Part shown: piece by piece, positions 1 through 64,000 of the stretch | Numbering within the stretch: position 1 is the stretch's first letter | Layout: each line of letters opens with the position of its first letter | IMG/VR virus record: IMGVR_UViG_3300020577_006835 | Coordinates: 132,588 to 196,587 of that record | Source: a virus | Lineage: Duplodnaviria; Heunggongvirae; Uroviricota; Caudoviricetes | Length of the DNA: 64,000 bases | Reading direction: 5' to 3' (one strand) | Position numbers and translations under genes: made by a program | Notes under the pieces: generated by a model | Seen by the model: the letters and a program-made list of their open reading frames with translations, nothing else | What the model was told of the DNA's origin: nothing | Databases searched by the model: none

Positions 1-1
1 G

Positions 2-142
2 CTGCAGCGGCGCTACAAGGCACACGTGGCGAAGCTGATGGATCTGCAGCAGCTGGGCAAGGCTCCGGCCCTCAAGGTCAACCTGAAGCCTGAGACGGGC
101 AAGAACAACCCGTTCGGCGGAGCGACCGTCACCAGGAAGTAG
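2..142 (+). CDS. 3' end of hypothetical protein entering from the left
   Basis: Open frame 2 with GC3-rich codons ending at TAG 140-142. Confidence 0.6.
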   Translation: MQRRYKAHVAKLMDLQQLGKAPALKVNLKPETGKNNPFGGATVTRK

Positions 143-253
143 AACTGGGCGCAGCTGCATCTGCACCCGGGCCGCGGGATAGCCGTGCAGGGCGACAAGG
201 CACCACCCTTCGGGAGTCGTGCTTTCCCGCGGTTTGATTGACGCAAGGACGAT

Positions 254-448
254 ATGAAAGACGTGCTGCATGTGGTGTGGGTCCAGCGCATGAAGGCCTA
301 CCCTGACAAGGTGCCGTGGCGCGACTGGGCGCCATCTGGCGAGCCCTACACCTCGCGCACCAAGGCCAGGGAGACGGTGAAGACCCTGCGCCTGATCTAC
401 CCGTGCCACAAGTACAAGCTGGTGGCGTACGACAGGCGGGGTAGGTGA
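254..448 (+). CDS. hypothetical protein (64 aa)
   Basis: AAGGA before ATG; GTGA overlap with next gene. Confidence 0.7.
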   Translation: MKDVLHVVWVQRMKAYPDKVPWRDWAPSGEPYTSRTKARETVKTLRLIYPCHKYKLVAYDRRGR

Positions 449-948
449 GCGTCACGCAGGCGGCAACCCTGCGGTCGCAGCGGTTCTATACACGCCGTGT
501 CGACAGCGGAGTCTGTCTTCGTTGTCGATCTGTGCGGGACCGAAAAGGCGCCTACTGCACAGGTTGTACTGCGAGATTGCGCGACGAGAAGAGGGCTGAG
601 CGAGACCGGTGGCGACAGGGGGGGCTGTGCACCACCTGCGGTGCGGGCCGAGATCTTGAAGGTGTTACCTGTGACTCGTGCAGGACGCGCCGCCGCGCTC
701 GTCACTCCAGGTTGAAGCAGAAAGTGATGGACGGGTACGGAGGTTGTTGTGCATGTTGCGGAGACACCTTTCTAGCCCGCCTGACGATCGACCACGTGAA
801 CAACGACGGCGCTGAGCATCGGCGCTCGTTGTCAAATGAGGCGGCGTTGTATCAGCAGCTGTTGAACAGAGGCTTTCCGGAGGGGTTCCAGGTGCTCTGC
901 GCTAGCTGCAACTTGGCGAAACACGTGGCGGGCTACTGCCCGCACTGA
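445..948 (+). CDS. HNH endonuclease-like protein with CxxC repeats
   Basis: YGGCCACCG..LTIDHVNNDG..FQVLCASCN motif; N-terminal CxxC repeats; lower GC than neighbours. Confidence 0.75.
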   Translation: MSVTQAATLRSQRFYTRRVDSGVCLRCRSVRDRKGAYCTGCTARLRDEKRAERDRWRQGGLCTTCGAGRDLEGVTCDSCRTRRRARHSRLKQKVMDGYGGCCACCGDTFLARLTIDHVNNDGAEHRRSLSNEAALYQQLLNRGFPEGFQVLCASCNLAKHVAGYCPH

Positions 949-962
949 CAGCGAGGTTAGCG

Positions 963-2123
963 ATGAGAAGTACCATGCAGCTGGACGGGCTCTCCTGCGT
1001 TTTGAACATGCCACCTGCGCTGCGCAGTGTGCACCGCGGGGGTGTCGAGGTGGCGCAAAGCCTTCCCCCGCACGCCCCGCAACCAGTTTACTTGGTGGAT
1101 GAGTATCCTGGGTGCCCAGACGTTTGGGAGCGAAGCGGTCCCAGGGTGGTGAGCTATTTCGTCGGGGTCAGAGAGAATTCTGGCATGTGGCTCGACTTCA
1201 ACGGCTGCTGGGCGCACCTGCACGACGTTGCCGTGTTGCCCTCGGTGCAGGGTGTGAACCCGATCACGGGCCAGGCGCAGGAGGGCACGGCGCTGGAGCA
1301 GTACCGCGAGTGCTGCCCTGTGCACACCGAGGTCTTCCAGGACCAACGCTTCTGCCCAGAGTGCAAGTTCCACTGGCCGGCGCAGAACTACCTGGCCACC
1401 ACCGGCACTCCGGCAGGCCACCTTTGGATTGACGGCTTCCGAGCCAAGGACGGCGTGGTCCGCCAGTACATCTTCACCGAGAACGAGGTGCGCTCGGTGG
1501 CCGCGGTCAAGCTGGGCGACAAGCGCGTGCACTCGATCGGCATCGCCTACTACACCAGCAAGGTGAAGAAGCCGGAGCCTCCGCATCGCGGAGTCACGCG
1601 TGGCATCGGCGGCAGCTCACACAACTACAGTGGCGGTATCACCGGCGCCCCGATGTACAAGGGCGGCAAGGGTAGCAGCCTGTACACCTCCAGCGTCAAG
1701 CACGTTGCCACGCCGAGCGCGACGTACAACGTGAACCACTCGGACGAGGAAAGCGGCGTGCTCGGCTTCTGCTCGGCGTCCACGTACACGTCTGCTCCCG
1801 GCGCCCTGCATGAGCCAGACCCGGGGCTGTTCGTGCCCGAGAACCAGAACCTGAAGGCCCTCCACGGCGCGAGCATCGACGGCGCCCTGCGTGGTGTCGT
1901 CGAAGAGCCGCTCGTCATCAAGAAGCTGGAGGTCGGGGCTGGGGCGAAAATCGACCAGGAGGTCCATCCTGACCCACAAGGGTTGGACTTCTGGAACCCG
2001 GAGCCGGCGGCGATCATCTACATCAACTACACCACCGTCGAGCACGTCCGGGAAATCCTGAGTGCTGGCAAGAGGTTGGAGCAGGAGGAGGGTGCCCTGG
2101 CCGGCGTCCAAGTGGGGAACTAG
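963..2123 (+). CDS. conserved hypothetical protein (386 aa)
   Basis: Long GC3-biased ORF; GMWLDF, WIDGF..DGVVRQ and GAGAKIDQEVHPDP..W motifs recall an uncharacterised bacterial/phage family. Confidence 0.7.
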   Translation: MRSTMQLDGLSCVLNMPPALRSVHRGGVEVAQSLPPHAPQPVYLVDEYPGCPDVWERSGPRVVSYFVGVRENSGMWLDFNGCWAHLHDVAVLPSVQGVNPITGQAQEGTALEQYRECCPVHTEVFQDQRFCPECKFHWPAQNYLATTGTPAGHLWIDGFRAKDGVVRQYIFTENEVRSVAAVKLGDKRVHSIGIAYYTSKVKKPEPPHRGVTRGIGGSSHNYSGGITGAPMYKGGKGSSLYTSSVKHVATPSATYNVNHSDEESGVLGFCSASTYTSAPGALHEPDPGLFVPENQNLKALHGASIDGALRGVVEEPLVIKKLEVGAGAKIDQEVHPDPQGLDFWNPEPAAIIYINYTTVEHVREILSAGKRLEQEEGALAGVQVGN

Positions 2124-2226
2124 CGTAGAAATACGGTAGCTGACGGCCCACGTCTTGCAGTTGTGTCCCCCTGCAGCCTGCATCAAATCGGTTATTGAAC
2201 ACCGGTTGAAAAAACGGCAGGTTGGT

Positions 2227-2478
2227 ATGGGGGACAGGATGAACCTCAACGGCAACAGAAGCCAGCTCAGAGCTGAGAGGTGGACGATGCTCGACGTGGG
2301 AAACCAGGCCGAGCGGCAGGAGGAGCTTCCAGCGCTCGTGACCCAGGTGAAATCGGGCTTCGAGGCCATGGTGCTCGCGTTGGCAGACTACCGCGAACGC
2401 TTGAAGGTCTTGGAAGCGGAGATCGTGAACCTCCGTCAGCACTGTGAAGGACACTGCAGGCTCAGGCATAATGGGTGA
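2227..2478 (+). CDS. hypothetical coiled-coil protein (start uncertain)
   Basis: ORF with heptad-like C-terminus; GTGA overlap. Confidence 0.55.
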   Translation: MGDRMNLNGNRSQLRAERWTMLDVGNQAERQEELPALVTQVKSGFEAMVLALADYRERLKVLEAEIVNLRQHCEGHCRLRHNG

Positions 2479-2732
2479 CGGTGAACGCCGCCCAGTATAA
2501 GCCGATCGGTCCGCAGCTCGCGAAGGCAGCGGACAAGGCGCACGAGTTCGGTCGGCTGGTGCACGACTTTGTTGTGCGCTACGGGCCGAACCGCCCCAGC
2601 TCGGAGATGCTCGCAGCTCTGATGGACTACCTGCGCATTCGCAACATCGCACTTGAAAGTGTCGGCGCAGATCTACTCGTAAAAGCTGCGCTCCTTGAAA
2701 GAGATGACCTGGTAAACCCTCCAAGCAGGTGA
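2475..2732 (+). CDS. hypothetical protein
   Basis: Overlapping start/stop with neighbour. Confidence 0.6.
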   Translation: MTVNAAQYKPIGPQLAKAADKAHEFGRLVHDFVVRYGPNRPSSEMLAALMDYLRIRNIALESVGADLLVKAALLERDDLVNPPSR

Positions 2733-2745
2733 TACCTCGGCCGGC

Positions 2746-3531
2746 ATGGCGAGAGTGTTCATCGGCGTCCCCTCCTACAACGGCATGATCTGCGCAGGCA
2801 TCGTGCCGGGTCTTTTCCAGGTCACCTCCAAGCACACGATCCACTTCACCTCTGTCGGCACATCCCTGCTGGCGAACGGCTTCAACAAGCTCTGGTGCAC
2901 TGCCAGGCAGATGAACCGCTTCGACTACTTCGTGATGATCCACGCCGACATCCAGCCCGATCAGGACTCGCTGATCAAGCTGCTGGAGATCGCCAAGAAG
3001 ACCGATGCGGACGTGGTCTCGGCCATCTCGCCGATCAAGAACGTGCACGGGCTCACGTCGACCGCGATCGGCAACCCTGACGATCCGTGGGACCCGCCGC
3101 GGCGCCTCACCATGAACGAGGTGCACCAGATGCCGGCCACGTTCGGCATCAAGGACACCGACACGCCGGACAAGATCCTGATGATCAACACCGGCTTCAT
3201 GGTGGTCGACCTGCGCAAGCCGTGGGTCAAGGAGTTCCCCGGCTTCACGATCCAGGACCGGATCTCGGTCCACGGCGGGCAGTTCGTGACCCAGGTGATC
3301 CCTGAGGACTGGGCCTTCTCCAGGTTCCTGTGGGAGAAGGGTGCCAAGGTGCTGGCGACCAGGGAGCCGGTGCTGCACCACTTCGGCATGTACCCGTTCA
3401 CGAACGCGGCCCCGTGGGGCTCGGACGGACGCGACGAGGAGTGGTACAAGAACCACCCGACAGATGGGGGCGGGGGAGCTGGCGACGGTGATCTGGGGGA
3501 GGTCACCGTCGCCAGCGGGTCGGCTGGCTGA
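2746..3531 (+). CDS. GT-A fold (GT2-like) glycosyltransferase
   Basis: N-terminal VFIGVPSYNG strand, HADI (DxD-like), TGFMVV, EDWAF. Confidence 0.75.
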   Translation: MARVFIGVPSYNGMICAGIVPGLFQVTSKHTIHFTSVGTSLLANGFNKLWCTARQMNRFDYFVMIHADIQPDQDSLIKLLEIAKKTDADVVSAISPIKNVHGLTSTAIGNPDDPWDPPRRLTMNEVHQMPATFGIKDTDTPDKILMINTGFMVVDLRKPWVKEFPGFTIQDRISVHGGQFVTQVIPEDWAFSRFLWEKGAKVLATREPVLHHFGMYPFTNAAPWGSDGRDEEWYKNHPTDGGGGAGDGDLGEVTVASGSAG

Positions 3532-3557
3532 GGGGGTGGTACTCAGCTAGCCGCACT

Positions 3558-3884
3558 TCACTCCGGGGCGTACAGCTCCGGTCGGATCGAGCCGCCGCAG
3601 AAGACGGCGACGATCTCTGCCCTGTGCACACCCTTCACGCTGACCAGGGCGAACGACCCGTTGCAGCCCGGTAGCCGAGGCTTCGCGCTGAACGATACCA
3701 GCAGCGCCGCGTTCCAGCGAGCTTCGCAGCGCAGTTCGACCTCGGCCGTGCCGGGGAACTGCTCCCTGATGGCCTGCTCGATGGCCGGTGAGGCTGCCTG
3801 GAAATGGGCTTTCCCGCACCGGCGAGCGTGCGCCTGAGTCGACAGCGTGAGCAGCGCGAGTAGTGTGATGGCCAGCGTCTTCAT
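3558..3884 (-). CDS. secreted Cys-containing hypothetical protein
   Basis: MKTLAITLLALLTLSTQAHA signal peptide. Confidence 0.65.
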   Translation of the reverse strand: MKTLAITLLALLTLSTQAHARRCGKAHFQAASPAIEQAIREQFPGTAEVELRCEARWNAALLVSFSAKPRLPGCNGSFALVSVKGVHRAEIVAVFCGGSIRPELYAPE

Positions 3885-4051
3885 CACGCGTACCACGTCG
3901 CGTCCGCCTCCAGGCGGTAGCGGAGCTGGTTCTGCGCCTCCTGCGTCGGCGCGTAGCCGAAGCAGAACGGGGTGCGCTTGCCGAGCCGGACGGCGACGGC
4001 GAAGAGCTTGTGGCCACGGATCACCTGTACGCGAATGATGTTGTTCAGCAT
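3884..4051 (-). CDS. hypothetical protein (55 aa), probably leaderless
   Basis: MLNNIIRVQ...; TGATG coupling to downstream gene; ATG 6 nt after -10 box. Confidence 0.65.
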   Translation of the reverse strand: MLNNIIRVQVIRGHKLFAVAVRLGKRTPFCFGYAPTQEAQNQLRYRLEADATWYA

Positions 4052-4057
4052 GCAAAG

Positions 4058-4087
4058 ATCTTAGCACACGACTCGGCACCTTGTCAA
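4058..4087 (-). promoter_or_regulatory. sigma70-type promoter TTGACA-N18-TAAGAT (extended -10)
   Basis: Reverse complement gttgacaaggtgccgagtcgtgtgctaagat. Confidence 0.7.
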
Positions 4088-4091
4088 CACC

Positions 4092-4391
4092 TCAGGAGAC
4101 CAAAGTCAGCAGCCAGGCCCCGAAGAGTGCGAACAGGGGTCGCAGGAAGGAGCCAACCATGCCCATGATGGCGTCTTTCATGCCCTCGTCGTCGTTGCCA
4201 GAGGGGATGTACTGGTGTGCGCCGAGGCCGATGATCATGGAGATGCCGGCTGCAGCTGTGACCCAGATCTGAGGCAGGCCGAAGTTGGGCACCACGAACC
4301 AGGACCAGATCCTGGCGATGACCCAGCCCTCCCACAGGTTGCCGAGGATGCCGAACAGCGAGCAGGCGACGAGCACGAGGAAAACGGGCAT
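4092..4391 (-). CDS. small membrane protein
   Basis: Three hydrophobic segments; GGAGA RBS. Confidence 0.65.
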   Translation of the reverse strand: MPVFLVLVACSLFGILGNLWEGWVIARIWSWFVVPNFGLPQIWVTAAAGISMIIGLGAHQYIPSGNDDEGMKDAIMGMVGSFLRPLFALFGAWLLTLVS

Positions 4392-4429
4392 GGTCTTCTT
4401 TCTCCGGCACAGCCGGGGTTGATGGCGAC

Positions 4430-4459
4430 CAATTAGCACCCGAGACGTGTTTGTGTCAA
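4430..4459 (-). promoter_or_regulatory. sigma70-type promoter TTGACA-N18-TAATTG
   Basis: Reverse complement gttgacacaaacacgtctcgggtgctaattg. Confidence 0.65.
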
Positions 4460-4520
4460 CAAGGGCTTCACAAGTCGTTCAGGGTGTGGTACACCGAGAG
4501 GCTGGACGAAAGGGGATTGG

Positions 4521-5033
4521 ATGAAATTGAACGTGATCGAGGCGCCCAACTTCTTCCTGCCTGGGAGTAGTGAGCCGACCATCTTCTTGGCCGGCGGCAT
4601 CACCAACTGTTACGACTGGCAGAGCAGCTTCATCAATCTGCTGCAGGAGTCGCACGAGAGTTGGCGTCTGCACAGTCAGACGCTGCGCGTGCTCAACCCG
4701 CGCAGACCAGTGTTCCCGGACAACAGGGACAAGGTCGAAGTCGAGAAGCAGATCGCCTGGGAGTTCGCCGGCCTGATCGAGGCGGACGTGATCGTGTTCT
4801 TCTTCCCCGAAGGTCCGTCCGTGTGCCCGATCGCGCTCTTCGAGCTGGGCCGGTGGTCTGTCAGCGACAAGCCTGTGCTGGTCTGCGCCGAGCAGGGCTA
4901 CGAGCGGGAGCAGGACATCGAGCTGCAGATGTGGCTGGTCAAGCAGACTGGCGCTGGCCAGGTCCAGCTGGTGGACTCGATCCAGTACCTGGTGCACTCA
5001 ACCATGCTGACTCTGAGGGACTTGAGATCATGA
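4521..5033 (+). CDS. nucleoside 2-deoxyribosyltransferase-like protein
   Basis: IFLAGGI..WQ, VLNPRR, QIAWE, FFFP..CPIALFELG. Confidence 0.8.
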   Translation: MKLNVIEAPNFFLPGSSEPTIFLAGGITNCYDWQSSFINLLQESHESWRLHSQTLRVLNPRRPVFPDNRDKVEVEKQIAWEFAGLIEADVIVFFFPEGPSVCPIALFELGRWSVSDKPVLVCAEQGYEREQDIELQMWLVKQTGAGQVQLVDSIQYLVHSTMLTLRDLRS

Positions 5034-5944
5034 AGACGTTGATTCTCTATCACGGCAACTGTCCCGACGGCCTCGCAGCCGCATGGGTGGCTCGCCGCTA
5101 CTTCGGCAAGGAGAACGTGGACTGCATCCCGGTCTTCCACGGCAAGGAGCCGCCCGACGTCACCGGCCGCACGGTCTACCTGCTCGACTTCGCCTACAAG
5201 CCGGACGTGCTGGAGGAGATGCGAGCCAAGGCCTTCGCCCTGGTCGTGATCGACCACCACGTGACGGCGCGTGACGACCTGGCCGGGCAGCCCAACTGCT
5301 ACTTCGACATGAACCACTCCGGTTGCGTGCTGGCCTGGAAGTTCTTCTTCCAGGGTGAGGACGTCGCCGAGGAAGAGCCGGTGCCGCTCTTCCTGCAGTA
5401 CGTGGAGGATAGGGACCTTTTCCGCAACGTGCTCCCGGACACGGAGGAGATCGCGGCCGCACGGTGGTCCTACCCGCAGACCTTCGAGACGCTGGACGAG
5501 CTGATCCCCGAGACCAGCTACGAGCAGTCGAGAGTCATGAGGCAGCTGGCCGTGGACGGTGTCGCTCTGCTCCGCGGGCAGCGCGTGAAGATCGAAGAGA
5601 TGGCCGACAACGCGCAGTTCTTCGACATCGGCGGCTACGTGGTGCCGGTGGTCAACGCGTCAATCTACTTCTCGGACGTGGCGGCCGAACTGTACAAGCG
5701 GTACCCGAGCTACCCGTTCGCGGCCTACTACTTCGACCGCGGTGACGGCATCAGGCAGTGGGGCCTGTTCAACCCGAACGACAGCGAGTTCGACGTGTCG
5801 ACCATCGCACGCCTGTTCGGCGGTGGGGGCCACAGGCACGCTGCCGGTTTCCAGCAGAACATCGAGGGTAACAACCCTCTTCTGCTGGGCAAGGTGTGCG
5901 ACCTGTGCGCCGTGCGCATCGCAGAGGCGGAGCAGCCGGAGTGA
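5030..5944 (+). CDS. DHH/DHHA1 phosphoesterase
   Basis: YHGNCPDG, VIDHH, YVEDRDL, GGGGHRHAAGF. Confidence 0.85.
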   Translation: MKTLILYHGNCPDGLAAAWVARRYFGKENVDCIPVFHGKEPPDVTGRTVYLLDFAYKPDVLEEMRAKAFALVVIDHHVTARDDLAGQPNCYFDMNHSGCVLAWKFFFQGEDVAEEEPVPLFLQYVEDRDLFRNVLPDTEEIAAARWSYPQTFETLDELIPETSYEQSRVMRQLAVDGVALLRGQRVKIEEMADNAQFFDIGGYVVPVVNASIYFSDVAAELYKRYPSYPFAAYYFDRGDGIRQWGLFNPNDSEFDVSTIARLFGGGGHRHAAGFQQNIEGNNPLLLGKVCDLCAVRIAEAEQPE

Positions 5945-6144
5945 ACGTCTTTGGATTGACGGTGGACCCGTGGGTCGTGTTCCTGATTAGCTTCGCCTGG
6001 GCCTGGCTCTCTGCCGCGCTGTCCGCGAAGGGTGAGCCTGGAGAGGGTCTCGCCTATACGATCTTCGCGGCCGTCATCCTCGTCGTGCTCCTGTGCGTTG
6101 GTCTTGGAGCCGCTACAATCGTCACCACCATCAGAGGAGGTTGA
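5941..6144 (+). CDS. small membrane protein
   Basis: Two hydrophobic helices; GTGA overlap. Confidence 0.6.
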   Translation: MNVFGLTVDPWVVFLISFAWAWLSAALSAKGEPGEGLAYTIFAAVILVVLLCVGLGAATIVTTIRGG

Positions 6145-6146
6145 AC

Positions 6147-6551
6147 TTGGACTCGGACAACTTGATCAAGAAGCATCTCGTCGAGAGCAATCCGGGCGCA
6201 TCGCGTTCGTGGATCGCACCCGACGACACCGTGTACCCGCTGGACGTGGCCAACGGGCAGTTCCACGTTCACTGGGCCGAGGACAACGGCGACAAGATCC
6301 ATCCGAGCCTCCACGTGCACGACCAGAACGGCAAGCTCTGGGGTGAGCGCATGATGGACAAGATGATCCTGGCCGGCTGGATCAGGAAGAACAACAAGGA
6401 GCTGCAGTGCGGTGAGGGTCACGAGCACCGTGTGCAGGCGCACATCGACCGGTACGGCATGGGCAAGTGGCACCAGGTCAAGATCAATCTGAAGGCCGGC
6501 GGCAGGAAGGAGATGTCCTTCAAGGAGGGTGAGGTCCCGAGGGAGTGGTGA
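6147..6551 (+). CDS. leader-motif protein with GWIR module
   Basis: GGAGG then TTG; MDSDNLIKKHLVE leader; AGWIRK..GEGHEHRV shared with 15188 gene. Confidence 0.7.
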   Translation: MDSDNLIKKHLVESNPGASRSWIAPDDTVYPLDVANGQFHVHWAEDNGDKIHPSLHVHDQNGKLWGERMMDKMILAGWIRKNNKELQCGEGHEHRVQAHIDRYGMGKWHQVKINLKAGGRKEMSFKEGEVPREW

Positions 6552-6732
6552 GACGGACGAAGAAAGTACTTGCACACGAAAGCTGAAGTCTGCTACGGTC
6601 CACGACATGAAGGTTCTGGACCACATGGCTTGTGCAAGCTACCGATCGTCGAGTCCGCTCGCGTCGAGCGCCGCCGCGTCCAGCTCCTATACGTCAAGCT
6701 ATCGAAGCTGACGTCTAGGAGTTCCTTCTTTC

Positions 6733-6821
6733 GGAGAGGTGGCTGAGTCAGGCTGAAAGCGCCGGCTTTGAACACCGGTGAAGGGTGATGCCTTCCGTGA
6801 GTTCGAATCTCACCCTCTCCG
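6733..6821 (+). tRNA. trnS: tRNA-Ser(TGA)
   Basis: Cloverleaf GGAGAGG..CCTCTCC, long variable arm, GTTCGAAT; no CCA. Confidence 0.9.
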
Positions 6822-6825
6822 CTCT

Positions 6826-6898
6826 GGGGTTGTAGCTCACCTGGGAGAGCGTCGCACTTGCAATGCGAAGGTAAGGGGTTCGAGTCCCCTCAACTCCA
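6826..6898 (+). tRNA. trnA: tRNA-Ala(TGC)
   Basis: GGGGTTG acceptor with G3:U70, TCGCA-CTTGCAA-TGCGA anticodon arm. Confidence 0.92.
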
Positions 6899-6901
6899 CT
6901 T

Positions 6902-7079
6902 ATGAAGAGAGTGTTCACGTTCTGCCCGGTGTGCGGGAAGAAGGGGGGGGCACAAGCTGCACCCGACACGCTGGGATACAGGGCACGGCTGGCAGTGCCG
7001 GTACTGCTACGTGTGGAGCAACAACAGGCCAGACGAGCCTGACAAGGAGACGCTGAAGAAGCTTGGTCGAGTTACTTGA
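6902..7079 (+). pseudogene. zinc-ribbon ORF frameshifted at a G8 run
   Basis: CPVCG before and WQCRYC after G8 at 6943-6950; in frame only if one G is removed. Confidence 0.5.
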
Positions 7080-7080
7080 C

Positions 7081-7164
7081 GGGTAGGAGGTCCCAATGGC
7101 GCGGGGCGCAGGTCTGTAAAACCTGTTTCTTCGGAAGTTGATGGTTCGAGTCCATCCCTACCCA
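7081..7164 (+). tRNA. trnY: tRNA-Tyr(GTA)
   Basis: GGGTAGG..CCTACCC, CAGGT-CTGTAAA-ACCTG, variable arm. Confidence 0.9.
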
Positions 7165-7284
7165 CTCGCGGAGAGGTTGGGGCAACTCATCGAAGCCGGA
7201 GCGTCGTGGGTTGACATCGGGCGCAGGTTTGGGGTCTCCGATGTAGCTGCAAAAAAGTGGGCGAAGAAGCACCAGCTTGTCTGA
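7165..7284 (+). pseudogene. remnant C-terminal HTH of an HNH homing endonuclease
   Basis: Start-less frame ERLGQLIEAGASWVDIGRRFGVSDVAAKKWAKKH*. Confidence 0.5.
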
Positions 7285-7371
7285 TGAACGGTGGCCGAGT
7301 CAGGCTGAAGGCAACGTCTTGGAAAGGCGTCAGACCTCAGGGTCTCGTGGGTTCGAATCCCACCCGTTCAA
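7285..7371 (+). tRNA. trnS: tRNA-Ser(GGA)
   Basis: TGAACGG..CCGTTCA, ACGTC-TTGGAAA-GGCGT, long variable arm. Confidence 0.85.
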
Positions 7372-7390
7372 CGTCGGCCGATACAGCTGT

Positions 7391-7477
7391 TGGGTCGTGG
7401 GTGAGCCAGGCTGAAACCAACGCTTTGCTAAAGCGTCGCACCGCAAGGTGCCGTGGGTTCGAATCCCACCGTCCCAG
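7391..7477 (+). tRNA. trnS: tRNA-Ser(GCT)
   Basis: ACGCT-TTGCTAA-AGCGT, long variable arm, one T-T mismatch in acceptor stem. Confidence 0.85.
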
Positions 7478-7524
7478 TTCCGCTCTCTTCCCGGGTCCAC
7501 GACGAAGCAGGTAGGATGGCAAGC

Positions 7525-8247
7525 ATGGACAAGATCGACGACATCCTGAAGACCGTGCTCGAAGGCTGCGCCCCCGAGGCGGCCGAGTACTACGCAACGC
7601 TGGAGAAGCCGGGCTGCACGATCCGCGACATCGCCGTGGCCATGGTCAAGGGCGACAAGCGGGGCCTCAGCGAGGCCTCCGTCGGCAGGGTGTACCAGCG
7701 CTGGCAGGCGGCCAAGAAGGGCCAGGGCAGCTTCGCCATGCTCACCGGCTGGCGCAGTGAGAACGGCCCGGTCAGGAACACGGCCAACAACCTGGAGATC
7801 GAGAGCCACCTGCGCGCCCGCAACCTGGGCTTCAACAGGATGCACGGTGCTGGCCAGGAGCGCGACGAGAAGACCGGCGAGCCCAAGATCTCACACGAGA
7901 AGTCGTTCTTCGTCCACAACATCGACCTGAAGACGGCGCACGCCCTGGCCACCAAGTACAGGCAGACCAGCTACATCTACTCCGGCCCCGAGACCGGCGG
8001 CAAGGTGCACCTGATCTACCCGGGCAGCCCGGCCGACAACGAGGTCTGGGACACGTTCCACCCGAAGCTGGCGGCCAAGTACTTCTCTCTGCTCAGGGGC
8101 AAGAGGGCGGGCCAGCCGTTCCACTTCGACTCGCCCGAGTTCCCGGCCGTGCACGAGGACTGGGACGAGCTGTGGATCGAGTACGTGCCCGCGGACCTGC
8201 AGGAGGCACGCTGGCTCGACAGCTGGGTCAGGAAGCTGAGCGCCTGA
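7525..8247 (+). CDS. DUF3293 / SAM-lyase-like protein with leader motif
   Basis: MDKIDDILKTVLEG leader; FAMLTGWRSE..N..N..L..G..E..EKSFFV..KYRQTSYIY. Confidence 0.55.
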   Translation: MDKIDDILKTVLEGCAPEAAEYYATLEKPGCTIRDIAVAMVKGDKRGLSEASVGRVYQRWQAAKKGQGSFAMLTGWRSENGPVRNTANNLEIESHLRARNLGFNRMHGAGQERDEKTGEPKISHEKSFFVHNIDLKTAHALATKYRQTSYIYSGPETGGKVHLIYPGSPADNEVWDTFHPKLAAKYFSLLRGKRAGQPFHFDSPEFPAVHEDWDELWIEYVPADLQEARWLDSWVRKLSA

Positions 8248-8267
8248 TCTGAACGAAAGGGGAACGG

Positions 8268-8786
8268 ATGGGGCTGTACAAGGAAGTCTACCTGCAGGCG
8301 CTGAACGCGCTGCTAGCCAGAAACACGTTGAGCAGTCAGCAGGCCGTGGAAGAGGCTGACAGCATCGCCAGGGACGTCTACGACCGCTACGGCGAGGCCT
8401 TCGAGAAGACCGTCGTGGCCGTGATCCCACTCGACGAGAGCTGCAACTGGTGCGCGTACTTCGTCGACCCGGACGACCCGAACGGGGAGCTGCTCGAAGC
8501 CGACATGCGTGGCGGGGTGCAGAAGTTCTACAGCGACGGCACGAGCGAGGTCTTCTACCTTCACGAGGATGGCCGGCAGAGGTCCATCCACCAGGACCTG
8601 AGCTTCGCCTTCCTGACCAACGACCAGTGTGAGGAGGGGGACGAGACCGATGACAGGGTCGAAGCCGTCCGAGCGAGGTTCCGCGCCAAGCCGGGTGCTG
8701 ACGATGAGCCTGGCGTGGTCACTGCCAGAGAGATCATCGCCCGGCCAGGGGCCGAAATTCTAGCCCGTCTGCGTCAGCGGACCTGA
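8268..8786 (+). CDS. hypothetical protein
   Basis: GGGGA RBS, GC3-biased codons. Confidence 0.7.
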   Translation: MGLYKEVYLQALNALLARNTLSSQQAVEEADSIARDVYDRYGEAFEKTVVAVIPLDESCNWCAYFVDPDDPNGELLEADMRGGVQKFYSDGTSEVFYLHEDGRQRSIHQDLSFAFLTNDQCEEGDETDDRVEAVRARFRAKPGADDEPGVVTAREIIARPGAEILARLRQRT

Positions 8787-8864
8787 TGTCCGGCGGGCCT
8801 CCCGTGGTACCCTGTGCCACGGATGCTCGCGTCGAGAACTACAAGCTGTTGGGGGTCTACGCAC

Positions 8865-9185
8865 TCAGTGCGTCTGGCCCCCGTGCGGCTTGCCCAGGAG
8901 GCTGACCAGCTCGGAGACGAAGGTCTCCCTGGACGCCTCCCAGACGTCGGCCTCGGCCGATGCGCTCGCGCCGGCAGTCTGCCACGCGTGCAGGACAGCG
9001 ACCTGGAACTCGTGGGTCAGGCCAGGGGTGTGCAGCAGCACGCCGGTCAGCTGCTCCGAGGTTTCGAGCCGCTTCTCGGTCAGCATCTGCTGGTCGGGGA
9101 CCTGTTCGAGCCTGATCGAGCCTTCCATGAGCCGGTTGTACAGCTCGTTGGCGATGGCTCGCAGCTCATCTTCACTCATGCTCAT
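8865..9185 (-). CDS. hypothetical protein, probably leaderless
   Basis: ATG 7 nt after -10 box. Confidence 0.65.
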   Translation of the reverse strand: MSMSEDELRAIANELYNRLMEGSIRLEQVPDQQMLTEKRLETSEQLTGVLLHTPGLTHEFQVAVLHAWQTAGASASAEADVWEASRETFVSELVSLLGKPHGGQTH

Positions 9186-9192
9186 GCGGAAT

Positions 9193-9222
9193 GTTTTAGC
9201 ACACGTCCGCAGCTCTTGACAA
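9193..9222 (-). promoter_or_regulatory. promoter TTGTCA-N18-TAAAAC
   Basis: Same GTGTGC-TAA context as other copies. Confidence 0.6.
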
Positions 9223-9229
9223 CGAGGTA

Positions 9230-10771
9230 GTGATGTCGGTTGACCTGAAGGACGTGTTGATCGAGCTGACCCTGCTGGAGGGTGCGGAGCAGGCTCTGGA
9301 GATCTTCCGGGCTGTCTTCGGCCCGCTGACCGAGGCTCGTGTGGGCAGGGCGAGGCAGGCCTTCGATCAGGGCGGCACGGCTGCCATCAGGAGCGGCATG
9401 GCTGCCCACCTGTGGCAGAAGGACCCTGGCTCGGCCATCTTCTACCCGAGGGCCGAGGTCAAGGACGCCGAGTCTCTGTCGCCCGAGATGCAGGGCAAGG
9501 TCTTCCTGAGCGATCTGAAGGCCGACCACCGGGCCATGTTCAGCAACCCGGACGAGGGTGGCTTCAAGGCGCCGAGCTACGCACCGCTCTCGTCCTACCT
9601 CAGGAAGCAGGTCGACCCGTCACGCAACGCGCCCACGGCCAGCGGCAGGGAGACCGACAGGCCGATGCCGCACGTGCACCCGGAGCACCAGGAGCTGATG
9701 CGCCAGGCGGCGATCCTGCACGGCGACTCGGCCAAGTGGTACCAGAAGCAGCACAGCATCGTGGGCTCGATCTTCAAGTCCGACGCCTACGACGACACGC
9801 ACATGATGCTAGGCTTCCTGGCCGCCACGTCACCGCGGACGCACCCACACCTGAACGCGGTCAAGGCGTTCCGTGCGTACAGGGACACGATCATGGGCAG
9901 GCCGCTGCCGCACACCGGTGCCGAGGTGCACAACATCGTGCGCGCTGCGCACGGCATTCCTCTCTCAGGCCCCAAGGTTCACAACTACGACAAGAACCTG
10001 AAGGGTGACCTGAGCGTCACGACGCACGACGTGCACGCCAAGGCGCTGGTCACGAACGACTTCAGCAGCTCGTTCCACCCCGAGTACCACCCGATGATCG
10101 GCCAGGCCATCAAGCAGACGGCCAAGCAGACCAACTACGAGCCCGGCGAGGCACAGGCAGCGCTCTGGGCGCACGACATCGCTCGCGTGCAGAACCACCC
10201 AGCCTTCCACGAGCGCGGCTCGATCTTCCGCGACATCTACAGCAAGGAGAAGGGTGGCCACCTGGACCCGACGGACGAGTTTCCGCACATCCAGGACTAC
10301 GAGCAGTACATCAGGCACAACGAGCCCGCTCTGCGCCGCATGAAGAAGGAGATGGACGACTACCGCCTGAACCACCCGGTCTACAGCAAGATGGCCGGCT
10401 CAGGGAAGCCGTTCCTCTTCGGCAAGGACATCTTCGGCGGCACCAGCCAGCAGGACTCGCACCCGGTCATGCGCTACGGGCAGGGCGCCAACGAGCCCAC
10501 TCGCTTCGACGCGATCGGAGCCGAGCACGTGGCCAAGGCTCTGCACAAGAGCGACGGCAGGGACCACCCGCTGGTCGACGTCAAGAGCCGCGACATCGCG
10601 CACCTGGACCCGGAGACGGGCTGGAACATGACGCCCAACGTCGGCGCCTTCTCGGACAAGCCGACCAGGCCGCGCAAGCTGGTCAAGCACGACTTCCTGG
10701 GCAAGACGTCGTCTGGTCGCAGGCCTGGCAAGCGCCAGGTCGTGGCCGGCTCGACGGAGACTCCATTTTGA
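9230..10771 (+). CDS. DUF7178-like (HhH-glycosylase-related) domain protein
   Basis: FLAATSPR..N, GPKVHNY..NL..VTTHDVHA, PGEAQAALW. Confidence 0.5.
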   Translation: MMSVDLKDVLIELTLLEGAEQALEIFRAVFGPLTEARVGRARQAFDQGGTAAIRSGMAAHLWQKDPGSAIFYPRAEVKDAESLSPEMQGKVFLSDLKADHRAMFSNPDEGGFKAPSYAPLSSYLRKQVDPSRNAPTASGRETDRPMPHVHPEHQELMRQAAILHGDSAKWYQKQHSIVGSIFKSDAYDDTHMMLGFLAATSPRTHPHLNAVKAFRAYRDTIMGRPLPHTGAEVHNIVRAAHGIPLSGPKVHNYDKNLKGDLSVTTHDVHAKALVTNDFSSSFHPEYHPMIGQAIKQTAKQTNYEPGEAQAALWAHDIARVQNHPAFHERGSIFRDIYSKEKGGHLDPTDEFPHIQDYEQYIRHNEPALRRMKKEMDDYRLNHPVYSKMAGSGKPFLFGKDIFGGTSQQDSHPVMRYGQGANEPTRFDAIGAEHVAKALHKSDGRDHPLVDVKSRDIAHLDPETGWNMTPNVGAFSDKPTRPRKLVKHDFLGKTSSGRRPGKRQVVAGSTETPF

Positions 10772-10774
10772 GGG

Positions 10775-11263
10775 CTAGGCTGAGCTTGAGTTGAGAGACG
10801 GGGGCAACTTGTGCCCGTGTGTCCTGTGGTGCTCCTGACAGAGCCAGTGAACATCGAGAGGCCTTGAGTAATCTTCATGGTGAGCTTCAACAGTAGTAGA
10901 GCCGCAGATCTCGCAAGGCTGCTTCACGAGCTTCCCGCGGCGCAGAGCGTTGCTCACCGCTCCCCAAGCTCTATATTTATCAGGCTCAAGGCGGCGCCGC
11001 TCAGCTTGGCGGCGCATCTCGTAGGCTCGCCACTCAGGGGTGCGGCGGCGTTGTTTGTTAGCTGCTCTGCGTTCTGGGTTCTGCCAGCGTGCGCGGTCGT
11101 AGGCTCGAACCTCCTCAAGCTTCGCGTTGCGGTGCTCAGTGACATCCTTCTTCGTACAGCTCTTGCACTTCCCGAGGTGGCCGTCAGCCATCTTGGGGTG
11201 CTTGTAGAACTCTGTCAGAGGTTTGACCGTCTGACACTTGAAACAGGGCTTGCCCTCACTCAT
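10775..11263 (-). CDS. HNH-like zinc-binding endonuclease
   Basis: CFKC..KPLTEFY..GKCKSC and CEICG..EAHHEDYSRPLDVHWLC..HH. Confidence 0.75.
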   Translation of the reverse strand: MSEGKPCFKCQTVKPLTEFYKHPKMADGHLGKCKSCTKKDVTEHRNAKLEEVRAYDRARWQNPERRAANKQRRRTPEWRAYEMRRQAERRRLEPDKYRAWGAVSNALRRGKLVKQPCEICGSTTVEAHHEDYSRPLDVHWLCQEHHRTHGHKLPPSLNSSSA

Positions 11264-11307
11264 GGGGCACACCCGTACACTCCTTTCTAATGGAACACCA
11301 GGTCACA

Positions 11308-11583
11308 GTGAGCAGGGCAGATCAGCTGATCAAGCAGGCCCTGACAGAGAAGGCGCTGGTCAGCACGAACAACCACTCTGCGCGCAGCTCCGTCAAGTCG
11401 CTCCGCGGCCGTCCGTCCAGAGGCAGGAGCAAGCCGAGCGACCTGCAGCTGTTCCACAGGTTCCAGAAGCCCAAGCCGCAGGCCCGCAAGCCGGACGAGG
11501 ACATCGAGGCGGCCGACGTGCACGGCAAGATCAAGTTCCGTGTGCTGACCAGGGCGCACCAGAAGGAGTTGTTCTCCAAGTGA
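11308..11583 (+). CDS. small basic leader-motif protein
   Basis: MSRADQLIKQALTE. Confidence 0.7.
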   Translation: MSRADQLIKQALTEKALVSTNNHSARSSVKSLRGRPSRGRSKPSDLQLFHRFQKPKPQARKPDEDIEAADVHGKIKFRVLTRAHQKELFSK

Positions 11584-12659
11584 GCAAGCGGCTGCAGAAG
11601 AAGATCCAGGCGCAGCTGACGCCGGATCTCTTGCATCGCAAGTACAGGCACCTGGCAGCGGAGCACCCGCACGCCGGGCACTGCTACGCCGCGACCGAGG
11701 CCTTGTACCACGCGCTCGGAGCCGAGGGCTCAGGGTGGCGCCCGGTCAACATTCAGTGGGAAGGTTCGCAGCACTGGTTTCTGCAGCACAAGAAGACCGG
11801 CAAGGTGCTCGACCCGACAGCCGGCCAGTTCTCCAAGCCCGTACCCTACGAGCACGGCAGAGCACGAGGTTTCTTGACCAAGCATCCCTCGAAGAGAGCG
11901 CAGGAGATCATGAAGCGAGCCAAGCTCAACGAGTCGAACTGGTTCGCACCCGACTTTGAGAAGGAGAAGGGTGAGTTCGAGCGCGTCTCCCGGGAAACAG
12001 GCATCCACATCGACAAGCTCAAAGGCGCCTTCGCCAAGGGCAAGCTGGCTCCACTCTCGCCAGACCACTTCGCCAGCCTGGAGAACACGGACGCCAACAC
12101 CGGCGAGTACAAGACCGTCGACTCGGTGCACCACATGGCGCAGAGCTACGGTGGCAAGGATTCGCACGGCATCCACCGCGGCTTGACGCAGGGTGAGCAC
12201 CTGCCAGCGCCGATCGTACTGCACAGGAAGGGCAAGAGCCCGACCCTGGTCGCAGGTAACACGAGGCTGACCATGGCCACGGTCATGAACCAGCCTGTGC
12301 ACGCGGTGCACATCAACGTCGACGAGTCCCGCGCAGACCAGCTGATCAAGCTGGTGCTGCACGAGGGTGTCGTGCTCTCCGGCGAGCCTGGCAGCAAGCG
12401 TCTGATGACCGTGGCCATGCAGTACGGCTACCAGGAGACCGGCGAGCCAGAGGTCACGAAGACGGCCGTCGTGCACAAGCTGATCGACCCGAAGACCGGC
12501 TACCAGCTGCAGGTGCGCCGACTGCTGCAGCGCGATCGCGGCCTCGATCTGGACCAGAACATCTGGCAGCACTCTCCGACCAACGATCTGGGCACAGACC
12601 CGGAACATCTCACACAGGTTCTGCGTCTGGCGACGCGCAACGCGAGGGCGATCGCATGA
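11580..12659 (+). CDS. three-module polyprotein: Cys-His-Asp domain, ParB-like domain, unknown domain
   Basis: GHCYAATE..HWFL..VLDPT; LNES; PAPIVL..VAGNTRL; DESRADQLIKLVLHE. Confidence 0.65.
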   Translation: MSKRLQKKIQAQLTPDLLHRKYRHLAAEHPHAGHCYAATEALYHALGAEGSGWRPVNIQWEGSQHWFLQHKKTGKVLDPTAGQFSKPVPYEHGRARGFLTKHPSKRAQEIMKRAKLNESNWFAPDFEKEKGEFERVSRETGIHIDKLKGAFAKGKLAPLSPDHFASLENTDANTGEYKTVDSVHHMAQSYGGKDSHGIHRGLTQGEHLPAPIVLHRKGKSPTLVAGNTRLTMATVMNQPVHAVHINVDESRADQLIKLVLHEGVVLSGEPGSKRLMTVAMQYGYQETGEPEVTKTAVVHKLIDPKTGYQLQVRRLLQRDRGLDLDQNIWQHSPTNDLGTDPEHLTQVLRLATRNARAIA

Positions 12660-13273
12660 GTACTAGACCGAGAAAGAGAGGCAAGGCTCTCACGGTGATT
12701 GGCGCGGTCGTCGACCACCTTCGCCAGCGATTTATGAAGAACGTCGTTGTTCAGACAGACGGCTGCTGGCGGTGGACTGGTCAGCTGCGGGACAACGGGT
12801 ACGGCAAGTTCTCGGTTGTGAATCGCACGCAGTCTGCGCACCGTGTGTCGTACGCCCTGTTTAAAGAGGACATCCCGGCAGACTTGCTAGTAAGACATAC
12901 TTGTCATCAGAAATTCTGCGTCAATCCAGATCACTTGATCCTGGGCACGCACTTGGACAACGCGCAGGATAGCTTGCTAGCGGGGCTGTATCTGCGAGGT
13001 GACGATCACCCGTGCAGGAAGAACCCTTCCGTCATGCCGCGTGGTGAGAGGCACCCACACTCAGTTTTGACTGAGAACTCGGTGCTGAGCATCAGAGAGC
13101 GCTACGCGGCCGGTGGGTGTACCATGCAAACCCTAGCTTCTGAGTACAGATGTAGCATTACAGCGATCTCGTGCATCACTTCCGGTAGAACCTGGCTACA
13201 TGTAGGCGGCCCCATCACAAAGCCTGGCCTTGGTGGTAACGGCAAAGGTCGCAAGATTAGGAGGGCAGCATGA
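12656..13273 (+). CDS. HNH homing endonuclease with C-terminal HTH
   Basis: GCWRWTG..GYG..AHRVSY..VRHTCH..CVNPDHLILGT..DN; RGERHPHSVLTE. Confidence 0.9.
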   Translation: MSTRPRKRGKALTVIGAVVDHLRQRFMKNVVVQTDGCWRWTGQLRDNGYGKFSVVNRTQSAHRVSYALFKEDIPADLLVRHTCHQKFCVNPDHLILGTHLDNAQDSLLAGLYLRGDDHPCRKNPSVMPRGERHPHSVLTENSVLSIRERYAAGGCTMQTLASEYRCSITAISCITSGRTWLHVGGPITKPGLGGNGKGRKIRRAA

Positions 13274-14433
13274 GCAAGCATCCGGTGATTGTCATTCCGG
13301 GGCTTCAAGGGTCCACGCTGCAAAATTCCTATCAGCTCCGACCAGCTCCTCTCTGGAACGCGTGGGACGCGCTGCAGAAGCAGTTCTTCGGCCTCGACTT
13401 CGAGTCCCTGGCCCTGGCCAAGGGTGACACGGACTACGCCGACCATGTGGTCTCGACACCGCACCAGACCGTAGCCCTGCCGTACGAGGCGCTGGTCGAC
13501 TCGCTGCGCAGCAGGCTCAAGGTGCCGGTCTACGCCTTCCGCTACGACTGGCGGTACAGCTGCGCCACGTCAGCCGAACAGCTGGCAGAGTTCATCGAGC
13601 ACCTGCAGCGCAAGCCGATGCGCTCGATCCCTGACTGGGACGGCAGGTTCGACATCGTCTGCCACAGCTTCGGCGGCCTGGTCCTCAGAGCCTACCTGCA
13701 GCGCGTGCGCGGCTTGACGCAGGACGACGTGAACCGTGTCGTCTTCCTGGCTGTGCCGCACTACGGCGCCATGGATGCGCTTGACGCTCTGGTCCGAGGC
13801 CAGGCGCCGATCTTCGGCGGCCGCAAGGAGCTGCGTAAGCTGACCAGGACCTTCCCCTCTGCCTACGAGCTGCTGCCACGCTTCCCTGGCGCGGTGACCG
13901 ACGAAGAGGGCAAGGAGATCGACATCTTCGACGTCGACGACTGGCAGCGCAACGTGGTGTACGTGCCCGACCCTGACGGTGCGCAGCAGTGGAAGGTGGA
14001 CCAGGCCATGCTCGACAAGGCCGAGGTCACGATGGAGGGCATGGCCGACGTGCTGAGCCAGGGCATGCTGACACCTGACCAGTGCCTGACCGTGGTCGGT
14101 CTCGACCCTGGCTCGACACCGGTCTCGATCAAGGTCAAGCGCAGCGGCGGCCCGGTCGAGAACTGGTTCGACTTCAGCAAGGTCATGTACGGCGTCGGTG
14201 ACGGCGTTGTGCCGCTGATCTCGTCGCACATCCCTGGCGTGGACTACGTGTGGATCTCGAACAGCGACGCCTCTGCGATCAGCTTCGCACGCCTGATCTC
14301 GCTGCACGCCTTCCTGCCCTGCATCGACGAGGTGCACGCCATCTGCGAGCGCTTCTTCAGCGGCATCTCCGGTCCTGGCCTGCTGCCGCTCGGCATGCAG
14401 CCTGGTCAGTTCATCAGCGGGAAGCTTCCGTGA
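13270..14433 (+). CDS. alpha/beta hydrolase, LCAT/PGAP1-like lipase or acyltransferase
   Basis: VIPGLQGS, YDWR, CHSFGG nucleophile elbow, VPHYGA, GDGVVP. Confidence 0.85.
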   Translation: MSKHPVIVIPGLQGSTLQNSYQLRPAPLWNAWDALQKQFFGLDFESLALAKGDTDYADHVVSTPHQTVALPYEALVDSLRSRLKVPVYAFRYDWRYSCATSAEQLAEFIEHLQRKPMRSIPDWDGRFDIVCHSFGGLVLRAYLQRVRGLTQDDVNRVVFLAVPHYGAMDALDALVRGQAPIFGGRKELRKLTRTFPSAYELLPRFPGAVTDEEGKEIDIFDVDDWQRNVVYVPDPDGAQQWKVDQAMLDKAEVTMEGMADVLSQGMLTPDQCLTVVGLDPGSTPVSIKVKRSGGPVENWFDFSKVMYGVGDGVVPLISSHIPGVDYVWISNSDASAISFARLISLHAFLPCIDEVHAICERFFSGISGPGLLPLGMQPGQFISGKLP

Positions 14434-15191
14434 GCGACGAAGCACCCTCACTGCGCATGAGCTGGCGCGGCCGCAAGCCAGCGGGCCGCAACTGGGGCGG
14501 CAGTCTGAAGCCGTTCAAGACCGAGACCGGTGTGACCGTGCGTACGGTGCAGGCAGGCGACGGCATCGCGCACAAGATCTACGACGGCAAGACCTACGTC
14601 GGTCACATCTCCGGCTTCCCGGACATCCGAGACAGCCTGCGAGTCTACAAGACCCAGGTCGAGGATGAGCACCGCGGTAAAGGGCACTGGCAGAGCGCGA
14701 TTCGCAAGCTGGCCGACATCTACCCGGGCGGCGTTCACCTGAACAAGTACGAGCTGAGCCATGCGGGCCACTCCGCTGCGCGCAAGGTCCCTGGTGTCGA
14801 GGAGACCGACGAGAAGTTCTTGATCAAGCCGAGGCCGAGGGAGAGCGCCGACCAGCTGATCCGGCAGAAGCTCGAAGAGGGTCGCAAACGCCAGTACTTC
14901 TTCCACGGCACGAAAGCCCGACTACGCCGTGGCGACCTTGTCATGCCAGCCTCCAAGGTCGAGGGCGGCAAGACGAACTACGACGCGACGGACAAGGACT
15001 ACGCCTACGCGATGACGCGCGCTGACCATGCGCTGGACTACGCCGAGGTGAGCCACCAAGAAGGCAAGCCGGTAGTTTACCGGGTTCGTTCCCTGGGGGA
15101 CCACGAGCCGGACCCGAGTGACGATAGCAGGGGTGAGTACGTCCGCTCGCGCACAGGGTTCCGAGTCATGGGCAAGGTGCGGAAGCCATGA
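14430..15191 (+). CDS. GNAT domain plus Arr-like ADP-ribosyltransferase domain
   Basis: VEDEHRGKG motif A; linker ESADQLIRQKLEE; FFHGTKA.L..GDL..P..NY..VYRV..E.DP. Confidence 0.7.
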   Translation: MSDEAPSLRMSWRGRKPAGRNWGGSLKPFKTETGVTVRTVQAGDGIAHKIYDGKTYVGHISGFPDIRDSLRVYKTQVEDEHRGKGHWQSAIRKLADIYPGGVHLNKYELSHAGHSAARKVPGVEETDEKFLIKPRPRESADQLIRQKLEEGRKRQYFFHGTKARLRRGDLVMPASKVEGGKTNYDATDKDYAYAMTRADHALDYAEVSHQEGKPVVYRVRSLGDHEPDPSDDSRGEYVRSRTGFRVMGKVRKP

Positions 15192-17254
15192 CGCGCGCCG
15201 ACCAGCTGATCCGTGCAGTGCTTGATGAGGCTTTTGCACACAGCACCAGTACCCCAAAGCGTTTGGACATGATCCTGACGTCCGGGGTGCTCAAGGGTCA
15301 GTTCAGCCACCATCACTGGGCGAAGCCAAGCGCATCAAGAGGTTCCAAGAAGATCGTCAGCTTCTCGGACAATCCGTACTACTCGCATCACGACAACGGT
15401 CCTGCGCTGCTGTTTCACAGACACGCTGTTGGCGACCAGGTGTACACCCCGATCAAGATCGACGACCACGACCACTACGACTGGGTCAAGAACAACCTGG
15501 ACAAGATCGACCCGTCACTGCACAGCGAGTACGGTGACCACGCCGACACCATGACCGCGATGCTGCACGCCGGCTGGATCAGGAAGGCCAACAGCGACAG
15601 CTACACGGTGGGCGAGGGGCACGAGCATCGTGTCCGGGCCTACCACCTGCGCACGCACCCGGAGGAGCGCGAGATCTACATCGACGTCAGGCACCGCAAC
15701 AAGAAGCGGTCGAGCTACAGGTACAACCTGGACACGAGGACCAAGGTGAAGCTCGGTGAGTCCGCCGACAGCCTGATCCAGCTCATGCTCCTGTTCGAAG
15801 ACTTCAACGTCAAGATCAAGGACCCGCACAAGCTCTACCTGAAGCACGACTACACGGAGCCGGACAGGTACGCGACGCCGGGCAACCCAGGCTTCCCGGA
15901 GCACGGCTACAACATCACCCACCCTGAGCACGGCCACATCGGCCTCATCGTGGGCGACGAGGAGCCGAACGGGAGGTTCAACATCCGGCGCGTCGTGTTG
16001 AGTGGGAAGTACGGTGGTCTCACTGATGCGAAGGGTGCGCTCGGTGTTCAGGGTGTCATGCAGGTGGGCCGTGAGCTGCGGAAGTTCGGCCACACGCACG
16101 TCTACTCGAACTCCAGGGTCAGCGGTGTGCGCTCGGAGCGTGGCAACCACGTCGTCCCTGACGTCAAGCTGCCCGAGAGCATCGACGAGATCACGAAACC
16201 TGCCAAGGTCAGCTTCAGCAAGATGGGTCCGTCACCGGAGATCCCCGACGAGATCCGCAACATGACCTTCTTCCACGGCGTGCACGACGGCGACCGCGGT
16301 GAGCAGATCCTGCGCAGCGGTAGGTTGGTGCCCAGTACCTACGGTGTCGGCAGCAGGTGGGACAAATCGCTGACACCGCGCGATGACAAGGTGTACTTGG
16401 CTCAGGACCGTGTCGGGGCAATCTCGTACATGCAGCACCAGTGGAACGAGCACACGCCGTGGTATCAAGGGGAACCCAAGTCGAAGTACAGTTATCTGTT
16501 TCAGGTGTCCGGCCACGACCTCAACCATGCCGAAGCTGACGAGGACGTCGTGCGTCAAGTCTACAAGCAGACGCATGCGTGGGACGCGGAGCCGGAGTAC
16601 CGTCACCTGATACACCCAAGCTCCGTCAACCACGAAGTTGCACATCAAGGTAGGGCTCTGATTTCTCCGGATGAGCACCAGGTGATGGTCACGCGTCTCA
16701 GGTTGAAGAGACTCGACCACATTGCAAAGAAGCTGGCCAACAAGCTTCCTGTCCATCTGCACCACGACCTGATCATCAAGAACGGCTCTTCGGTAGCGCA
16801 CGGTGGCCCCGTCAAGATCACTGGCGCATGGCGCGTGCACAAGGACAAGCTCGACCAGCTGAACCGCTACGACGACTCGAACTTCGACGACATCGCCGAG
16901 CCGGTGCACCACCTGATCGGCAAGCAGGAGTCGATCGACGAGAACACGATCCCGAAGGGTGAGTGCTTCAGCTGGGCCTTCAAGCGCATGCTCGACCACC
17001 ACGTCAAGGGTGAGCACGACGCGGTCCTCGTGCACGGCAGCGTCAAGCACCCGTGGACAGGCAAGAGGTACGAGCACGCCTGGGTCGAGCACAAGGGCAA
17101 GGTGTACGACTGGCAGAGCACGGCCATGGGTCTCGGCAAGCAGCACACCGTGGCCTCGTTCAAGGCCGGCTACGAGCCGAAGCAGATCAAGAGGTACAAC
17201 GGCAAGCAGGCCGTGCGCGCCTCGGCCCGCGCCAAGCACTACGGTCCTTGGTAG
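15188..17254 (+). CDS. multi-module polyprotein (ART-like + GWIR, GNAT-like, ART-like, transglutaminase-like)
   Basis: MTRADQLIRAVLDE; internal ESADSLIQLMLLFE and ESIDE x2. Confidence 0.7.
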   Translation: MTRADQLIRAVLDEAFAHSTSTPKRLDMILTSGVLKGQFSHHHWAKPSASRGSKKIVSFSDNPYYSHHDNGPALLFHRHAVGDQVYTPIKIDDHDHYDWVKNNLDKIDPSLHSEYGDHADTMTAMLHAGWIRKANSDSYTVGEGHEHRVRAYHLRTHPEEREIYIDVRHRNKKRSSYRYNLDTRTKVKLGESADSLIQLMLLFEDFNVKIKDPHKLYLKHDYTEPDRYATPGNPGFPEHGYNITHPEHGHIGLIVGDEEPNGRFNIRRVVLSGKYGGLTDAKGALGVQGVMQVGRELRKFGHTHVYSNSRVSGVRSERGNHVVPDVKLPESIDEITKPAKVSFSKMGPSPEIPDEIRNMTFFHGVHDGDRGEQILRSGRLVPSTYGVGSRWDKSLTPRDDKVYLAQDRVGAISYMQHQWNEHTPWYQGEPKSKYSYLFQVSGHDLNHAEADEDVVRQVYKQTHAWDAEPEYRHLIHPSSVNHEVAHQGRALISPDEHQVMVTRLRLKRLDHIAKKLANKLPVHLHHDLIIKNGSSVAHGGPVKITGAWRVHKDKLDQLNRYDDSNFDDIAEPVHHLIGKQESIDENTIPKGECFSWAFKRMLDHHVKGEHDAVLVHGSVKHPWTGKRYEHAWVEHKGKVYDWQSTAMGLGKQHTVASFKAGYEPKQIKRYNGKQAVRASARAKHYGPW

Positions 17255-17261
17255 AACCTTC

Positions 17262-17291
17262 TTGACAAACTGCCAGGTCTGGTGCTAACCA
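17262..17291 (+). promoter_or_regulatory. promoter TTGACA-N18-TAACCA, leaderless
   Basis: ATG 17298 lies 6 nt after -10. Confidence 0.65.
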
Positions 17292-17297
17292 TACCGG

Positions 17298-17780
17298 ATG
17301 ATCATCTCCGCTAGGGCGCTCTCGTACCAGAACCTGAAGGCGGTCAGGGATCTGGTGCAGCATGACCCGCACGTCGTGGTCATCTCGATCCTCGACACCA
17401 GACCGACGTCCGCCTGCTACGACGCCCTCTTCGCGGAGGCCGACGGCCCGAAGGTGTACCGGTTCCGCTTCGACGACTACTCCGACCTGCCCGAGGACGA
17501 CGAGCTGCGTCTCAACGCCTTCGACTTCAAGCAGGCTGAGCGCATGTACCGGGCCATCGAGCGGGCACACCGTTCGCCGGACAGGATTCAGCTGATCGCC
17601 CAGTGCGGCGCAGGTGTCTCCCGCTCCGGAGCTGTAGTGGACTTCACGCAGCAGTATGCGAACTTGCCCTGGGCCGATTTCTCTGAGATGAACCGGCAGA
17701 TCAGACCAAACAAGCTGGTGCTGCGCACGTTGAAGGAAGTGTCCGGATTGATCCGGCAGCAGGAGGGTGCATGGAAGTGA
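17298..17780 (+). CDS. protein tyrosine/dual-specificity phosphatase-like protein
   Basis: CX5R P-loop QCGAGVSRS; FDD; RPN. Confidence 0.8.
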   Translation: MIISARALSYQNLKAVRDLVQHDPHVVVISILDTRPTSACYDALFAEADGPKVYRFRFDDYSDLPEDDELRLNAFDFKQAERMYRAIERAHRSPDRIQLIAQCGAGVSRSGAVVDFTQQYANLPWADFSEMNRQIRPNKLVLRTLKEVSGLIRQQEGAWK

Positions 17781-18271
17781 CGAGGGACGAGAGGCTGGTC
17801 GAGCGCGTGATGCAGGAGGTACGAGCAGAGGTCCGGCGGCACGCGGAACACCAGAAGTGGGCCGCGGGCGCCTTGCAGCGACTCCTGGTCGTCTTGGCCG
17901 AGATCGACACCAAGGAGCTGGTCGCCGAGCACAGGGAGAAGCACACTCCGCCGCCGGAGTTCGACCTCACGCTCTCCGACTACAAGCGCTGCGAGGAGAC
18001 CATCGACCACAAGCGCTGCCGCCTGCCCTACGGCCACGACAGCCACCGCGGCGACGGAATCCTGTGGATGCCCTCTGCCGATCGCTCCGAGGTCGAGCAG
18101 GCCCGCGAGGATGCCTTCCTGCACGGGCTCAGGCAGGGCTACGACAAGGGCTTCCTGGCTGCTCTCAGCCGGTTCCGCACCGCAACGGTGCAGGCCGCGA
18201 ACCATCTGCGCGACGCAGAGGATGCCAGGGAGCGCGAGACCAACGCCTTCATCAACCAGGAGAAGAGATGA
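17771..18271 (+). CDS. hypothetical protein
   Basis: Coupled ORF, GC3 bias. Confidence 0.65.
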   Translation: MEVTRDERLVERVMQEVRAEVRRHAEHQKWAAGALQRLLVVLAEIDTKELVAEHREKHTPPPEFDLTLSDYKRCEETIDHKRCRLPYGHDSHRGDGILWMPSADRSEVEQAREDAFLHGLRQGYDKGFLAALSRFRTATVQAANHLRDAEDARERETNAFINQEKR

Positions 18272-18525
18272 TCCAGCTCGACTTGAACGACGAGGACGAA
18301 TCCGAATCGGCGGCCGCAGCGCTCGTGGCCGGCTTGCTGTTCGGCTTCATGTCCGACCCGACCACGCCGCCCAGCCTGAAGATGATCTGCCACAGGCAGG
18401 GCCACACCGAGGAGCATGCCGAGCGCATCCTGGCCACGCTGCGCAGGGTCGAGGCCTACTTCAACCGCGTGGCCGATCTCGATCTGCAGGTCGAGCCGGT
18501 TCCGGAGACGGACACTCTCCAGTGA
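18268..18525 (+). CDS. hypothetical protein
   Basis: ATGA overlap, MIQLDLND. Confidence 0.65.
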   Translation: MIQLDLNDEDESESAAAALVAGLLFGFMSDPTTPPSLKMICHRQGHTEEHAERILATLRRVEAYFNRVADLDLQVEPVPETDTLQ

Positions 18526-18749
18526 CGGCGGGCAACGGGGTGGTGGTCGGGGCGCTGATCGTGGGTGTGTTCTGGACCCTGTTCGGACTGGTCATGGAGA
18601 CCGGAGTCCGGCGCTCCGACCGGTTCGAGGCGCTGGAGAAGTTGGACGCCGTGATCCGCTCACAGGCGGTGGTGTCGGCAGGCCTTCTGACGATCGCCGG
18701 CTCGACGCTGGTCGGCGTGGTCGTGAACCTGATCGAGGTGTTTCGCTGA
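18522..18749 (+). CDS. small membrane protein
   Basis: Two hydrophobic helices; GTGA overlap. Confidence 0.6.
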   Translation: MTAGNGVVVGALIVGVFWTLFGLVMETGVRRSDRFEALEKLDAVIRSQAVVSAGLLTIAGSTLVGVVVNLIEVFR

Positions 18750-19048
18750 TGATCGACTTGAAGAAGATCCAAGAGCTGGACCAGCCAGGCAGCTACCCGG
18801 CCATGCTGGACGAGATGTACAAGCAGTTCGACCCGCTCTCGACCCCAATGCCGGAGATCGACGACGCTTTGCAGTGGCTGCAGACGCACGAGTACAGCGA
18901 CACGGCCCTGATCGGGCTCCTGATCTTCACGGCAGCCATCAAGGCTGAGCTTCCCAGCCGCCCAGGGCTCTTCGAGAGCATCAAGGCATACCTGGCCATG
19001 TCCGAGCCGGACAACGTCGTCCAGGAGCTTCTGAGAGGGCTCGAATGA
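18749..19048 (+). CDS. hypothetical protein
   Basis: TGATG coupling. Confidence 0.65.
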   Translation: MIDLKKIQELDQPGSYPAMLDEMYKQFDPLSTPMPEIDDALQWLQTHEYSDTALIGLLIFTAAIKAELPSRPGLFESIKAYLAMSEPDNVVQELLRGLE

Positions 19049-19257
19049 TGATCACCGGCAGGGACATCGGGATCGCGGCCAGCACAGCCCTGTTCACGGC
19101 CGTGCTCTGGCTCCTGTGCGCGTGCGTGGCCTCGCTGGCCGAGTCGGCTGACCGCAGGGTCAAGATGTCCGAGACGCTGGGCGTGGTGGCCGTGGCGCAG
19201 CTGCTGATCGCCCTGGCCCTCGCAATGCTGTCCACGGCTCCGGGGCTGACACGATGA
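19045..19257 (+). CDS. small membrane protein
   Basis: Hydrophobic; ATGA overlap. Confidence 0.6.
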   Translation: MMITGRDIGIAASTALFTAVLWLLCACVASLAESADRRVKMSETLGVVAVAQLLIALALAMLSTAPGLTR

Positions 19258-19613
19258 CCGACGACGAGCTGATCAACTACTGCGATGCGCACTCGAAGAC
19301 CCAGCTGGCGCTGTTCCATACGGAGCAGATCCACCGCATGCTGTTCCTGGCAGGCGAGCCGCTGGACAAGTACGGCCCGCTGCGTGAGAACGACTTCTAC
19401 CACTTGCACGACAGCATGAAGGTTCTCGTCAGGCAGGCCAGGGCGATCAGGGCTCAGAAGCAGGCCATCAAGAAGGGCACCGAGCACCTGATCACGGGCG
19501 GCTACAGGGCCTGGGCCACGTACAAGCACCACCACATCGAGGTCACAGGACCCGACGAGGAGGTGGTCGAGTCCATGGTCTCGGCAGCCCTTGAGGTGAT
19601 CCTCGATGGCTGA
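19254..19613 (+). CDS. hypothetical protein
   Basis: Coupled ORF. Confidence 0.7.
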   Translation: MTDDELINYCDAHSKTQLALFHTEQIHRMLFLAGEPLDKYGPLRENDFYHLHDSMKVLVRQARAIRAQKQAIKKGTEHLITGGYRAWATYKHHHIEVTGPDEEVVESMVSAALEVILDG

Positions 19614-19914
19614 CTGGCAGCGGACCCTGAACCTGCAACCGGAGTGGGAGCAGGCCCTGGCCAAGGAGATCTCGGTCCAGGCCCTGGCCAAGGTCGTGGC
19701 CGACAGGCTGGCCAAGCTGGAGCCGTTCGGAGACGAGTTCATCGACACCCAGCGGTCCAACCTGGTCGAAGAGTTCACCTGGCTGGCAGAGGACCCGGAG
19801 AGCGAGGTCGAGGAGTTCGACGAGCTGATGAGCAGGCTCTACGACTGGGCCGACTTCCCGATCGACGAGGCGTGGCCCACGAAGCGCGTCTGCTGGGTGA
19901 AGACCGTTGGCTGA
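19606..19914 (+). CDS. hypothetical protein
   Basis: Coupled ORF. Confidence 0.7.
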   Translation: MADWQRTLNLQPEWEQALAKEISVQALAKVVADRLAKLEPFGDEFIDTQRSNLVEEFTWLAEDPESEVEEFDELMSRLYDWADFPIDEAWPTKRVCWVKTVG

Positions 19915-20233
19915 CTTCCCAAACCCCCTGGCAAGGGCCGGCATGACCGCTGCCAGACTGGTCAGGGAGCACATCAGGGCCAGCTTCCACATCGACCAGG
20001 CCGTGCTCAAGCAGCTCGACAAGCTGGTAGACGTGCTGGAGAACCCGGGCTCTCTGGCCTACATGGTCTACGAGATCGAGCCCGCCGACCAGCCGCACAG
20101 CTACAGGGAGTGGGTGTCCGAGGCCAGGCCAGAGGACAAGCCGTGCTGCAGGATCTGCGGCCGCTACGAGCAGGGGCACGACAAGAAGCAGGCCGAGGTC
20201 AGAGAGATGCTCGGCATGCAGGGAGCACCATGA
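19907..20233 (+). CDS. hypothetical protein
   Basis: Coupled ORF. Confidence 0.65.
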   Translation: MADFPNPLARAGMTAARLVREHIRASFHIDQAVLKQLDKLVDVLENPGSLAYMVYEIEPADQPHSYREWVSEARPEDKPCCRICGRYEQGHDKKQAEVREMLGMQGAP

Positions 20234-20511
20234 CGACGAAACCCAACCCGATCAACAAGCTGGAGCAGGCCGTGTGGCCCAAGTACGCCGGCAAGCCGGT
20301 CAAGACCGTCGGCATCGACTACCCGGTCAACGAGGGCGACTCCACCGTGCTCGCGGTGTTCATGGTCGAGAAGGTGATCACGGTCTCCTGGTACGAGGCG
20401 GACAAGAGGTTCGTGCTGCAGCGCAGCTGGCGCAAGAGGTCCGAGAGCTTCGCCACGTACATGGCGGTGAAGAAGAGGCTGTTCGAGCTGCTTGACCAGG
20501 AACAGGCGTGA
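20230..20511 (+). CDS. hypothetical protein
   Basis: GGAG RBS, ATGA overlap. Confidence 0.65.
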   Translation: MTTKPNPINKLEQAVWPKYAGKPVKTVGIDYPVNEGDSTVLAVFMVEKVITVSWYEADKRFVLQRSWRKRSESFATYMAVKKRLFELLDQEQA

Positions 20512-21020
20512 GGAAGAGGGACCTGGCTCGCAAGATAGCCAAGGAGCACGGTGTAAGCTTCCCGGTAGCCGAGAAGATCATCAACGCCTTCTGGCTGGAG
20601 GTTGTGGAGTGCTTGGGGGATAGGCAGCCTGTCTATCTGAACCCGCTTGGGGTGCTCCGAGTGAAGGAGCTGTCGAGCGGGCGTGTCCGTGTGTGGTTGT
20701 CCCCCAGCGAGGAGATGATGCGGCGTCTCGGTGTGAATCTGGTGGGCTCCGGAGGTGCTGCACGTGTGCGGTATGAGCTAGCCCTCGCGCGTGCCACACC
20801 ACGGTGCCTCACTGCAGAACAGCGAGAGGAGATGGAAAGGTTCTACACAGCTTGCCCAGCGGGGTTGGTCGTGGACCACATCGTCCCGATTCAGGGGAAG
20901 TATGTGTCAGGTCTACACGTGCCTTGGAACCTGCAATACCTCTCCAACAAGGAGAACTTTACCAAGGCGAACAAGCACGACGGTGCCTGGACCGGGCGGC
21001 ATACGGTGCCCGCCGCCTGA
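20508..21020 (+). CDS. HU/IHF-like domain fused to an HNH endonuclease domain
   Basis: MRKRDLARKIAKEHGVS..EKIINAF..VYLNPLGVLRVKE; ATPRCL..VDHIVPIQGKYVSGLHVPWNLQ..N..K.N. Confidence 0.75.
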   Translation: MRKRDLARKIAKEHGVSFPVAEKIINAFWLEVVECLGDRQPVYLNPLGVLRVKELSSGRVRVWLSPSEEMMRRLGVNLVGSGGAARVRYELALARATPRCLTAEQREEMERFYTACPAGLVVDHIVPIQGKYVSGLHVPWNLQYLSNKENFTKANKHDGAWTGRHTVPAA

Positions 21021-21115
21021 TTGAACAGGAAAACCCGGCTACTGTGGCGGGGGTCTGCCAGATTTTCACACGGCGCGGCCCCGGGCACCAGGGAAGGAGG
21101 CCCGAGAAGGTGGGG

Positions 21116-21853
21116 ATGCAGATGGACGAGCAGGGGAAGCGCAACCTGATCATCGAGAGGGTGCACGGGTTGCTGAACAACGGGGCCATCAGCGAGGCCA
21201 AGGCCGAGAAGCTGATCAAGTCGATCCCGACCACGCCGGTGGACCAGCTGGACGCGAGCCTGCAGGTGCTCGACCAGCTGTCGCAGGTGGACCCGAAGCA
21301 GGTGCGCGAGTTCTCCGAGTGGCTCGAACTGAACAGGTGCAAGGTGTACGCCGTGCTCGAACAGCTGGGCCTGTCCGAGAAGGCGCTGGCCCTGGCCAAG
21401 TACAACACCGAGATGCAGACCGACCCGGTCAAGCTGCAGGCCTTCGTCGAGATGATGGAGGACCCGGAGGAGCGCCGGCACTTCGCAGAGGACGTCGAGA
21501 GCATCGCCGCTCTGCCCTCCTGGGCTCAGCTGATCCACCCCGCCGGGCACCCGGCCATGGACGCGACCACGGCCGCTCTGGTGGGCTGGCTGGTGGGCCA
21601 CAACTTCGTCGACCCCAAGGTGTGCGGCATCGCCCTGGTCGACGGTGACGACGGCGAGGAGAGGTTCCGCGTGCTCGACGAGGACGGTGAGCCCGTGTTC
21701 GAGGCCGCGGTCGAGGAGCTGAGGGACAACTTCGGCTACATGTTCGACACCGTCAGGTACACGCCCGAGGAGCGCATGCTGGCCGAGTTCGCCTTCCGCG
21801 AGAAGTTCGGCGTGCCGCTCGATCCCGACGAAGACGAAGCCCTGGTGCACTGA
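21116..21853 (+). CDS. hypothetical protein
   Basis: Strong GC3 bias from about 21116; start uncertain. Confidence 0.7.
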   Translation: MQMDEQGKRNLIIERVHGLLNNGAISEAKAEKLIKSIPTTPVDQLDASLQVLDQLSQVDPKQVREFSEWLELNRCKVYAVLEQLGLSEKALALAKYNTEMQTDPVKLQAFVEMMEDPEERRHFAEDVESIAALPSWAQLIHPAGHPAMDATTAALVGWLVGHNFVDPKVCGIALVDGDDGEERFRVLDEDGEPVFEAAVEELRDNFGYMFDTVRYTPEERMLAEFAFREKFGVPLDPDEDEALVH

Positions 21854-22071
21854 TGGCCTGGGTCGAGTACGGCGAGGCGCCCCTGCCGGAGGTGGGCTTC
21901 TACGTGGTCACGGACGGGGCCGAGGTGTGGGTTCAGTATAGGGACGAGTTCGGCTGGGCCGCACCTGAGTGGCTACGTGGTGAGGACTACCAGCAGGTTT
22001 GTGAGCACCTGGAGGAGGAGATCCTGTGGGTGTGGCAGGGGCAGCCACTGGAGCTGCCGGAGGCACCGTGA
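21853..22071 (+). CDS. hypothetical protein
   Basis: TGATG coupling. Confidence 0.6.
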   Translation: MAWVEYGEAPLPEVGFYVVTDGAEVWVQYRDEFGWAAPEWLRGEDYQQVCEHLEEEILWVWQGQPLELPEAP

Positions 22072-22262
22072 GCGGGCGTGGAGATGACAGGATCGAAGGG
22101 GCTATCGAGGCTCCAACCTACTCGGATGGTTGGAGGGACGGCGAGCAGGCAAACATCAGGAAGACGCTGACCCTCATCCGTGAGATGAAGGGTGAGGCCA
22201 TGAGCCCCGAGGCCTTCGAGACGCTGCTCAAGGTTGAACTGAAGGTGCGGAGCATGGGTTGA
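22068..22262 (+). CDS. hypothetical protein
   Basis: GTGA overlap. Confidence 0.55.
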   Translation: MSGRGDDRIEGAIEAPTYSDGWRDGEQANIRKTLTLIREMKGEAMSPEAFETLLKVELKVRSMG

Positions 22263-22268
22263 GCTGGA

Positions 22269-22297
22269 GGGGACCTGTTCGAGGTCCCCCTTTTTTT
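22269..22297 (+). terminator. intrinsic terminator
   Basis: GGGGACCT-GTTCG-AGGTCCCC hairpin followed by C and T7. Confidence 0.85.
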
Positions 22298-22307
22298 GTG
22301 TGTGGTG

Positions 22308-22337
22308 TTGACAGATCCACAGGTCGTGTGCTGAGAT
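22308..22337 (+). promoter_or_regulatory. promoter TTGACA-N18-TGAGAT, leaderless
   Basis: GTG start 7 nt after -10. Confidence 0.7.
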
Positions 22338-22344
22338 TCTTCAC

Positions 22345-22866
22345 GTGACGAACAACACTTCGACGGGCGCCCTTGTGAACTCGACGGTCTGTGCCGAGAC
22401 GATCGCTCAGCAGCTCAAGGAGCTGGGCCTCAACGCCGAGACGGGCTGCGACTACGTTACGGTCACCACCCCCAGCCACCCGGAGATCAAGGTCTACGTC
22501 CACTTCAGCCTGCGCCGCAAGGACGCCCACGTCGGCGTCCAGCGCAAGAAGGGCTTCGCCCTGACCGAGGCCGGGTTGAAGAACCCGAAGGCCGTGGCCG
22601 ACCGGATCGTCGAGAAGGTCGAGAACGAGGCGTCGCACCGCCAGTACGCCAACGAGCGCCAGCTGCGCGAGCAGGCCCTGAAGGCCAAGCTGGTCGAGGC
22701 CGGCTTCGAGATCGACGACGACTACAGCTACGAGCTGCGCTGCAAGCGCCACAACGGTGTCATCATCAAGGGTGAGTTCGACGCCCGTGGCGTGGACCTG
22801 CACACGCGCATCCCGGCCGACAAGCTCCACCTGCTCAAGGAGTTCCTCGACAAGCTGGCCGAGTAA
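22345..22866 (+). CDS. hypothetical protein
   Basis: Highly GC3-biased ORF. Confidence 0.75.
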   Translation: MTNNTSTGALVNSTVCAETIAQQLKELGLNAETGCDYVTVTTPSHPEIKVYVHFSLRRKDAHVGVQRKKGFALTEAGLKNPKAVADRIVEKVENEASHRQYANERQLREQALKAKLVEAGFEIDDDYSYELRCKRHNGVIIKGEFDARGVDLHTRIPADKLHLLKEFLDKLAE

Positions 22867-22870
22867 GGTG

Positions 22871-22900
22871 TTGACAAGTCCCCAGGTCACGTGCTAAGAT
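22871..22900 (+). promoter_or_regulatory. promoter TTGACA-N18-TAAGAT
   Basis: gttgacaagtccccaggtcacgtgctaagat; downstream AAGGAGG RBS. Confidence 0.75.
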
Positions 22901-22931
22901 TCCCTTCGTCAGCACAACCAAGGAGGAAAGC

Positions 22932-23114
22932 ATGAGCAAGCAGACGCACACCAAGCCGGTCACGGTCAGCATCGAGAAGCTCAGCCCGACGCAGTGGCAC
23001 TGGAGCCTTCAGGGTGGCTACTACGAGGACTTCCGCTGCCTCGACAACTACGACCAGGACACCGTGCTCGACGCGTACCTGAACACGCTTCTTCCCAGCC
23101 CGGAGGAGGTGTGA
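22932..23114 (+). CDS. hypothetical protein
   Basis: AAGGAGG RBS. Confidence 0.7.
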   Translation: MSKQTHTKPVTVSIEKLSPTQWHWSLQGGYYEDFRCLDNYDQDTVLDAYLNTLLPSPEEV

Positions 23115-23116
23115 CC

Positions 23117-23314
23117 ATGGCCAAGACCTACGACGAGATCGCGCTCGGTCTCATCCTGGACGGTGACACCGCTGGCCTGGCCAAGCTCTCGAAGCTGGCC
23201 GAAGGCGAGGTCGACTGCCCGTTCTGCGGGTCGACCGGCGAGCACGAGACCAACGGCTCGGCGACGCTCTGCTGCGCTGGCTGCGGCCTCCACTTCGACG
23301 TGCTGGGTGGCTGA
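23117..23314 (+). CDS. small zinc-ribbon protein
   Basis: CPFCG..CAGCG; GGAGG RBS. Confidence 0.65.
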   Translation: MAKTYDEIALGLILDGDTAGLAKLSKLAEGEVDCPFCGSTGEHETNGSATLCCAGCGLHFDVLGG

Positions 23315-23315
23315 C

Positions 23316-23633
23316 ATGGCGAAGCTCACACCCACGCAGCAGAAGGCGGTCGACCTCGCGCGCGAGCACGGCGGCGAGCTGCACTACTACCTGGGCGGCT
23401 ACTGGTCGTACCCGGGCTGGCGCGACTCCCGCAAGGAGCCCTGGGTCACCCGGCAGACGGTCAACGCGCTGCTCAAGCGTGGTGTCGTGACCGAGGTGGA
23501 GTGGGATCGCAGAGGCCAGTACCTGACCCGTGTGCGCCTAGTGACCAGGATCAACGAGGACGGGACGATTACAGGGCCGAGCCCAACCAGGGAGGAGTTC
23601 AAAAGGCTCGAAAAATTCCTGAAGTGGTGTTGA
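23316..23633 (+). CDS. hypothetical protein, possible winged helix
   Basis: MAKLTPTQQKAV..TVNALLKRGVV. Confidence 0.65.
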   Translation: MAKLTPTQQKAVDLAREHGGELHYYLGGYWSYPGWRDSRKEPWVTRQTVNALLKRGVVTEVEWDRRGQYLTRVRLVTRINEDGTITGPSPTREEFKRLEKFLKWC

Positions 23634-23659
23634 CAGATCCATCGGTCGTGTGCTAATCT
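23630..23659 (+). promoter_or_regulatory. promoter TTGACA-N18-TAATCT, leaderless
   Basis: ATG 23666 lies 6 nt after -10. Confidence 0.75.
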
Positions 23660-23665
23660 CTATTC

Positions 23666-23962
23666 ATGACGAACGAGCTGCTGACCGACGAAGAGATCCG
23701 CATCAACGACATCATCCGCGCCAACGCCTCTTGCGCCTGGGACCAGCGCCGTGAGTACTCGTCGCCGTACGAGGCCTTCGGCTCGTACTACGACAACGTC
23801 AACGACGCGCTCCGGGAGGAGGGGCTCGACAACCCGAGCGACTCCTACACCCGCTACCGCGACGCGTTCGCGCGCGAGGTCGGTGTCGATGCCGAGAAGC
23901 TGCGCAAGGCCGACAATGCCGGCGAGGCAGCGTTCAACCGCCTGGTGGCGAGAAAGGCCTGA
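23666..23962 (+). CDS. hypothetical protein
   Basis: GC3-biased ORF. Confidence 0.7.
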   Translation: MTNELLTDEEIRINDIIRANASCAWDQRREYSSPYEAFGSYYDNVNDALREEGLDNPSDSYTRYRDAFAREVGVDAEKLRKADNAGEAAFNRLVARKA

Positions 23963-23964
23963 TC

Positions 23965-24099
23965 ATGACGAAGGAACGTGGCAGCAAGGGCGCTCGCAGC
24001 TACACCTCGTGGCACAAGCACAAGCGCCCCACCGGCAAGCGCATGATCGCGAAGTCGAACCGCAAGGCTGCGAAGCTCTCGCTTCGCGAGGAGGCATGA
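23965..24099 (+). CDS. small basic protein (44 aa)
   Basis: MTKERGSKG..; fills gap and couples to next gene. Confidence 0.55.
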   Translation: MTKERGSKGARSYTSWHKHKRPTGKRMIAKSNRKAAKLSLREEA

Positions 24100-24521
24100 T
24101 GGCGTCACAGGAGATCGAGGATCTGTTCGAGGCCCTGGGCGGCAACGTGATCTACACGTACAGCCGCAAGCAGGCCATCGAGGACGGCGTGCTCGTCGAC
24201 CTCACCGAGTGGGCCAGTGCTGACAAGGGCTTCATGGGCGGCTACACCGTGCCCGTGGCCGTGACCGCGTCCGTGTGGGCCGACATCAACGCGATCCCCA
24301 AGGGCAACCTGGGCGACGTCCGCGGCCGTGCCCACGACCTGCTCTGGATGAGCAGGCTGGCCTTGAGTGCCGCAGGCCGCCGCAACCGCAGCCAGGTGCA
24401 CTTCAAGGTCATTCTGCCGATCAAGGGCAAGCGCGTGCGCACGCAGGTCTACAACGTGGCCGTCAGCGGTGGCGACAACGGCGAGCCGGTGGTCACGATC
24501 ATGCAGCCGGGGGAGGACTGA
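24096..24521 (+). CDS. DUF6573-like protein
   Basis: IYTYSRKQAIEDGVLVD..PVAVT..VW..GR..DLLWM. Confidence 0.7.
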   Translation: MMASQEIEDLFEALGGNVIYTYSRKQAIEDGVLVDLTEWASADKGFMGGYTVPVAVTASVWADINAIPKGNLGDVRGRAHDLLWMSRLALSAAGRRNRSQVHFKVILPIKGKRVRTQVYNVAVSGGDNGEPVVTIMQPGED

Positions 24522-24523
24522 CC

Positions 24524-24877
24524 ATGGAGTACAGCGCACACAGGGCTCGCAACGTGGCAACCACGGCCGCTTTCATCGCGATGGGGTACGCGTCCATCGA
24601 GAGGCGCTTCATGCGCGATGTGTATGAGGACGTCGGTTGCGGTCAGATCGAGTTGGTCTGCGGCTTCGCCGATCTGGCCGAGGAGATCCAGACGATCCTC
24701 GAAGCCGAGTACGCCGACCACGACTACCCGGGAGTGTTCGACTACGAGGTCAGCGAGGAGATCGGCATCTGGTACGCGTGTGAGGTTGAGCGGACACACG
24801 CGCTGCCGGACCCGGGCGACGTGAGGCGTGAGACGCGCCGTCGCATCGCGGAGTTCTTCGCTCAGGGGGAGAGCTGA
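24524..24877 (+). CDS. hypothetical protein
   Basis: GGAGG RBS. Confidence 0.65.
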   Translation: MEYSAHRARNVATTAAFIAMGYASIERRFMRDVYEDVGCGQIELVCGFADLAEEIQTILEAEYADHDYPGVFDYEVSEEIGIWYACEVERTHALPDPGDVRRETRRRIAEFFAQGES

Positions 24878-25128
24878 TGGAACAGTGGTCGGTGTACCTC
24901 ACCAAGGGCAAGGACAACCGCGTGTACCTGGCTCGCGCCAGGAAGCCACACTGCACGAGCGTGACCGGGCCTCGCATCCCACAGCGAGTGCGGGACGTGC
25001 TCGGCGTCACGGTCGAGGAGGGCTACCTCAACGTCACCAGCCTGACCCCGGAGCAGTGGGAGCAGGCCGGCGAGAGGATCAACCCGCAGACGGTGCGCGG
25101 CCTGGTCGTGCTGCCGAAGGAGGATTGA
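24877..25128 (+). CDS. hypothetical protein
   Basis: TGATG coupling. Confidence 0.65.
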   Translation: MEQWSVYLTKGKDNRVYLARARKPHCTSVTGPRIPQRVRDVLGVTVEEGYLNVTSLTPEQWEQAGERINPQTVRGLVVLPKED

Positions 25129-25132
25129 AGGC

Positions 25133-25651
25133 ATGTCACGATTCAGGATCTCGAAGGCCAACGCTCTGGGTGACCTGTTCCTGTACGACAACATCGGCCA
25201 GACGCGCCTGGTGCTGTCGCAGGATGCGAACGAGTTGCGGCAGCTGCTCAACGAGCACTTCGGGGTGACCGAGTGCGCCCCGTGCAAGGCGATCCACCAC
25301 CTGCACACGGAGCCCCCTCTGGACCCGTGCTTCATGTGCGGCGGGCTGCCGTGCCGGTGCGACGAGCCCGCTTCGGAGCTGGACCAAGACGGGGTGCGGC
25401 GGATAGCCAACTACGTGCTCGACCCAGCCTCAGTACACCGGTTCGACGAGTACATCGTGGTGCTCGCCAAGACAGCCCGCGCGTGGCTACGAATCCAGGA
25501 GGCGGCAGAGCAGGAGGAGCGCGGCCGGCAGAAGTTCTACGACGACATGCGGGCCTTCGGCGAGGTGCGCAGGGCTCGACGCGAGCGCATCACCGAGCTG
25601 GCGGCCAAGGTGGCCGACGAGCTGATCAGAGCACTGGAAGAGGAGGACTGA
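25133..25651 (+). CDS. hypothetical protein, paralog of 25655
   Basis: VLDPASVHRFDEYIVVLA module. Confidence 0.7.
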   Translation: MSRFRISKANALGDLFLYDNIGQTRLVLSQDANELRQLLNEHFGVTECAPCKAIHHLHTEPPLDPCFMCGGLPCRCDEPASELDQDGVRRIANYVLDPASVHRFDEYIVVLAKTARAWLRIQEAAEQEERGRQKFYDDMRAFGEVRRARRERITELAAKVADELIRALEEED

Positions 25652-25654
25652 GGC

Positions 25655-26470
25655 ATGGCGAGATTCACGATCAAGCACCCCAAGCACAGCCACGACAAGC
25701 TGTACGGCATCCAGGACAGCCACTACGACCCGGCCACCCGCCTGTACCGGCGAGAGGCCCTGATCGAGCTGCGGGACCTGCTCAACAAGGAGTTCCCGGT
25801 GGAGCCCTTCGAAGAGTGCGGCGCAGACTTCAGAGGCGCCGAGGGTAGCTGGTGGAACTGTGAGCTGCCGACGAGGCACGCCGGCCCCCATGCAGCCCCA
25901 GGAGTGGACGAGGTGGAGTACCGCCCCCAGCCCGCGCCAGACCCGGCCGACCCCGACCCGGACGAGGTGCGGTCGGCAGCTGACCACGTGCTCGACCCGG
26001 CCTCTGTCCACCGGTTCGACCAGTACATCGTGGTGCTCGCCACCGCCGCCCGCGCATGGCTCCACAGCCGTGGGGAGGCTGCGGCCACTCAGCTCAACCG
26101 TGAGGCGCTGAGCAAGCTCACAGCTTTCATCAGCAGCCGGCCTGACGTGTTTCGCGGTGCGGTTGGGCGCAGCTCGGTGGACGTGGCGATCGAGTACCTG
26201 CAGGAGTCGATCCGTATCCAGGAGCGGCAACCTACCAATCAGCTACCAATTGATACCAAATTGGTAGATGGCCTGGGCTCGATCGAGGACCGCATCCTGG
26301 CCGTCGAGCACAAGGAGCGCCGGGAGCGCATCGCCACGGCCGTCTACTCTGCGCTGTACATCGAGCGGGACTGCACGCAGAAGCTCGCTGCCACGGCGGT
26401 CCTACTGGCCGACGAGCTGATCAAGAAGCTCGACGAGCAGCCGTCCAGCGGCCCGTTCGACAAGGGCTGA
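25655..26470 (+). CDS. hypothetical protein, paralog of 25133
   Basis: VLDPASVHRFDQYIVVLA module. Confidence 0.7.
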   Translation: MARFTIKHPKHSHDKLYGIQDSHYDPATRLYRREALIELRDLLNKEFPVEPFEECGADFRGAEGSWWNCELPTRHAGPHAAPGVDEVEYRPQPAPDPADPDPDEVRSAADHVLDPASVHRFDQYIVVLATAARAWLHSRGEAAATQLNREALSKLTAFISSRPDVFRGAVGRSSVDVAIEYLQESIRIQERQPTNQLPIDTKLVDGLGSIEDRILAVEHKERRERIATAVYSALYIERDCTQKLAATAVLLADELIKKLDEQPSSGPFDKG

Positions 26471-26473
26471 GAC

Positions 26474-26677
26474 ATGGGCGACATCACGCTTCTGAAGGTG
26501 GGCAGCAAGCTCAAGGACAACGACCCCAGGTGCGCGGGCAGGGTGCTGACCGTTACAGAGGTTCTACCCAACGGCGTGGCAGCCAAGGACCTGACCGGAA
26601 GGTCCAGGCTGTACTTGCTGCAGCGCATCCACACGGACGGCAAGCCCAGGCGAAGCGGGCTCAGCCTGATCGAATAG
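26474..26677 (+). CDS. hypothetical SH3-like small protein
   Basis: LKVGSKLKDNDPR..GRVLTVTEV. Confidence 0.65.
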   Translation: MGDITLLKVGSKLKDNDPRCAGRVLTVTEVLPNGVAAKDLTGRSRLYLLQRIHTDGKPRRSGLSLIE

Positions 26678-26680
26678 CTG

Positions 26681-26710
26681 TTGACAAAGAACCAGGTCGC
26701 GTGCTAAGGT
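26681..26710 (+). promoter_or_regulatory. promoter TTGACA-N18-TAAGGT
   Basis: gttgacaaagaaccaggtcgcgtgctaaggt. Confidence 0.7.
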
Positions 26711-26747
26711 CTCTGAGTCGGCACGAAGACCCGACAAGGAGGCAAGG

Positions 26748-27107
26748 ATGAACGAGCAGAGCCAGGACGTCACCGTCGAGCAGTCGGTCGACTCGCTCAA
26801 GTTCCAGATCGTCGAGACTCTTCTGGAGTTCCTCCTGCTCTTCTCGTCCGGCCCCGTGTACGACAGCTGCCTCACCAAGCGCGCCGTGCTGCGCACCTGG
26901 GACCGTGCCGAGGAGTACTACGTCGAGGGCCGCGATGCGGCCGGCAAGAGCTGGGGCGTGTTCATCAAGCCCCTGAGCCATGACCAGGTGCAGATCCGGT
27001 TCCGCGGCACCCCGCGCGAGGATGGCACCTGCGTCGTGGTCGACAACGCGGCCGACGGCCTGCGCCAGCTCAAGTCGTACCTGCGCGACTACCTGGTGGT
27101 GCGGTAG
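26748..27107 (+). CDS. hypothetical protein
   Basis: AAGGAGG RBS. Confidence 0.7.
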   Translation: MNEQSQDVTVEQSVDSLKFQIVETLLEFLLLFSSGPVYDSCLTKRAVLRTWDRAEEYYVEGRDAAGKSWGVFIKPLSHDQVQIRFRGTPREDGTCVVVDNAADGLRQLKSYLRDYLVVR

Positions 27108-27302
27108 GTGAAGAGGGCGCTGCTCCGCCTCGCAGCCTGGCTCAACGGCGAGCCCTGCGACAAGTGGTTCAACATCAAGCTGTGCAGCGGGTACAGCTTC
27201 GGCAAGCGGTGCGTGCTCCCCAGGTACCACCGTGGTGATCACCAGCTGGTGTTCACGGACGACGAGCACGAGGAGACGAGGAAGGGTTGGGATGCATGCT
27301 GA
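27108..27302 (+). CDS. hypothetical protein
   Basis: Abutting ORF. Confidence 0.55.
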   Translation: MKRALLRLAAWLNGEPCDKWFNIKLCSGYSFGKRCVLPRYHRGDHQLVFTDDEHEETRKGWDAC

Positions 27303-27769
27303 TCGCGCGAGCTGACATCGCCAAGCTGGGCATCAAGGTGCCCAGGGACGTCATGGCCAAGAGCCGCAGCCGGAACGTGGAGACCTTCCACCAGGACACG
27401 GTGTACGAGGCTGACTGCTGGATCGGCTGCGTCTCGTGCTGGCCGCACACCGACAGCCCCGGCTTCGAGGGCGAGTACTTCCTCACCATGTCCGTGCACG
27501 GCGAGGAGCAGCACATGGTCGGTGACGATCAGATGCTGCCCGAGGTCGAGTGCGTGCTGACGCCTGGCGACATCTTCATCGTCGACCCGCGTCGCCGGCA
27601 CTGGTTGGCCCCTGTACGCTGGCACCGGCCGTACAGGCCCTGGGTGGGCCTGCAGTGGGAGCTTCCGCGTGACGAGGCCCCCAGGATGACGCGCGAGATC
27701 CTGAAGCGACTGGACGCGCACTGGCTCACGGACGCGGACCCGAGGTACACAGATTGGAGGAAGGCGTGA
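27296..27769 (+). CDS. cupin / 2OG-Fe(II) oxygenase-like protein
   Basis: WPHTD (HxD), FLTMSV, LTPGDIFIVD..RRHW. Confidence 0.6.
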   Translation: MLIARADIAKLGIKVPRDVMAKSRSRNVETFHQDTVYEADCWIGCVSCWPHTDSPGFEGEYFLTMSVHGEEQHMVGDDQMLPEVECVLTPGDIFIVDPRRRHWLAPVRWHRPYRPWVGLQWELPRDEAPRMTREILKRLDAHWLTDADPRYTDWRKA

Positions 27770-28191
27770 TGAAGCTCATCCCGCTCGCACTCCTGCTGCT
27801 CGCTCTGCCGGCCCAGGCCAACGAGCTGTGCCAGCGTCTGATCGCTCGCCAGTGGGGTGCGGTCAACGTGGCCGACAACCGCCTGGCCAACATGCGCATG
27901 GCCGACTGGAACGACTGCCTGCAGGGAGACTCGGACTGCTCGGACATGGTCGAGCTGGTCACCGTGGCCGGCAACGCACTGGTCTCGATCTGCGTCGAGC
28001 GCAGCCAGTTCATGGAGAGCTGCACCAACGAGACCATGGACGTCCCTGAACAAGCCGAGGCCAGCCTGCTCAGACAGCGCTGGACCAGATCGTACCTTCG
28101 CATCGAGCAGATGCGCACCGCCATCACTGCAGTGGCGGGAACCAAGTTCGACAGGAGCCTGGACTACTGCAGCATCAGGCACGAGGACTAA
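27769..28191 (+). CDS. secreted Cys-rich hypothetical protein
   Basis: MKLIPLALLLLALPAQA signal peptide. Confidence 0.7.
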   Translation: MKLIPLALLLLALPAQANELCQRLIARQWGAVNVADNRLANMRMADWNDCLQGDSDCSDMVELVTVAGNALVSICVERSQFMESCTNETMDVPEQAEASLLRQRWTRSYLRIEQMRTAITAVAGTKFDRSLDYCSIRHED

Positions 28192-28193
28192 CT

Positions 28194-28886
28194 ATGAAAC
28201 TGAAACTGGTATTGACGCTTGCACTTCTCATCGCACTCGCATCACCTGCACGCGCGCTGACCGTCCTCTGCAACGGGGACTCGAACACAGCCGCAGGTAC
28301 GCTCCCGGCCGACGTTCGCTGGTGCGAGCGGCTGGGCACGCTGGCCAACGTGGACATCATCAACCGTGGTGTCGGCGGCAGCGCCATCGTCAGCAAGCAG
28401 CACGCGTACTGGTACGGCAACCCGATGTGGGGCGACTTCTACATCGACCTCGAAGTCGTCGACATCGACCCCTTCTGGTACTGGAGTCACGGCGCAGAGA
28501 CGTTCCTGAACAGGCCGACCTACTACCCGCTGCCCAAGTTCGACACCGTGATCCTGGCCTGGGGGACGAACGACCTCAACGCGTACGGGTACACGCCGGC
28601 CGAGGTGCTCAAGGCCATCAAGAAGGCGAGGCGGAAGTTCACCGCCTACGGGGCCAAGGTGTACGTGGCCACGGTGCCGCCGATCTACGAGTTGGACGGC
28701 ACCAAGTCACCGACGCTGGACCCGCTCATCCAGAGGCTCAACAAGAGGATTCGCGGCAACTTCCCCAAGACCTACATCGAGTTCTACGAGGGCTTCACCT
28801 GGGAGGACTACAACGACCGGCTGCACCTGAACGCTCAGGGGCACGAGAAGCGCGCTCTGGCCGCGCTGGAGGCACTGTCAAGATGA
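28194..28886 (+). CDS. secreted SGNH/GDSL hydrolase
   Basis: Signal peptide; GDSN, RGVGG, WGTND, DRLH blocks. Confidence 0.85.
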   Translation: MKLKLVLTLALLIALASPARALTVLCNGDSNTAAGTLPADVRWCERLGTLANVDIINRGVGGSAIVSKQHAYWYGNPMWGDFYIDLEVVDIDPFWYWSHGAETFLNRPTYYPLPKFDTVILAWGTNDLNAYGYTPAEVLKAIKKARRKFTAYGAKVYVATVPPIYELDGTKSPTLDPLIQRLNKRIRGNFPKTYIEFYEGFTWEDYNDRLHLNAQGHEKRALAALEALSR

Positions 28887-29248
28887 GCAACACTGTCGAG
28901 TACCCGGACCTGCTGGGCCACACCATGACCAAGGTCACCAACGACGGTGACGAGATGGTGTTCACCAGGGAGGACGGCAAGCGGTTCAAGTTCTACCACG
29001 AGCAGGACTGCTGCGAGAGCGTGATCATCGAGGATGTCATTGGCGACCTGCAGGACCTCGTCGGCTCACCGATCGTGCAAGCTGAGGAGATCTCGGACGA
29101 CACGTTCGTGGACAACATCACCGACAGCTACGATTCCCACACGTGGACCTTCTACAAGTTCACCACGAACAAGGGCTCGGTCACGGTGCGCTGGCTGGGT
29201 CAGTCCAACGGCTACTACAGCGAAAGCGTGTACTTTTGTGAGTGCTGA
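28883..29248 (+). CDS. conserved phage protein (DUF7448-like)
   Basis: YHEQDCCESV.IED..GDL.DLVG..WTFYK..KGSVTVRWLG.SNGYYSE. Confidence 0.75.
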   Translation: MSNTVEYPDLLGHTMTKVTNDGDEMVFTREDGKRFKFYHEQDCCESVIIEDVIGDLQDLVGSPIVQAEEISDDTFVDNITDSYDSHTWTFYKFTTNKGSVTVRWLGQSNGYYSESVYFCEC

Positions 29249-29453
29249 CCGCCTGATCCTTCTGGCAGCGCTCCTGCTGCTGGCTGCGTGCGGCTCGGAC
29301 GAGACCTGCTCCACGTACAGCTTCGAGGAGTGCCGCGTCGTGGACGGCATGGAGCGCCAGTGCCGGACGGTCGAGGAGCAGCAGTGCGTGGACGGTGACC
29401 CGTACTACTACGGGCCGTGGGTCACGGTCTGCTTCTTCCCTTACTGCTACTGA
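29238..29453 (+). CDS. small Cys-rich lipoprotein
   Basis: Hydrophobic signal with LAAC lipobox. Confidence 0.65.
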   Translation: MSADRLILLAALLLLAACGSDETCSTYSFEECRVVDGMERQCRTVEEQQCVDGDPYYYGPWVTVCFFPYCY

Positions 29454-29454
29454 G

Positions 29455-29652
29455 GTGAACGTGGACGGAGGGATGCTGTACAGGTGCCCGCACGAGGACT
29501 GGCCGAAGGAGCTGCTCGCGAGCGGAGAGAGCGTGCTCTTCTCCGGCGGGTTCATCCACAGCGACTACTACCTGCACAGGTGCAAGCCTGAGCCGTTCTG
29601 CACGCTGGCCGAGTACTTGGGAGTAGAGTCTGATGGCTCGCGCGAGGTTTGA
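29455..29652 (+). CDS. hypothetical protein
   Basis: Coupled ORF. Confidence 0.55.
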   Translation: MNVDGGMLYRCPHEDWPKELLASGESVLFSGGFIHSDYYLHRCKPEPFCTLAEYLGVESDGSREV

Positions 29653-29848
29653 TGGGATGTCGTGGCCTGTACCAGACAAGGACATGGCTGATCTCGGATG
29701 GAAGCTGCGCTACGGCAGCCCGACACGCACAGACCTGTACGCCGCAGCAGAGGCGCTGTCCGCGTACAGGCAGATGGTCAACGACCCGGAGAAGAAGCGG
29801 CGCATCGTGATCAGGAACCTGCGCCAGGCTGCAAAGGGGGTGACATGA
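29633..29848 (+). CDS. hypothetical protein
   Basis: Coupled ORF. Confidence 0.6.
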   Translation: MARARFDGMSWPVPDKDMADLGWKLRYGSPTRTDLYAAAEALSAYRQMVNDPEKKRRIVIRNLRQAAKGVT

Positions 29849-30156
29849 GCGACTCACAGGTGTTGAGAGCCGAGCTGGAGGCGGCCCGCAACTTCGCCAA
29901 GAGGTATGCAGCCCTCTGTGCGCGAGAGCTGCTGGAGCGCAGCGAGACTGGCATCCTACCCAACGGCCGTGTGCGTGAGCTGGCTCGTCTCTGCTCGTAC
30001 GCTGGTCCACACGCGTTGCAGGTGGCCGAGAAGCTGGTCACCGACGTCGCGATCGAGATGGTGGCTCACCAGAAGGTGCAGGACGTGTGCCCCGTCTGCC
30101 ACCTGAACGACAGGAGCAAGCGGTGCACCTGCTTCAACGCACTGAGGGATCTCTGA
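29845..30156 (+). CDS. hypothetical protein
   Basis: GGGGG RBS; C-terminal CPVC..CTC. Confidence 0.6.
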   Translation: MSDSQVLRAELEAARNFAKRYAALCARELLERSETGILPNGRVRELARLCSYAGPHALQVAEKLVTDVAIEMVAHQKVQDVCPVCHLNDRSKRCTCFNALRDL

Positions 30157-30462
30157 GTGATCATCTCGCACGTGAACCTTGATCGCACGCTGCGCGCCAT
30201 CCTCGATACCAGGCGTGAGCTTGACGCAGCGGTCACCAGGCTCGGCGAGCTTGGTATTGACGCTGACCTGAAGACGCTGCTCTTCGAGCGCGACGGTGTG
30301 ACCGATGCAGACAGGGCTGCCGAGCTGCTGCGACTGGAGAAGCTGCGCGTGGCCATCACGCGCGTGACCAGCGCGACCCAGTTCCTGCGCTCGTACAGGA
30401 AGGCGTTCGGCGAGGGGCTCAGCAGGCACCCGTTTGCACCAGACCCGGGTTCTGTGCAATAA
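30157..30462 (+). CDS. hypothetical protein
   Basis: Abutting ORF. Confidence 0.6.
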   Translation: MIISHVNLDRTLRAILDTRRELDAAVTRLGELGIDADLKTLLFERDGVTDADRAAELLRLEKLRVAITRVTSATQFLRSYRKAFGEGLSRHPFAPDPGSVQ

Positions 30463-30490
30463 CACCATGATGAGTTTCTGGGAGGTACGG

Positions 30491-31015
30491 ATGAGCAAGG
30501 AGGGACGGCCGGTCACACCTCAGCAGGTGCTGGCCAGCGTGAAGCCGCTAGCGCCGGCAGAGGCCAAGGAGGCCTTCGCCAGCACGCAGAAGACGGTGCA
30601 GGCGATCGGAAGCAGGGCGCCTCTGTACAAGCTCCTGGCGCGCGAGATGTGGCGCTACCAGAACGCAGGCGGCAGCGGCATCGTGCGCGAGGACGCGAGG
30701 GACACGATCGAGCGGCTGGTCAAGGAGCACATGCCCAGCGGCTCCGGCTTCGACTCTGGCACCGTGCTCGTCCTGGACGAGTCGACGGACTACAAGCTGG
30801 TCTTCGGCACCAGCTTCCACCACATGAACGAGCACGGCTCGTACACCAAGTGGACCGAGCACCGCGTGATCGTGAGTCCGAGCCTGGCCTTCGACTTCGA
30901 CCTGACGGTCACCGGGCGCGACCACAACGGCATCAAGGACTACATCCACGAGGTGTTCCACCACGCTCTGACCAAGGCGGTGTCGTACCCGGACCGCGAG
31001 GCCAAGGCGTCATGA
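30491..31015 (+). CDS. conserved hypothetical phage protein
   Basis: GGAGG RBS; MPSGSGFDSG..FHHMNEHG.Y..WTEH..V.PSL. Confidence 0.7.
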   Translation: MSKEGRPVTPQQVLASVKPLAPAEAKEAFASTQKTVQAIGSRAPLYKLLAREMWRYQNAGGSGIVREDARDTIERLVKEHMPSGSGFDSGTVLVLDESTDYKLVFGTSFHHMNEHGSYTKWTEHRVIVSPSLAFDFDLTVTGRDHNGIKDYIHEVFHHALTKAVSYPDREAKAS

Positions 31016-32088
31016 ACCTGCGTGAGTACGCGCGGGCCGTGGCCGAGGCGGTGAACAGGGAGTGGGAGGGCCGCGACCCTAGTGACGAAACCAGGGACTG
31101 GTTGGATGGCATCGTCGCGTCGGTGCCCGCACCTACTAATTCTGTCTCAACTGGTAGCAAATTGGTAGGTACGCCCGACATCGACCCGGAGGAGGTGCGG
31201 CGGGCGCTGGACGCTTTCGAACGCGAGTGGGGATCACCGGGCGGCGTCGCTGCGCAGGACGGGCTGACGCTCATGGCCGCCGCCCGCGAGTACCTGCGCC
31301 TCCGCGAGCAGCCCGCGCCCGACGAGGAGCTTCCCCGACGAGGGGGCGGCACCATTGGTGTCGGGACCTTGGCGTACTTCCAAGCGAACAATGAGAACCA
31401 ACTACAGCAAGCGATGTTGCGTCGCGTGATCGCACTCGAAAAGGCGTTAGGGCGCGAGCGAGCGCGGGCGCTGCTGTGCGAGCGGTTGGGCGTGGAGGCC
31501 GAGAGCCTCGGCGACTTGCTCTGCGCCCGGTCTGATCTGGGCGCAATTAGTGATGTGATGCTCGCCGCTGGGGCAATGTTCGATGTCGGCGTGGAGGTAC
31601 TTCCCGACCTGAGTCAGCAACTACCCATACATGGGCCTGTTCGGCTGCCATCAATGCCGATAGTTCCGCAGCCCGCGCCCGACGTGCAGGCGGTCAAGCT
31701 ATGCAACTGCGGCAAGTGCTGCCCCGGCCCGCTCTACTCGCAGCACGAACGCGACGCGGCGGTCGCGCGCGAGCGGGATCGTGTCATCGGGATCTTCGTT
31801 GGCGAGTTGCAGAAGCTGCACGAGAACACGGTTCTCGACTGCGGTGATAACTCGTGCCTGTTCGCGACTCGACGCGGCGGTATGCGCACAAACGGAGGCT
31901 GCCGTTGCATCGAGCGCCTACTCGACGCGGCGGTCGCGCGCGAGCGGGAGGCTGCGGTGTACGACTTCGCCGCGTGGCTGACCACGCGCAAGGAGAGGCT
32001 GGTACTGTCGTCGTCCGACGACGCGGCTCCGGCAGCCAAGGCCGTGCAAGCGTATCTCCGCGCCCGCAGCGCGAAGGGGTCAGAATGA
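31012..32088 (+). CDS. mosaic hypothetical protein with internal repeated modules
   Basis: QPAPD x2, DAAVARER x2. Confidence 0.6.
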   Translation: MNLREYARAVAEAVNREWEGRDPSDETRDWLDGIVASVPAPTNSVSTGSKLVGTPDIDPEEVRRALDAFEREWGSPGGVAAQDGLTLMAAAREYLRLREQPAPDEELPRRGGGTIGVGTLAYFQANNENQLQQAMLRRVIALEKALGRERARALLCERLGVEAESLGDLLCARSDLGAISDVMLAAGAMFDVGVEVLPDLSQQLPIHGPVRLPSMPIVPQPAPDVQAVKLCNCGKCCPGPLYSQHERDAAVARERDRVIGIFVGELQKLHENTVLDCGDNSCLFATRRGGMRTNGGCRCIERLLDAAVAREREAAVYDFAAWLTTRKERLVLSSSDDAAPAAKAVQAYLRARSAKGSE

Positions 32089-32267
32089 GCGGCGACATCG
32101 AAGCGGCAGTCGAGATGCTCGCAAGACTGGCTGACGTGCCACCGGAGGAGCGCATGGGCACGCTGGCGCTGGTGGTCAAGGTCTACATCGAATCCGGGAA
32201 CCACTGGTCGTCGCTTGCTCACGTCTGGGGAAAGATCGAACAGGCCCGCAGCGCGAAGGGGGTGTGA
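32085..32267 (+). CDS. hypothetical protein
   Basis: ATGA overlap; ends ARSAKG like upstream gene. Confidence 0.55.
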   Translation: MSGDIEAAVEMLARLADVPPEERMGTLALVVKVYIESGNHWSSLAHVWGKIEQARSAKGV

Positions 32268-32605
32268 CGGTGCGACTCGACGCTTATTACTTCGGGTTCG
32301 ACTCGACCGGGAACGAGGACATCGACCGGGTCTTGTCAGCCGTGGCGTGTGCAGGGAAAGCATATCACCACACCAGTGATTGGACCGAGCCAATCGCCAA
32401 ACCCTACGAGCCCACGCATCGCGGAGGCACTTGCGCTGAGTGGATTCAGAACGCGGCGAATGATGCTGCAACGAAGCTCGCCGCCGCCTACCGCGAGGGC
32501 GTGGTCGAGGGGCTGGTTATCGCGTTACAGATCCTCGACGCCGACCATCCCGGCGAGTCGCAGCGTATCGCCGCCGAGATCGAGCGCCTGCGAGGTGAGG
32601 CGTGA
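32264..32605 (+). CDS. conserved hypothetical phage protein
   Basis: AYYFGF..TG..ID..LSAVA.AGKAYHHT. Confidence 0.65.
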   Translation: MTVRLDAYYFGFDSTGNEDIDRVLSAVACAGKAYHHTSDWTEPIAKPYEPTHRGGTCAEWIQNAANDAATKLAAAYREGVVEGLVIALQILDADHPGESQRIAAEIERLRGEA

Positions 32606-32862
32606 CGGTAGGCGACGAGGAGTGGAAGGAGCGCGTGCGCGCGTACAACCGAAGACAGCGCATGCTTCGCGGCGTGTGCGAATGCGGGGCGTACTATCCC
32701 GAGGAACACACCGCCCGCCGCGAGGGCGTGATCGAGGGGCTGCAACAGGCGTGGGAGATCGCGGATGAGATTTACGCCGGGCACGTTGAGCATCCGCACG
32801 ACCTGACTCTCGTGCTGGGTACCATCCGCGCCGAGATCGAGCGCCTGCGGAGGGGCGAATGA
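32602..32862 (+). CDS. hypothetical protein
   Basis: Shares REGV.EGL and AEIERLR with upstream gene. Confidence 0.6.
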   Translation: MTVGDEEWKERVRAYNRRQRMLRGVCECGAYYPEEHTARREGVIEGLQQAWEIADEIYAGHVEHPHDLTLVLGTIRAEIERLRRGE

Positions 32863-33047
32863 GGACACGCATCGCGGATCTGGAGCGGGCTCAGGGGCAG
32901 GTTGAGCCACTGACCTACGCCGCGCCGGAGATTGTGGCTGCAATCCCGGCCCTCCTGCGCCTTGCGCGGGCGGCGAAGAAACACGCGAGCGGCCTGTGCG
33001 AGGAGATGGAAGAGGCTCTTGACGCTTTCGACTGGAGTGAGTCGTGA
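32859..33047 (+). CDS. hypothetical protein
   Basis: ATGA overlap. Confidence 0.55.
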   Translation: MRTRIADLERAQGQVEPLTYAAPEIVAAIPALLRLARAAKKHASGLCEEMEEALDAFDWSES

Positions 33048-33235
33048 CCGCCAGCAGACTGATCATCGACCTGTTGATGATCCTGTGCGTTCTGTTTGTG
33101 CTGCTGATTGTGTCAGGGCTCGTGTGGCAGCTGGCCTACTCGCTGATGCTCACGCTGTTGCACCCGATCGAGAGCTACAAGCTGTGGAGGGAGGGAAGAC
33201 GTGTCCAAGGACGACCACTACGATCTGATCGGTGA
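33044..33235 (+). CDS. small membrane protein
   Basis: Long hydrophobic stretch. Confidence 0.55.
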   Translation: MTASRLIIDLLMILCVLFVLLIVSGLVWQLAYSLMLTLLHPIESYKLWREGRRVQGRPLRSDR

Positions 33236-33467
33236 CCCGGTAGTCAAGCTCTCGATGCAGGGCGCCAGAGAGGCGCGCAACCAGATCGAGGAGTTGAGGA
33301 CGGAGCTGAACGAGGCCCTGGCCTGCGCCCGCACTTTGCGTAGACAGTACGAGGCTGTGGTCCGGGTGCTCAAGGGGTACACGCAGTGCAGCCACACAGG
33401 TGGCGTTGGTTGCCACTGCACCAAGGTGGCCACGGATGCGCTCGACCTGCTGGGGGAGGACTACTGA
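33201..33467 (+). CDS. hypothetical coiled-coil protein
   Basis: GGAGGG RBS. Confidence 0.6.
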   Translation: MSKDDHYDLIGDPVVKLSMQGAREARNQIEELRTELNEALACARTLRRQYEAVVRVLKGYTQCSHTGGVGCHCTKVATDALDLLGEDY

Positions 33468-33468
33468 G

Positions 33469-34011
33469 TTGGACCCATATTCACCGAGCCCGAAGTCCAT
33501 CAAGTTCTGGGTCGGAGAGGATGGCCAGCTGCACACGTGTCACAGGATGCAATGGGACATCTCCGACCGAGGCCCGCCACCGAAACGTGTGCACCGAGGC
33601 AGGCCGTCATTCGGTTCTACCAGCGAGCTTCAAGCCGACTATGGTGGCGCCGAGTACGACTACGAGATCCAGCACGTTGATGAGGACAGGCCCGTGTACA
33701 CCGGGGCGACACACAGAAAGCATGGTGGTGAAGTGGTTGAAGAGGTTGTCGACGTCAACTTGGACAAGGAGATCCACCTGAACGGGTTCAGCTGCTACAA
33801 CAGCTGTCGCGGTGGCTGGTACGACGGTTACGACGTCAATTCCAAGAACAAGGATGGTATCTGCACCAAAACCATGCCGTGCAAGGTCTGCGGCCATCAG
33901 ATGCCGGCCTCGATGACGATCAGGGAGTTCCGCAAGATGATTGCCGAGCGCGACGCTGAGCGTGAGCGCACCGGCTTCAAGTTCTGGTTCCAGAAGGAAG
34001 AGGGGAAGTAA
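33469..34011 (+). CDS. hypothetical protein with C-terminal Cys cluster
   Basis: TTG start after GGAGG. Confidence 0.55.
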   Translation: MDPYSPSPKSIKFWVGEDGQLHTCHRMQWDISDRGPPPKRVHRGRPSFGSTSELQADYGGAEYDYEIQHVDEDRPVYTGATHRKHGGEVVEEVVDVNLDKEIHLNGFSCYNSCRGGWYDGYDVNSKNKDGICTKTMPCKVCGHQMPASMTIREFRKMIAERDAERERTGFKFWFQKEEGK

Positions 34012-34012
34012 G

Positions 34013-34186
34013 ATGGCTGTTGAGACGATCACGATGGTGAAGCGCACGGTCTACGTGGCGCAGTGTGAGTGTGGCGAGCGTGACGTGCGTACTGAGAACC
34101 CTCCCCGCGAGATCAGGTTCACCTGCTGCGACAAGTGGGTTCCGTTCGTCGAAGAGTCGTACACCGGGCAGGACAAGTTCGTTTAG
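34013..34186 (+). CDS. small zinc-binding protein
   Basis: CECG..CCDKW. Confidence 0.6.
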   Translation: MAVETITMVKRTVYVAQCECGERDVRTENPPREIRFTCCDKWVPFVEESYTGQDKFV

Positions 34187-34195
34187 GAGGAAAGC

Positions 34196-34360
34196 ATGAC
34201 CAAGACCGAGGAAGATCTCGTGTACTACAGGCGGCGCTGCGCAGAGCTGGAGAAGCAAGTCGAGAAGCTCCAGGCGCAGGTACGTGAGATGCCTGCAAGC
34301 ATCGAACGCAGCATCCGACGCCGGGACGAAGCCGAACGCAAGGGGTGGGACGTCGGATGA
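34196..34360 (+). CDS. small coiled-coil protein
   Basis: AGGAGG RBS. Confidence 0.6.
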   Translation: MTKTEEDLVYYRRRCAELEKQVEKLQAQVREMPASIERSIRRRDEAERKGWDVG

Positions 34361-34590
34361 AATTCACCGTGACGATGAAAGATCCTGACGGCCTGGACAC
34401 GTCCATCGACGACGCGATCCAGGACGACGAGTCGCTGCTGGAGATGGCCAAGGACGAGCAGAAGGCCGTGATCGGTGCCCGCAAGCAGCGCATGCGTGAC
34501 GTGTGCAAGCGCTGGTTCGAGTACGGCGAGTACATCCGCATCGAGATCGACGTGGAGGCTGGCACCGCGACTGTGCTTGACAGGGTGTAG
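34357..34590 (+). CDS. conserved hypothetical phage protein
   Basis: MKFTVTMKDPDG..KRWFEYGEYIRIEID. Confidence 0.65.
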   Translation: MKFTVTMKDPDGLDTSIDDAIQDDESLLEMAKDEQKAVIGARKQRMRDVCKRWFEYGEYIRIEIDVEAGTATVLDRV

Positions 34591-34591
34591 C

Positions 34592-34846
34592 GTGCCGTAC
34601 CAGCTGACGCCGGCAGGCAACGCAGCCGTCGAGGAGGCCAACGAGGACTGGCAGCGGATGGAGCACGATGAGCGAGCCATGGTGCTCTGCCAGTACAGCA
34701 CTGGTCGAGACCTGCTCTGGATGGTGTTCGTGGAGATGACGCCTGAAGTGCTGGAGGAGGTCCGTGCCGGTGTAGTGCGGGCTGTGCGTGCCGGCGGTGA
34801 GCCGTCCGACTACTTCGACAGCCTCAACACCAGGACTCTGAACTGA
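34592..34846 (+). CDS. hypothetical protein
   Basis: Coupled ORF. Confidence 0.55.
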   Translation: MPYQLTPAGNAAVEEANEDWQRMEHDERAMVLCQYSTGRDLLWMVFVEMTPEVLEEVRAGVVRAVRAGGEPSDYFDSLNTRTLN

Positions 34847-35409
34847 TGAAGAAGATCAAGACGTTGTTCGTGCGCGACCACACCACCAAGCTGGTCACGC
34901 CTGAGCCTACACCGGGCACGGAGGCCGTGTTCGAGGGCCGGTGCAGACCGACCTTCAAGTGGGACGGCACCTCGTGCATGGTGCGCGATGGGAAGTTCTA
35001 CAAGCGCTACATGGTCAACAAGAAGCGCACGCCGCCAGACTTCGAGCCGGCCCAGGACCCGGACCCGGTCACCGGCAAGCAGCCGGGTTGGGTGCCTGTG
35101 GGTGAGGGTCCCGAGGATCGCTGGCACCGTGAGGCCTGGGCATCGCATCTGGAGGTCAGCGGTGGTCCGCCTGCAGATGGCACCTACGAGCTGGTCGGCC
35201 CCAAGGTGCAGGGCAACCCGCACGGCTTCACAGGCGTGCACGCTCTGCTGCTACACGGCGGGGTCGGCTTCATCGAGACCGTGCCGCTGACCTTCGACGA
35301 GCTGCGCGAGTTCATGGAGAAGTCCGTCATCGAGGGTGTCATCTGGTGGGATGACAACGGCCCCGTCGCCAAGCTGAAGAGGCGTGACTTCGGCTTCCCG
35401 TGGCCATGA
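34846..35409 (+). CDS. DUF5565 / RLIG1-like ATP-dependent RNA ligase
   Basis: MKKIKTLFVR, KWDGT (KxDG adenylation motif), YKRY, GTYELVGPKVQGNP, EGVIW. Confidence 0.65.
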   Translation: MKKIKTLFVRDHTTKLVTPEPTPGTEAVFEGRCRPTFKWDGTSCMVRDGKFYKRYMVNKKRTPPDFEPAQDPDPVTGKQPGWVPVGEGPEDRWHREAWASHLEVSGGPPADGTYELVGPKVQGNPHGFTGVHALLLHGGVGFIETVPLTFDELREFMEKSVIEGVIWWDDNGPVAKLKRRDFGFPWP

Positions 35410-35651
35410 TCCTGATCGCCTGCGTCTTCCTGGTCGCACTGTGGGCTCTCCGTGTCTGGGCCTTCGGTCTGTCCAACGACATGGGTGAGATCTGGGCTCA
35501 CAACACGCACTGTGCGAGAGGGTTTCCGATGTGCAAGGCGTGCACAGAGAGCAGAGTGCTCTGCAACCGGTGCCAGCACTGGTACCCGACCGACGAGATC
35601 GCCCGGGTGCTCATGAGCGGTGGAGTGTGCAAGAAGTGTGAGGGGAGGTAG
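35406..35651 (+). CDS. membrane-anchored zinc-finger protein
   Basis: N-terminal TM segment plus several CxxC. Confidence 0.55.
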   Translation: MILIACVFLVALWALRVWAFGLSNDMGEIWAHNTHCARGFPMCKACTESRVLCNRCQHWYPTDEIARVLMSGGVCKKCEGR

Positions 35652-35653
35652 AC

Positions 35654-36469
35654 GTGGCGATCGTGTTCCCAGACTACATCATGATGATGCGCCTCAAGGC
35701 GCGCGGGCACCTGAAGCCTGGCTTCACCATGATGGAGATCGGCAAGCAGAACTGGGCCGGTGATGTGCCGATCGACAAGCTGATCGCTGACACCGCGGAC
35801 AAGCGAACTACGACCAAGCTTAGACAGACCCTGAAGAGGGACCCGAACTCGTTCAAGATCACCGATCACTACTACCGCAACGTGCTCGGCTGCAGCGACT
35901 ACGAGTCCATCGACCCCGGTGTTGCTGACAGTGACTACAAGTTCGACCTGAACTACTCGCTGCCTGAGATACTGAGCTACGACGTCGTCACCGACAGTGG
36001 AACCGGGGAGCACATCTTCAACCAGGCGCAGCTGTTCCGCACGATGCACGATCTGACCAAGAAGGGCGGCATCATGACGCACGTCCTGCCATGGACAGGG
36101 TGGTACAACCACGGCTTCTACAACTTCCAGCCGACGATCGTGTACGATCTGGCGGCTGCGAACGGCTACAGTGTGCTTGACGTGGTGCTCGGAGGGGTGG
36201 GTATCCCAATCGTGTTCGACATGCTCGAACCGACTCGCTGGCGGCAGCTGATCGCAGCGATGATGGCCAGCGGCGGTGGCCCCTTTGTGTTCGACGAGAT
36301 GGAGGTCGCTCTGCACCACTCCATGGTCGGCTTCGCCTTCATGAAGGACAGCAGCAGGCAGTTCAAGATCCCGAACCAAGGCGCCTACGCTGGTGACGTG
36401 GCCAAGCCGGTCAAGAAGCCTCGCATCCGGATAGAGGGTGCGGTGGAGGCGGTAAAGGGGAGACGCTGA
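35654..36469 (+). CDS. class I SAM-dependent methyltransferase-like protein
   Basis: MEIG, ESID, FDLN, YDVVTDSGTGEHIFN, GG..HVLP..HGFYNF. Confidence 0.75.
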   Translation: MAIVFPDYIMMMRLKARGHLKPGFTMMEIGKQNWAGDVPIDKLIADTADKRTTTKLRQTLKRDPNSFKITDHYYRNVLGCSDYESIDPGVADSDYKFDLNYSLPEILSYDVVTDSGTGEHIFNQAQLFRTMHDLTKKGGIMTHVLPWTGWYNHGFYNFQPTIVYDLAAANGYSVLDVVLGGVGIPIVFDMLEPTRWRQLIAAMMASGGGPFVFDEMEVALHHSMVGFAFMKDSSRQFKIPNQGAYAGDVAKPVKKPRIRIEGAVEAVKGRR

Positions 36470-36666
36470 TGGATGAGAGCCTGAAGCAGTTGATCCTGGG
36501 CACGGTCGAGGACATGGTGGCCGACTTCCTCTACTACGACCGCAAGGAGGACGAGGACCTGCCCAGGGGCGCGATCGAGGAGGCGGTGGCCCAGGGTCAG
36601 ATCACGATCGACGAGATCGTCAACCAGTTCCGTCAGAACCTGGAAGAGGCCCTAGCCAGCAGCTGA
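36469..36666 (+). CDS. conserved small acidic phage protein
   Basis: FLYYDRKEDEDLPRGAIE. Confidence 0.65.
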   Translation: MDESLKQLILGTVEDMVADFLYYDRKEDEDLPRGAIEEAVAQGQITIDEIVNQFRQNLEEALASS

Positions 36667-36699
36667 CAGCCCCCCACGCGGTGCGGTAGAATCGGCGCC

Positions 36700-37221
36700 A
36701 TGTCCGACCGCGCTGCCAGACTAATCGCCACGGCCCTTGCAGAGGGCCGCGCGCTCGATGCGAGCCAGCTGCGCCAGGTCTCCCAGATCGCACACCAGAC
36801 CAGGCAGGAACGCATGGCCATCGACGGTGAGCCAGAGCTTCACTGCCACCTGTGGGCGCACCACCTGGTCAAGAACCTGCGTGCCGCCGGGTTTCCGGCG
36901 CAGCACGTGGCCGGGTACGTCCACCCTGTCCCGAACGGCGGCATGCCCGAGGATGGCGAGATCCATCACTGGGCTGAAGTGGGAGACCACGTCGTCGACA
37001 TCGCTGCCGACCAGTTCAACTACGCTGGTAGCGACTTCCCGGAGGTGCTCGTAAAGCACCAGTCCAAGGTGAAGACACACGTCCCTGACGCTGTGGTCAC
37101 GCCGTCGTCGTTCCGGATGGTACCGGCAGAACCAGGCGCGAGTGACCCGCGCGATTCGGTGGAGTACGACTCGTACGAGCACCCGCAGTGGCGCCACCGC
37201 CAGTGGAAGCCGGTGGTGTGA
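36700..37221 (+). CDS. leader-motif protein with Cys-His-Asp domain
   Basis: MSDRAARLIATALAE; LHCHLWA..HHWAEV..VVDIAADQF. Confidence 0.65.
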   Translation: MSDRAARLIATALAEGRALDASQLRQVSQIAHQTRQERMAIDGEPELHCHLWAHHLVKNLRAAGFPAQHVAGYVHPVPNGGMPEDGEIHHWAEVGDHVVDIAADQFNYAGSDFPEVLVKHQSKVKTHVPDAVVTPSSFRMVPAEPGASDPRDSVEYDSYEHPQWRHRQWKPVV

Positions 37222-37973
37222 TGCGTGCAGACTACCTAATCTCGCTAGCCCTCTCAGAGGACCGCCTGCCTGCGCTGCGCAAGAAGTGGTCCGGCATCAA
37301 CACCTCCCACGACTACCGGTGGGAGATGGACGAGGTGCCCCAGAAGCACCGGAAGAGTGCCGCCTTCGACGTCGTCACCATGGACATGGACCCGACCGAG
37401 AACAAGCAGTACTCGGATCGGCTGCTCCACTTCTACCACCAGGGGCAGATCGCCGCGGACGATGCTGACGAGGTCAGGAAGACAGTCAGCCTGTTCCATG
37501 ACCACAAGCACTTGATGCCCGAGAAGGACATCAACAAGTACGACACCTACGACAACCTGGCCACCGCGGCCAGGGGCGCCGCCAGCAAAGCCGGCACGAA
37601 GAAGCAGTTCCCCTGGGTCAAGACCACCGCAGCGCAGCGGGCTGAGGCCGAGGCTGGCTCCGAGGTGGTCTACGACAGCCCGTCCTACGCTGTGCGCGAG
37701 ATCCACACGCACCCGGCCATGAAGGTGCTCGGATCGGGCACCAAGTGGTGCACGGTGGGTCGCCCTGACTTGTTCCAGAAGTACACCAGCAAGGGGCCGC
37801 TCTACCACATCCACGACAAGGTGGGCGGCGAGCGGTGGATGGCGCACTTCGAGTCCGGGCAGCTCCACAACGAGCATGGGCACCAGGTAGACGCCGAGAC
37901 TTTGGTCAACGAGCATCCGGAGCTGGACAAGGCCTTCAAGGGCAGGCTCAGAAAGATCGACTCCGCAGCATGA
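37221..37973 (+). CDS. leader-motif WCT-family (PcfJ-like) protein 1
   Basis: MRADYLISLALSE; DPTENKQY; GTKWCT; GPLY; HFESGQ. Confidence 0.7.
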   Translation: MRADYLISLALSEDRLPALRKKWSGINTSHDYRWEMDEVPQKHRKSAAFDVVTMDMDPTENKQYSDRLLHFYHQGQIAADDADEVRKTVSLFHDHKHLMPEKDINKYDTYDNLATAARGAASKAGTKKQFPWVKTTAAQRAEAEAGSEVVYDSPSYAVREIHTHPAMKVLGSGTKWCTVGRPDLFQKYTSKGPLYHIHDKVGGERWMAHFESGQLHNEHGHQVDAETLVNEHPELDKAFKGRLRKIDSAA

Positions 37974-38845
37974 CGCGTGCAGACCACCTCATCTCGCTGG
38001 TTCTCGCCGAGGACCGCATGCCTGCGATGCAGGCCAAGTGGGCCGACAAGCTCAACACGAGCCACGACACCCGGCTCACTCTGTCCAACGACCAGCACGT
38101 CCGGGCTCACGCTGCGCTCAGGCACCTGCACGACATGGACCCGACGCCCAACAAGCAGTACATGGGCAAGCTGGTCGACTGGTACCACCGGGGCCAGTTC
38201 CGCGTCGAGGACAAGGACCGCATCAGCAACGCGGTCAAGGACTTCCACAGCCTGAAGAACCGGCTCAAGCCGGAGCACGCAGGCCCCGAGGTGGCCAACC
38301 CAAAGGACATCGGCAGCTACCCCTCGATCCACCACCTGGAGCGCGCTGTGAAGGCCGTGGGCACTCCGGTGGAGACTCCCTGGACCAAGACCACCGAGTC
38401 ACAGCGCCAGGCCGTCAAGGCCGGCTCCAACATCGTCCACGACGACGCCGACCTGACCGTGCGAGCCGTGCACACGCACGACGCGATGAAGGTCCTGGGC
38501 TCGAACACCAGCTGGTGCGTCGTACCGGACAAGGCGACCTTCGACGACTACCGTGAACAGGGTCCGCTCTACCACATCCACGAGAAGAAGACCGGGGCCA
38601 GGAAGCTGATCCACTTCGGCTCCGACCAGTTCATGGACGAGGACGACGAGCCAGTCGACCACGAGGATTACGGGGACCAGCACCCTGTCCTGAAGAAGCT
38701 GTTCCACGGCAAGAGCTACGACAAGTTCAACTCTCCGGAGGAGATGGAGCACCGCATCAAGACCGACCAGAAGGTGGACCCTGGAGTGTTCTCCGCGGCC
38801 GCCCGGTCAGCAAGGGCGACTTCAACCTGTCCAGCGTCTACCTGA
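37970..38845 (+). CDS. leader-motif WCT-family protein 2 (probably continues by frameshift)
   Basis: MTRADHLISLVLAE; DPTPNKQY; NTSWCV; GPLY; QFMDE. Confidence 0.7.
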   Translation: MTRADHLISLVLAEDRMPAMQAKWADKLNTSHDTRLTLSNDQHVRAHAALRHLHDMDPTPNKQYMGKLVDWYHRGQFRVEDKDRISNAVKDFHSLKNRLKPEHAGPEVANPKDIGSYPSIHHLERAVKAVGTPVETPWTKTTESQRQAVKAGSNIVHDDADLTVRAVHTHDAMKVLGSNTSWCVVPDKATFDDYREQGPLYHIHEKKTGARKLIHFGSDQFMDEDDEPVDHEDYGDQHPVLKKLFHGKSYDKFNSPEEMEHRIKTDQKVDPGVFSAAARSARATSTCPAST

Positions 38846-38886
38846 CGCACCACCCGGACACGGGCGAGAAGCTGGCCGACGCGCCG

Positions 38887-39189
38887 GTGTCGGATGCCGA
38901 CTACGGCAAGATCCACCCGCACGTGAAGAACCTGCTCGGCCCGGCCAGGCTGCGCGGCATCCTTGGCCAGCTCAAGCAGCACGGTGCCGAGAGGGTCTAC
39001 AGCATCCAGCGCACGACCGGCACCAGGGCCAACTGGAAACCGTCGCCTGAGGACCTGAAGAAGTTCTTCATTCCTCCAAAGACGGTTGTGCCGCCGTTCA
39101 GGCTGCGTGAGGAGTTTGAAGTTCACCTGCTTTGGGAGTATGAACGTCCGACGGCGGACGGGCTGATCAGGGCCGCACTGGAGGGGTGA
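38887..39189 (+). CDS. GNAT-like module; coding frame extends upstream to about 38800
   Basis: LGPARLRGILGQLK..SIQRTTGTR; ends TADGLIRAALEG. Confidence 0.55.
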   Translation: MSDADYGKIHPHVKNLLGPARLRGILGQLKQHGAERVYSIQRTTGTRANWKPSPEDLKKFFIPPKTVVPPFRLREEFEVHLLWEYERPTADGLIRAALEG

Positions 39190-39190
39190 G

Positions 39191-40030
39191 TTGTCCGAGA
39201 AGACGTTGAGGCTGGTGGTCGTCATCCCGAGCGGCCGCAAGAGGTACATGGAGGTTCTGCTGCCGTACATCTTCAGGCAGCGGCCTCTGGTCGACGAGCT
39301 GCGACTGTGGGTCAACACCAGAGAGCCCAGCGACTTGGCCTACTGCAACGCGTTGCAGGCTGCATACCCGGAGTTCGTGACGCTCGAACACGTCCCGGCA
39401 GACGAGCCACGCATCGGCATGGGGTGGGCGATCCGCCACTTCTACAAGAACGCGATCGACGAGGGCACGGTCTACATTCGCGTCGACGACGATGTCGTGT
39501 GGGTGGAGCCCGACTTCTTCAAGAAGATCTACGACTTCAGAGTCGCCAACCCGCAGTACTTCCTGATCTACGGCAACATCATCAACAACGCAGTGTGTGA
39601 TCACCTGCACCAGTGTCGCGGTGTCTACCCACCGGAGCCAGTGTTCGGCAGAGCGTGCTTGGACCCCAACGGGTGGGAGACTCCGCACCACGCCGAGACC
39701 AAGCACAGGACCTTGCTCAGCAACATTGCGAACAACAACCTAGACGCCTACAGGTTCGAACCCCTCGTGCTTGACCAGTACGAGCGGGTGTCAATCAACA
39801 GCATCTCGTGGCTTGGTGCCGAGTTCAAGAAGTTCAACGGCGACGTAGGAGTCGATGAGGAGAAGTGGCTTTCAGAGGAGAAGCCGAGGGAGATGCAGAT
39901 GCCGAACTGCATCCTTGGGTCAGCTCTGTGTGCGCACTTTGCCTTCTACAAGCAGCGCGACTGGATGGACCAGACTGACGTCCTCAGACTCTACCATGAG
40001 CTGAGAGTGAGCACGATCAAGAAAGGGTAA
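39191..40030 (+). CDS. GT-A fold glycosyltransferase-like protein
   Basis: VVIPSGRKRYM..L, YIRVDDDVVW (DxD). Confidence 0.7.
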   Translation: MSEKTLRLVVVIPSGRKRYMEVLLPYIFRQRPLVDELRLWVNTREPSDLAYCNALQAAYPEFVTLEHVPADEPRIGMGWAIRHFYKNAIDEGTVYIRVDDDVVWVEPDFFKKIYDFRVANPQYFLIYGNIINNAVCDHLHQCRGVYPPEPVFGRACLDPNGWETPHHAETKHRTLLSNIANNNLDAYRFEPLVLDQYERVSINSISWLGAEFKKFNGDVGVDEEKWLSEEKPREMQMPNCILGSALCAHFAFYKQRDWMDQTDVLRLYHELRVSTIKKG

Positions 40031-40032
40031 GC

Positions 40033-40305
40033 ATGAGAGACTGGCAAGTAAGCGAGGAAGAGGTCCTGGATTTCCTTGAGGGTGAAGAGGCTCTGCTGGC
40101 CGACGGCTTCGAGGACGCGCTCATCGGCTACGTCGAGATCTTCAGCAACGCTGTCGCCCTGTACGACCGCGACAAGTGCATCGAGATCCTCATGGAGGGC
40201 AGCAGCATGTCCGAGGAGGAAGCGATCGAGTACTTCGAGTTCAACGTGGTCGGAGCCTACGTCGGACCCAAGACGCCGGCCTTCGCCACGCTGATGAGCC
40301 GGTAG
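40033..40305 (+). CDS. conserved phage protein
   Basis: ADGFEDALIG..EEAIEYFEFNVVGAYVG..TP. Confidence 0.75.
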   Translation: MRDWQVSEEEVLDFLEGEEALLADGFEDALIGYVEIFSNAVALYDRDKCIEILMEGSSMSEEEAIEYFEFNVVGAYVGPKTPAFATLMSR

Positions 40306-40664
40306 TGATCTGGCCTTCCAGCATCGACCTGGCGCTACACGAGAACGCGGACGCCTACCGGGTGTGCCTGCTGTCTGAGGGTCTCGACCTGGGCAGCAAG
40401 GTCTGGTCGCAGCAGTTCGGCATCGGCGAGGTGTTCGGTGGCAGGGTGATGGCTCGCAACACGCAGCTGTACTGCCGCTTCCACCCACCTGGAAACAGGC
40501 CAGAGCACACCGGCAGCGCCAAGCGCTACCTGTGCTGGTCCTGTGAAGAGGCGTTGATCGCCAAGGCCGGTACCACCGTCGCCCCGGCCTTCCTGCACCA
40601 CTGCAAGCCGGACGTCGTGCACACGTTGAACGGCAACGACTGCCCCTGTCGACAGCCGGCCTGA
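40305..40664 (+). CDS. hypothetical protein
   Basis: Coupled ORF. Confidence 0.6.
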   Translation: MIWPSSIDLALHENADAYRVCLLSEGLDLGSKVWSQQFGIGEVFGGRVMARNTQLYCRFHPPGNRPEHTGSAKRYLCWSCEEALIAKAGTTVAPAFLHHCKPDVVHTLNGNDCPCRQPA

Positions 40665-40697
40665 CGTCCGTCCGCATCCCGGTGTACAATCCCGGGC

Positions 40698-41081
40698 ATG
40701 CGGAAGACCCTGTTGTCCGTGCTCGCGGCCGTGGCGCTCATGCGCTACGAGTGCGTCAACCCGCGGGTGATCGACGGCGACACGGTCGCCTGTGACATCC
40801 AGCTCGGCTTCGACCTGGCTCTGCTCAACGAGCCGGTGCGCATGCTCGGTGTGGACACGCCTGAACTGAGCAAGCAGCCGGTCGAGGCCAACAAGGCCAA
40901 GGATCGCACCAAGGGGCTCGTAGCAGGCGCTCCAGGCGACGTTGCCGTCCTGGTTGACCCGAAGCACTCCAGGGACAAGTACGGGCGCGTCTTGGGCATC
41001 ATGATGGCCGGCGAGACCAACATCAACGCGACGCTGCTGGCCGAGGGTCTGGGCAAGCCGTACGACGGCGGCAAGCGGTGA
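40698..41081 (+). CDS. thermonuclease (SNase-like)
   Basis: VIDGDTV, VRMLGVDTPE, DKYGRVLG, IN..LLAEG. Confidence 0.9.
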   Translation: MRKTLLSVLAAVALMRYECVNPRVIDGDTVACDIQLGFDLALLNEPVRMLGVDTPELSKQPVEANKAKDRTKGLVAGAPGDVAVLVDPKHSRDKYGRVLGIMMAGETNINATLLAEGLGKPYDGGKR

Positions 41082-41365
41082 CGGAGAGTCCGATGAGCGC
41101 TGATGAGCTGGCCAAGGTCATGTGGCGCGACGGCGTCTTTCAAGGCGCTGTCGTCAAGTGCAACGGGTTGCAGGACGGTAAGGGTGTCTGGGTGTGCTCG
41201 ACGGTGGAAGAGACCCTCGCCGCGATCGACGAGGCGTTCGCCCGCGAACACGAACGAGCTGACCGGTACCGTGAGCACGGCTGGGACGGGCCGCCAGCGA
41301 TGATTCTGATCGAAGAGCGACTGGGTGTCGGCCGTCGCGAGGCGAGGTTGCGGAGTGACCACTAG
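41078..41365 (+). CDS. hypothetical protein
   Basis: Coupled ORF. Confidence 0.5.
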   Translation: MTESPMSADELAKVMWRDGVFQGAVVKCNGLQDGKGVWVCSTVEETLAAIDEAFAREHERADRYREHGWDGPPAMILIEERLGVGRREARLRSDH

Positions 41366-42926
41366 AGCCGAGATGCTGGTCAATCTGGTCCTGGCCGAGG
41401 ACCGACTGCCAGCGCTGCAGCAGAAGTGGGCCAACCTCGACTTCTCGCACGACCGCGCTGCGGTCAGCGCTGGGCACAAGCCTGAGGACATCGTGTCGCA
41501 CATGGCCTCCATGGTCGACCCGTCGCCGAACAAGCAGTACACCGACCGTGCTCTGCACTGGTACAGCAAGAAGCAGTTCAGACTCGAAGACCATGGGCGG
41601 GTGCGCAGGGTGCTCGACACCTTCCATCGCGTGCGCCAGCGCATGCCGGTCGACGCTGCTGCGCACCACGGCGTCAAGAACGCGCGCGACATCAACAGCT
41701 ACAAGTCGGTCCACGACCTGGAAGATGCGTTGATGCCGTTCGAGCACGAGAAGACCAAGTCGGAGGTCAAGGCCACCGACCGCGCCGTAGTCGACCTGGG
41801 CTCGAAGCTGCTGCACAAGGACGACAAGGTCGAGGTGCGGAGGCTGCACAACTCCAGCCGAGGTAAGGCAGCCATGATGGTCCTCGGCCGCAACACCAGG
41901 TGGTGCACTGCAGCCAAGGAGGACAATCAGTTCGACAACTATGCGTCCGAAGGTCCGCTCCACTTCGTGCACGACAAGGTGGAGAACAAGAAGTACCTGA
42001 TGCACCACGAGAGTGGGCAGTACATGGACGAGCAGGACCGAGATGCTGAGAGCGAGCTGACCCAGCTGGGCAACAGGCACCCCGTGCTGCACAAGGTACT
42101 GCACCACGACTCGCTCGGCCCGTTTTTCAGCGACGCTGTGGCCAAGGAAAAGATGGAGAAGCATCAGAGTGGTGTCGGCCGCTCCCCAATGCCGAACATC
42201 TCCGGCTACGCTGAACGAAGCCGTGACCCTGAGATGCTTGACGAACTCTCGCAGCATCCGTACGCGCAGGGCTTGAAGGTCGCCCAGAATCCACATGCCG
42301 CGGAGCACACGCTGCAGCGATTGGCGTCGGTCGAGCCTCATGCAGTCGCGATGAACCCGAAGGCGAGCGCTCAGGTCTTGCACACCGCAGCGATGAAGCT
42401 GCACGGTGATGAGACGACCAGCGCGGTTGCGAGTCGCAGAAGGATCGTGACGCACCCGAACGCAGGCCCTGAGACGATCGACCACCTGATCAAGCACATG
42501 GACGCCTCTGAGTACCAGGCCAACTCTCACAAGGCGGCTGCGAACAAGAACACCTCAGCCACCACGTTGCACCACATCGTGGACAGAGCACCTGGCCCGC
42601 GTCCAAGCTCCGGCTTCATTCCGAAAGAGGCCAGTCTTGCCGTGAGGCACCCGAACGCCTCGGCTGAGGTGTTGGACCTGGCGGATCAGAAGTACGGCAA
42701 GCACTTCCTTGGACTCCGGGACGACATTGCCAGGCACCCGAACGCGGCGAGTCACACGCTGGACCGGATTGCGCGGGACGAGTACAGGCACAACGCGGTA
42801 CGCAACACGCTGTTCAGGCATCCGAACCTGTCCAAGGAGACCGAGCACGGGCTCCACACCCACTTCGGTGAGCTGACCAAGAGCGGCTACGATCCGAACC
42901 CGAACTACCAAGGAGTACGACGGTGA
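41355..42926 (+). CDS. leader-motif WCT-family protein 3 with LRV-type helical repeats
   Basis: MTTRAEMLVNLVLAE; DPSPNKQY; NTRWCT; about 8 HPNA/NPxA repeats. Confidence 0.75.
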   Translation: MTTRAEMLVNLVLAEDRLPALQQKWANLDFSHDRAAVSAGHKPEDIVSHMASMVDPSPNKQYTDRALHWYSKKQFRLEDHGRVRRVLDTFHRVRQRMPVDAAAHHGVKNARDINSYKSVHDLEDALMPFEHEKTKSEVKATDRAVVDLGSKLLHKDDKVEVRRLHNSSRGKAAMMVLGRNTRWCTAAKEDNQFDNYASEGPLHFVHDKVENKKYLMHHESGQYMDEQDRDAESELTQLGNRHPVLHKVLHHDSLGPFFSDAVAKEKMEKHQSGVGRSPMPNISGYAERSRDPEMLDELSQHPYAQGLKVAQNPHAAEHTLQRLASVEPHAVAMNPKASAQVLHTAAMKLHGDETTSAVASRRRIVTHPNAGPETIDHLIKHMDASEYQANSHKAAANKNTSATTLHHIVDRAPGPRPSSGFIPKEASLAVRHPNASAEVLDLADQKYGKHFLGLRDDIARHPNAASHTLDRIARDEYRHNAVRNTLFRHPNLSKETEHGLHTHFGELTKSGYDPNPNYQGVRR

Positions 42927-43333
42927 TGACCGCGGATGCACTGATCAACCTCGTGCTCGAAGCTGAGGTCACCGACCTGAAGGGTCGTCGCGACCTGAAG
43001 AACTTCGCCACACAGCTGCGCTCCCAGCTCAAGGCCAAGGCTGAAGCCAAGCGTGCCGACTACGAAGCTCGCGGCTGGCCTGCTAAGGGCGATCAGTACC
43101 ACGACGTGCTCACCCGTCACGGCTTCACGGACAACGGCACCAGGTACGGCTCGTTGACCAAGGAGTACAGCCGCGGTGACGAGCGGGTGACCTTCGGGCC
43201 TGATCTGCGCGACGGGATCGAGTGGTCGCACACCCCGCGGTACAACAACCGCATGTTCAACCGCAGCACCGGTGTGCACCACGACGAGCTGGATCGGGTG
43301 CTCTCGAAGCCGAAGATGTCGAGGGTGAAGTGA
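42923..43333 (+). CDS. leader-motif hypothetical protein
   Basis: MMTADALINLVLEAE. Confidence 0.7.
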   Translation: MMTADALINLVLEAEVTDLKGRRDLKNFATQLRSQLKAKAEAKRADYEARGWPAKGDQYHDVLTRHGFTDNGTRYGSLTKEYSRGDERVTFGPDLRDGIEWSHTPRYNNRMFNRSTGVHHDELDRVLSKPKMSRVK

Positions 43334-43824
43334 TCGCTGACGACCTGATCAAGGCTGCGCTCAACGAGGCCCCACTCAAGATCGACAACGAGCACGGGCT
43401 CGGCGCGGTGCCGGACAACCGGAACGTCAACTACATGGGCTACACCGTGCACATGAAGCCGGCCGAGTTCCTGAAGCTGAACCCAGCGCGCCCCGATCAC
43501 CCGCAGCACGCCATCGACCACGTACGAGCCGGGGGTGCTGTCGGCACGCCGTTCATCTCAGCGAAGTGGAACGAGACCGGCAAGCACTGGGAGGTCTACC
43601 AGCACGAGGGTCGCGGCCGCATGCAGGCTGCGCACGAGCTGTTCCCTGATGAGGACGTGCCGGTGCACGTGTTCCCCAGCGGTGAAGGCTACGAGATCCG
43701 CTCCAGGCACCTGACGGACGAGCACCTGTTCGCCCCGATCAAGTCGGACGAGAGGCGTGGCGCGATCAAGTTTACCTTCCAGCCGCAGCGCGTGATCCAC
43801 GACGGCAAGGAGAAGACGCGGTGA
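43330..43824 (+). CDS. leader-motif protein with ParB-like domain
   Basis: MIADDLIKAALNE; GTPFI..WEVYQHEGRGRMQA. Confidence 0.65.
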   Translation: MIADDLIKAALNEAPLKIDNEHGLGAVPDNRNVNYMGYTVHMKPAEFLKLNPARPDHPQHAIDHVRAGGAVGTPFISAKWNETGKHWEVYQHEGRGRMQAAHELFPDEDVPVHVFPSGEGYEIRSRHLTDEHLFAPIKSDERRGAIKFTFQPQRVIHDGKEKTR

Positions 43825-44381
43825 GAGCCGACGAGCTGATCTGCGCGCAGCTCACCGAATCCGAGTATTCGGTGTTCAAGGTGCCGCATACCAACATGCT
43901 GGTTGGTGACCCGTACTACAACACCAACATCAGGCACCAGGAGCGCGGCCTCATGAGCCTGCGCGACTTCGTCAGGAACGATGGCAGCGAGGTGTTGCAC
44001 AAGCTGTACGCGGACAGGAAGCTCAGCCAGAACGACTGGAGCCCGGTCTCGTTCCACGGACTCAAGATCTATAAGGGTGATCAGCACATCGCCGACGTCG
44101 AGTACAACGTGCTGCAATCGAAGAAGGGCCAGCACGCGCACATCGGATGGGCTTACAACACGAGTTCTTCGACCAACCTTGGATCTCGTGCCGACGAGCC
44201 GCACCCAGGTGCGTTCAGGGCCGTCGTCAAACACATCCAGCGTGAGCACCCGAAGGTGGGTTCGATCTCGGCGGACAGGATGAGCGGAGCTGGTCAGGGT
44301 GCGCGTGTCTGGTCCCCGCCGAAGCCCAAGCCGCAGCAGCGGGAGTTCCCGTTTGCCAGCGCCCAGGCAGGTGCACGGTGA
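43821..44381 (+). CDS. leader-motif protein with GNAT-like module
   Basis: MRADELICAQLTE; PGAFRAVVKHIQREHP..ISADRMSGA. Confidence 0.65.
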   Translation: MRADELICAQLTESEYSVFKVPHTNMLVGDPYYNTNIRHQERGLMSLRDFVRNDGSEVLHKLYADRKLSQNDWSPVSFHGLKIYKGDQHIADVEYNVLQSKKGQHAHIGWAYNTSSSTNLGSRADEPHPGAFRAVVKHIQREHPKVGSISADRMSGAGQGARVWSPPKPKPQQREFPFASAQAGAR

Positions 44382-45601
44382 GCGATCAGGCTGACAGACG
44401 CAGCCTGCCGGCTGAGGTGCGCCGCATGTCTGCCGAGACGGCCAAGAAGCTCGCAGCTGCGCTCAAGCAGGGGCTCGTAGACCGCAAGAAGCCTGAGAAG
44501 GTCGACGAGGCTGTCTCCAAGAGAGCCGTCAAGCTCATCGCGCAGGAGCTGGACACAGGCCGCTCCAGGATGAGCGAGGTGCCCCGCAAGGTGCGTGATG
44601 CCTCCCGTGCCAGCCTGCCTGACAAGGTCACCGTCTGGCGCTCGGTCGCTCTGCACAGCGAGAACCCGGGCATCCGACCAGAGACCGGTGTCGTGTCCAC
44701 CACGCGCAGCCCGCGCGTGGCCATGAACATGGCGACCAACTACCCGGTGCTCATGGGCAAGGACAAGTTCATCGCTCCCAAGCCGGCCATCCTGCGCTAC
44801 GAGGTGCCTCGCGAGCGCGTGCACGCGTACGTGCCCGGGATGATCGACCAGGCCCGAGCCGACCACGGTGACGAGCTGAAGAAGATGAAGATCACCGGCC
44901 GGCGCAGCTACCAGCGCATGAGCGTGCACGACGTCTTCGACCAGACGCACCGCGAGGACGAGGTGCTGGCCGACGTGTCAGGGCTCACGCCCGAGGTGCT
45001 GCACTTCCACGGGGGCGAGCAGGTGGCCGACCAGGAGCACATGCACGCGATCCATGACCTGGTGCAGGGTAGGGCTCAGGGCTCCGGTGCTGAGTACATC
45101 GACTCGCGCAAGAAGTACGGCACCTACTTCCGCGACGAGCCCAAGGCGGCACAGGAGTACGACGACTTCTTCAAGAAGGCGCGGCACCACTTCCGCGAGA
45201 GCGTGAACGAGGCTGTGCTGAGACCGTTCCGCTGCTCCTGTGGCCACTCGTGGGTCGACGAGGACACCCCGTCCGGCAGGGCCTGCCACGCGTGCTCAGG
45301 TGGCAAGGGCAAGCCCTTCGTCGGCGAGTCGGTCGACCAGCTGATCAGAGCTGTGCTTGAGGGTGACGATGACTGGATGCTCGACAAGGGCATCTTCGAT
45401 CTCAATTCGAAAGCCAAGCCGAAGTCGAAGCCTAAGGCTGTTGACCACAGGCCGCTGGCGAAGTGCAGCGAGTGCGGCAAGAGGCACCGGCTGCGACCTG
45501 CTTTCATGCCCGGCGATGACCGCCCTGACGCGGAGCGCGTCAAGGACACGCTGTGTTTCCGGTGTGAACGCACCCACCGTGCATCTATGAGCAACGACTG
45601 A
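44378..45601 (+). CDS. polyprotein: ART-like domain plus two zinc-finger modules
   Basis: VWRSV..VSTTRSPRVA..LRYEV; linkers ESVNE and ESVDQLIRAVLE; CSCG..CHAC; CSECG..CFRC. Confidence 0.65.
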   Translation: MSDQADRRSLPAEVRRMSAETAKKLAAALKQGLVDRKKPEKVDEAVSKRAVKLIAQELDTGRSRMSEVPRKVRDASRASLPDKVTVWRSVALHSENPGIRPETGVVSTTRSPRVAMNMATNYPVLMGKDKFIAPKPAILRYEVPRERVHAYVPGMIDQARADHGDELKKMKITGRRSYQRMSVHDVFDQTHREDEVLADVSGLTPEVLHFHGGEQVADQEHMHAIHDLVQGRAQGSGAEYIDSRKKYGTYFRDEPKAAQEYDDFFKKARHHFRESVNEAVLRPFRCSCGHSWVDEDTPSGRACHACSGGKGKPFVGESVDQLIRAVLEGDDDWMLDKGIFDLNSKAKPKSKPKAVDHRPLAKCSECGKRHRLRPAFMPGDDRPDAERVKDTLCFRCERTHRASMSND

Positions 45602-46362
45602 TGCGAGCCGACCAGCTCATCAAGGCCAAGCTCGACGAGATCGCCAAGCCGGCCAAGGTCAAGTTCTCCAGCATGGGGCCGTCACCGGCAGTGCCCGAGG
45701 CGATGCGCTCGATGGACTTCTACCACGGTGTCGACAACGATGCGGCTGCGCACGGGATTCTTGCCGCAGGCAGGCTGGAGCCGGCCACCTATGGGCACAG
45801 CACCTTCCACCGTGGGTACTCCGCTCCGCGGCCGGACAAGGTGTACTTGACGAAGGACGCGTCGCACGCCGCGGAGCGTGCTCTGAGTGGTACTCGACTG
45901 GGCAGTGACACGGAGGAGCCCTACCTCAAGACTGGTAGGTACGGGTACATCTTCAAGGTCGCTGGCGGCGATCTGAACAGCGTCGAAGCCGACGAGGACA
46001 ACATCGAGCGCGCGTACTGGAACACGCATGGTGGGGGGCCTGCCGGACTCGGCGTGCACCACGGCGTGGCTGATCTTGGCAAGCGGGTGCTCAGCCAGAA
46101 GGACCACGACACCCTGATGGGTGGAGGCTCGTTCAACAGACGCGTGCGCGTCGCCAAGAAGCTCGCCGGCCACATGACGCCGGACATGCACCACGACCTG
46201 GTCTTGACGCAGAACGCACACATCGCGCACGGCGGCCCGGTCAGGATCGTCGGAGCGTGGCGCATCGACAAGACGCGCAACGGTGAGTTCCACTGGAACG
46301 GCTCGGATCTGTTTCAGAAGGCCGAGCCGCTGCACCACCTGATCGGCAAGGGCCTCAAGTGA
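45601..46362 (+). CDS. leader-motif ART-like protein, paralog of internal module of 15188
   Basis: MRADQLIKAKLDE; FYHG..IL..GRL.P..KVYLT. Confidence 0.7.
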   Translation: MRADQLIKAKLDEIAKPAKVKFSSMGPSPAVPEAMRSMDFYHGVDNDAAAHGILAAGRLEPATYGHSTFHRGYSAPRPDKVYLTKDASHAAERALSGTRLGSDTEEPYLKTGRYGYIFKVAGGDLNSVEADEDNIERAYWNTHGGGPAGLGVHHGVADLGKRVLSQKDHDTLMGGGSFNRRVRVAKKLAGHMTPDMHHDLVLTQNAHIAHGGPVRIVGAWRIDKTRNGEFHWNGSDLFQKAEPLHHLIGKGLK

Positions 46363-47231
46363 AGAAGTGGCTTAAACCCGAAGAGCACAGCCCGCCAGGT
46401 GAAGCCGGCAACTACGGCTGGGTGCACCCGAAGACTGGGCTCTACTACAACGGGGTCTGGGGCGGGCACGCCAAGGCTGCGCACGAGCTGGGCTTCAGGG
46501 GCGACACTGACACCGAGATCAACGACAACGCCGTCGATGCCGGCTACACGCGCTGGTACGTGGCACCGGACGAGATCGGTGTGCACTTCAACAAGGACTG
46601 CCCGGATGCACCGAAGCGGGCCAAGGAGACGCTGGCCTACCATGCACAGAGCCAGCGTGGCCGCATGCTGCTCGCCGACACGGGCACCGACTACTACCAC
46701 GGCACCTCTCTGAAGGACGCGCACGCCTTCATCGACCGCGTGTCGACCAAGATGAGGGGCCGCAAGGAGACCGACTACATGCGCATGAAGCGTGAGCTGG
46801 GGGAGTCGCGCATCGACCAGCTGATCCGCGACACGCTGTCCGAGTCAGTCCAGCTCGTGCGGGACCAGAGCATCACCGGTGCGGATCGCGCCCGCTACAA
46901 CGTGCACCACAACGGCGAGAACATCGGCATGCTGGCGGTCAGCAAGGTGCGCAGCGCTCCTGGTCTGCCGGCCGGCGCCGTCGGCGGCAAGCTCGGCGTC
47001 AAGATCTCACCACAGCACCGCGGCAACCCGAAGCTGGTCATGAGCGCCATGCGGCAGCTCAAGCAGCTGCACCCTGACTTGACGCACGTGGGAGGCTTCC
47101 GGCTCACTGGCACGCGCTCCGACGCTGATGCCGGCGACAGCTACACGTGGGTGAAGCTGCGTGAAGATGCCAACGCCAACGCCCTGATCTCGGCCAAGAT
47201 CAAGGTGCTGCGGGACGAGGGTTGTAAGTGA
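46359..47231 (+). CDS. polyprotein: GW module plus GNAT-like module; 3' end interrupted by HNH gene
   Basis: YGWVHP..GH..AGYTR; ESRIDQLIRDTLSE; MRQLKQLHP..GGFRLTGTR. Confidence 0.65.
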   Translation: MKKWLKPEEHSPPGEAGNYGWVHPKTGLYYNGVWGGHAKAAHELGFRGDTDTEINDNAVDAGYTRWYVAPDEIGVHFNKDCPDAPKRAKETLAYHAQSQRGRMLLADTGTDYYHGTSLKDAHAFIDRVSTKMRGRKETDYMRMKRELGESRIDQLIRDTLSESVQLVRDQSITGADRARYNVHHNGENIGMLAVSKVRSAPGLPAGAVGGKLGVKISPQHRGNPKLVMSAMRQLKQLHPDLTHVGGFRLTGTRSDADAGDSYTWVKLREDANANALISAKIKVLRDEGCK

Positions 47232-47809
47232 GAGCAAACGGCACCACTAAGCTTTGCGTCACCTGTGGTGCTCAGTTCTACGTGCCAGGGCACAGAGTTC
47301 TAACAGCAAAGTACTGCTCCACTGAATGCCATAACCACTTGAGCTGGGCTACCGCTAGGCACAAACGGATTTGCTTGACGTGTGAGGCAGAGTTCACGGT
47401 CAGTAGTAGCAGAGAGCGATCCAAGTACTGCTCATTGGAGTGTAGGAGTAACTCACCGGCACGGCTGACTCTGCGCGAGCGCCGCAAGCGCATAAAAGCT
47501 GCACAGATCAAGCTTCGAGGCAGGAACGCAAGTCGGGACTTAAAGCGCTTCCTGTCCGCCCTTGTGCCAGCGGTTTGTGGTATCTGCGGGTACGATGAGT
47601 ACGATTTCTGCCTGGATGTTCACCATCTTGATGGCAATGCAGACAATAACGAATCTGAAAACCTAGCCTTCATTTGCTGCATGTGTCACCGGAAGCTCCA
47701 CAAAGGTGTTGTATCTTGGCCTCAGCAGCAGGCTGTGGCGATGGCGATCAACATGCAGAAGGAAGGCCGGCTCCGCCCAGGTGGCGTCTACGTGAGAGCG
47801 AAGAAGTAG
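47228..47809 (+). CDS. HNH homing endonuclease with CxxC repeats and captured C-terminal tail
   Basis: CVTCG..KYCS.EC x2; CGICG..LDVHHLDG...NN..ENL..C..CH; lower GC until about 47716. Confidence 0.85.
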   Translation: MRANGTTKLCVTCGAQFYVPGHRVLTAKYCSTECHNHLSWATARHKRICLTCEAEFTVSSSRERSKYCSLECRSNSPARLTLRERRKRIKAAQIKLRGRNASRDLKRFLSALVPAVCGICGYDEYDFCLDVHHLDGNADNNESENLAFICCMCHRKLHKGVVSWPQQQAVAMAINMQKEGRLRPGGVYVRAKK

Positions 47810-47829
47810 GGTTACAAGCGCGGCCGCGC

Positions 47830-48195
47830 GTGAGCGATCCTGACGAGGTGAGACTCACCGACTTGGAACCGCAGTTCGTCAGGTCCTGGGTCGCCTCAGC
47901 CTCGCCAGGCTGGAAGCGCGGATGGACCGAGGTCGACTCCATCTGGAAGGCAGACGGGGTCCACTTCCTCTGCCCCACCTGCTTCGCGCAGAACGGTGGC
48001 CCGGTCGGGACGCACCTGATCCTCTGCTGGACTCCGGAGGCCCCGAAGGATATGCCACCAGGGCCTGGTAGGTGGTCCATGTCGGGTACGGGCTACAACG
48101 ACCTCACGCTGAGCGCCTCCAGCCCGTCGATCATGCTGCCAGACGGCTGCAAGGCCCACTTCTACGTCAGAAACGGGCTGATTCTGCCCTGTTGA
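47830..48195 (+). CDS. DUF6527-like protein
   Basis: FLCP.C..H..W..G..LTL..SPSI..GC.AHFYVRNG. Confidence 0.6.
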   Translation: MSDPDEVRLTDLEPQFVRSWVASASPGWKRGWTEVDSIWKADGVHFLCPTCFAQNGGPVGTHLILCWTPEAPKDMPPGPGRWSMSGTGYNDLTLSASSPSIMLPDGCKAHFYVRNGLILPC

Positions 48196-48324
48196 CGCCC
48201 CGGCCCCTTGTTTTTCAGGGGGCAGGAGAACCTAACACCTTATGCACAGCCCCGGGCTGTGTGATCTTGAGCGCTGTTAGCGGTTCCAACAAGGACAACC
48301 TGTGTCCTTCAACGTGGGGGTTGA

Positions 48325-49098
48325 GTGGGGCATTCACATCGTAGTGGAATCCGTACTTACACCGCCGCACACACCCTGGTCATCATCTCCGACGTACACA
48401 TCGGAGCAGTCGAACACGCCGAGCGTGAGTTCGACGAGACGTTGCGGTGGGCGCTGGATAGCAAGGCGCTGGTGCTGGCGAACGGCGATCTCTGTGACTT
48501 CTGTGTGCCGTCTGGCAAGGCGGCCGGTGAGAAGCTGCTCGGCCAAGACAAGTGGCCCACTGAGCAAGTAAAAATTGCCTGCGACAAATTGAAGCCCTTC
48601 GCCAAGAAGGGCAAGCTCGTTGGTCTGACCCGCGGCAACCACGATGCGGGCCGCCCTCGCAACGTGGCTCTCTTCGACGCCTGCGAGATGATCGCGCACG
48701 CCATCGAAGCGCCGTACCTCGGAGTCGGCGGCTACCTGCGATTCAACATCGGCTCCCAGTCGTACGTGATCGCGGTCCAGCACGGCCGCAGCGGCGCCAT
48801 GAACCCGTTCATGGAGAACGACAAGATGGCCAGGCTGTACCCGCTGGCAGAGTTGGTCGCCCTCGGACACAACCACCACCTGGGTGCGCGCACCGTGACC
48901 TCGATCGGCGTCAGCAAGGAGGGCAACGAGTGCCTGCGCGAGACCTGGCAGGTGCGCACCGGCTCCTACTTGCAGTACGCCGACTACGCCCGGGAGATGG
49001 TGCTGGCTCCGACCAGGATCGGCTCTCCGATCATCCGGTTCAACGACCGGAAGCATGAGATTGACGTCGACTGCAAGACGTTGAGCTGGGGTATGTAG
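48325..49098 (+). CDS. calcineurin-like metallophosphoesterase
   Basis: SDVHIG, NGD, RGNHD, QHG, GHNH. Confidence 0.85.
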   Translation: MGHSHRSGIRTYTAAHTLVIISDVHIGAVEHAEREFDETLRWALDSKALVLANGDLCDFCVPSGKAAGEKLLGQDKWPTEQVKIACDKLKPFAKKGKLVGLTRGNHDAGRPRNVALFDACEMIAHAIEAPYLGVGGYLRFNIGSQSYVIAVQHGRSGAMNPFMENDKMARLYPLAELVALGHNHHLGARTVTSIGVSKEGNECLRETWQVRTGSYLQYADYAREMVLAPTRIGSPIIRFNDRKHEIDVDCKTLSWGM

Positions 49099-49103
49099 TT
49101 GAC

Positions 49104-49256
49104 GTGGAGCTACTGTGGCGGCTGAGGTTGGACGCTGGGCGCTGGCTCCTGCTCAAGTTGGATGAGAGAGGGGAGTGGCACGTACTTCGTACGCTGACTG
49201 AGAGAGAAGCGCGGAGACTTGTACATGTCGTCGAAGGCCAAGAAGAGAGCACCTGA
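49104..49256 (+). CDS. hypothetical protein (50 aa)
   Basis: MELLWRLRLD..; fills gap after GGGG RBS. Confidence 0.4.
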   Translation: MELLWRLRLDAGRWLLLKLDERGEWHVLRTLTEREARRLVHVVEGQEEST

Positions 49257-49557
49257 AAAAGATGTAGTGCGCAAGATGCCGCTGCTCGGCAGGAAGCGCG
49301 CACCCGTGGTGCAGGGTGACATCGTCAGCAAACGCAAGACACAGGTCGACGTGCTCGACCACGTGGCTCGCGGCGAGAAGTCTCTCAAGAGGAAGGACTA
49401 CCCTGGGTCGGTCGTGGTGCACGTCTCCTTCACGCTCACGCCGGCCATGGATCAGCGCATTCACAGCATCGCCGTGAAGCGGAACATCAGCCGCAGCGCC
49501 GTCGTGCGGCAGGCTCTGCTCAACTACTTCCTTCAGGTGGACGACGAGGTGGCATGA
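49219..49557 (+). CDS. ribbon-helix-helix (CopG-like) regulator
   Basis: VSFTLTPAMDQRIHSIA..ISRSAVVRQAL. Confidence 0.75.
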   Translation: MYMSSKAKKRAPEKDVVRKMPLLGRKRAPVVQGDIVSKRKTQVDVLDHVARGEKSLKRKDYPGSVVVHVSFTLTPAMDQRIHSIAVKRNISRSAVVRQALLNYFLQVDDEVA

Positions 49558-49871
49558 TGCAGCCTCGCAAGCGTCTGCGCGTGATCACTCTGGGGAGGAC
49601 GAAGTTCAAGATCCGCAGAGTGAAGTCGGCTCAGAAGCATGCTGAGAAGCACTGCCCGAAACAGGCTCAGTACAAGCACGGCATCCACGGCTACGTAGAC
49701 TTCATCAAGAAGGAGATCGTGATCGAGATCAGCGACCCGATCACCGAGGCCAGCGTGCTGATTGGCGAGATCTTCCACGTCCTCTTCCCGTACATCGACG
49801 ACTTCTACATCCACCGGGCCGAGGAGCAGGTGATCAAGGTCCTGTGGAGATCCGGCTTCAGGCCATTCTGA
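49554..49871 (+). CDS. hypothetical protein, peptidase-like fold with degenerate HExxH
   Basis: HGYVD..EIVI..VLIGEIFH. Confidence 0.55.
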   Translation: MMQPRKRLRVITLGRTKFKIRRVKSAQKHAEKHCPKQAQYKHGIHGYVDFIKKEIVIEISDPITEASVLIGEIFHVLFPYIDDFYIHRAEEQVIKVLWRSGFRPF

Positions 49872-49910
49872 CCTCTCGACTCTACCAAGAGGTTCAGGTA
49901 TCGGTGGCCG

Positions 49911-50168
49911 ATGAGCCATCTACGCCTGGTCCACAGCGGTGAGCCTGCCCCGGCCCCGGTCGACACGCTCTCGCCCGAGAGGCGCAGGCACCTCAACCTG
50001 ATCGTGCTCAAGCTGCCCAGGGACGAGCGCCTGGTCACCATGGCCCACTTCTTCGAGAACAAGCCGATGGGGCAGGTGGCCAACGAGTTGGGGATCTCCG
50101 AGGTCGAGGCCCGCGACCTGCGGGAGCGTGCCCTGAGAATGCTCAAGACGGCCACCGCGTTCGGCTAG
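49911..50168 (+). CDS. stand-alone sigma70 region-4-like HTH protein
   Basis: KLPRDERLV..HFFENKPMGQVANELGISE..ARDLRERALRML. Confidence 0.7.
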   Translation: MSHLRLVHSGEPAPAPVDTLSPERRRHLNLIVLKLPRDERLVTMAHFFENKPMGQVANELGISEVEARDLRERALRMLKTATAFG

Positions 50169-50195
50169 ACAAGCAAGTCAGTTTGGTGCTAAACC
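50166..50195 (+). promoter_or_regulatory. promoter TAGACA-N18-TAAACC, leaderless
   Basis: GTGC-TAA context; ATG 50202 lies 6 nt later. Confidence 0.55.
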
Positions 50196-50201
50196 GATCG
50201 C

Positions 50202-50294
50202 ATGCAGAATCGCATGCAAGCGGTTTGGATCTCGATCCTGCTCCTCGTGATGGCGCTGGTGGCCATCCTGGGCACGAGCGGGGTGCCGCGATGA
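50202..50294 (+). CDS. 30-aa membrane peptide
   Basis: Single TM segment; ATGA overlap. Confidence 0.45.
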   Translation: MQNRMQAVWISILLLVMALVAILGTSGVPR

Positions 50295-50587
50295 GCCTTG
50301 ATCAGGTCTCCGACGAGGAGCTGCTGGCCGAGGTACGCCGTCGCTGGCCGGTGCACGTGTTCCCCGAGGTTCTGGAGCCGAAAGTGATCACGCTCTCAGA
50401 GCTGGCGGACATGACTTCGGAGGGGATGGACGAGGCGCTGGACAGAGCCCATAGCGGCCCTCTGCACGTGGTCGACGAGGCCGGCAAGATCGTGCTCCAC
50501 GTGCAGGGGCAGTATCGACCAATCCCGTGCGACTGCGAGTGCGAACTGTGCCAGCTCTGCCGCAACAGGTACGAAGAGGAGGACTAG
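50291..50587 (+). CDS. hypothetical protein
   Basis: MSLDQVSDEELLAEVRRR. Confidence 0.6.
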   Translation: MSLDQVSDEELLAEVRRRWPVHVFPEVLEPKVITLSELADMTSEGMDEALDRAHSGPLHVVDEAGKIVLHVQGQYRPIPCDCECELCQLCRNRYEEED

Positions 50588-50791
50588 ATGCCGACGTGGG
50601 ATCAGAAGCTCACGGACAGTGAGCCGGCTACCAAGACCAAGTACAAGGTGTGCAGCATCGCCGTGCCGCTCGAAGAGCACGAGGACTTCAAGAGGCTGCT
50701 CAACAGGGCGGTCGACAAGCACCGCAAGAGGCGTCCGGGCGAGTTCACGCACCATGCTGTGCGCCAGGCGCTGGAGAAGTACGTCAGGTGA
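50588..50791 (+). CDS. ribbon-helix-helix-like protein
   Basis: SIAVPLEEHEDFKRL..VRQALEKY. Confidence 0.6.
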   Translation: MPTWDQKLTDSEPATKTKYKVCSIAVPLEEHEDFKRLLNRAVDKHRKRRPGEFTHHAVRQALEKYVR

Positions 50792-51003
50792 GCCTCACCA
50801 CCAAGCCGGGTACAGGGGAAGCACGGGTACTTGCCTGCTTGGCGAAGTGCTCAGGCGAAGGGCTCACCCTAGCTCAGCTGTGCGAGAGGCTGTCGCGCAC
50901 TCCGAGCACTGTGCGCACCTCGCTCCGAAAGCTGCTGCAGGAGGGCGCTGTCGTGCGCGAGGTGGGTCAGTCGGAACATGACATCACGTGGAAGGCCAAG
51001 TGA
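50788..51003 (+). CDS. winged-helix HTH protein
   Basis: VLACL..LTLAQLCERLSRTPSTVRTSLRKLLQEG.V. Confidence 0.7.
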   Translation: MSLTTKPGTGEARVLACLAKCSGEGLTLAQLCERLSRTPSTVRTSLRKLLQEGAVVREVGQSEHDITWKAK

Positions 51004-51072
51004 GCCGCTGGCTGGAAGCCTTCCTGTGCGACGTGCTCGGATGGCAGGAGACGGCCGAGAGGTGGAAGAGTC

Positions 51073-51669
51073 GTGGCCGTTGATCTGAACGTGTTGCCCG
51101 CAGAGCCACCGATGTCATTCGAGGACTTCTGCGCCAAGTTTCCGTCCAGCTCGATCGCGCTCGACGGCTTCGTGACCGGTGGGCCAGCCTTCAGGCCGGC
51201 CGGCCCGTACGCCAACTTCAACCACCACGAGGAGGTTGACCGACTGGCCACCAGGGCCACCTGCGCTCAGGTGCTGATGGCGATCCGCCAGGGTCTGTTC
51301 AACACCTTCCAGAACGGCTCTCGGATGCCGTACGCGCACCTGTACGTGAACGACTGCGACGAGGACGTGTGCGTGGCCACGTTCGCTCTGACCAAGCCGC
51401 ACCTGGTCCTGGGCACCATGAATCCGATCTTCAACAGGCTGGTCGCCATGGAGGAGATCATGGACGCGACGGCCGGGGCCTACCCGTACCCGCCCGACCT
51501 GCCGGTGCTGGCCGGCAACAAGTACTACCACCTGCGTGCTGCGGTCGAGGAGCTGCTGGAGGTGGCCTTCTTCGACGACGACATGATCGGTGAGGACACG
51601 CAGGCCGTGCTCCACGCCATCGGCCGGCTGTTGCACGGACAGACGGAACAGGTCGATGATCCTTCGTGA
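51073..51669 (+). CDS. hypothetical protein
   Basis: GC3-biased; DGF..NFNHHE motif. Confidence 0.6.
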   Translation: MAVDLNVLPAEPPMSFEDFCAKFPSSSIALDGFVTGGPAFRPAGPYANFNHHEEVDRLATRATCAQVLMAIRQGLFNTFQNGSRMPYAHLYVNDCDEDVCVATFALTKPHLVLGTMNPIFNRLVAMEEIMDATAGAYPYPPDLPVLAGNKYYHLRAAVEELLEVAFFDDDMIGEDTQAVLHAIGRLLHGQTEQVDDPS

Positions 51670-52000
51670 CGCGATCCAGGCCGCTCTGGACGAGGCCACG
51701 GATGGGGGCGATCGCTGCTACTGCAACGCGTGCAAGGAGATCGTCAAGAACGCTGGCGACCTGACCTGCGAGACCTGCGGCTACGTAGGCCCGTTCATGC
51801 CGTACTCGTGCGCCTGCTACGAGCACCGCTGCCACCCGAAGGTTCGCGGCATGGGTTGTGGGCACGGCAGTATGGGTTGCCCGGTGTGTCAGGAAGGTGA
51901 GGCCTCGCCCTGGGACATCATCAAGCGTGTCCGGGAGGTGCTGGCCAAGGCGGCCGTCGATGAGGTGGTACAAGAGGCCCAGGAGCTGGGCGACTACTGA
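51656..52000 (+). CDS. Cys-rich zinc-finger protein
   Basis: Multiple CxxC. Confidence 0.6.
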   Translation: MILRDAIQAALDEATDGGDRCYCNACKEIVKNAGDLTCETCGYVGPFMPYSCACYEHRCHPKVRGMGCGHGSMGCPVCQEGEASPWDIIKRVREVLAKAAVDEVVQEAQELGDY

Positions 52001-52197
52001 TGAAGCGCTGCATCGTCATCGAGACTGACGGCGGTCACACCTCGCTGGAGCTGGAGCGCGTCACCATGGTGCGCACCGCCAAGCAGATGATCAACCTGGA
52101 CAAGATGGACAACGGCAAGTGGCGCCTGGTGTACAGCGAGGGCACGATCCCTGACATCAGCAAGGTGCAGGCGCTGCGGATCGTACGAGAAGATTGA
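52000..52197 (+). CDS. hypothetical protein
   Basis: TGATG coupling. Confidence 0.65.
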   Translation: MKRCIVIETDGGHTSLELERVTMVRTAKQMINLDKMDNGKWRLVYSEGTIPDISKVQALRIVRED

Positions 52198-52219
52198 CGC
52201 GAGAGATGAGAGGAGAAGT

Positions 52220-52465
52220 TTGATGAGACACGATTTTGAGGTGGAAGAGTACAGCACCGACCCGGTGGCCAACGCTATCTACAACGTGGCCGCTCAGCTC
52301 GCTTCCTGTTCGCAGTCGATCAACGGGTTGCTGTACGGCCTGAAGTACGGCCAGGAGGAGGGGCTGAGCATCGCAGAGGCCATCGAGGTGGTCGGCAAGG
52401 CTGTTGGTGCGGCAGTGTTTGACGCTGCCACCACGGTGTCCGACTCGTTGAACGAGAAGCCTTGA
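52220..52465 (+). CDS. hypothetical protein
   Basis: GGAGA RBS. Confidence 0.6.
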   Translation: MMRHDFEVEEYSTDPVANAIYNVAAQLASCSQSINGLLYGLKYGQEEGLSIAEAIEVVGKAVGAAVFDAATTVSDSLNEKP

Positions 52466-52710
52466 TGTCGCACGACTGGGGTTTGGGCAGGGAAGGGGAT
52501 CACGAGCAGGCCGCCGACACGCCAGAGGGTCGCGCCAAGCAGGCCGAGAGTTGGGCCGCGAAGAAGATCGCCGAACTTGACCTGCGCCTGCAGCAGCAGA
52601 TCGACGCCAAGTTCAACACGGGCTCCGTCCTGAAGGACATCGGCCGCATCGTGCTGCTGGCCTGCATCTGCTTCGGCATCGCTGCTCTGGTGTGGGAGGT
52701 GCTGCGGTAA
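52462..52710 (+). CDS. membrane-anchored hypothetical protein
   Basis: C-terminal TM segment. Confidence 0.55.
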   Translation: MMSHDWGLGREGDHEQAADTPEGRAKQAESWAAKKIAELDLRLQQQIDAKFNTGSVLKDIGRIVLLACICFGIAALVWEVLR

Positions 52711-53045
52711 TGATGGTTCCAGTTTTGATTGACGGCAAGCAGATCGGTGTCGTCGCCAAGACGGACAAGATCTTGGAGGGCACGTACACCATGCGCGGAA
52801 GCGATGCCTTTGCCGGCGGGCTCGCTATGGAGGGCTGCTTCCGCCGGTACCACCCAGAGGGTATGCCGGCCCCGGAGCGCCTGCTGCGCGTGCTACGCGC
52901 GATCGGCGAAGCGCTCAACGACGGCCAGCGCGACAGCTACATGGAGCAGGACGTGCTCGAAGCCTACATGAAGTTCTCCGGCGGTCTCACAGGCGTGGAA
53001 TGTCTGCTCCGGATGCCCGACATCTTGGAGCCGCAAGGCAGTTGA
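52710..53045 (+). CDS. hypothetical protein
   Basis: TAATG coupling. Confidence 0.55.
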   Translation: MMVPVLIDGKQIGVVAKTDKILEGTYTMRGSDAFAGGLAMEGCFRRYHPEGMPAPERLLRVLRAIGEALNDGQRDSYMEQDVLEAYMKFSGGLTGVECLLRMPDILEPQGS

Positions 53046-53071
53046 CCAACGACCGGGACGTGTGCTAACCC
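53042..53071 (+). promoter_or_regulatory. promoter TTGACC-N18-TAACCC, leaderless, upstream of rtcB
   Basis: GTGTGC-TAA context; ATG 53079 lies 7 nt later. Confidence 0.6.
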
Positions 53072-53078
53072 AAACCGG

Positions 53079-55277
53079 ATGGAGATCCTGAAGGGGAAGA
53101 ACGTACCGATCAAGCTGTGGGCCAACGTACACGAGGTCGAGTCGCAGGCCCTGACGCAGCTGAAGAACATCGCCGCCCTGCCGTGGTGCTTCAACCACAT
53201 CGCCGTGATGCCCGACGTGCATCTGGGCAAGGGTGCGACGGTGGGCTCCGTGATCGCGATGAAGGATGCGGTCTCGCCGTCGGCCGTCGGCGTCGACATC
53301 GGCTGCGTCGACGCGGAGACCGAGTTTCTGACCCCAATCGGCTGGAAGCGGATCAGTGAGTACGTCGAGGGCGACGAGGTACTGCAGTACGACCCGGAGA
53401 CCGAACAGGCCTCGTTCGTCCGACCGCAGCGTTACATCGCGGAGCCGTACGACGGCATCTTCTACCACCTGAAGACGAAGTACGGCATCGACCAGATGCT
53501 GACGCCTGAGCACCGTGTGCTCTACTACAAGCCGGGTCGAGATCGGTCCTTCAGGCAGTTCGACGTCCTGACTGCTGAGGAGGTCGTCAAGCAGCACAGG
53601 AAGAACGTGCTAGGCTTCAAGGGTGGCTTCAAGGGGTGGTTCACGAAGCTGCAGGCGCATGGCACCGCCTTGAAGCTGACCAACCCGGAGATCCGGGTGA
53701 TGGTCATGGTCATGGCAGACGGCTCCTTCGATGCCCGTCGTGGGGATCGGACTTGCACGCTCCACTTGAAGAAGGAGAGGAAGATCGAGCGCGCGGAGTA
53801 CCTACTCCAGCACGCCGGCATCGACTACAAGAAGTCGCGCCGCGAGGACTCCACGGTCAACATCACGTTCGACGCGCCGTGGCGCGAGAAGTCGATGTAC
53901 GCCTTCTGGCCTGCGTGTCCGCTGCAGCTTCGTGTCATCGCCGAGGAGGTCTTCAACTGGGACGGCAACTACGCCGAGAAGTGCTTCTACACGCGCGACA
54001 AGGCGTCCGCAGATTTCATGCACTACGCGTTCGCTGCTCTGGGCAAGCGCTCTGTCATGCGGCAAGATGCCCACTCTCGTGACGGTGAGCTGGACTATCG
54101 TGTTTACTCCCACGGTGAGGGGCTAGGTCTACCGGCACTGGCAGGTACACCGAAGTGCGAGATCGAAGAGGTCATCGCAGCGGACGGTAAGAAGTACTGC
54201 TTCACCGTGCCGACCGGGTTCTGGTTGATGCGTCGCGGCGGCAACATCGTGATCACCGGCAACTGCGGCATGCTAGCGGCCAAGACCTCGCTGACGGCGT
54301 CGCGCCTGCCGGACAACCTGGGCGAGATCAGGTCCCGCATCGAGCAGGAGATCCCGTCAGGCTTCCACGCTCGCGCCAAGGCTCACCCGGAGCTGAAGCG
54401 TTCGCACACCCAGCTGTTCGACCGCTTCAACGGTCTGCACGAGAAGGTGAAGGACCTGGAGGGTCGTGCTCTGCTGCAGTGCGGCACGCTGGGCGGCGGC
54501 AACCACTTCATCGAGATCTGCCTCGACACCGAGGACAACGTCTGGGTGATGCTGCACTCAGGGTCCAGGAACATCGGCAAGACGCTGGCCGAGATCCACA
54601 TCAGCATCGCCAAGAGGCTGACGCACAACAACGAGCTGCCCGACCGCGAGCTGTCGGTGTTCCTCGCCGGCACGCCCGAGATGCAGGCCTACAGGAACGA
54701 CTTGATGTGGGCTCAGGAGTACGCCTGGGTCAACAGGCAGATCATGTTTGCCGCCCTGGTCGACGTGCTGCGTGAGTTCTGGCCCGGCATGAAGCACGAG
54801 GACCCGGTGGCCTGCCACCACAACTACGTGGCCGAGGAGATCCACTTCGGCGAGAAGGTCTTCGTCACCAGGAAGGGTGCGATCAACGCCGAGGCCGGCC
54901 GCATGGGCATCATCCCGGGCTCGATGGGCACGTGCTCGTACATCGTCCGCGGCAAGGGCAACCCGGAGGCCTTCAACTCGGCCTCGCACGGGGCTGGGCG
55001 CAGGATGTCGCGCAGCGAGGCCAAGCGCAGGTTCACGTTGGAGGATCTGGTCGAGCAGACCAACGGTGTGGAGTGCGCCAAGGCTCAGGGCTTGATCGAC
55101 GAGATCCCGAAGGCCTACAAGGATATAGACCGAGTAATGGAGCAGCAGAAGGACCTGGTCGAGGTCGTGGCCCAGCTGAAGCAAGTTCTCTGCGTTAAGG
55201 GTGTGGACGACCCGCCGAAGTGGAAGAAGAGTCGGCGGGACCACACCCGTGGCCAGGAGGCTCAGACCAACAACTGA
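53079..55277 (+). CDS. rtcB: RtcB RNA ligase, intein-containing
   Basis: MPDVHLGKG, GVDIG|C, GTLGGGNHF, HSGSR, CHHNY, RKGA, PGSMG, HGAGR, DEIP.AYK. Confidence 0.95.
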   Translation: MEILKGKNVPIKLWANVHEVESQALTQLKNIAALPWCFNHIAVMPDVHLGKGATVGSVIAMKDAVSPSAVGVDIGCVDAETEFLTPIGWKRISEYVEGDEVLQYDPETEQASFVRPQRYIAEPYDGIFYHLKTKYGIDQMLTPEHRVLYYKPGRDRSFRQFDVLTAEEVVKQHRKNVLGFKGGFKGWFTKLQAHGTALKLTNPEIRVMVMVMADGSFDARRGDRTCTLHLKKERKIERAEYLLQHAGIDYKKSRREDSTVNITFDAPWREKSMYAFWPACPLQLRVIAEEVFNWDGNYAEKCFYTRDKASADFMHYAFAALGKRSVMRQDAHSRDGELDYRVYSHGEGLGLPALAGTPKCEIEEVIAADGKKYCFTVPTGFWLMRRGGNIVITGNCGMLAAKTSLTASRLPDNLGEIRSRIEQEIPSGFHARAKAHPELKRSHTQLFDRFNGLHEKVKDLEGRALLQCGTLGGGNHFIEICLDTEDNVWVMLHSGSRNIGKTLAEIHISIAKRLTHNNELPDRELSVFLAGTPEMQAYRNDLMWAQEYAWVNRQIMFAALVDVLREFWPGMKHEDPVACHHNYVAEEIHFGEKVFVTRKGAINAEAGRMGIIPGSMGTCSYIVRGKGNPEAFNSASHGAGRRMSRSEAKRRFTLEDLVEQTNGVECAKAQGLIDEIPKAYKDIDRVMEQQKDLVEVVAQLKQVLCVKGVDDPPKWKKSRRDHTRGQEAQTNN
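53304..54263 (+). mobile_element. intein (320 aa) with LAGLIDADG-type endonuclease
   Basis: Starts CVDAETEFLT, block B LTPEH, VMADGS and WDG motifs, ends ITGN followed by +1 Cys. Confidence 0.92.
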
Positions 55278-55292
55278 GGTGTGGAGGGGCGG

Positions 55293-55472
55293 ATGGGTGC
55301 GGAGACTCGTTGGAGTTTTTACGAGTGCGAAGCAGACGGCTGCTCACGCAGAATCAAATGGGAGCTGGTGTACTGCGCCGTGTGCGCCGCCAAGCTCGGC
55401 AAGAACCACTCGCGCAACGAGAAGAGGTCGGCGTTCTACGGGGTAAGGAAGCTCGGACAGCGCGGCTGGTAG
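55293..55472 (+). CDS. small zinc-finger protein
   Basis: CEADGC..YCAVC. Confidence 0.55.
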   Translation: MGAETRWSFYECEADGCSRRIKWELVYCAVCAAKLGKNHSRNEKRSAFYGVRKLGQRGW

Positions 55473-55485
55473 GGAGGGACGGAGC

Positions 55486-55824
55486 GTGACCAAGGAAGGT
55501 CTGCAGCTGCTCGCCCAGGAGTGCATGGGTCCGGCAGCCAAGGTCGAGATCGTCGACGAGGGTTACGGCTGGGTGCGAGCGGCCGCCTCGATCGGCGGCT
55601 GCTTTGGCGCCGTGACGGCCAAGATCGAGATCTCGATGAGAGAATCGTACGGCGACGTGCGCGAGATCCTGGCCGGCGCGATGAGGGCCTACAAGGTCGA
55701 GGCCGACAAGCAGTACGAGCGCAACGCAGTGCAACGCGCGGCCGTGCTGGAGTCGTCCCGCAAGGCCAGGGAACGCAGGAGGAAGGCAGAGGATGCAGTA
55801 CGACGAGCCACAGCTGAAACCTGA
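55486..55824 (+). CDS. hypothetical protein
   Basis: GGAGGG RBS. Confidence 0.65.
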   Translation: MTKEGLQLLAQECMGPAAKVEIVDEGYGWVRAAASIGGCFGAVTAKIEISMRESYGDVREILAGAMRAYKVEADKQYERNAVQRAAVLESSRKARERRRKAEDAVRRATAET

Positions 55825-56029
55825 CAAGCCCGGCTACTACTGGGCGCGCAACAGGTTCGGCAGCTCCTACGAGATGGTACGCGTCGACGACACGCTGCAA
55901 CGCCTGTGGGCTGAGTCCCTGCCTTACCGGCAGAAGCGGTTGGACAACGGCCCGTACACGCAGCTGATCCACTGCCCCGTGAGCGAGTACTACGACTTCA
56001 TCCCTCTGCCGGTACCGGTGTCGAAGTGA
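55793..56029 (+). CDS. hypothetical protein
   Basis: PDKPGYYW motif. Confidence 0.6.
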   Translation: MQYDEPQLKPDKPGYYWARNRFGSSYEMVRVDDTLQRLWAESLPYRQKRLDNGPYTQLIHCPVSEYYDFIPLPVPVSK

Positions 56030-56208
56030 GCTTCAACGGGGTCTGGTTCACCTGCGACGAGTGCAAGATGAACCGTCGCTGCGGGCCGCACGGTGCCAAG
56101 CCGAGAGGCTGGAAGACGTACGAGCACGAACCGGGCAGGTGGTGGCACATCTGCACCCGCTGCAAGGAGGTCGTGAAGTGGAGAGACGCGGTGTGGGTCG
56201 ATGAGTAG
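56026..56208 (+). CDS. small zinc-finger protein
   Basis: CDEC..HICTRC. Confidence 0.6.
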   Translation: MSFNGVWFTCDECKMNRRCGPHGAKPRGWKTYEHEPGRWWHICTRCKEVVKWRDAVWVDE

Positions 56209-56698
56209 CTGTCAGGACGAACTGTTTAAGCGGGATGAACCGCCCGACTACGAGGTCAAGTGCGTCTACTGCGACCTCACAGCGATGCGCAGCACCATGC
56301 GCGGGGTCCGCTACAATAAGTACAGCTGCCGCGACATCGAAGCCTGCAAGGGTCGCCTGGTGCCGAAGATGGTGGCCGAGGCCGGCCCTGGCGCGAAGTT
56401 TGGAGCCGTCGTCATGACCGACTCCAGGTCGGACTACGACCTGGTGAAGCCCAAGATCAAGATCGACATCAGTGACCCGGAGACGAAGAAGATCTGGGAC
56501 GCCGCCGTTGCCGCCAAGGAAGAGGTCGACAGCTGGCCTGAGTGGAAGAAGGGGCACCTCGTGCCAGAAGAGCGCGAGTCCGACTTCAAGGTCGACCGCT
56601 GCGACGCCTGCGGTGCGGGCAACATGCAGGAGATGAGCGGCTGCAAGCGGCTCTGCAGGAAGTGCGGGTACATGCGTACGTGCAACGACACCGTATGA
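56201..56698 (+). CDS. zinc-finger protein
   Basis: CVYC; C-terminal CDACG..SGC..CRKCG. Confidence 0.6.
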   Translation: MSSCQDELFKRDEPPDYEVKCVYCDLTAMRSTMRGVRYNKYSCRDIEACKGRLVPKMVAEAGPGAKFGAVVMTDSRSDYDLVKPKIKIDISDPETKKIWDAAVAAKEEVDSWPEWKKGHLVPEERESDFKVDRCDACGAGNMQEMSGCKRLCRKCGYMRTCNDTV

Positions 56699-56913
56699 GC
56701 AACTGGAAGAAGATCGAGCTGAATTGCTGCGAGGCTGTGAAGACGGGTGAGCGTCGAGATAGACTAGGGCTCGTGCCGCGCAGGTACATGAACACTAACC
56801 GGTGGCAGATCGGCTTCTGGAGCAACACCACCGGCGATGCGGAGTACGAGACCGTCAAGTACTGCCCCTACTGCGGCACCGAGCTGCCCATCCAAGAGGA
56901 CTTTGAGAGATGA
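56695..56913 (+). CDS. hypothetical zinc-ribbon protein
   Basis: NCC..VKYCPYCG. Confidence 0.6.
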   Translation: MSNWKKIELNCCEAVKTGERRDRLGLVPRRYMNTNRWQIGFWSNTTGDAEYETVKYCPYCGTELPIQEDFER

Positions 56914-56967
56914 ACACTCACAACAAGGCTTGAGCCGTTGTGAGACACTGTGCGGCGGAGGTGGTTG

Positions 56968-58140
56968 ATGAGGATCTTCGCCGCAATCGTACTGCTGGTC
57001 ATGGCCAGCTCAGCACAAGCTCTCGACGTCACGCAGCCGCCCTACAACGTGGTCTGCGACGGCGTCACCGACAACACGAGCGGCCTACAAGCCGCGCTCG
57101 ACTCGTTCTGCCCTTCAGGCAAGGGTGAGATCGAGCTTCCCAAGACAGGTGCGTGCAAGATCAGCGGTACGATCAAGGCACGCTGCACGTTCGGGCTCAC
57201 GATCATCGGCAACGAGAACGCGCCCGACGCCAGCAAGCCGGTGATCCGTTACACGGGCTCCGGTCCGCGCGCCATCGACCTACGTGGCGTGATCAACTTC
57301 AGGTCGGTCGGCGTGGCCTACGAGGCCACCAACTCCTATGCGGGGAGCCTGGTTGACCTGACGGCCACCTACACGTGCGCGAACAGCAGCCTGCGAGCGT
57401 GCGACACGGACACCGACTGCCCAGGCAGCACGTGCACGACGAACCCGCAGTGGGCGAGCAACGTGTACTTCGACCTGAGCAGGTTCCAGGCCCCGTGCTC
57501 GGACACGACCGACACGAGGCTGCTCTGGATCAGGCACATCGTCAATCTCAACCTGGACCGCAACGTGCTCCGCGGCGGCATGTACCACCTCTACGGCGTG
57601 GACAACGACAACGAGTGGACCAGCGTGGTCAACCTGTCGAGGAACTACTTCTACACGGCCGGCAGGGCGTCGGTCTTCAACATGCGCTGGGCCACCAACT
57701 CGACGGGCAACTTCTGGGAGCCGCAGGGTTGCGACTGGAACAAGGCACGAGCCTTCGACCACTCTGCCGGTGTCACGGTGGAAGGCTTCTACTCGCACGG
57801 CGACTCGTTCTGGGACCTGGCGCCGGCCAACGGGTTCACCGAAACCGCGGCCTGGATCGCCCTGTCCGGGCGTGACATCAAGATCTCGTCCCGCTTCGAG
57901 AGCGCGTACCCGTCGCAGATGGCGCAGGCGGTCAAGATCGACAGCGCCCAGACCTCGAACGGGGTCAACATCACCGGCAGCTACTGCAAGAACCTGCTCA
58001 CGTGCTGGAACCTCAACTCGAAGGCACACAAGAACGTGAACATCTCTGGCAATGGCTACAACAACGTGGGAAGTACGATCGCCAACAACTCGATCACCGG
58101 CTGCGCCGTGAACACGGCCAACACGCTGATCTGCGACTGA
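56968..58140 (+). CDS. secreted right-handed beta-helix protein (Pectate_lyase_3-like)
   Basis: Signal peptide; YNVVCDGVTDNTSGLQAALD; Asn-rich repeats; Cys-rich insert. Confidence 0.75.
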   Translation: MRIFAAIVLLVMASSAQALDVTQPPYNVVCDGVTDNTSGLQAALDSFCPSGKGEIELPKTGACKISGTIKARCTFGLTIIGNENAPDASKPVIRYTGSGPRAIDLRGVINFRSVGVAYEATNSYAGSLVDLTATYTCANSSLRACDTDTDCPGSTCTTNPQWASNVYFDLSRFQAPCSDTTDTRLLWIRHIVNLNLDRNVLRGGMYHLYGVDNDNEWTSVVNLSRNYFYTAGRASVFNMRWATNSTGNFWEPQGCDWNKARAFDHSAGVTVEGFYSHGDSFWDLAPANGFTETAAWIALSGRDIKISSRFESAYPSQMAQAVKIDSAQTSNGVNITGSYCKNLLTCWNLNSKAHKNVNISGNGYNNVGSTIANNSITGCAVNTANTLICD

Positions 58141-58197
58141 CGATCGTAGAGATCCTGGCGGTCGACAAACCCACACGACTTGTGTAAAACGTCAGGT

Positions 58198-58270
58198 ACC
58201 CGGTTAGCTCAGCGGCCAGAGCAGCTGCCTTACAAGCAGTTGGTCGAGGGTTCGAGTCCCTCACTGGGTA
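58198..58270 (+). tRNA. trnV: tRNA-Val(TAC)
   Basis: ACCCGGT..ACTGGGT, GCTGC-CTTACAA-GCAGT, GTTCGAGT; no CCA. Confidence 0.9.
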
Positions 58271-58342
58271 CTTTGAGCAGGCCAAGAACATCAAGCCGAG
58301 AGCGGCCTTTGTAGGACGGCCTGCGATTTCATCAGGAGCGAC

Positions 58343-58606
58343 GTGAAGTACCCTGAGACTCCGCCCACCGGCGACAACTGGAAGTTCAGGCTGTGGCTTC
58401 AGCTGCTGGTTGTCGCCGGCATCATCTTCATGGGCTGGACCAGTGTGCGTCGGGAGAGGCACCTGGTTGAGGTCTGCAAGCAGGCCATGCAGGAAGACCA
58501 GCGGCACTGCATCGAAACCTTGCATGAGCTGGGCGACACCTGCATCGAGCACATGAAGCGGTGCGGGTGTACCAACCAGAGACACACCGTGAGGTTCTTG
58601 CCGTGA
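58343..58606 (+). CDS. membrane-anchored hypothetical protein
   Basis: AGGAG RBS; TM segment. Confidence 0.6.
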   Translation: MKYPETPPTGDNWKFRLWLQLLVVAGIIFMGWTSVRRERHLVEVCKQAMQEDQRHCIETLHELGDTCIEHMKRCGCTNQRHTVRFLP

Positions 58607-58923
58607 AGGTCAGCATTACCCCGAGGACCAGACGCGTTGTGGTGCTCATGCGTCGTCTGGTTGCCCAGACCAACTTCGATCAGCTGCGCGAGATCAGGTC
58701 GACGGCGCGCACTGGCCCGGGGAGGCAGTGGTGGTCGGTACTCTTGGAGGTCGAGCGCGAGACCGGGAAACGTGACGAGAACGGCTGGCCGCTGTTCGAG
58801 GGCGATGCACGCTTCCTGGCAAGCGGAGAACCTGTCGACGAGTTCTACAGGGCAGGGGAGTTCACAATCGCCGACGGCTCGTACGAGATCGCCCGGTGCA
58901 CTGTGATCAAGGACCCAGCTTGA
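58603..58923 (+). CDS. hypothetical protein
   Basis: GTGA overlap. Confidence 0.6.
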   Translation: MKVSITPRTRRVVVLMRRLVAQTNFDQLREIRSTARTGPGRQWWSVLLEVERETGKRDENGWPLFEGDARFLASGEPVDEFYRAGEFTIADGSYEIARCTVIKDPA

Positions 58924-59057
58924 ACCTGGAAGAACTCAAGGCTGAGGTGCGGCGCAGACTGGCCGAGAGGCGCCCTCTCCAGCCGCCCGACCCGCCACCC
59001 AGGTACGATGATGTGTTCTGGGAAGGCCTGGCCCAGCTGAACACCACCTCAGGTTAA
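58920..59057 (+). CDS. small hypothetical protein
   Basis: TTGA overlap. Confidence 0.4.
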   Translation: MNLEELKAEVRRRLAERRPLQPPDPPPRYDDVFWEGLAQLNTTSG

Positions 59058-59108
59058 GTCCTCGCAAGCGATCCAGAAGCTGTGCTACTCCAATAACTGG
59101 GGTGGCAA

Positions 59109-60521
59109 ATGCGTGAGTTCCTGTGGCGATGCTTGTACGTCGCCTGCTTCTTCGCCGGCTTCTACGCGATCCAGCTCTGGCTCGCTGCGAACGCTGGGGC
59201 GACGTCGATCGTCCTGCCCACCGAGGAGCAGCTGGTCAGCTCCTCAGATGTCATCGCGCTCGCACGCGTGGACGACATCAGCTCTCGTCGAGATGAGGGT
59301 GCCGACGGCATCAGGATCGTCTCCGAGATCAAGCTCAAGGTCCTGAAGGGCTTCACCGGTGCCCGCAAGGGTGACGAGCTGCTCGTCTACCAGCTGGGCG
59401 GCCGCGTCGACCAGAACGTGCTCTGGCTCGAAGGTTCGCCCGAGTACACCAAGGGTGCCCAGGTCCTGGTCTTCCTCAAGCTCGATCAGGACCGGGTGCT
59501 GCGCACCAACACCATGGCCGTCGGCCTGGTGCCCGTGTCCAACGGCAAGCTGGGCGCGAGCCTCGTGCACGGACTCGGAGACGAGCCGGTCGACACCTTC
59601 CAGCAGCGCCTGCTGAGCCGCTTCAAGCTGCGCGCGTCGGCCGGCACGGTGGAGTTCACCAGGCCGGCCCTGTTCGCCTCCAGGAGCCTGCGAGCCGACA
59701 TCAACGGCTTCCGCTTCATGGACCCCGCCTCGCGCTGGCGGATCTCTCCTGTGCCCGTCTACGGCTCGACCGTGGGCGACGTCCTGCTCGGCCTGACCGC
59801 GTCGCAGCTGTCGATCAAGGAGTCGCTGCTGGCCTGGAGCAGCCCCACGCTGCAGCTGAACTACGTGGCCGACCAGGCGCCTCAGGGCATGGTCTGCATC
59901 CCGGGCCGGATCTCGGTCACCTTCAACGACCCGAAGAACGAGATCGGCGAGCCGAACAACTGCAGCGGTGTCCTGGCCGTGGGCGGCTTCTGCGGCTCCG
60001 GCTTCTCGCAGAGCGACGGCCTGCAGACGATCAACGGCGGTGCGCTGACCTTCTCCAACGGGTGGGAGGGCTGCGGCTTCTGGAGCCAGACCGACTACCG
60101 CAACTTCAAGGAGGTCATGGTGCACGAGCTGGGCCACACTCTGGGCCTGGCGCACTCGTGCGAGAACGGCATGACCTGCCCGGTGGACCGGCAGGACGCC
60201 ACCATGTTCTGGATGGCGCACTTCGACGGCCGCGGGGCCAGCATCAAGCAGTACGACCGTGACGCCTTCGCCACGCTGTACGGCTCTGCAGCGCCGAGCC
60301 CGGTGCCGACGGTGCAGCCGACTGCGACACCTGTCGTGACCAGGAGCCCGAGACCGACGCCGAGACCTACACCTACGTGGCGCCCGACCAACACTCCGCG
60401 CCCGACCAGGACGCCGAGGCCGACACCGACTGCGAGCGCGTCGCCGACTCCGAGTCCGACACCGAGCCCGAGTCCGGTGACGACCGTCAAGCCCAAGCCA
60501 CCCTTCAGCGGGTGCAACTGA
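59109..60521 (+). CDS. secreted matrixin/M10-like zinc metalloprotease with PT-rich tail
   Basis: Signal/TM N-terminus; HELGHTLGLAH; Met-turn ATMF; Pro/Thr repeat. Confidence 0.85.
   Translation: MREFLWRCLYVACFFAGFYAIQLWLAANAGATSIVLPTEEQLVSSSDVIALARVDDISSRRDEGADGIRIVSEIKLKVLKGFTGARKGDELLVYQLGGRVDQNVLWLEGSPEYTKGAQVLVFLKLDQDRVLRTNTMAVGLVPVSNGKLGASLVHGLGDEPVDTFQQRLLSRFKLRASAGTVEFTRPALFASRSLRADINGFRFMDPASRWRISPVPVYGSTVGDVLLGLTASQLSIKESLLAWSSPTLQLNYVADQAPQGMVCIPGRISVTFNDPKNEIGEPNNCSGVLAVGGFCGSGFSQSDGLQTINGGALTFSNGWEGCGFWSQTDYRNFKEVMVHELGHTLGLAHSCENGMTCPVDRQDATMFWMAHFDGRGASIKQYDRDAFATLYGSAAPSPVPTVQPTATPVVTRSPRPTPRPTPTWRPTNTPRPTRTPRPTPTASASPTPSPTPSPSPVTTVKPKPPFSGCN
60295..60490 (+). repeat. Pro-Thr/Ser low-complexity coding repeat
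   Basis: PTPRPTPT..PSPTPSP. Confidence 0.8.
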
Positions 60522-60961
60522 TGGCCAGGAACGAGACCACCATCGTCATCGCCGACCCGATCGGCGACTACCAGGATCAGACTCCTGAGAAGCTGCTGCG
60601 CCCGAACAAGCCCGGCATCCTGCAGCTCGAAGTCCGCGGCGACCAGGACTACGCGCACTACATGTTCAACGAGTTCGACCCTGAGAACGGCGCGACCAAG
60701 GAGTTCGAGAACTACGAGGCGTTCCGCAACTCGGTGATCAGGATCGTGCGCCAAGAGCTTCTGGCACAAGGGGAACGGCTCACCGTCGAGGACATGACCT
60801 TCGAGGTCAACAACCTGGTCGACCGCGCCCTGTCGATCGCGCACAACTTCAAGCTGTGCAACGTCGATCTCAAAAACAGGTCTGCCGTGTCCCTGATCGA
60901 CGAGCTTCGCAGGGCCAGAGCCTTCCTTGAGGGCAGGGAAAAGAAGTTCGTCAGCACTTGA
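60521..60961 (+). CDS. hypothetical protein
   Basis: TGATG coupling. Confidence 0.7.
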   Translation: MARNETTIVIADPIGDYQDQTPEKLLRPNKPGILQLEVRGDQDYAHYMFNEFDPENGATKEFENYEAFRNSVIRIVRQELLAQGERLTVEDMTFEVNNLVDRALSIAHNFKLCNVDLKNRSAVSLIDELRRARAFLEGREKKFVST

Positions 60962-61049
60962 AAAAAGTCTTACACGCGTTCTACGCGGTCCTGTAGACTT
61001 TGAATACAAACCGCTGAGCTGGGGCTCAGGGTAATGGGTGGGGTTGAGG

Positions 61050-61442
61050 ATGTCAGATTTCGAGCGGATGATCGAAGAAGTCGCAGCGGGTGGACACCCG
61101 TTGCTGGTCGTCGAGGCGATGATCACCGGCGACCGCGTCGACGACATCACCTCAGACGCAGCGAAGGCAGCCGCCTTCCAGCAGATCGCTGGCCAGATCC
61201 AGGACTACAAGGGCTACGTCGGCCCGGACTGGATCACTGCCATTGCGGACCAGATCCGCGGCGGCAACCCGACTGCGGTCGGTGAGCTGACGGTCATGGC
61301 TCAGCAGAACCGAGAGCAGTTCGCTGGGCAGGCGCGTATCGAAGGTGAGAACGCCGACTGGAACCTGTGGGACAACGTGTACCGTGGGCTCCTCGCTCTC
61401 GCGACGGATCAGCTGCCGCCGCCCCCACCGCCTCTGAGCTGA
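61050..61442 (+). CDS. hypothetical protein
   Basis: MSDFERMIEEVAAGG; GAGG RBS. Confidence 0.65.
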   Translation: MSDFERMIEEVAAGGHPLLVVEAMITGDRVDDITSDAAKAAAFQQIAGQIQDYKGYVGPDWITAIADQIRGGNPTAVGELTVMAQQNREQFAGQARIEGENADWNLWDNVYRGLLALATDQLPPPPPPLS

Positions 61443-61507
61443 AGGAATTTCTACTTACAAGGGCTTCACAGTCACTTGTAGGTTGAAGGTGTTGTGTTGG
61501 GGATGAG

Positions 61508-61738
61508 GTGGTTCAACTACCGGACTGGGTCGAGTGCACGCATCGCGATCTCCTCGCGGAGGACATCGTGGAAGTGAAAGCTGCGCTCTCCAACGCCCTC
61601 ACGTTTCTCGACAGGGCAGCTACCATCATCTCTTCGTCAAACAAGACAAGCTTGAGGGCCTTCGAGAAGAAGGCTCTTACCGTACGTGACCTGGCAGCCG
61701 GACTACGGCGTGACCTGGACCACGTCTTTGAAGCGTAA
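61508..61738 (+). CDS. hypothetical helical protein
   Basis: GAGG RBS. Confidence 0.55.
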   Translation: MVQLPDWVECTHRDLLAEDIVEVKAALSNALTFLDRAATIISSSNKTSLRAFEKKALTVRDLAAGLRRDLDHVFEA

Positions 61739-61750
61739 GGAGTCAACGTC

Positions 61751-62701
61751 ATGCAGATGACTGGACGTCATCAGGTCAGCGTTCCGAAGGCAGCGTCTGT
61801 CACGATCACCGTCGGAACGGCAAACAACGCGCTCACGATCTTCGCCACCGGCGACGGCGTGCTCGCGGGCGACATCACGGCCAACACCTCAACCGCGGAC
61901 ATCAGTCTGGGCGCCAACGTCAGCGAGCTGGCCGGCTTCGCCAACGGCCAGACCGTGATCGTCGGTTACGGTACGGACAACGAGGAGCAGCTCACCGTCA
62001 GTGGTCACTCGGCTGTGACCGGTGCGGGCGCGCTCAGCGTGAAGGGTCCGATCCTCAAGGCGCACAAGAAGAACGAGCGCGTTGTGGTCAAGCCGACCTA
62101 CGCGATTGTTCCGGGCACCATCGTGGTCAGTGACAACGGTGTGGCCGACGGCGTCGTGGACAGTCCGACCGCGCCGGGCACGCTCACTGGCGGCAACATC
62201 AACACGTCGCTCTCGTTCGTCGACTACTCGACGGGCTCGATCCGACTGAAGTACAACACTGCACCGGCCACCGCCGGCCCCATGACGATCAAGTTCGACA
62301 CGATCAGCGAGGTCGCCGACGTGAACGATCTGACGGGCAACGCTTTCCAGAAGAACTGGCAGGCGCACAACCTGAACCGTCAGTCGGTGCCTGATCTCCT
62401 GCAGTGCTCGAACCTGGGCACCAAGAAGATCGGCTGCTTCGTCGAGGTCTCGAAGAACGGCGGCAAGTCCTTCACGATGAAGGGCCTGACCAACGTCTCT
62501 GCGCAGCTCGGCCAGTACGGCCGCGCACGCCTTGTCGTGCCGACCGGACAGGCCAGCATCCTGGACGTGGTCCGCTTCCGCGGCGGTATCCTGTCGGCCG
62601 AGGGCCTGGGTCTGGACGAGACCGACCCGCAGGAGCGGCAGCAGCGCACTGGCTGCGTCGAGATCGACACCAGCGCGTTCATCAACGACAACGGTCAGTG
62701 A
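61751..62701 (+). CDS. beta-rich protein, possibly a virion structural component
   Basis: AAGGAG RBS; Gly/Thr/Val-rich; VDYSTGSI.L.YNTAP motif seen in tail/baseplate proteins. Confidence 0.5.
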   Translation: MQMTGRHQVSVPKAASVTITVGTANNALTIFATGDGVLAGDITANTSTADISLGANVSELAGFANGQTVIVGYGTDNEEQLTVSGHSAVTGAGALSVKGPILKAHKKNERVVVKPTYAIVPGTIVVSDNGVADGVVDSPTAPGTLTGGNINTSLSFVDYSTGSIRLKYNTAPATAGPMTIKFDTISEVADVNDLTGNAFQKNWQAHNLNRQSVPDLLQCSNLGTKKIGCFVEVSKNGGKSFTMKGLTNVSAQLGQYGRARLVVPTGQASILDVVRFRGGILSAEGLGLDETDPQERQQRTGCVEIDTSAFINDNGQ

Positions 62702-62719
62702 TCTGACTGAGGTCTTGAT

Positions 62720-63421
62720 GTGAGTCAGAAGCTCACCTGTGGACGGTGCAACACAACCGACTTTCCAGCATTCGATGGGAACTGCCGGTTCTGTGCTGCA
62801 CCGTTCTCAAAGAAGGACGGTGCCGTGACGAACAACGAAAATGAAATCCGGGAGTGCAGCAACTGCTCCACGGAGATCAGCGAAGGTGAGCAGTTCTGCA
62901 CTGGGTGCGGCGAACAGATCGCTGAGGCGGCTCCGACCGTCCCGGAACCTGTGCAGCCCCACTGCTCGTTCTGCGGCCTGAACGTCACCGAGTCGACCGA
63001 GGTCTGCCCGCGTTGTGACTCGACGATCGCCCTGGGCGAAGCCGAGGACGACGACGAGGATGACGACAAGGACGACAAGGACGACGATGAGGACGGCGAA
63101 GACGGGGACGGCGAGCGCAAGATCCTGAAGGACAAGGCCGGTGCCGCGAAGGAAGAGTCAGCCCCTGAGGTTGTGCTCTCCCCGACCGACGAGGCCAGGC
63201 TCTACGTCGAACTCGCTTCGAGGCTGGACAAGAGTCAGATCGACGAGCTGGCAGCCCACATCGTGTGGGGCACTCAGCAGGAGAGCATCGAGACACCTCG
63301 CTGGCTCCCGGCTGAGTACATCGGCGACTGGGACAAGGCGGTCAACGCCGGACGCCCGAAGACGATGCTCGGTGCGATCAGCTACCTCGGTGGCGTGATC
63401 GGTTCTCGGACTGGAGCCTGA
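62720..63421 (+). CDS. double zinc-ribbon protein with acidic tract
   Basis: Six CxxC pairs; D/E-rich stretch. Confidence 0.7.
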   Translation: MSQKLTCGRCNTTDFPAFDGNCRFCAAPFSKKDGAVTNNENEIRECSNCSTEISEGEQFCTGCGEQIAEAAPTVPEPVQPHCSFCGLNVTESTEVCPRCDSTIALGEAEDDDEDDDKDDKDDDEDGEDGDGERKILKDKAGAAKEESAPEVVLSPTDEARLYVELASRLDKSQIDELAAHIVWGTQQESIETPRWLPAEYIGDWDKAVNAGRPKTMLGAISYLGGVIGSRTGA

Positions 63422-63423
63422 CC

Positions 63424-63672
63424 TTGAAGATGGCGGGCAAGGACTACGGCTGGGGAAAGGCGACCATCATCGGCGCCACGAACCAGGCCTGCGCACGGTG
63501 TGGCGAGACGATGCCGCCGAACAACGGCATCGTCGCCGCCGTGTGCCCTTCCTGTCACGAGGTCGGTGCGACAGAGCAGTTGATCCGCAAGGTGCTCTCA
63601 GGGGAGAGCGCCTTTGATGTGGTGGAAGCGGTGTGCGGAGGGCGGAATGGCCAAGAGGGACCGACAGACTGA
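63424..63672 (+). CDS. zinc-finger protein with leader-like motif
   Basis: CARCG..CPSC; TEQLIRKVLSGE. Confidence 0.55.
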   Translation: MKMAGKDYGWGKATIIGATNQACARCGETMPPNNGIVAAVCPSCHEVGATEQLIRKVLSGESAFDVVEAVCGGRNGQEGPTD

Positions 63673-64000
63673 GTCGCCCACGGTCGCTGACCGTGAAGAG
63701 CAGGCTCCTACGCTGACCGCCGAGTCCGAGGACCCGGTAGTCGACGAGACGAATGCGAGCGGCGACGAGCCGCCGGCACCTCCTGTGGAGGAGCCTCCCG
63801 CTGAGGAGCCTCCTGTTGTGGAGGAGCAGCAGGACGAGTTCTTCGAGGCTCCTCCTGTTCTGGAGGACTCTGCACCTGCGTCTCCGTACGCAATCGGCGA
63901 CATCATCCACACCAGTGTGGGCCGTGCCAAGGTGCTCTCCATCTCTGGAGACCACATGGATGTCCGCATCCTGCGCACCGGCACCTGCAAGTCGATTCGG
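63647..64000 (+). CDS. 5' part of acidic Pro/Glu-rich protein with SH3-like C-terminal part
   Basis: MAKRDRQ..EEPP..PYAIGDIIHT..KVL; runs off window. Confidence 0.6.
   Translation, partial: MAKRDRQTESPTVADREEQAPTLTAESEDPVVDETNASGDEPPAPPVEEPPAEEPPVVEEQQDEFFEAPPVLEDSAPASPYAIGDIIHTSVGRAKVLSISGDHMDVRILRTGTCKSIR

Follow-up and report, generated by a model that had tools for sequence, protein, structure and literature searches.

The 208-kb genome of an uncultured phage of wastewater origin encodes a recurrent peptide tag of 12-14 residues, predicted to be helical, with the consensus (M/ES)-x-[RS]-A-D-x-L-I-x-x-x-L-x-E. In the window, that is, the whole stretch of 64,000 nucleotides that was analysed, the genes concerned are grouped in two islands. 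Their features are given below (a vertical bar in a peptide marks the putative cut).

6147..6551, + strand: gene A, TTG start; tag M-D-S-D-N-L-I-K-K-H-L-V-E and a His-rich 'WIRK' module
7516..8247, + strand: gene B; degenerate tag ..M-D-K-I-D-D-I-L-K-T-V-L-E|G, then a DUF3293 domain
9233..10771, + strand: gene C; degenerate tag M-S-V-D-L-K-D-V-L-I-E-L-T-L-L-E|G, then a DUF7178-like domain
11308..11583, + strand: gene D, GTG start, 91 aa; tag S-R-A-D-Q-L-I-K-Q-A-L-T-E and a basic 77-aa tail
11580..12659, + strand: gene E; three modules without an N-terminal tag, a K-L-N-E|S junction, and the internal tag E-S-R-A-D-Q-L-I-K-L-V-L-H-E at 12324-12365 (+)
12656-13273: HNH gene of island 1, untagged
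13270..14433, + strand: gene F; LCAT/PGAP1-like lipase, untagged
14457..15191, + strand, start uncertain: gene G; GNAT-like module, internal tag at 14841-14879, Arr-like ADP-ribosyltransferase module
15188..17254, + strand: gene H, 688 aa, four modules; tag at residues 1-14, module 1, E-S tag at 15758-15799, module 2, ESIDE at 16175-16189, module 3, ESIDE at 16928-16942, module 4
36700..37221, + strand: gene I; degenerate tag M-S-D-R-A-A-R-L-I-A-T-A-L-A-E|G
37221..37973, + strand: gene J, of the J/K/L paralog family; tag M-R-A-D-Y-L-I-S-L-A-L-S-E
37970..39189, + strand: gene K; tag M-T-R-A-D-H-L-I-S-L-V-L-A-E
41355..42926, + strand: gene L, GTG start; degenerate tag T-T-R-A-E-M-L-V-N-L-V-L-A-E, J/K/L domain and LRV-like repeats
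42926..43333, + strand: gene M; tag M-T-A-D-A-L-I-N-L-V-L-E-A-E
43330..43824, + strand: gene N, GTG start; tag I-A-D-D-L-I-K-A-A-L-N-E
43821..44381, + strand: gene O, GTG start; tag R-A-D-E-L-I-C-A-Q-L-T-E
44378..45601, + strand: gene P; without an N-terminal tag, ESVNE junction at 45197-45211 and internal tag E-S-V-D-Q-L-I-R-A-V-L-E at 45326-45361 (+)
45601..46362, + strand: gene Q; tag M-R-A-D-Q-L-I-K-A-K-L-D-E|I-A-K-P, then an ADP-ribosyltransferase-fold domain
46359..47231, + strand: gene R; two modules and the internal tag E-S-R-I-D-Q-L-I-R-D-T-L-S-E at 46803-46844

A six-frame regular-expression search recovered every copy named in a preliminary description of this DNA, always in coding frames of the + strand. 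The strict pattern gave 12 matches in the + frames and 2 in the - frames; 200 residue shuffles gave a mean of 0.25 and a maximum of 4. A motif HMM, which that description had proposed as a check, yielded 11 matches of at least 19 bits, all inside the window, and a best minus-strand match of 4.6 bits, but it was built from the motif copies themselves and is therefore circular for the seed sequences. The motif had been described as opening about 11 mostly unrelated proteins, and its reach turned out to be wider: about 15 genes carry it at the N-terminus (at least 12 clear copies and 3 degenerate ones, at 7516/7525, 9233 and 36700). Paralogy detected by BLAST among the tagged proteins is limited to three links, namely A with module 1 of H (the 'WIRK' module), Q with module 3 of H (an ADP-ribosyltransferase fold), and J, K and L with one another. 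A start codon and a Shine-Dalgarno-like sequence stand directly 5' of the tag at 6147, 11308, 15188, 37221, 37970, 41355, 42926, 43330, 43821 and 45601, the start being TTG at 6147 and GTG at 11308, 41355, 43330 and 43821. Internal copies occur in 5-6 genes, the whole tag being repeated between modules in five proteins; those preceded by E-S (12324, 14841, 15758, 45326 and 46803), like the short linkers ESIDE (16175 and 16928) and ESVNE (45197), lie where they had been placed before. The coding frame of gene K shifts near 38785, and the downstream frame adds a C-terminal copy, T-A-D-G-L-I-R-A-A-L-E-G from 39154, which was absent from the first list. Two further tagged genes, at genome positions 202437 and 203334 outside the window, adjoin capsid and lysozyme genes. 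L-x-E terminates almost every copy, both here and in relatives.

Not every gene in the islands bears the tag: the lipase and HNH genes of island 1 are untagged. Membership of the lipase in the cargo set is uncertain; it adjoins a tagged gene in relative L010 too. The copy at 11308 does open a protein, but the extent first assigned to its gene was not upheld: gene D is a separate 91-aa gene (11308-11583), and its reading as the N-terminus of a 473-aa ORF was rejected, the next gene starting at 11580 with a GTGA overlap.

Boundaries of modules coincide exactly with the motif Glu or with the ESIDE linkers, and the limits of homologue matches and the start of the AF2 domain coincide with the linkers as well. 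The Q module opens at I-[AT]-K-P-A-K-V in every context, preceded by an N-terminal tag in Q, P0002 and P0003, by an internal E-S tag in P0009 and P0010, and by ESIDE in H. In the structural models, a check that had been proposed, the motif is a helix separate from the folded domains. The Q domain is modelled well (AF2 pLDDT 89), and the model of H is poor except for module 4, which has a papain/transglutaminase-like fold with conserved Cys/His.

A gp21-like, Glu-specific head protease had been named as something to look for, and its absence as a ground for rejecting the reading. Such a protease is encoded: its gene, fused to a scaffold-like region, begins 9 nt beyond the window end, and a gene for a Gp23-type capsid protein comes next (Pfam Gp23, 215 bits, matching from residue 75). 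The protease belongs to Peptidase_S77, the gp21 type (52.7 bits, cut-off 27), and is matched by the T4 gp21 structure 5jbl (E 1.3e-7), whereas its score for the S80 family is only 16.5 bits, under the 23.4 cut-off. In alignment with T4 gp21 it retains His75 and the serine motif G-V-S-S-R-G. Precisely where the protease domain ends, its V-I-A-E187|S aligns with T4 I-T-E|S, the I-x-E|S context in which the T4 enzyme cleaves itself. The pairs E10-S11, E187-S188 and E423-S424 of the protease-scaffold protein are unchanged in three relatives.

A scan of related phages, also proposed earlier, found the tag conserved beside the capsid gene: tagged genes adjoin it in relatives with 49-89% protease identity, and those with 29-37% lack the tag. 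In one of the latter, L022 (37%), the leaders are instead T4-like, opening with M-K/M-D and closing with x-E. The tag peptide is kept across phages of 45-66% GC, whereas the underlying DNA shows no more conservation than codon bias explains. Since synonymous sites vary, it is the protein that is conserved and the peptide on which selection acts. Modules have been shuffled between phages, and the joints carry the motif. In other phage lineages, distant homologues of the Q module have, where the tag would stand, M-K-T-L-R-Q-I-L-G-E|M-A-A-P or M-K-F-Y-K-F-L-S-E|M-A-N-P, leaders of the form MK...L-x-E that resemble T4 MKTYQEFIAE; one such homologue belongs to an 8-gene array whose members all open with MKF..F[LI].E.

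The putative cut site is also unevenly distributed. Outside the tag, [LIVM]-x-E occurs 33 times in 19 tagged proteins against 50 expected (p ~0.004), while the remaining proteome has an observed/expected ratio of 1.21 and no size-matched subset of other proteins falls below 0.94. It is enriched in the scaffold part (18 vs 9.5 expected) and in the capsid propeptide (4 vs 1.6 expected). This suggests that the mature cargo parts, unlike the scaffold part, are meant to survive the protease. The depletion could partly be an effect of fold class. The cargo is His-rich (6.4%).

It is probable, in our assessment, that the tag does for this lineage what the capsid-targeting sequence does for T4, loading proteins into the capsid, where tags are trimmed off and modules cut apart. 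Four independent lines of evidence back this reading: the autocleavage context, the exchangeability of tag and linker, the T4-like leaders elsewhere and the site statistics. The tag would act as a short amphipathic helix whose D-x-L-I part anchors the protein to the scaffold core while the prohead assembles, and the gp21-type prohead protease would then cut after the terminal L-x-E, with the x-x-E|S preceding internal tags as a likely second cut site. Since tags with E|S and ES[IV][DN]E linkers lie between modules, one packaged polyprotein would be cut into separate enzymes. Those released may include ADP-ribosyltransferase-fold, Arr-like, GNAT-like and papain/transglutaminase-like modules, among others; they would be retained in the head, pass into the host along with the DNA and serve there as early effectors. 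The modular, head-packaged, Glu-cut cargo of the preliminary description is supported: each computational check that it proposed came out in favour, with the protease, the helix, the module boundaries and the relatives all agreeing, and from these we infer packaging, cleavage and injection. Some observations point against a capsid tag: E, G, P and R (four or five proteins) have internal copies only, the islands include untagged genes (lipase F, HNH), the tag has no sequence likeness to the T4 sequence, and the cargo is rich in His, whereas T4 internal proteins are Lys-rich.

Other roles for the helix have also been weighed. The tag might target the prohead core while the proteins are scaffold or inner-body material, degraded or serving as structural filling, rather than injected effectors. 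The T4 core proteins gp22, gp67 and gp68 are likewise targeted and cut (PMC5694885), the tagged D, S and M are small, basic or disordered and lack an enzyme fold, and a high His content could help to bind DNA or metal. Nevertheless, many modules have enzyme folds (Arr-like ADP-ribosyltransferase, ADP-ribosyltransferase fold, papain-like with conserved Cys/His), and L-x-E is depleted in the cargo, unlike the scaffold part, so we regard this explanation as unlikely. Equally unlikely is that the helix is recognised, for docking or maturation, by a partner other than the capsid (a cytoplasmic hub, another protease or a RiPP-like modifying enzyme specific for a shared leader), with the proteins acting in the producing cell: the tag ends in a gp21 site, capsid genes adjoin tagged genes in relatives, homologous cargo elsewhere bears T4-like leaders, and depletion of sites in cargo with enrichment in scaffold follows head-protease logic. 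Moreover, radical-SAM PF04055 had no match in the 208-kb genome, in a search that was positive in 14/14 control genomes. That the motif is a mere recombination junction or a generic helical cap, with no role in targeting or cleavage, agrees with its place at the joints of reshuffled modules; it seems very improbable given a peptide kept while its DNA diverges, a strictly N-terminal position in 12 or more genes with their own ribosome-binding sites, and a Glu retained at both ends.

A bolder form of the capsid-targeting reading, which we hold tentatively and at somewhat under even chances, is that E|S-x-A-D-x-L-I-x-x-x-L-x-E| forms a cassette that works at any position and combines an address with a double cut site, one internal copy of which suffices to bring a whole polyprotein into the prohead and is then excised. 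If so, two domains of any kind, once linked through the cassette, would be packaged together and set free separately as effectors, sets of injected enzymes could be built and exchanged in a manner resembling exon shuffling, and counter-selection of L-x-E within cargo would be a genome-only predictor of virion cargo.

In T4, the capsid-targeting sequence MKTYQEFIAE is found on the internal proteins IPI-III and on Alt, and the prohead protease gp21 removes it. T4 leaders span 10-19 residues; they address their proteins to the core, and gp21 cleaves them off (PMC9026906, PMC5694885, PMC8442874). The present phage resembles T4 in having a short N-terminal leader, ending in hydrophobic-x-Glu, common to unrelated and fast-evolving proteins, together with a gp21-family protease, a gp23-type capsid, ADP-ribosyltransferase cargo and a scaffold rich in cut sites. 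As with the variable proteins of T-even phages that bear such sequences, one tag ending in (L/I)-x-E serves many cargoes (PMC9026906, PMC3012670). However, x-A-D-x-L-I-x-x-x-L-x-E and the T4 sequence have nothing but the terminal hydrophobic-x-E in common (PMC8442874). The tag is also slightly longer (12-14 aa) and occurs internally with cut sites on both sides, so that polyproteins would split; protease and scaffold-like region form one fusion protein, and there are ~20 tagged genes with His-rich cargo. In phiKZ, 201phi2-1 and SPN3US, ejection or inner-body proteins are processed by an S80 prohead protease with the cut motif [SAG]-x-E, and propeptides of the phiKZ/SPN3US type mostly exceed 100 residues. 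The likeness to these phages lies in jumbo size, paralog families and, here as predictions, many head-internal proteins and Glu cleavage, while the 12-14-aa tags and the S80 match below cut-off set the present phage apart from phiKZ and SPN3US.

Phages and conjugative elements also encode polyvalent proteins, similar multi-domain effectors with ART, GNAT and peptidase-like modules and heavy reshuffling, for which packaging and delivery together with the DNA are predicted (Iyer et al. 2017; PMC5512222). Here too, at least two unrelated effector domains share a polypeptide (four modules in H; 2-3 in E, G, P and R). Processing of polyvalent proteins by their own zincin-like metallopeptidase domains has been proposed (PMC5512222), whereas no zincin-like metallopeptidase (MPTase) or MuF-type domain was found by Pfam in any of the tagged proteins (E <= 0.01), and the junctions bear head-protease sites and a putative targeting helix instead. 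What is distinctive is the whole tag repeated at module junctions; the principle itself is that of known T4 capsid-targeting.

If the capsid-targeting reading is true, ~20 function-unassigned genes (~17 kb) of an abundant wastewater jumbo phage would share one role, as virion-delivered cargo, and the T4 tag-and-trim principle would extend to a gp23/gp21 lineage that is very distant and uses a different peptide. From the internal copies a simple way of building multi-enzyme cargo suggests itself, of relevance to phage counter-defence and to foreign-protein packaging with capsid-targeting tags. Depletion of protease sites in cargo, along with their enrichment in scaffold, offers a cheap genome-only test applicable to other phages. 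The lineage is a distant one of high-GC jumbo phages, and identity of its capsid protein to those of cultured phages does not exceed 40%.

The preliminary description held that a tag of the form [R/S]-A-D-x-L-I-x-x-x-L-x-E heads mostly unrelated proteins and also sits between modules of larger ones. A six-frame regular-expression search recovered all of the copies it listed; each lies on the + strand, in a frame of high GC3. The copies located are:

6147, 11308, 15188, 37221, 37970, 41355, 42926, 43330, 43821 and 45601, + strand: N-terminal tags with a start codon and a Shine-Dalgarno-like sequence
Genome (whole-record) positions 202437 and 203334, outside the window: N-terminal tags, again with start codon and Shine-Dalgarno-like sequence
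7516, 9233 and 36700, + strand: three degenerate N-terminal copies
12324, 14841, 15758, 45326 and 46803, + strand: five internal copies, after E-S
39154, + strand: one C-terminal copy

For at least 12 copies, the tag comes directly after a start codon with a Shine-Dalgarno-like sequence. The strict pattern [ASVITG]-D-x-[LIM]-[IVL]-x3-L-x-E has 12 matches in + frames and 2 in - frames, compared with a mean expectation of 0.25 over 200 residue shuffles, and an HMM built from the copies gave 11 matches of at least 19 bits, all in the window (best minus-strand match, 4.6 bits). Because the codons for the conserved residues vary among copies (CGC, CGT, AGG, CGA and AGA for Arg; GCA, GCC, GCG and GCT for Ala), the tag is conserved as a peptide and not as DNA; a DNA-level signal, such as a recombination site or regulatory repeat, is ruled out by the differing synonymous positions. 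BLAST kinship among tagged proteins is limited to three links (A with module 1 of H, module 3 of H with Q, and J, K and L mutually), so that the tag does head mostly unrelated sequences, as had been proposed. The gene boundary at 11308 had to be redrawn, since 11308-11583 is a 91-aa gene of its own and the next gene runs from 11580. The first island (about 9.2-17.3 kb), described as a tagged set, contains tagged genes but also two without a tag: an HNH gene (12656-13273) and an LCAT/PGAP1-like lipase gene (13270-14433), the latter also adjoining tagged genes in the 47% GC related locus L010 (3561-4724).

Gene H (15188-17254) encodes a 688-aa protein of four modules. Searched against 1.84 billion representative proteins, H gave 403 matches, and the match boundaries of its homologues pile up at residues 334/335 and 580-590, the positions of its two ESIDE linkers. 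Most of the strong matches (97 clusters at E ≤ 1e-10 for whole H in the representative library) are due to module 4. Modelled with AF2, H is predicted poorly (mean pLDDT 48) outside the tag helix and module 4; the model places helices on the N-terminal tag (4-17) and on the internal one (193-202), and a domain predicted with confidence begins near residue 590. In the model of Q (pLDDT 89), the tag forms a helix of its own (2-15), and a stretch of low confidence lies between it and the fold. The Q module starts I-[AT]-K-P-A-K-V in all three of its contexts: behind an N-terminal tag (Q and its homologues P0002 and P0003), behind an internal E-S tag (P0009 and P0010) and behind ESIDE (H). Similarly, module 2 of H is found alone behind an N-terminal tag in the homologous protein P0030, and in the related locus L013 a polyprotein has the N-terminus of P (44378-45601) following an internal tag. 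Among representative proteins from the homology searches, Glu lies in the four residues before the internal tag in 10 of 12 copies.

Most modules of the tagged proteins are left without a name by Pfam and PHROGs. Assignments for the others, and for neighbouring genes, are:

14457-15191 (gene G): Arr-like ADP-ribosyltransferase behind the tag, 36 bits
45601-46362 (gene Q) and module 3 of H: ADP-ribosyltransferase (ART) fold; all top Foldseek matches are ARTs, weak, E 6e-3 or worse
16943-17254 (module 4 of H): papain/transglutaminase-like fold; best matches 3c9q (Z 7.3) and LapG (Z 6.9)
Modules in tagged genes: DUF3293 and DUF7178
12656-13273: HNH-type endonuclease gene inside the cargo island (Pfam HNH_3)
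47228-47809 and genome 199816-200187: HNH-type endonuclease genes, by Cys/His motifs only

Module 4 of H belongs to no Pfam family; it has conserved Cys, His and Asp motifs (G-x-C-F, H-A-W-V-E, Y-D-W-Q) and is widespread, often as a stand-alone 105-aa protein. The HNH-type genes, which lie within or next to the cargo islands and immediately downstream of the capsid gene, are probably homing elements. In composition, the tagged proteins (window 6147-47231) are rich in His (6.4% vs 2.2% for the genome's other proteins) and poor in Cys (0.4% vs 1.5%), whereas T4 internal proteins are Lys-rich.

In T4, internal proteins and Alt are routed to the prohead core by leaders of 10-19 residues that are removed by the prohead protease gp21, and T-even internal proteins are diverse except for this tag (PMC3012670, PMC9026906, PMC5694885). 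The Glu-specific head protease on which a capsid role depends is present: a 524-aa ORF beginning 9 nt past the window end matches Peptidase_S77, the T4 gp21 family (52.7 bits, cut-off 27), and the T4 gp21 structure 5jbl (E 1.3e-7). Both the His of L-G-H-P and the G-V-S-S-R-G motif are retained. The last 337 residues of the ORF product are helical and resemble a scaffold, and the next gene encodes a Gp23-type capsid protein (215 bits). T4 gp21 is itself processed at its ends, with L-I-E-9 near the N-terminus (PMC9026906). Here P-L-L-E10↓S stands in place of L-I-E-9, and in pairwise alignment V-I-A-E187↓S falls on T4 I-T-E↓S, precisely at the end of the protease domain. Three relatives at about 50% identity all keep E10-S11, E187-S188 and E423-S424 unchanged. 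Every internal tag is preceded by x-x-E↓S, which is read as a cut site on the independent grounds of the protease alignment and these invariant E-S sites. A gp21-type protease would cut at the terminal Glu of the tag and at the x-x-E↓S before internal tags. In T4, exchanging the Glu at the tag end for Asp blocks cleavage.

Outside the tag, [LIVM]-x-E occurs 33 times in 19 tagged proteins, with 50 expected from shuffles (p ~0.004). Among the remaining 193 confident proteins the observed/expected ratio is 1.21, with no value under 0.94 in 300 size-matched subsets. The motif is enriched in the scaffold-like part of the protease protein (18 vs 9.5 expected) and in the capsid propeptide (4 vs 1.6), and low in the mature capsid part (2 vs 3.7). 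Such a pattern would be expected if cargo must survive a scaffold-shredding protease.

The 208,019-bp record (63% GC, estimated 93% complete, nearly all genes on the + strand) has near-identical DNA in metagenomes of wastewater, activated sludge, digesters, rivers and freshwater, drawn from at least nine studies. Capsid proteins of cultured phages are at most 40% identical to its own, those of Listeria phage LIS04 and Bacillus phage SP-15 coming nearest. Island 1 had no megablast match in cultured phages, and Q as query for related loci in viral contigs found no relative. A tblastn search of cultured phages with Q and the protein P0147 gave a sole, weak match, an annotated ADP-ribosyltransferase of Tunturiibacter phage Tunturi_5. 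When viral contigs and metagenomes were scanned with the protease profile, no more than a dozen relatives came up. Phages with 49-89% protease or 67-68% capsid identity (45-63% GC) carry the tag on small genes that follow the capsid gene directly; examples are G-G-G-G-E↓S-Y-T-P-A-D-D-L-I-K-A-R-L-S-E↓S and M-K-A-D-E-L-I-T-Q-R-L-A-E↓T. In L013, a 66% GC contig, at least ten copies lie within 12 kb, and the order of modules differs. The loci L028 and L022 (29-37% protease identity) are without this tag; in L022, genes of the T4-like head module start M-K-S-L-I-K-E-I-E, M-K-L-T-D-I-K-N-S-L-N-E and M-D-L-K-N-I-L-N-E. Distant Q-module homologues from other phage lineages start M-K-T-L-R-Q-I-L-G-E↓M-A-A-P, M-K-F-Y-K-F-L-S-E↓M-A-N-P or M-L-P-S-F-R-A-F-I-L-E↓M-A-A-P, with leaders aligning at the same module boundary. 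These starts point to one cargo family with differing lineage-specific leaders, all ending in hydrophobic-x-Glu. In L018 (1-6886 of a Logan SRR22477851 contig; 24% GC, TGA=Trp), eight neighbouring genes start MKF..F[LI].E, one of them a Q-module homologue. These genes form a capsid-tag array of their own in a recoded phage, and a leader shared by neighbouring genes is the classical picture of the T4 MKTYQEFIAE tag (PMC8442874).

Altogether, we think it rather likely that the tag is a capsid tag ending in a head-protease site; by extension, the tagged proteins might be delivered as early effectors. Three other explanations remain, namely that the tagged proteins are core or structural material only, that the tag serves a non-capsid docking or maturation partner, or that the motif is a mere recombination scar. 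Against the three jointly stand the enzyme folds among the modules, the adjacency of tagged genes to capsid genes, the conservation of the tag at the protein level and the absence of a radical-SAM partner from the genome, on which ground a radical-SAM-type leader system was rejected. The tag-and-cut scheme fits that of the T4 capsid-targeting sequence (CTS), and the system is of this kind and its principle known, whereas the A-D-x-L-I-x-x-x-L-x-E tag itself is new. Added to the T4 scheme is the joining of modules by a whole tag flanked by putative cut sites, and likewise by short ES[IV][DN]E linkers. Judged from sequence, this apparent reuse of the tag as an excisable inter-module cassette is new, as are the site-depletion signature and the presence of the tag in a distant, high-GC lineage of jumbo phages that has a protease-scaffold fusion.

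Some minor features were also observed. In gene K (window 38760-39189), the GC3 coding signal leaves frame 1 for frame 0 near 38785, some 60 nt upstream of the stop at 38845, and frame 0 has its first start codon at 38887 and is open to 39189. A frameshift site or overlapping genes could account for this; an assembly error is ruled out by independent assemblies from other samples, which have no indel. Contigs from three other samples depart from the window just past 39258 and share one alternative sequence; the junction, where a 279-aa gene (39191-40030) starts, is strain-variable. Some 6.7 kb upstream of the window, at genome 125880, a CCA-adding enzyme fusion protein has a tag-like end, K-E-S-V-N-K-V-D-E-L-I-A-E-A-L-K-G, lacking the final Glu, which may be chance or a decayed copy. 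A small ORF at window 2475-2732, whose coding signal is modest, terminates in ..I-A-L-E-S-V-G-A-D-L-L-V-K-A-A-L-L-E-R..; this would make it a tag-like copy at a C-terminus.

Follow-up and report, generated by a model that had tools for sequence, protein, structure and literature searches.

Effector-type modules joined by a shared leader/linker peptide in an uncultured jumbo phage: a probable head-packaged, protease-processed polyprotein

Injected proteins are the weapons with which a phage first reaches its host, and recognising them from sequence is, to our knowledge, difficult outside T4, P1, N4 and the phiKZ-like phages. The T4 internal proteins, their capsid-targeting sequence (CTS) and processing by gp21 were reportedly treated by Mullaney and Black in 1996. 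The T4 internal proteins IPII and IPIII begin with M-K-T-Y-Q-E-F-I-A-E, gp22 with M-L-K-E-Q-L-I-A-E and gp21 with M-N-E-P-Q-L-L-I-E, and gp23 carries L-T-E at residue 65; what the CTS and gp21 do has been described (PMC3012670, PMC7411985, PMC5694885). For polyvalent proteins, processing by embedded metallopeptidase or papain-like domains has been proposed, and no common inter-domain joint has been described (PMC5512222). In the phiKZ-like phages, extra cut sites lie within propeptides and not between functional domains, with no evidence of several enzymes per precursor. Here we analysed a window of 64,000 nt from the record of an uncultured 208-kb wastewater jumbo phage, in whose genome a leader/linker peptide, A-D-x-L-I-x3-L-x-E, occurs at the start or at internal junctions of more than 15 proteins with no other relationship. 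We consider, with a probability of about 0.65, that a 688-aa ORF in this window fuses four effector-type modules that fold independently, and that it encodes a head-packaged, protease-processed ejection-protein polyprotein belonging to a set of at least 20 cargo genes of the phage.

The ORF, located at 15188-17254 on the + strand (as are its parts, the ORF at 45601-46362 and the genes at 11583..12659, 14430..15191 and 44378..45601 described below), is open throughout (protein P0001) and contains one leader, one full linker and two E-S-I-D-E joints. The N-terminal leader (residues 1-14, M-T-R-A-D-Q-L-I-R-A-V-L-D-E, 15188..15229) ends in L-x-E and is a candidate capsid-targeting propeptide. It precedes module m1 (residues 15-190, 15230..15757), which holds a 'GWIRK' domain in its second half (about 92-177); this domain occurs in six copies in P0029 and two in P0089, and m1 had no fold match among ESM Atlas structures. 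A second full copy of the leader, the internal linker E-S-A-D-S-L-I-Q-L-M-L-L-F-E (191-204, 15758..15799), leads into module m2 (205-329, 15800..16174), and P0032, a stand-alone m2 homolog, has its N-terminal leader exactly where P0001 has this linker. The following short joint E-S-I-D-E (330-334, 16175..16189) keeps [I/V]-x-E and can be regarded as a truncated linker, because homologs have a fuller one, E-S-V-A-D-A-L-I-K-Q-Q-L-N-E or similar, at the same position. Module m3 (335-580, 16190..16927) is followed by the second E-S-I-D-E (581-585, 16928..16942), where the DNA again becomes homologous to that of L005 and L008 and where P0006 has Q-E-S-I-A-D-T-L-I-R-Q-K-L-R-E, and module m4 (586-688 plus stop, 16943..17254) closes the ORF. 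The joints give four modules, or five if m1 comprises two parts, as it may, which agrees with the four to five claimed in an earlier note on this DNA. Misassembly or chimerism of the ORF was rejected, since an independent metagenomic fragment (P0007, 97% identity) covers the m3-m4 joint and the ESM Atlas contains an identical 688-aa sequence.

The same note had proposed that one domain exists both alone behind a leader and embedded between Glu joints, and BLASTP bore this out. The ORF at 45601-46362 encodes a 253-aa protein (P0002) with the leader M-R-A-D-Q-L-I-K-A-K-L-D-E (residues 1-13, 45601..45639) and the stand-alone m3 paralog (residues 14-253 plus stop, 45640..46362). Residues 325-579 of P0001 aligned with residues 4-250 of P0002 at 38% identity and 56% positives (E 4e-53), so that m3 is matched from the Glu onwards as the note had stated, and its coordinates for the two segments (16190-16920 and 45640-46362) were right to within a few codons. 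The alignment crosses the joint and places the Glu of E-S-I-D-E (residue 334 of P0001) opposite the leader Glu (residue 13 of P0002), and the paralogous parts, P0001 335-579 and P0002 14-250, start after this Glu, with I-[TA]-K-P-A-K-V directly behind it in both. They share H-H-L-I-G-K as the end of the common module, three residues after which P0002 stops, and P0001 continues into the second E-S-I-D-E. Two orthologs of P0002 (P0004 and P0005, 63-65% identity) also stand alone with a leader. No match was found among GenBank phages by blastn and tblastn with the 688-aa ORF and with an m4 homolog, IMG/VR searches with P0002 and with m3 plus m4 returned no relatives, and P0001 and P0002 matched no family in Pfam and PHROGs.

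The earlier note had called for structure prediction per module, and m3 (pLDDT 85, pTM 0.83) and m4 (pLDDT 83, pTM 0.76) fold confidently alone; for the full-length protein, the ESM Atlas model reaches a pTM of 0.36. The top 43 Foldseek PDB matches of the m3 model were all ADP-ribosyltransferases (ARTs; best E 7.6e-3, probability 0.97), and VIA-align gave Z 6.8-5.0 to Tpt1, Scabin, pertussis S1, TreX, DarT and Arr, nearly all of its top 50 rows (Z 6.8-3.7) being ART, Tpt1, DarT, Arr or PARP chains. According to these models, m3 and the 45601 protein are predicted to have the ART split beta-sheet fold, a prediction supported by the uniformity of the matches, as all Z values lie below 8. The m3 alignment (A1), which includes the stand-alone paralog, has an invariant His29 (Y-Y-H-G-T), Tyr69 (V-Y-L-T) and D117-E118-D119, with motifs similar to Y-H-G-T and V-Y-L-T, and these residues are candidates for a catalytic H-Y-E (or R-S-E) triad. 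None of the 19 A1 members matched Pfam at E 0.1 or below, and hhalign of A1 was not significant against the ART-PolyVal region of P0066 (probability 0.3%) or the Arr-like module of the ORF at 14430; we therefore do not claim sequence-level membership in the ART-PolyVal or Arr-like families.

Module m4 is modelled as a minimal transglutaminase/papain-like Cys-His-Asp domain. In an alignment of 70 sequences (A2), C7, H44 and D55 are invariant or nearly so, and VIA-align placed m4 closest to LapG (Z 7.0) and NTAQ1 (Z 6.9), then to PeiW, protein-glutaminase and cathepsin B, all with Z below 8; Foldseek matches were weak. For m2, all ten structure rows in the ESM Atlas were GNAT acetyltransferases (TM 0.47-0.55, on a low-confidence Atlas model), which offers a GNAT-like fold as a lead, and Pfam gave no match for m2. 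Because m2, m3 and m4 had no match among Pfam and PHROG models, their putative enzymatic roles rest on fold and motifs.

The leader/linker peptide is clearly enriched in this phage. A relaxed form of the motif had 13 matches in the predicted proteome against 0.33 expected (about 40-fold; at most 2 in 100 shuffles), and the strong copies all lie inside two clusters of the window. The conserved residues are encoded by synonymous codons that differ from copy to copy, and it is therefore the peptide that is constrained and the motif is not a DNA repeat. A DNA repeat or recombination signal as its primary cause was rejected for the same reason; recombination may nonetheless be aided by brief stretches of identical DNA at the joints. 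P0011 (L009) has an in-frame fusion of its 45601 ortholog with the gene before it, and a full linker, E-S-A-D-Q-L-I...L-S-E, connects the two; N-terminal leader and internal linker are therefore one and the same element. A caution for reading the joints as cut sites is that the minimal [L/I]-x-E is short and common and is also present inside the modules.

Further cargo genes are built in the same way. Directly upstream of the 688-aa ORF, a gene at 14430..15191 (253 aa, GTG start chosen after its orthologs of 253 aa) starts with a GNAT-like module, which a full linker (14841-14885) connects to an Arr-ms-type ADP-ribosyltransferase module (Pfam Arr-ms, 1.1e-8). The gene at 11583..12659 has an internal linker at 12324-12365, and the gene upstream of the paralog (44378..45601) has one at about 45326-45364. 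A programmed frameshift joining the ORF 11290-11583 to the ORF 11583-12659 was considered and rejected, as relatives have two overlapping, separately called genes. An LCAT-like lipase (13270-14433) lies inside the cargo cluster without a leader, as do some other genes of the cluster.

In an exhaustive search, each module matched separate proteins of metagenomic relatives, where it stands by itself or is combined differently. The m4 family comprises 128 proteins, of which 47 stand alone, and m3 and m2 are also found alone (for m2, P0032 and P0045). The m3 module directly follows [L/I]-x-E in all eight lineage members. The comparison of module order that had been suggested earlier revealed m2 joined straight to m4 (P0008), m3 in first position (P0010) and the fused paralog of P0011; in P0006, only M-K-L-R-E is left ahead of m3. 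In strains 96-99% identical in DNA, whole modules have been gained or lost with boundaries at the joint Glu, which supports the earlier proposal that the Glu-bounded module is the unit of evolution. For example, the gene at 11583..12659 has one extra module in L006 and two in L005, inserted exactly at the linker, and in L009 the C-terminal module of the gene at 44378..45601 is replaced and the ORF reads on into the paralog. As a counterexample, the left recombination junction of a segment replaced in P0009 lies inside m1, away from any Glu joint.

Alternatively, the 688-aa protein would be an uncleaved multidomain ('polyvalent') effector that loses at most its N-terminal leader and acts as an intact 76-kDa chain, the internal linkers being gene-fusion relics kept as helical spacers and recombination joints. 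In favour of this reading, the joints clearly act as recombination boundaries, some polyvalent proteins are delivered unprocessed (PMC5512222), and T4 Alt (682 aa) loses its N-terminal propeptide only. However, joints without the helical part still keep [I/V/L]-x-E immediately before the module (E-S-I-D-E, E-S-L-E-E, R-V-N-E, V-L-G-E and V-L-D-E), which a pure spacer would not need, and the internal linkers, with their synonymous codon changes, are conserved as peptide equally to the N-terminal leaders. We therefore regard an intact chain as unlikely, and favour a polyprotein cut at its joints.

The phage encodes a candidate protease for these joints. A Peptidase_S77 domain (PF03420, E 3.7e-15, above the cut-off) was found at G000:196581-197159, just past the end of the window, and in an alignment with the real T4 gp21 the equivalents of T4 H85 and S140, which we take to be the catalytic His and Ser, are conserved. 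The domain takes up about residues 1-230 of the ORF at G000:196596-198170, a protease/scaffold ORF with a coiled coil at its C-terminus. The S77 (T4 gp21-type) prohead protease is thus apparently active, judging from the two conserved residues. By analogy with T4, it would cut after [L/I]-x-E, a specificity extrapolated from a protein to which it is only about 30% identical. The MCP of the phage is gp23-like.

The leader could in principle be an address other than the capsid (a signal for secretion, for a membrane or compartment or for a chaperone, or else an oligomerisation helix), with the proteins acting late inside the infected cell, and the cargo clusters are indeed not next to the head genes but 17-50 kb away. 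Against this, T4 core and internal proteins begin with peptides similar to this one, and leader-bearing small genes also occur within the structural region (genome 202437 and 203334). Stand-alone m4 homologs of other phages have T4-IP-like N-termini, and one of them with a T4-type CTS (P0069) lies 1.6 kb from Gp23 and Peptidase_S77 genes on a 169-kb T4-like contig. The predicted content of ART, GNAT, thiol hydrolase and Arr-like ART is, moreover, typical of injected take-over or counter-defence proteins, and a non-capsid address appears very improbable to us. Self-processing, in which m4 would be the peptidase that cuts the joints in cis or trans without the prohead protease, has still slimmer prospects: m4 conserves Cys, His and Asp and resembles cysteine peptidases in its modelled fold, and processing peptidases are frequent in polyvalent proteins (PMC5512222), but most linker-bearing proteins of the phage and its relatives lack m4, most m4 family members stand alone at 100-120 aa with nothing to process, the gp21 family is marked by a Glu at P1 and L or I at P3, and the best m4 fold matches include amidases and isopeptidases alongside proteases.

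Considering the above results, we propose a plausible model for the head-packaged polyprotein. The helical A-D-x-L-I-x3-L-x-E peptide would act as the T4 CTS does and dock the precursor on the prohead scaffolding core. The S77 prohead protease would then cut after the [L/I/V]-x-E that ends each leader, linker and short joint, freeing m1, m2 (GNAT-like), m3 (ADP-ribosyltransferase fold) and m4 (Cys-His-Asp hydrolase) within the capsid, and the released modules would be ejected with the DNA and then act on the host. Because one address per polypeptide suffices, internal joints could shrink to E-S-I-D-E with the cut site kept, and because every module has the same joint, modules could be fused, split, inserted or deleted there without loss of delivery. 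Whether one short peptide is capsid address, protease cut site and recombination joint at once seems to us evenly balanced. If so, a joint-flanked domain of any kind would automatically be packaged, released and injected in a plug-and-play manner, and minimal joints such as E-S-I-D-E would demonstrate that address and cut site are separable. The injected enzyme arsenal would be re-dealt between near-identical strains by cassette fusion, fission, insertion and deletion, a fast arms-race mechanism.

A simple sequence signature thus flags a putative cargo set of at least 20 genes in an uncultured jumbo phage, makes visible its evolution by cassette exchange at a common joint and predicts exact cleavage positions, which in the 688-aa protein are those after E14, E204, E334 and E585, giving products that start at A15, D205, I335 and N586. 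Should cleavage and packaging be borne out, the hundreds of metagenomic proteins in the m2, m3, m4 and GWIRK families could be placed in a functional context as ejected effectors. The leader/joint would then also offer a tag for loading capsids with foreign proteins, either one at a time or in cleavable arrays.

The closest described systems share parts of this arrangement. As in T4 IPI, IPII, IPIII and Alt (PMC3012670, PMC7411985), a short N-terminal peptide ending in [L/I]-x-E is common to unrelated putative cargo, an S77 protease is encoded, an ADP-ribosyltransferase is predicted in the cargo (compare Alt), and cargo genes are highly variable between strains. Unlike the T4 CTS, the peptide is longer (13-14 aa), unrelated in sequence and present on at least 20 genes, and it also occurs internally, up to three times per ORF, whereas T4 cargo has a single N-terminal CTS. 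The polyvalent proteins (Iyer, Burroughs, Anand, de Souza, and Aravind, 2017, PMC5512222) likewise combine unrelated effector domains (ART, acetyltransferase, thiol peptidase-like) in one polypeptide, with much domain shuffling in relatives and predicted delivery with the invading DNA, and in P0066, a distant m4 homolog, m4 adjoins a Pfam ART-PolyVal domain. Pfam found no polyvalent signature domains (e.g., ART-PolyVal, MuF) in P0001 and no ART-PolyVal match for m3. Unlike in polyvalent proteins, every boundary in our phage has one and the same prohead-protease-type site, which would double as the N-terminal address of single-module genes. The phiKZ-like giant phages (substrates phiKZ gp175 and SPN3US gp245; PMC5694885, PMC7411985) resemble our phage in a gp21-related protease and, by prediction in our phage, in many head-internal paralogs, cleavage after a small-x-Glu motif and propeptides implicated in targeting; they differ in the motif, A/S/G-x-E, and in discarding long propeptides of about 100-130 aa. 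RNA-virus polyproteins are a functional analogy only, with one ORF from which several proteins are released by a viral protease at a repeated short site; their lineage and protease are unrelated, whereas in our phage the polyprotein state is optional, since the modules also occur as single genes, and the module set varies between near-identical strains.

The 688-aa product of ORF 15188-17254 (P0001) and the 253-aa product of ORF 45601-46362 (P0002), its stand-alone paralog, aligned by BLASTP over residues 325-579 and 4-250, respectively, with 38% identity (E 4e-53). The alignment spans the joint: E334, the last residue of E-S-I-D-E, pairs with the final Glu of the 13-aa P0002 leader, and in both proteins I-[T/A]-K-P-A-K-V directly follows that Glu and H-H-L-I-G-K forms the module end. 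This Glu-on-Glu alignment and the common module end bear out the earlier note, coordinates included, which held that the internal module after E-S-I-D-E matches the 45601 protein end to end, starting right behind the leader Glu. With residue n starting at window position 15188+3(n-1), P0001 comprises a leader (residues 1-14), module m1 (15-190), a full linker (191-204), m2 (205-329), a short joint E-S-I-D-E (330-334), m3 (335-580), a second short joint E-S-I-D-E (581-585) and m4 (586-688). The two short joints have 12 of 15 bases in common, with Ser encoded by AGC in one and TCG in the other.

A phmmer search run exhaustively over 1.84 billion representatives yielded 403 matches, which fell module by module. 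m4 was present in 128 proteins (including 47 stand-alone, 29 C-terminal, 20 N-terminal and 25 internal), m3 in 22, several being stand-alone forms of 235-265 aa, and m2 in nine, among them P0032 (147 aa), in which the end of the leader coincides exactly with that of the P0001 linker. In m1, the second half (residues 92-177) is a roughly 90-aa domain marked by a conserved G-W-I-R-K (GWIRK domain), which recurs in many products of cargo genes, the leader- or linker-bearing genes proposed as head-packaged (window 6147-6551, P0001, P0029, P0089 and L005:2110-4092), and occurs six times in P0029, an 892-aa metagenomic protein. Other metagenomic relatives re-sort the modules: m2 is joined straight to m4 in P0008 (78% identity), and in P0010 a 9-aa leader is followed by m3, a full linker and other domains. 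P0031 has E-S-L-E-E ahead of m2, and m3 starts directly after [L/I]-x-E in all eight lineage members. P0006 has only M-K-L-R-E ahead of m3 and carries a full linker behind it, where P0001 has E-S-I-D-E; full linkers at such positions in homologs show that the short joints are truncated linkers, which lack the helical middle and retain [I/V/L]-x-E. In P0011, the ortholog of ORF 44378 is fused in frame to the P0002 ortholog via a full E-S-A-D-Q-L-I-...-L-S-E linker, so a single element serves as both N-terminal leader and internal linker.

Module turnover was also seen against metagenomic contigs L005, L006 and L007, whose flanking DNA is 96-99% identical to the window. In a near-identical strain, 460 bp replace window 15475-16934, giving the 355-aa P0009. 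Its right junction restores identity at the residue after Glu (R-V-N-E then N-T-I-A-K-G-E-C, versus E-S-I-D-E then N-T-I-P-K-G-E-C in the window); the left junction, within m1 after residue 91, is an exception to joint-bounded exchange. The linker of ORF 11583-12659 is followed by G-V-V-L-S-G, which the L006 counterpart reaches after an additional module of ~170 aa between ...V-L-H-E and ...V-L-G-E, and in the L005 counterpart a GWIRK module is additionally inserted between E-S and R-A-D-Q-L-I. L008 (about 80% identity) has no m3, the gap lying exactly between the two joints. L009 lacks gene 43821-44381, has a swapped C-terminal module in ORF 44378, and regains homology at the third codon of P0002.

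The predicted proteome contains 13 matches to a relaxed pattern of the leader motif A-D-x-L-I-x3-L-x-E, where 0.33 would be expected by chance and none of 100 shuffles gave more than 2. Strong copies are confined to two clusters (window 11.3-17.3 kb and 41.3-47.2 kb), and more degenerate N-terminal copies occur at 6147, 7525, 9233, 36700, 37221 and 37970. N-terminal copies have the start codon 1-3 codons upstream of the motif Ala, and internal copies are directly preceded by (G)-E-S. Codons for the motif Ala, Asp, Leu, Ser and Arg vary from copy to copy, which argues that selection acts on the peptide. Outside the window, in the structural region, two small genes (G000:C1:202437-202715 and 203334-203666) have the N-terminal leaders M-T-A-D-D-L-I-K-V-V-L-E and M-T-A-D-R-L-I-E-L-V-L-S, likewise among the more degenerate copies; a lysozyme-like gene is flanked by them.

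The AlphaFold2 model of m3 (19 sequences; pLDDT 85, pTM 0.83) had only ADP-ribosyltransferases (ARTs) as its top 43 Foldseek matches, with VIA-align Z scores of 6.8-5.0 to Tpt1, Scabin, pertussis S1, TreX, DarT and Arr, and His, Tyr and D-E-D are invariant in the alignment. The m4 model (pLDDT 83) was closest in VIA-align to LapG (Z 7.0) and NTAQ1 (Z 6.9), then PeiW, protein-glutaminase and cathepsin B, with conserved Cys, His and Asp. In the ESM Atlas, 10 of 10 structure rows for m2 were GNAT, and the fold search with m1 gave no match; the searches likewise assigned neither a fold nor a function to the GWIRK domain. The two-module cargo gene at 14430-15191 (+) has its own linker, then a C-terminal module matching Pfam Arr-ms (rifampin ADP-ribosyltransferase, 1.1e-8); with m3 and ORF 45601, the phage carries at least three ART-fold cargo modules.

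The window (bases 132588-196587 of the 208,019-bp IMG/VR virus record; G+C 63%; CheckV completeness 93%) has nearly all its genes on the + strand. Among the GenBank phages searched, none was similar in DNA and none had the P0001 ORF at the protein level. Two HNH-type endonuclease genes between cargo genes, at 10775-11272 (-) and 12656-13273 (+), are missing in strains L005 and L006, where the flanks are 97-99% identical, and are probably recently inserted homing endonucleases. The 387-aa LCAT/alpha-beta-hydrolase-type lipase at 13270-14433 (+; G-H-S-F-G-G; orthologs match Pfam LCAT) bears no leader though it lies within the cargo cluster. The small leader-bearing ORF at 11290-11583 (+; 97 aa, 92 aa in L005) is for the most part a basic tail of low complexity; in relatives it shares 4 bases with the start of the cargo gene that follows.

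Just beyond the window end, a Peptidase_S77 (PF03420) match (E 3.7e-15) lies in a 524-aa prohead protease ORF (G000:C1:196596-198170) starting 9 bases past it and followed by a gp23-like major capsid protein gene. Aligned with T4 gp21 (NC_000866), this ORF keeps the equivalents of H85 and S140. Behind the S77 domain is a coiled-coil tail of roughly 300 aa, which looks like a fused scaffold and holds a leader-like A-E-R-L-V-E-A-V-L-L-R-E that could be the docking partner imitated by the leaders. We propose, with a probability of about 0.65, that P0001 is packaged into the head as a polyprotein of putative ejection enzymes: the helical leader would address it to the head, and the S77 protease would cut after each [L/I/V]-x-E joint. 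The joints double as boundaries for cassette recombination. The main rival, that P0001 is a polyvalent effector that stays uncleaved, we consider unlikely. Cargo tagged with a capsid-targeting sequence (CTS) and polyvalent proteins are already known (PMC5512222), and the literature searched on prohead protease, ejection proteins and giant phages does not use the word polyprotein; nor did we find an account of a shared peptide that serves as both address and cut site and recurs between domains.

For T4, the literature describes the CTS as the element by which internal proteins and Alt dock onto the core, and gp21 as the protease that takes it off (PMC3012670, PMC7411985, PMC5694885). The N-termini of T4 IPII and IPIII (M-K-T-Y-Q-E-F-I-A-E), IPI (M-K-T-F-K-E-F..., with I-T-E at residue 19), gp22 (M-L-K-E-Q-L-I-A-E) and gp21 (M-N-E-P-Q-L-L-I-E), as well as L-T-E at residue 65 of gp23, follow the same logic as the leader. 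Many stand-alone m4 homologs of other phages, L010:10001-10363 included, start like T4 internal proteins (e.g., M-K-T-F-L-E-Y-M-E and M-T-S-F-K-Q-W-I-E), and one of these homologs is encoded on a 169-kb T4-like contig with Gp23 and Peptidase_S77 genes 1.6 kb away. These starts, resembling the CTS of IPI, IPII and IPIII and found in T4-like metagenomic phages, suggest that m4 is a still unnamed, widespread family of internal head proteins of the T4 type.
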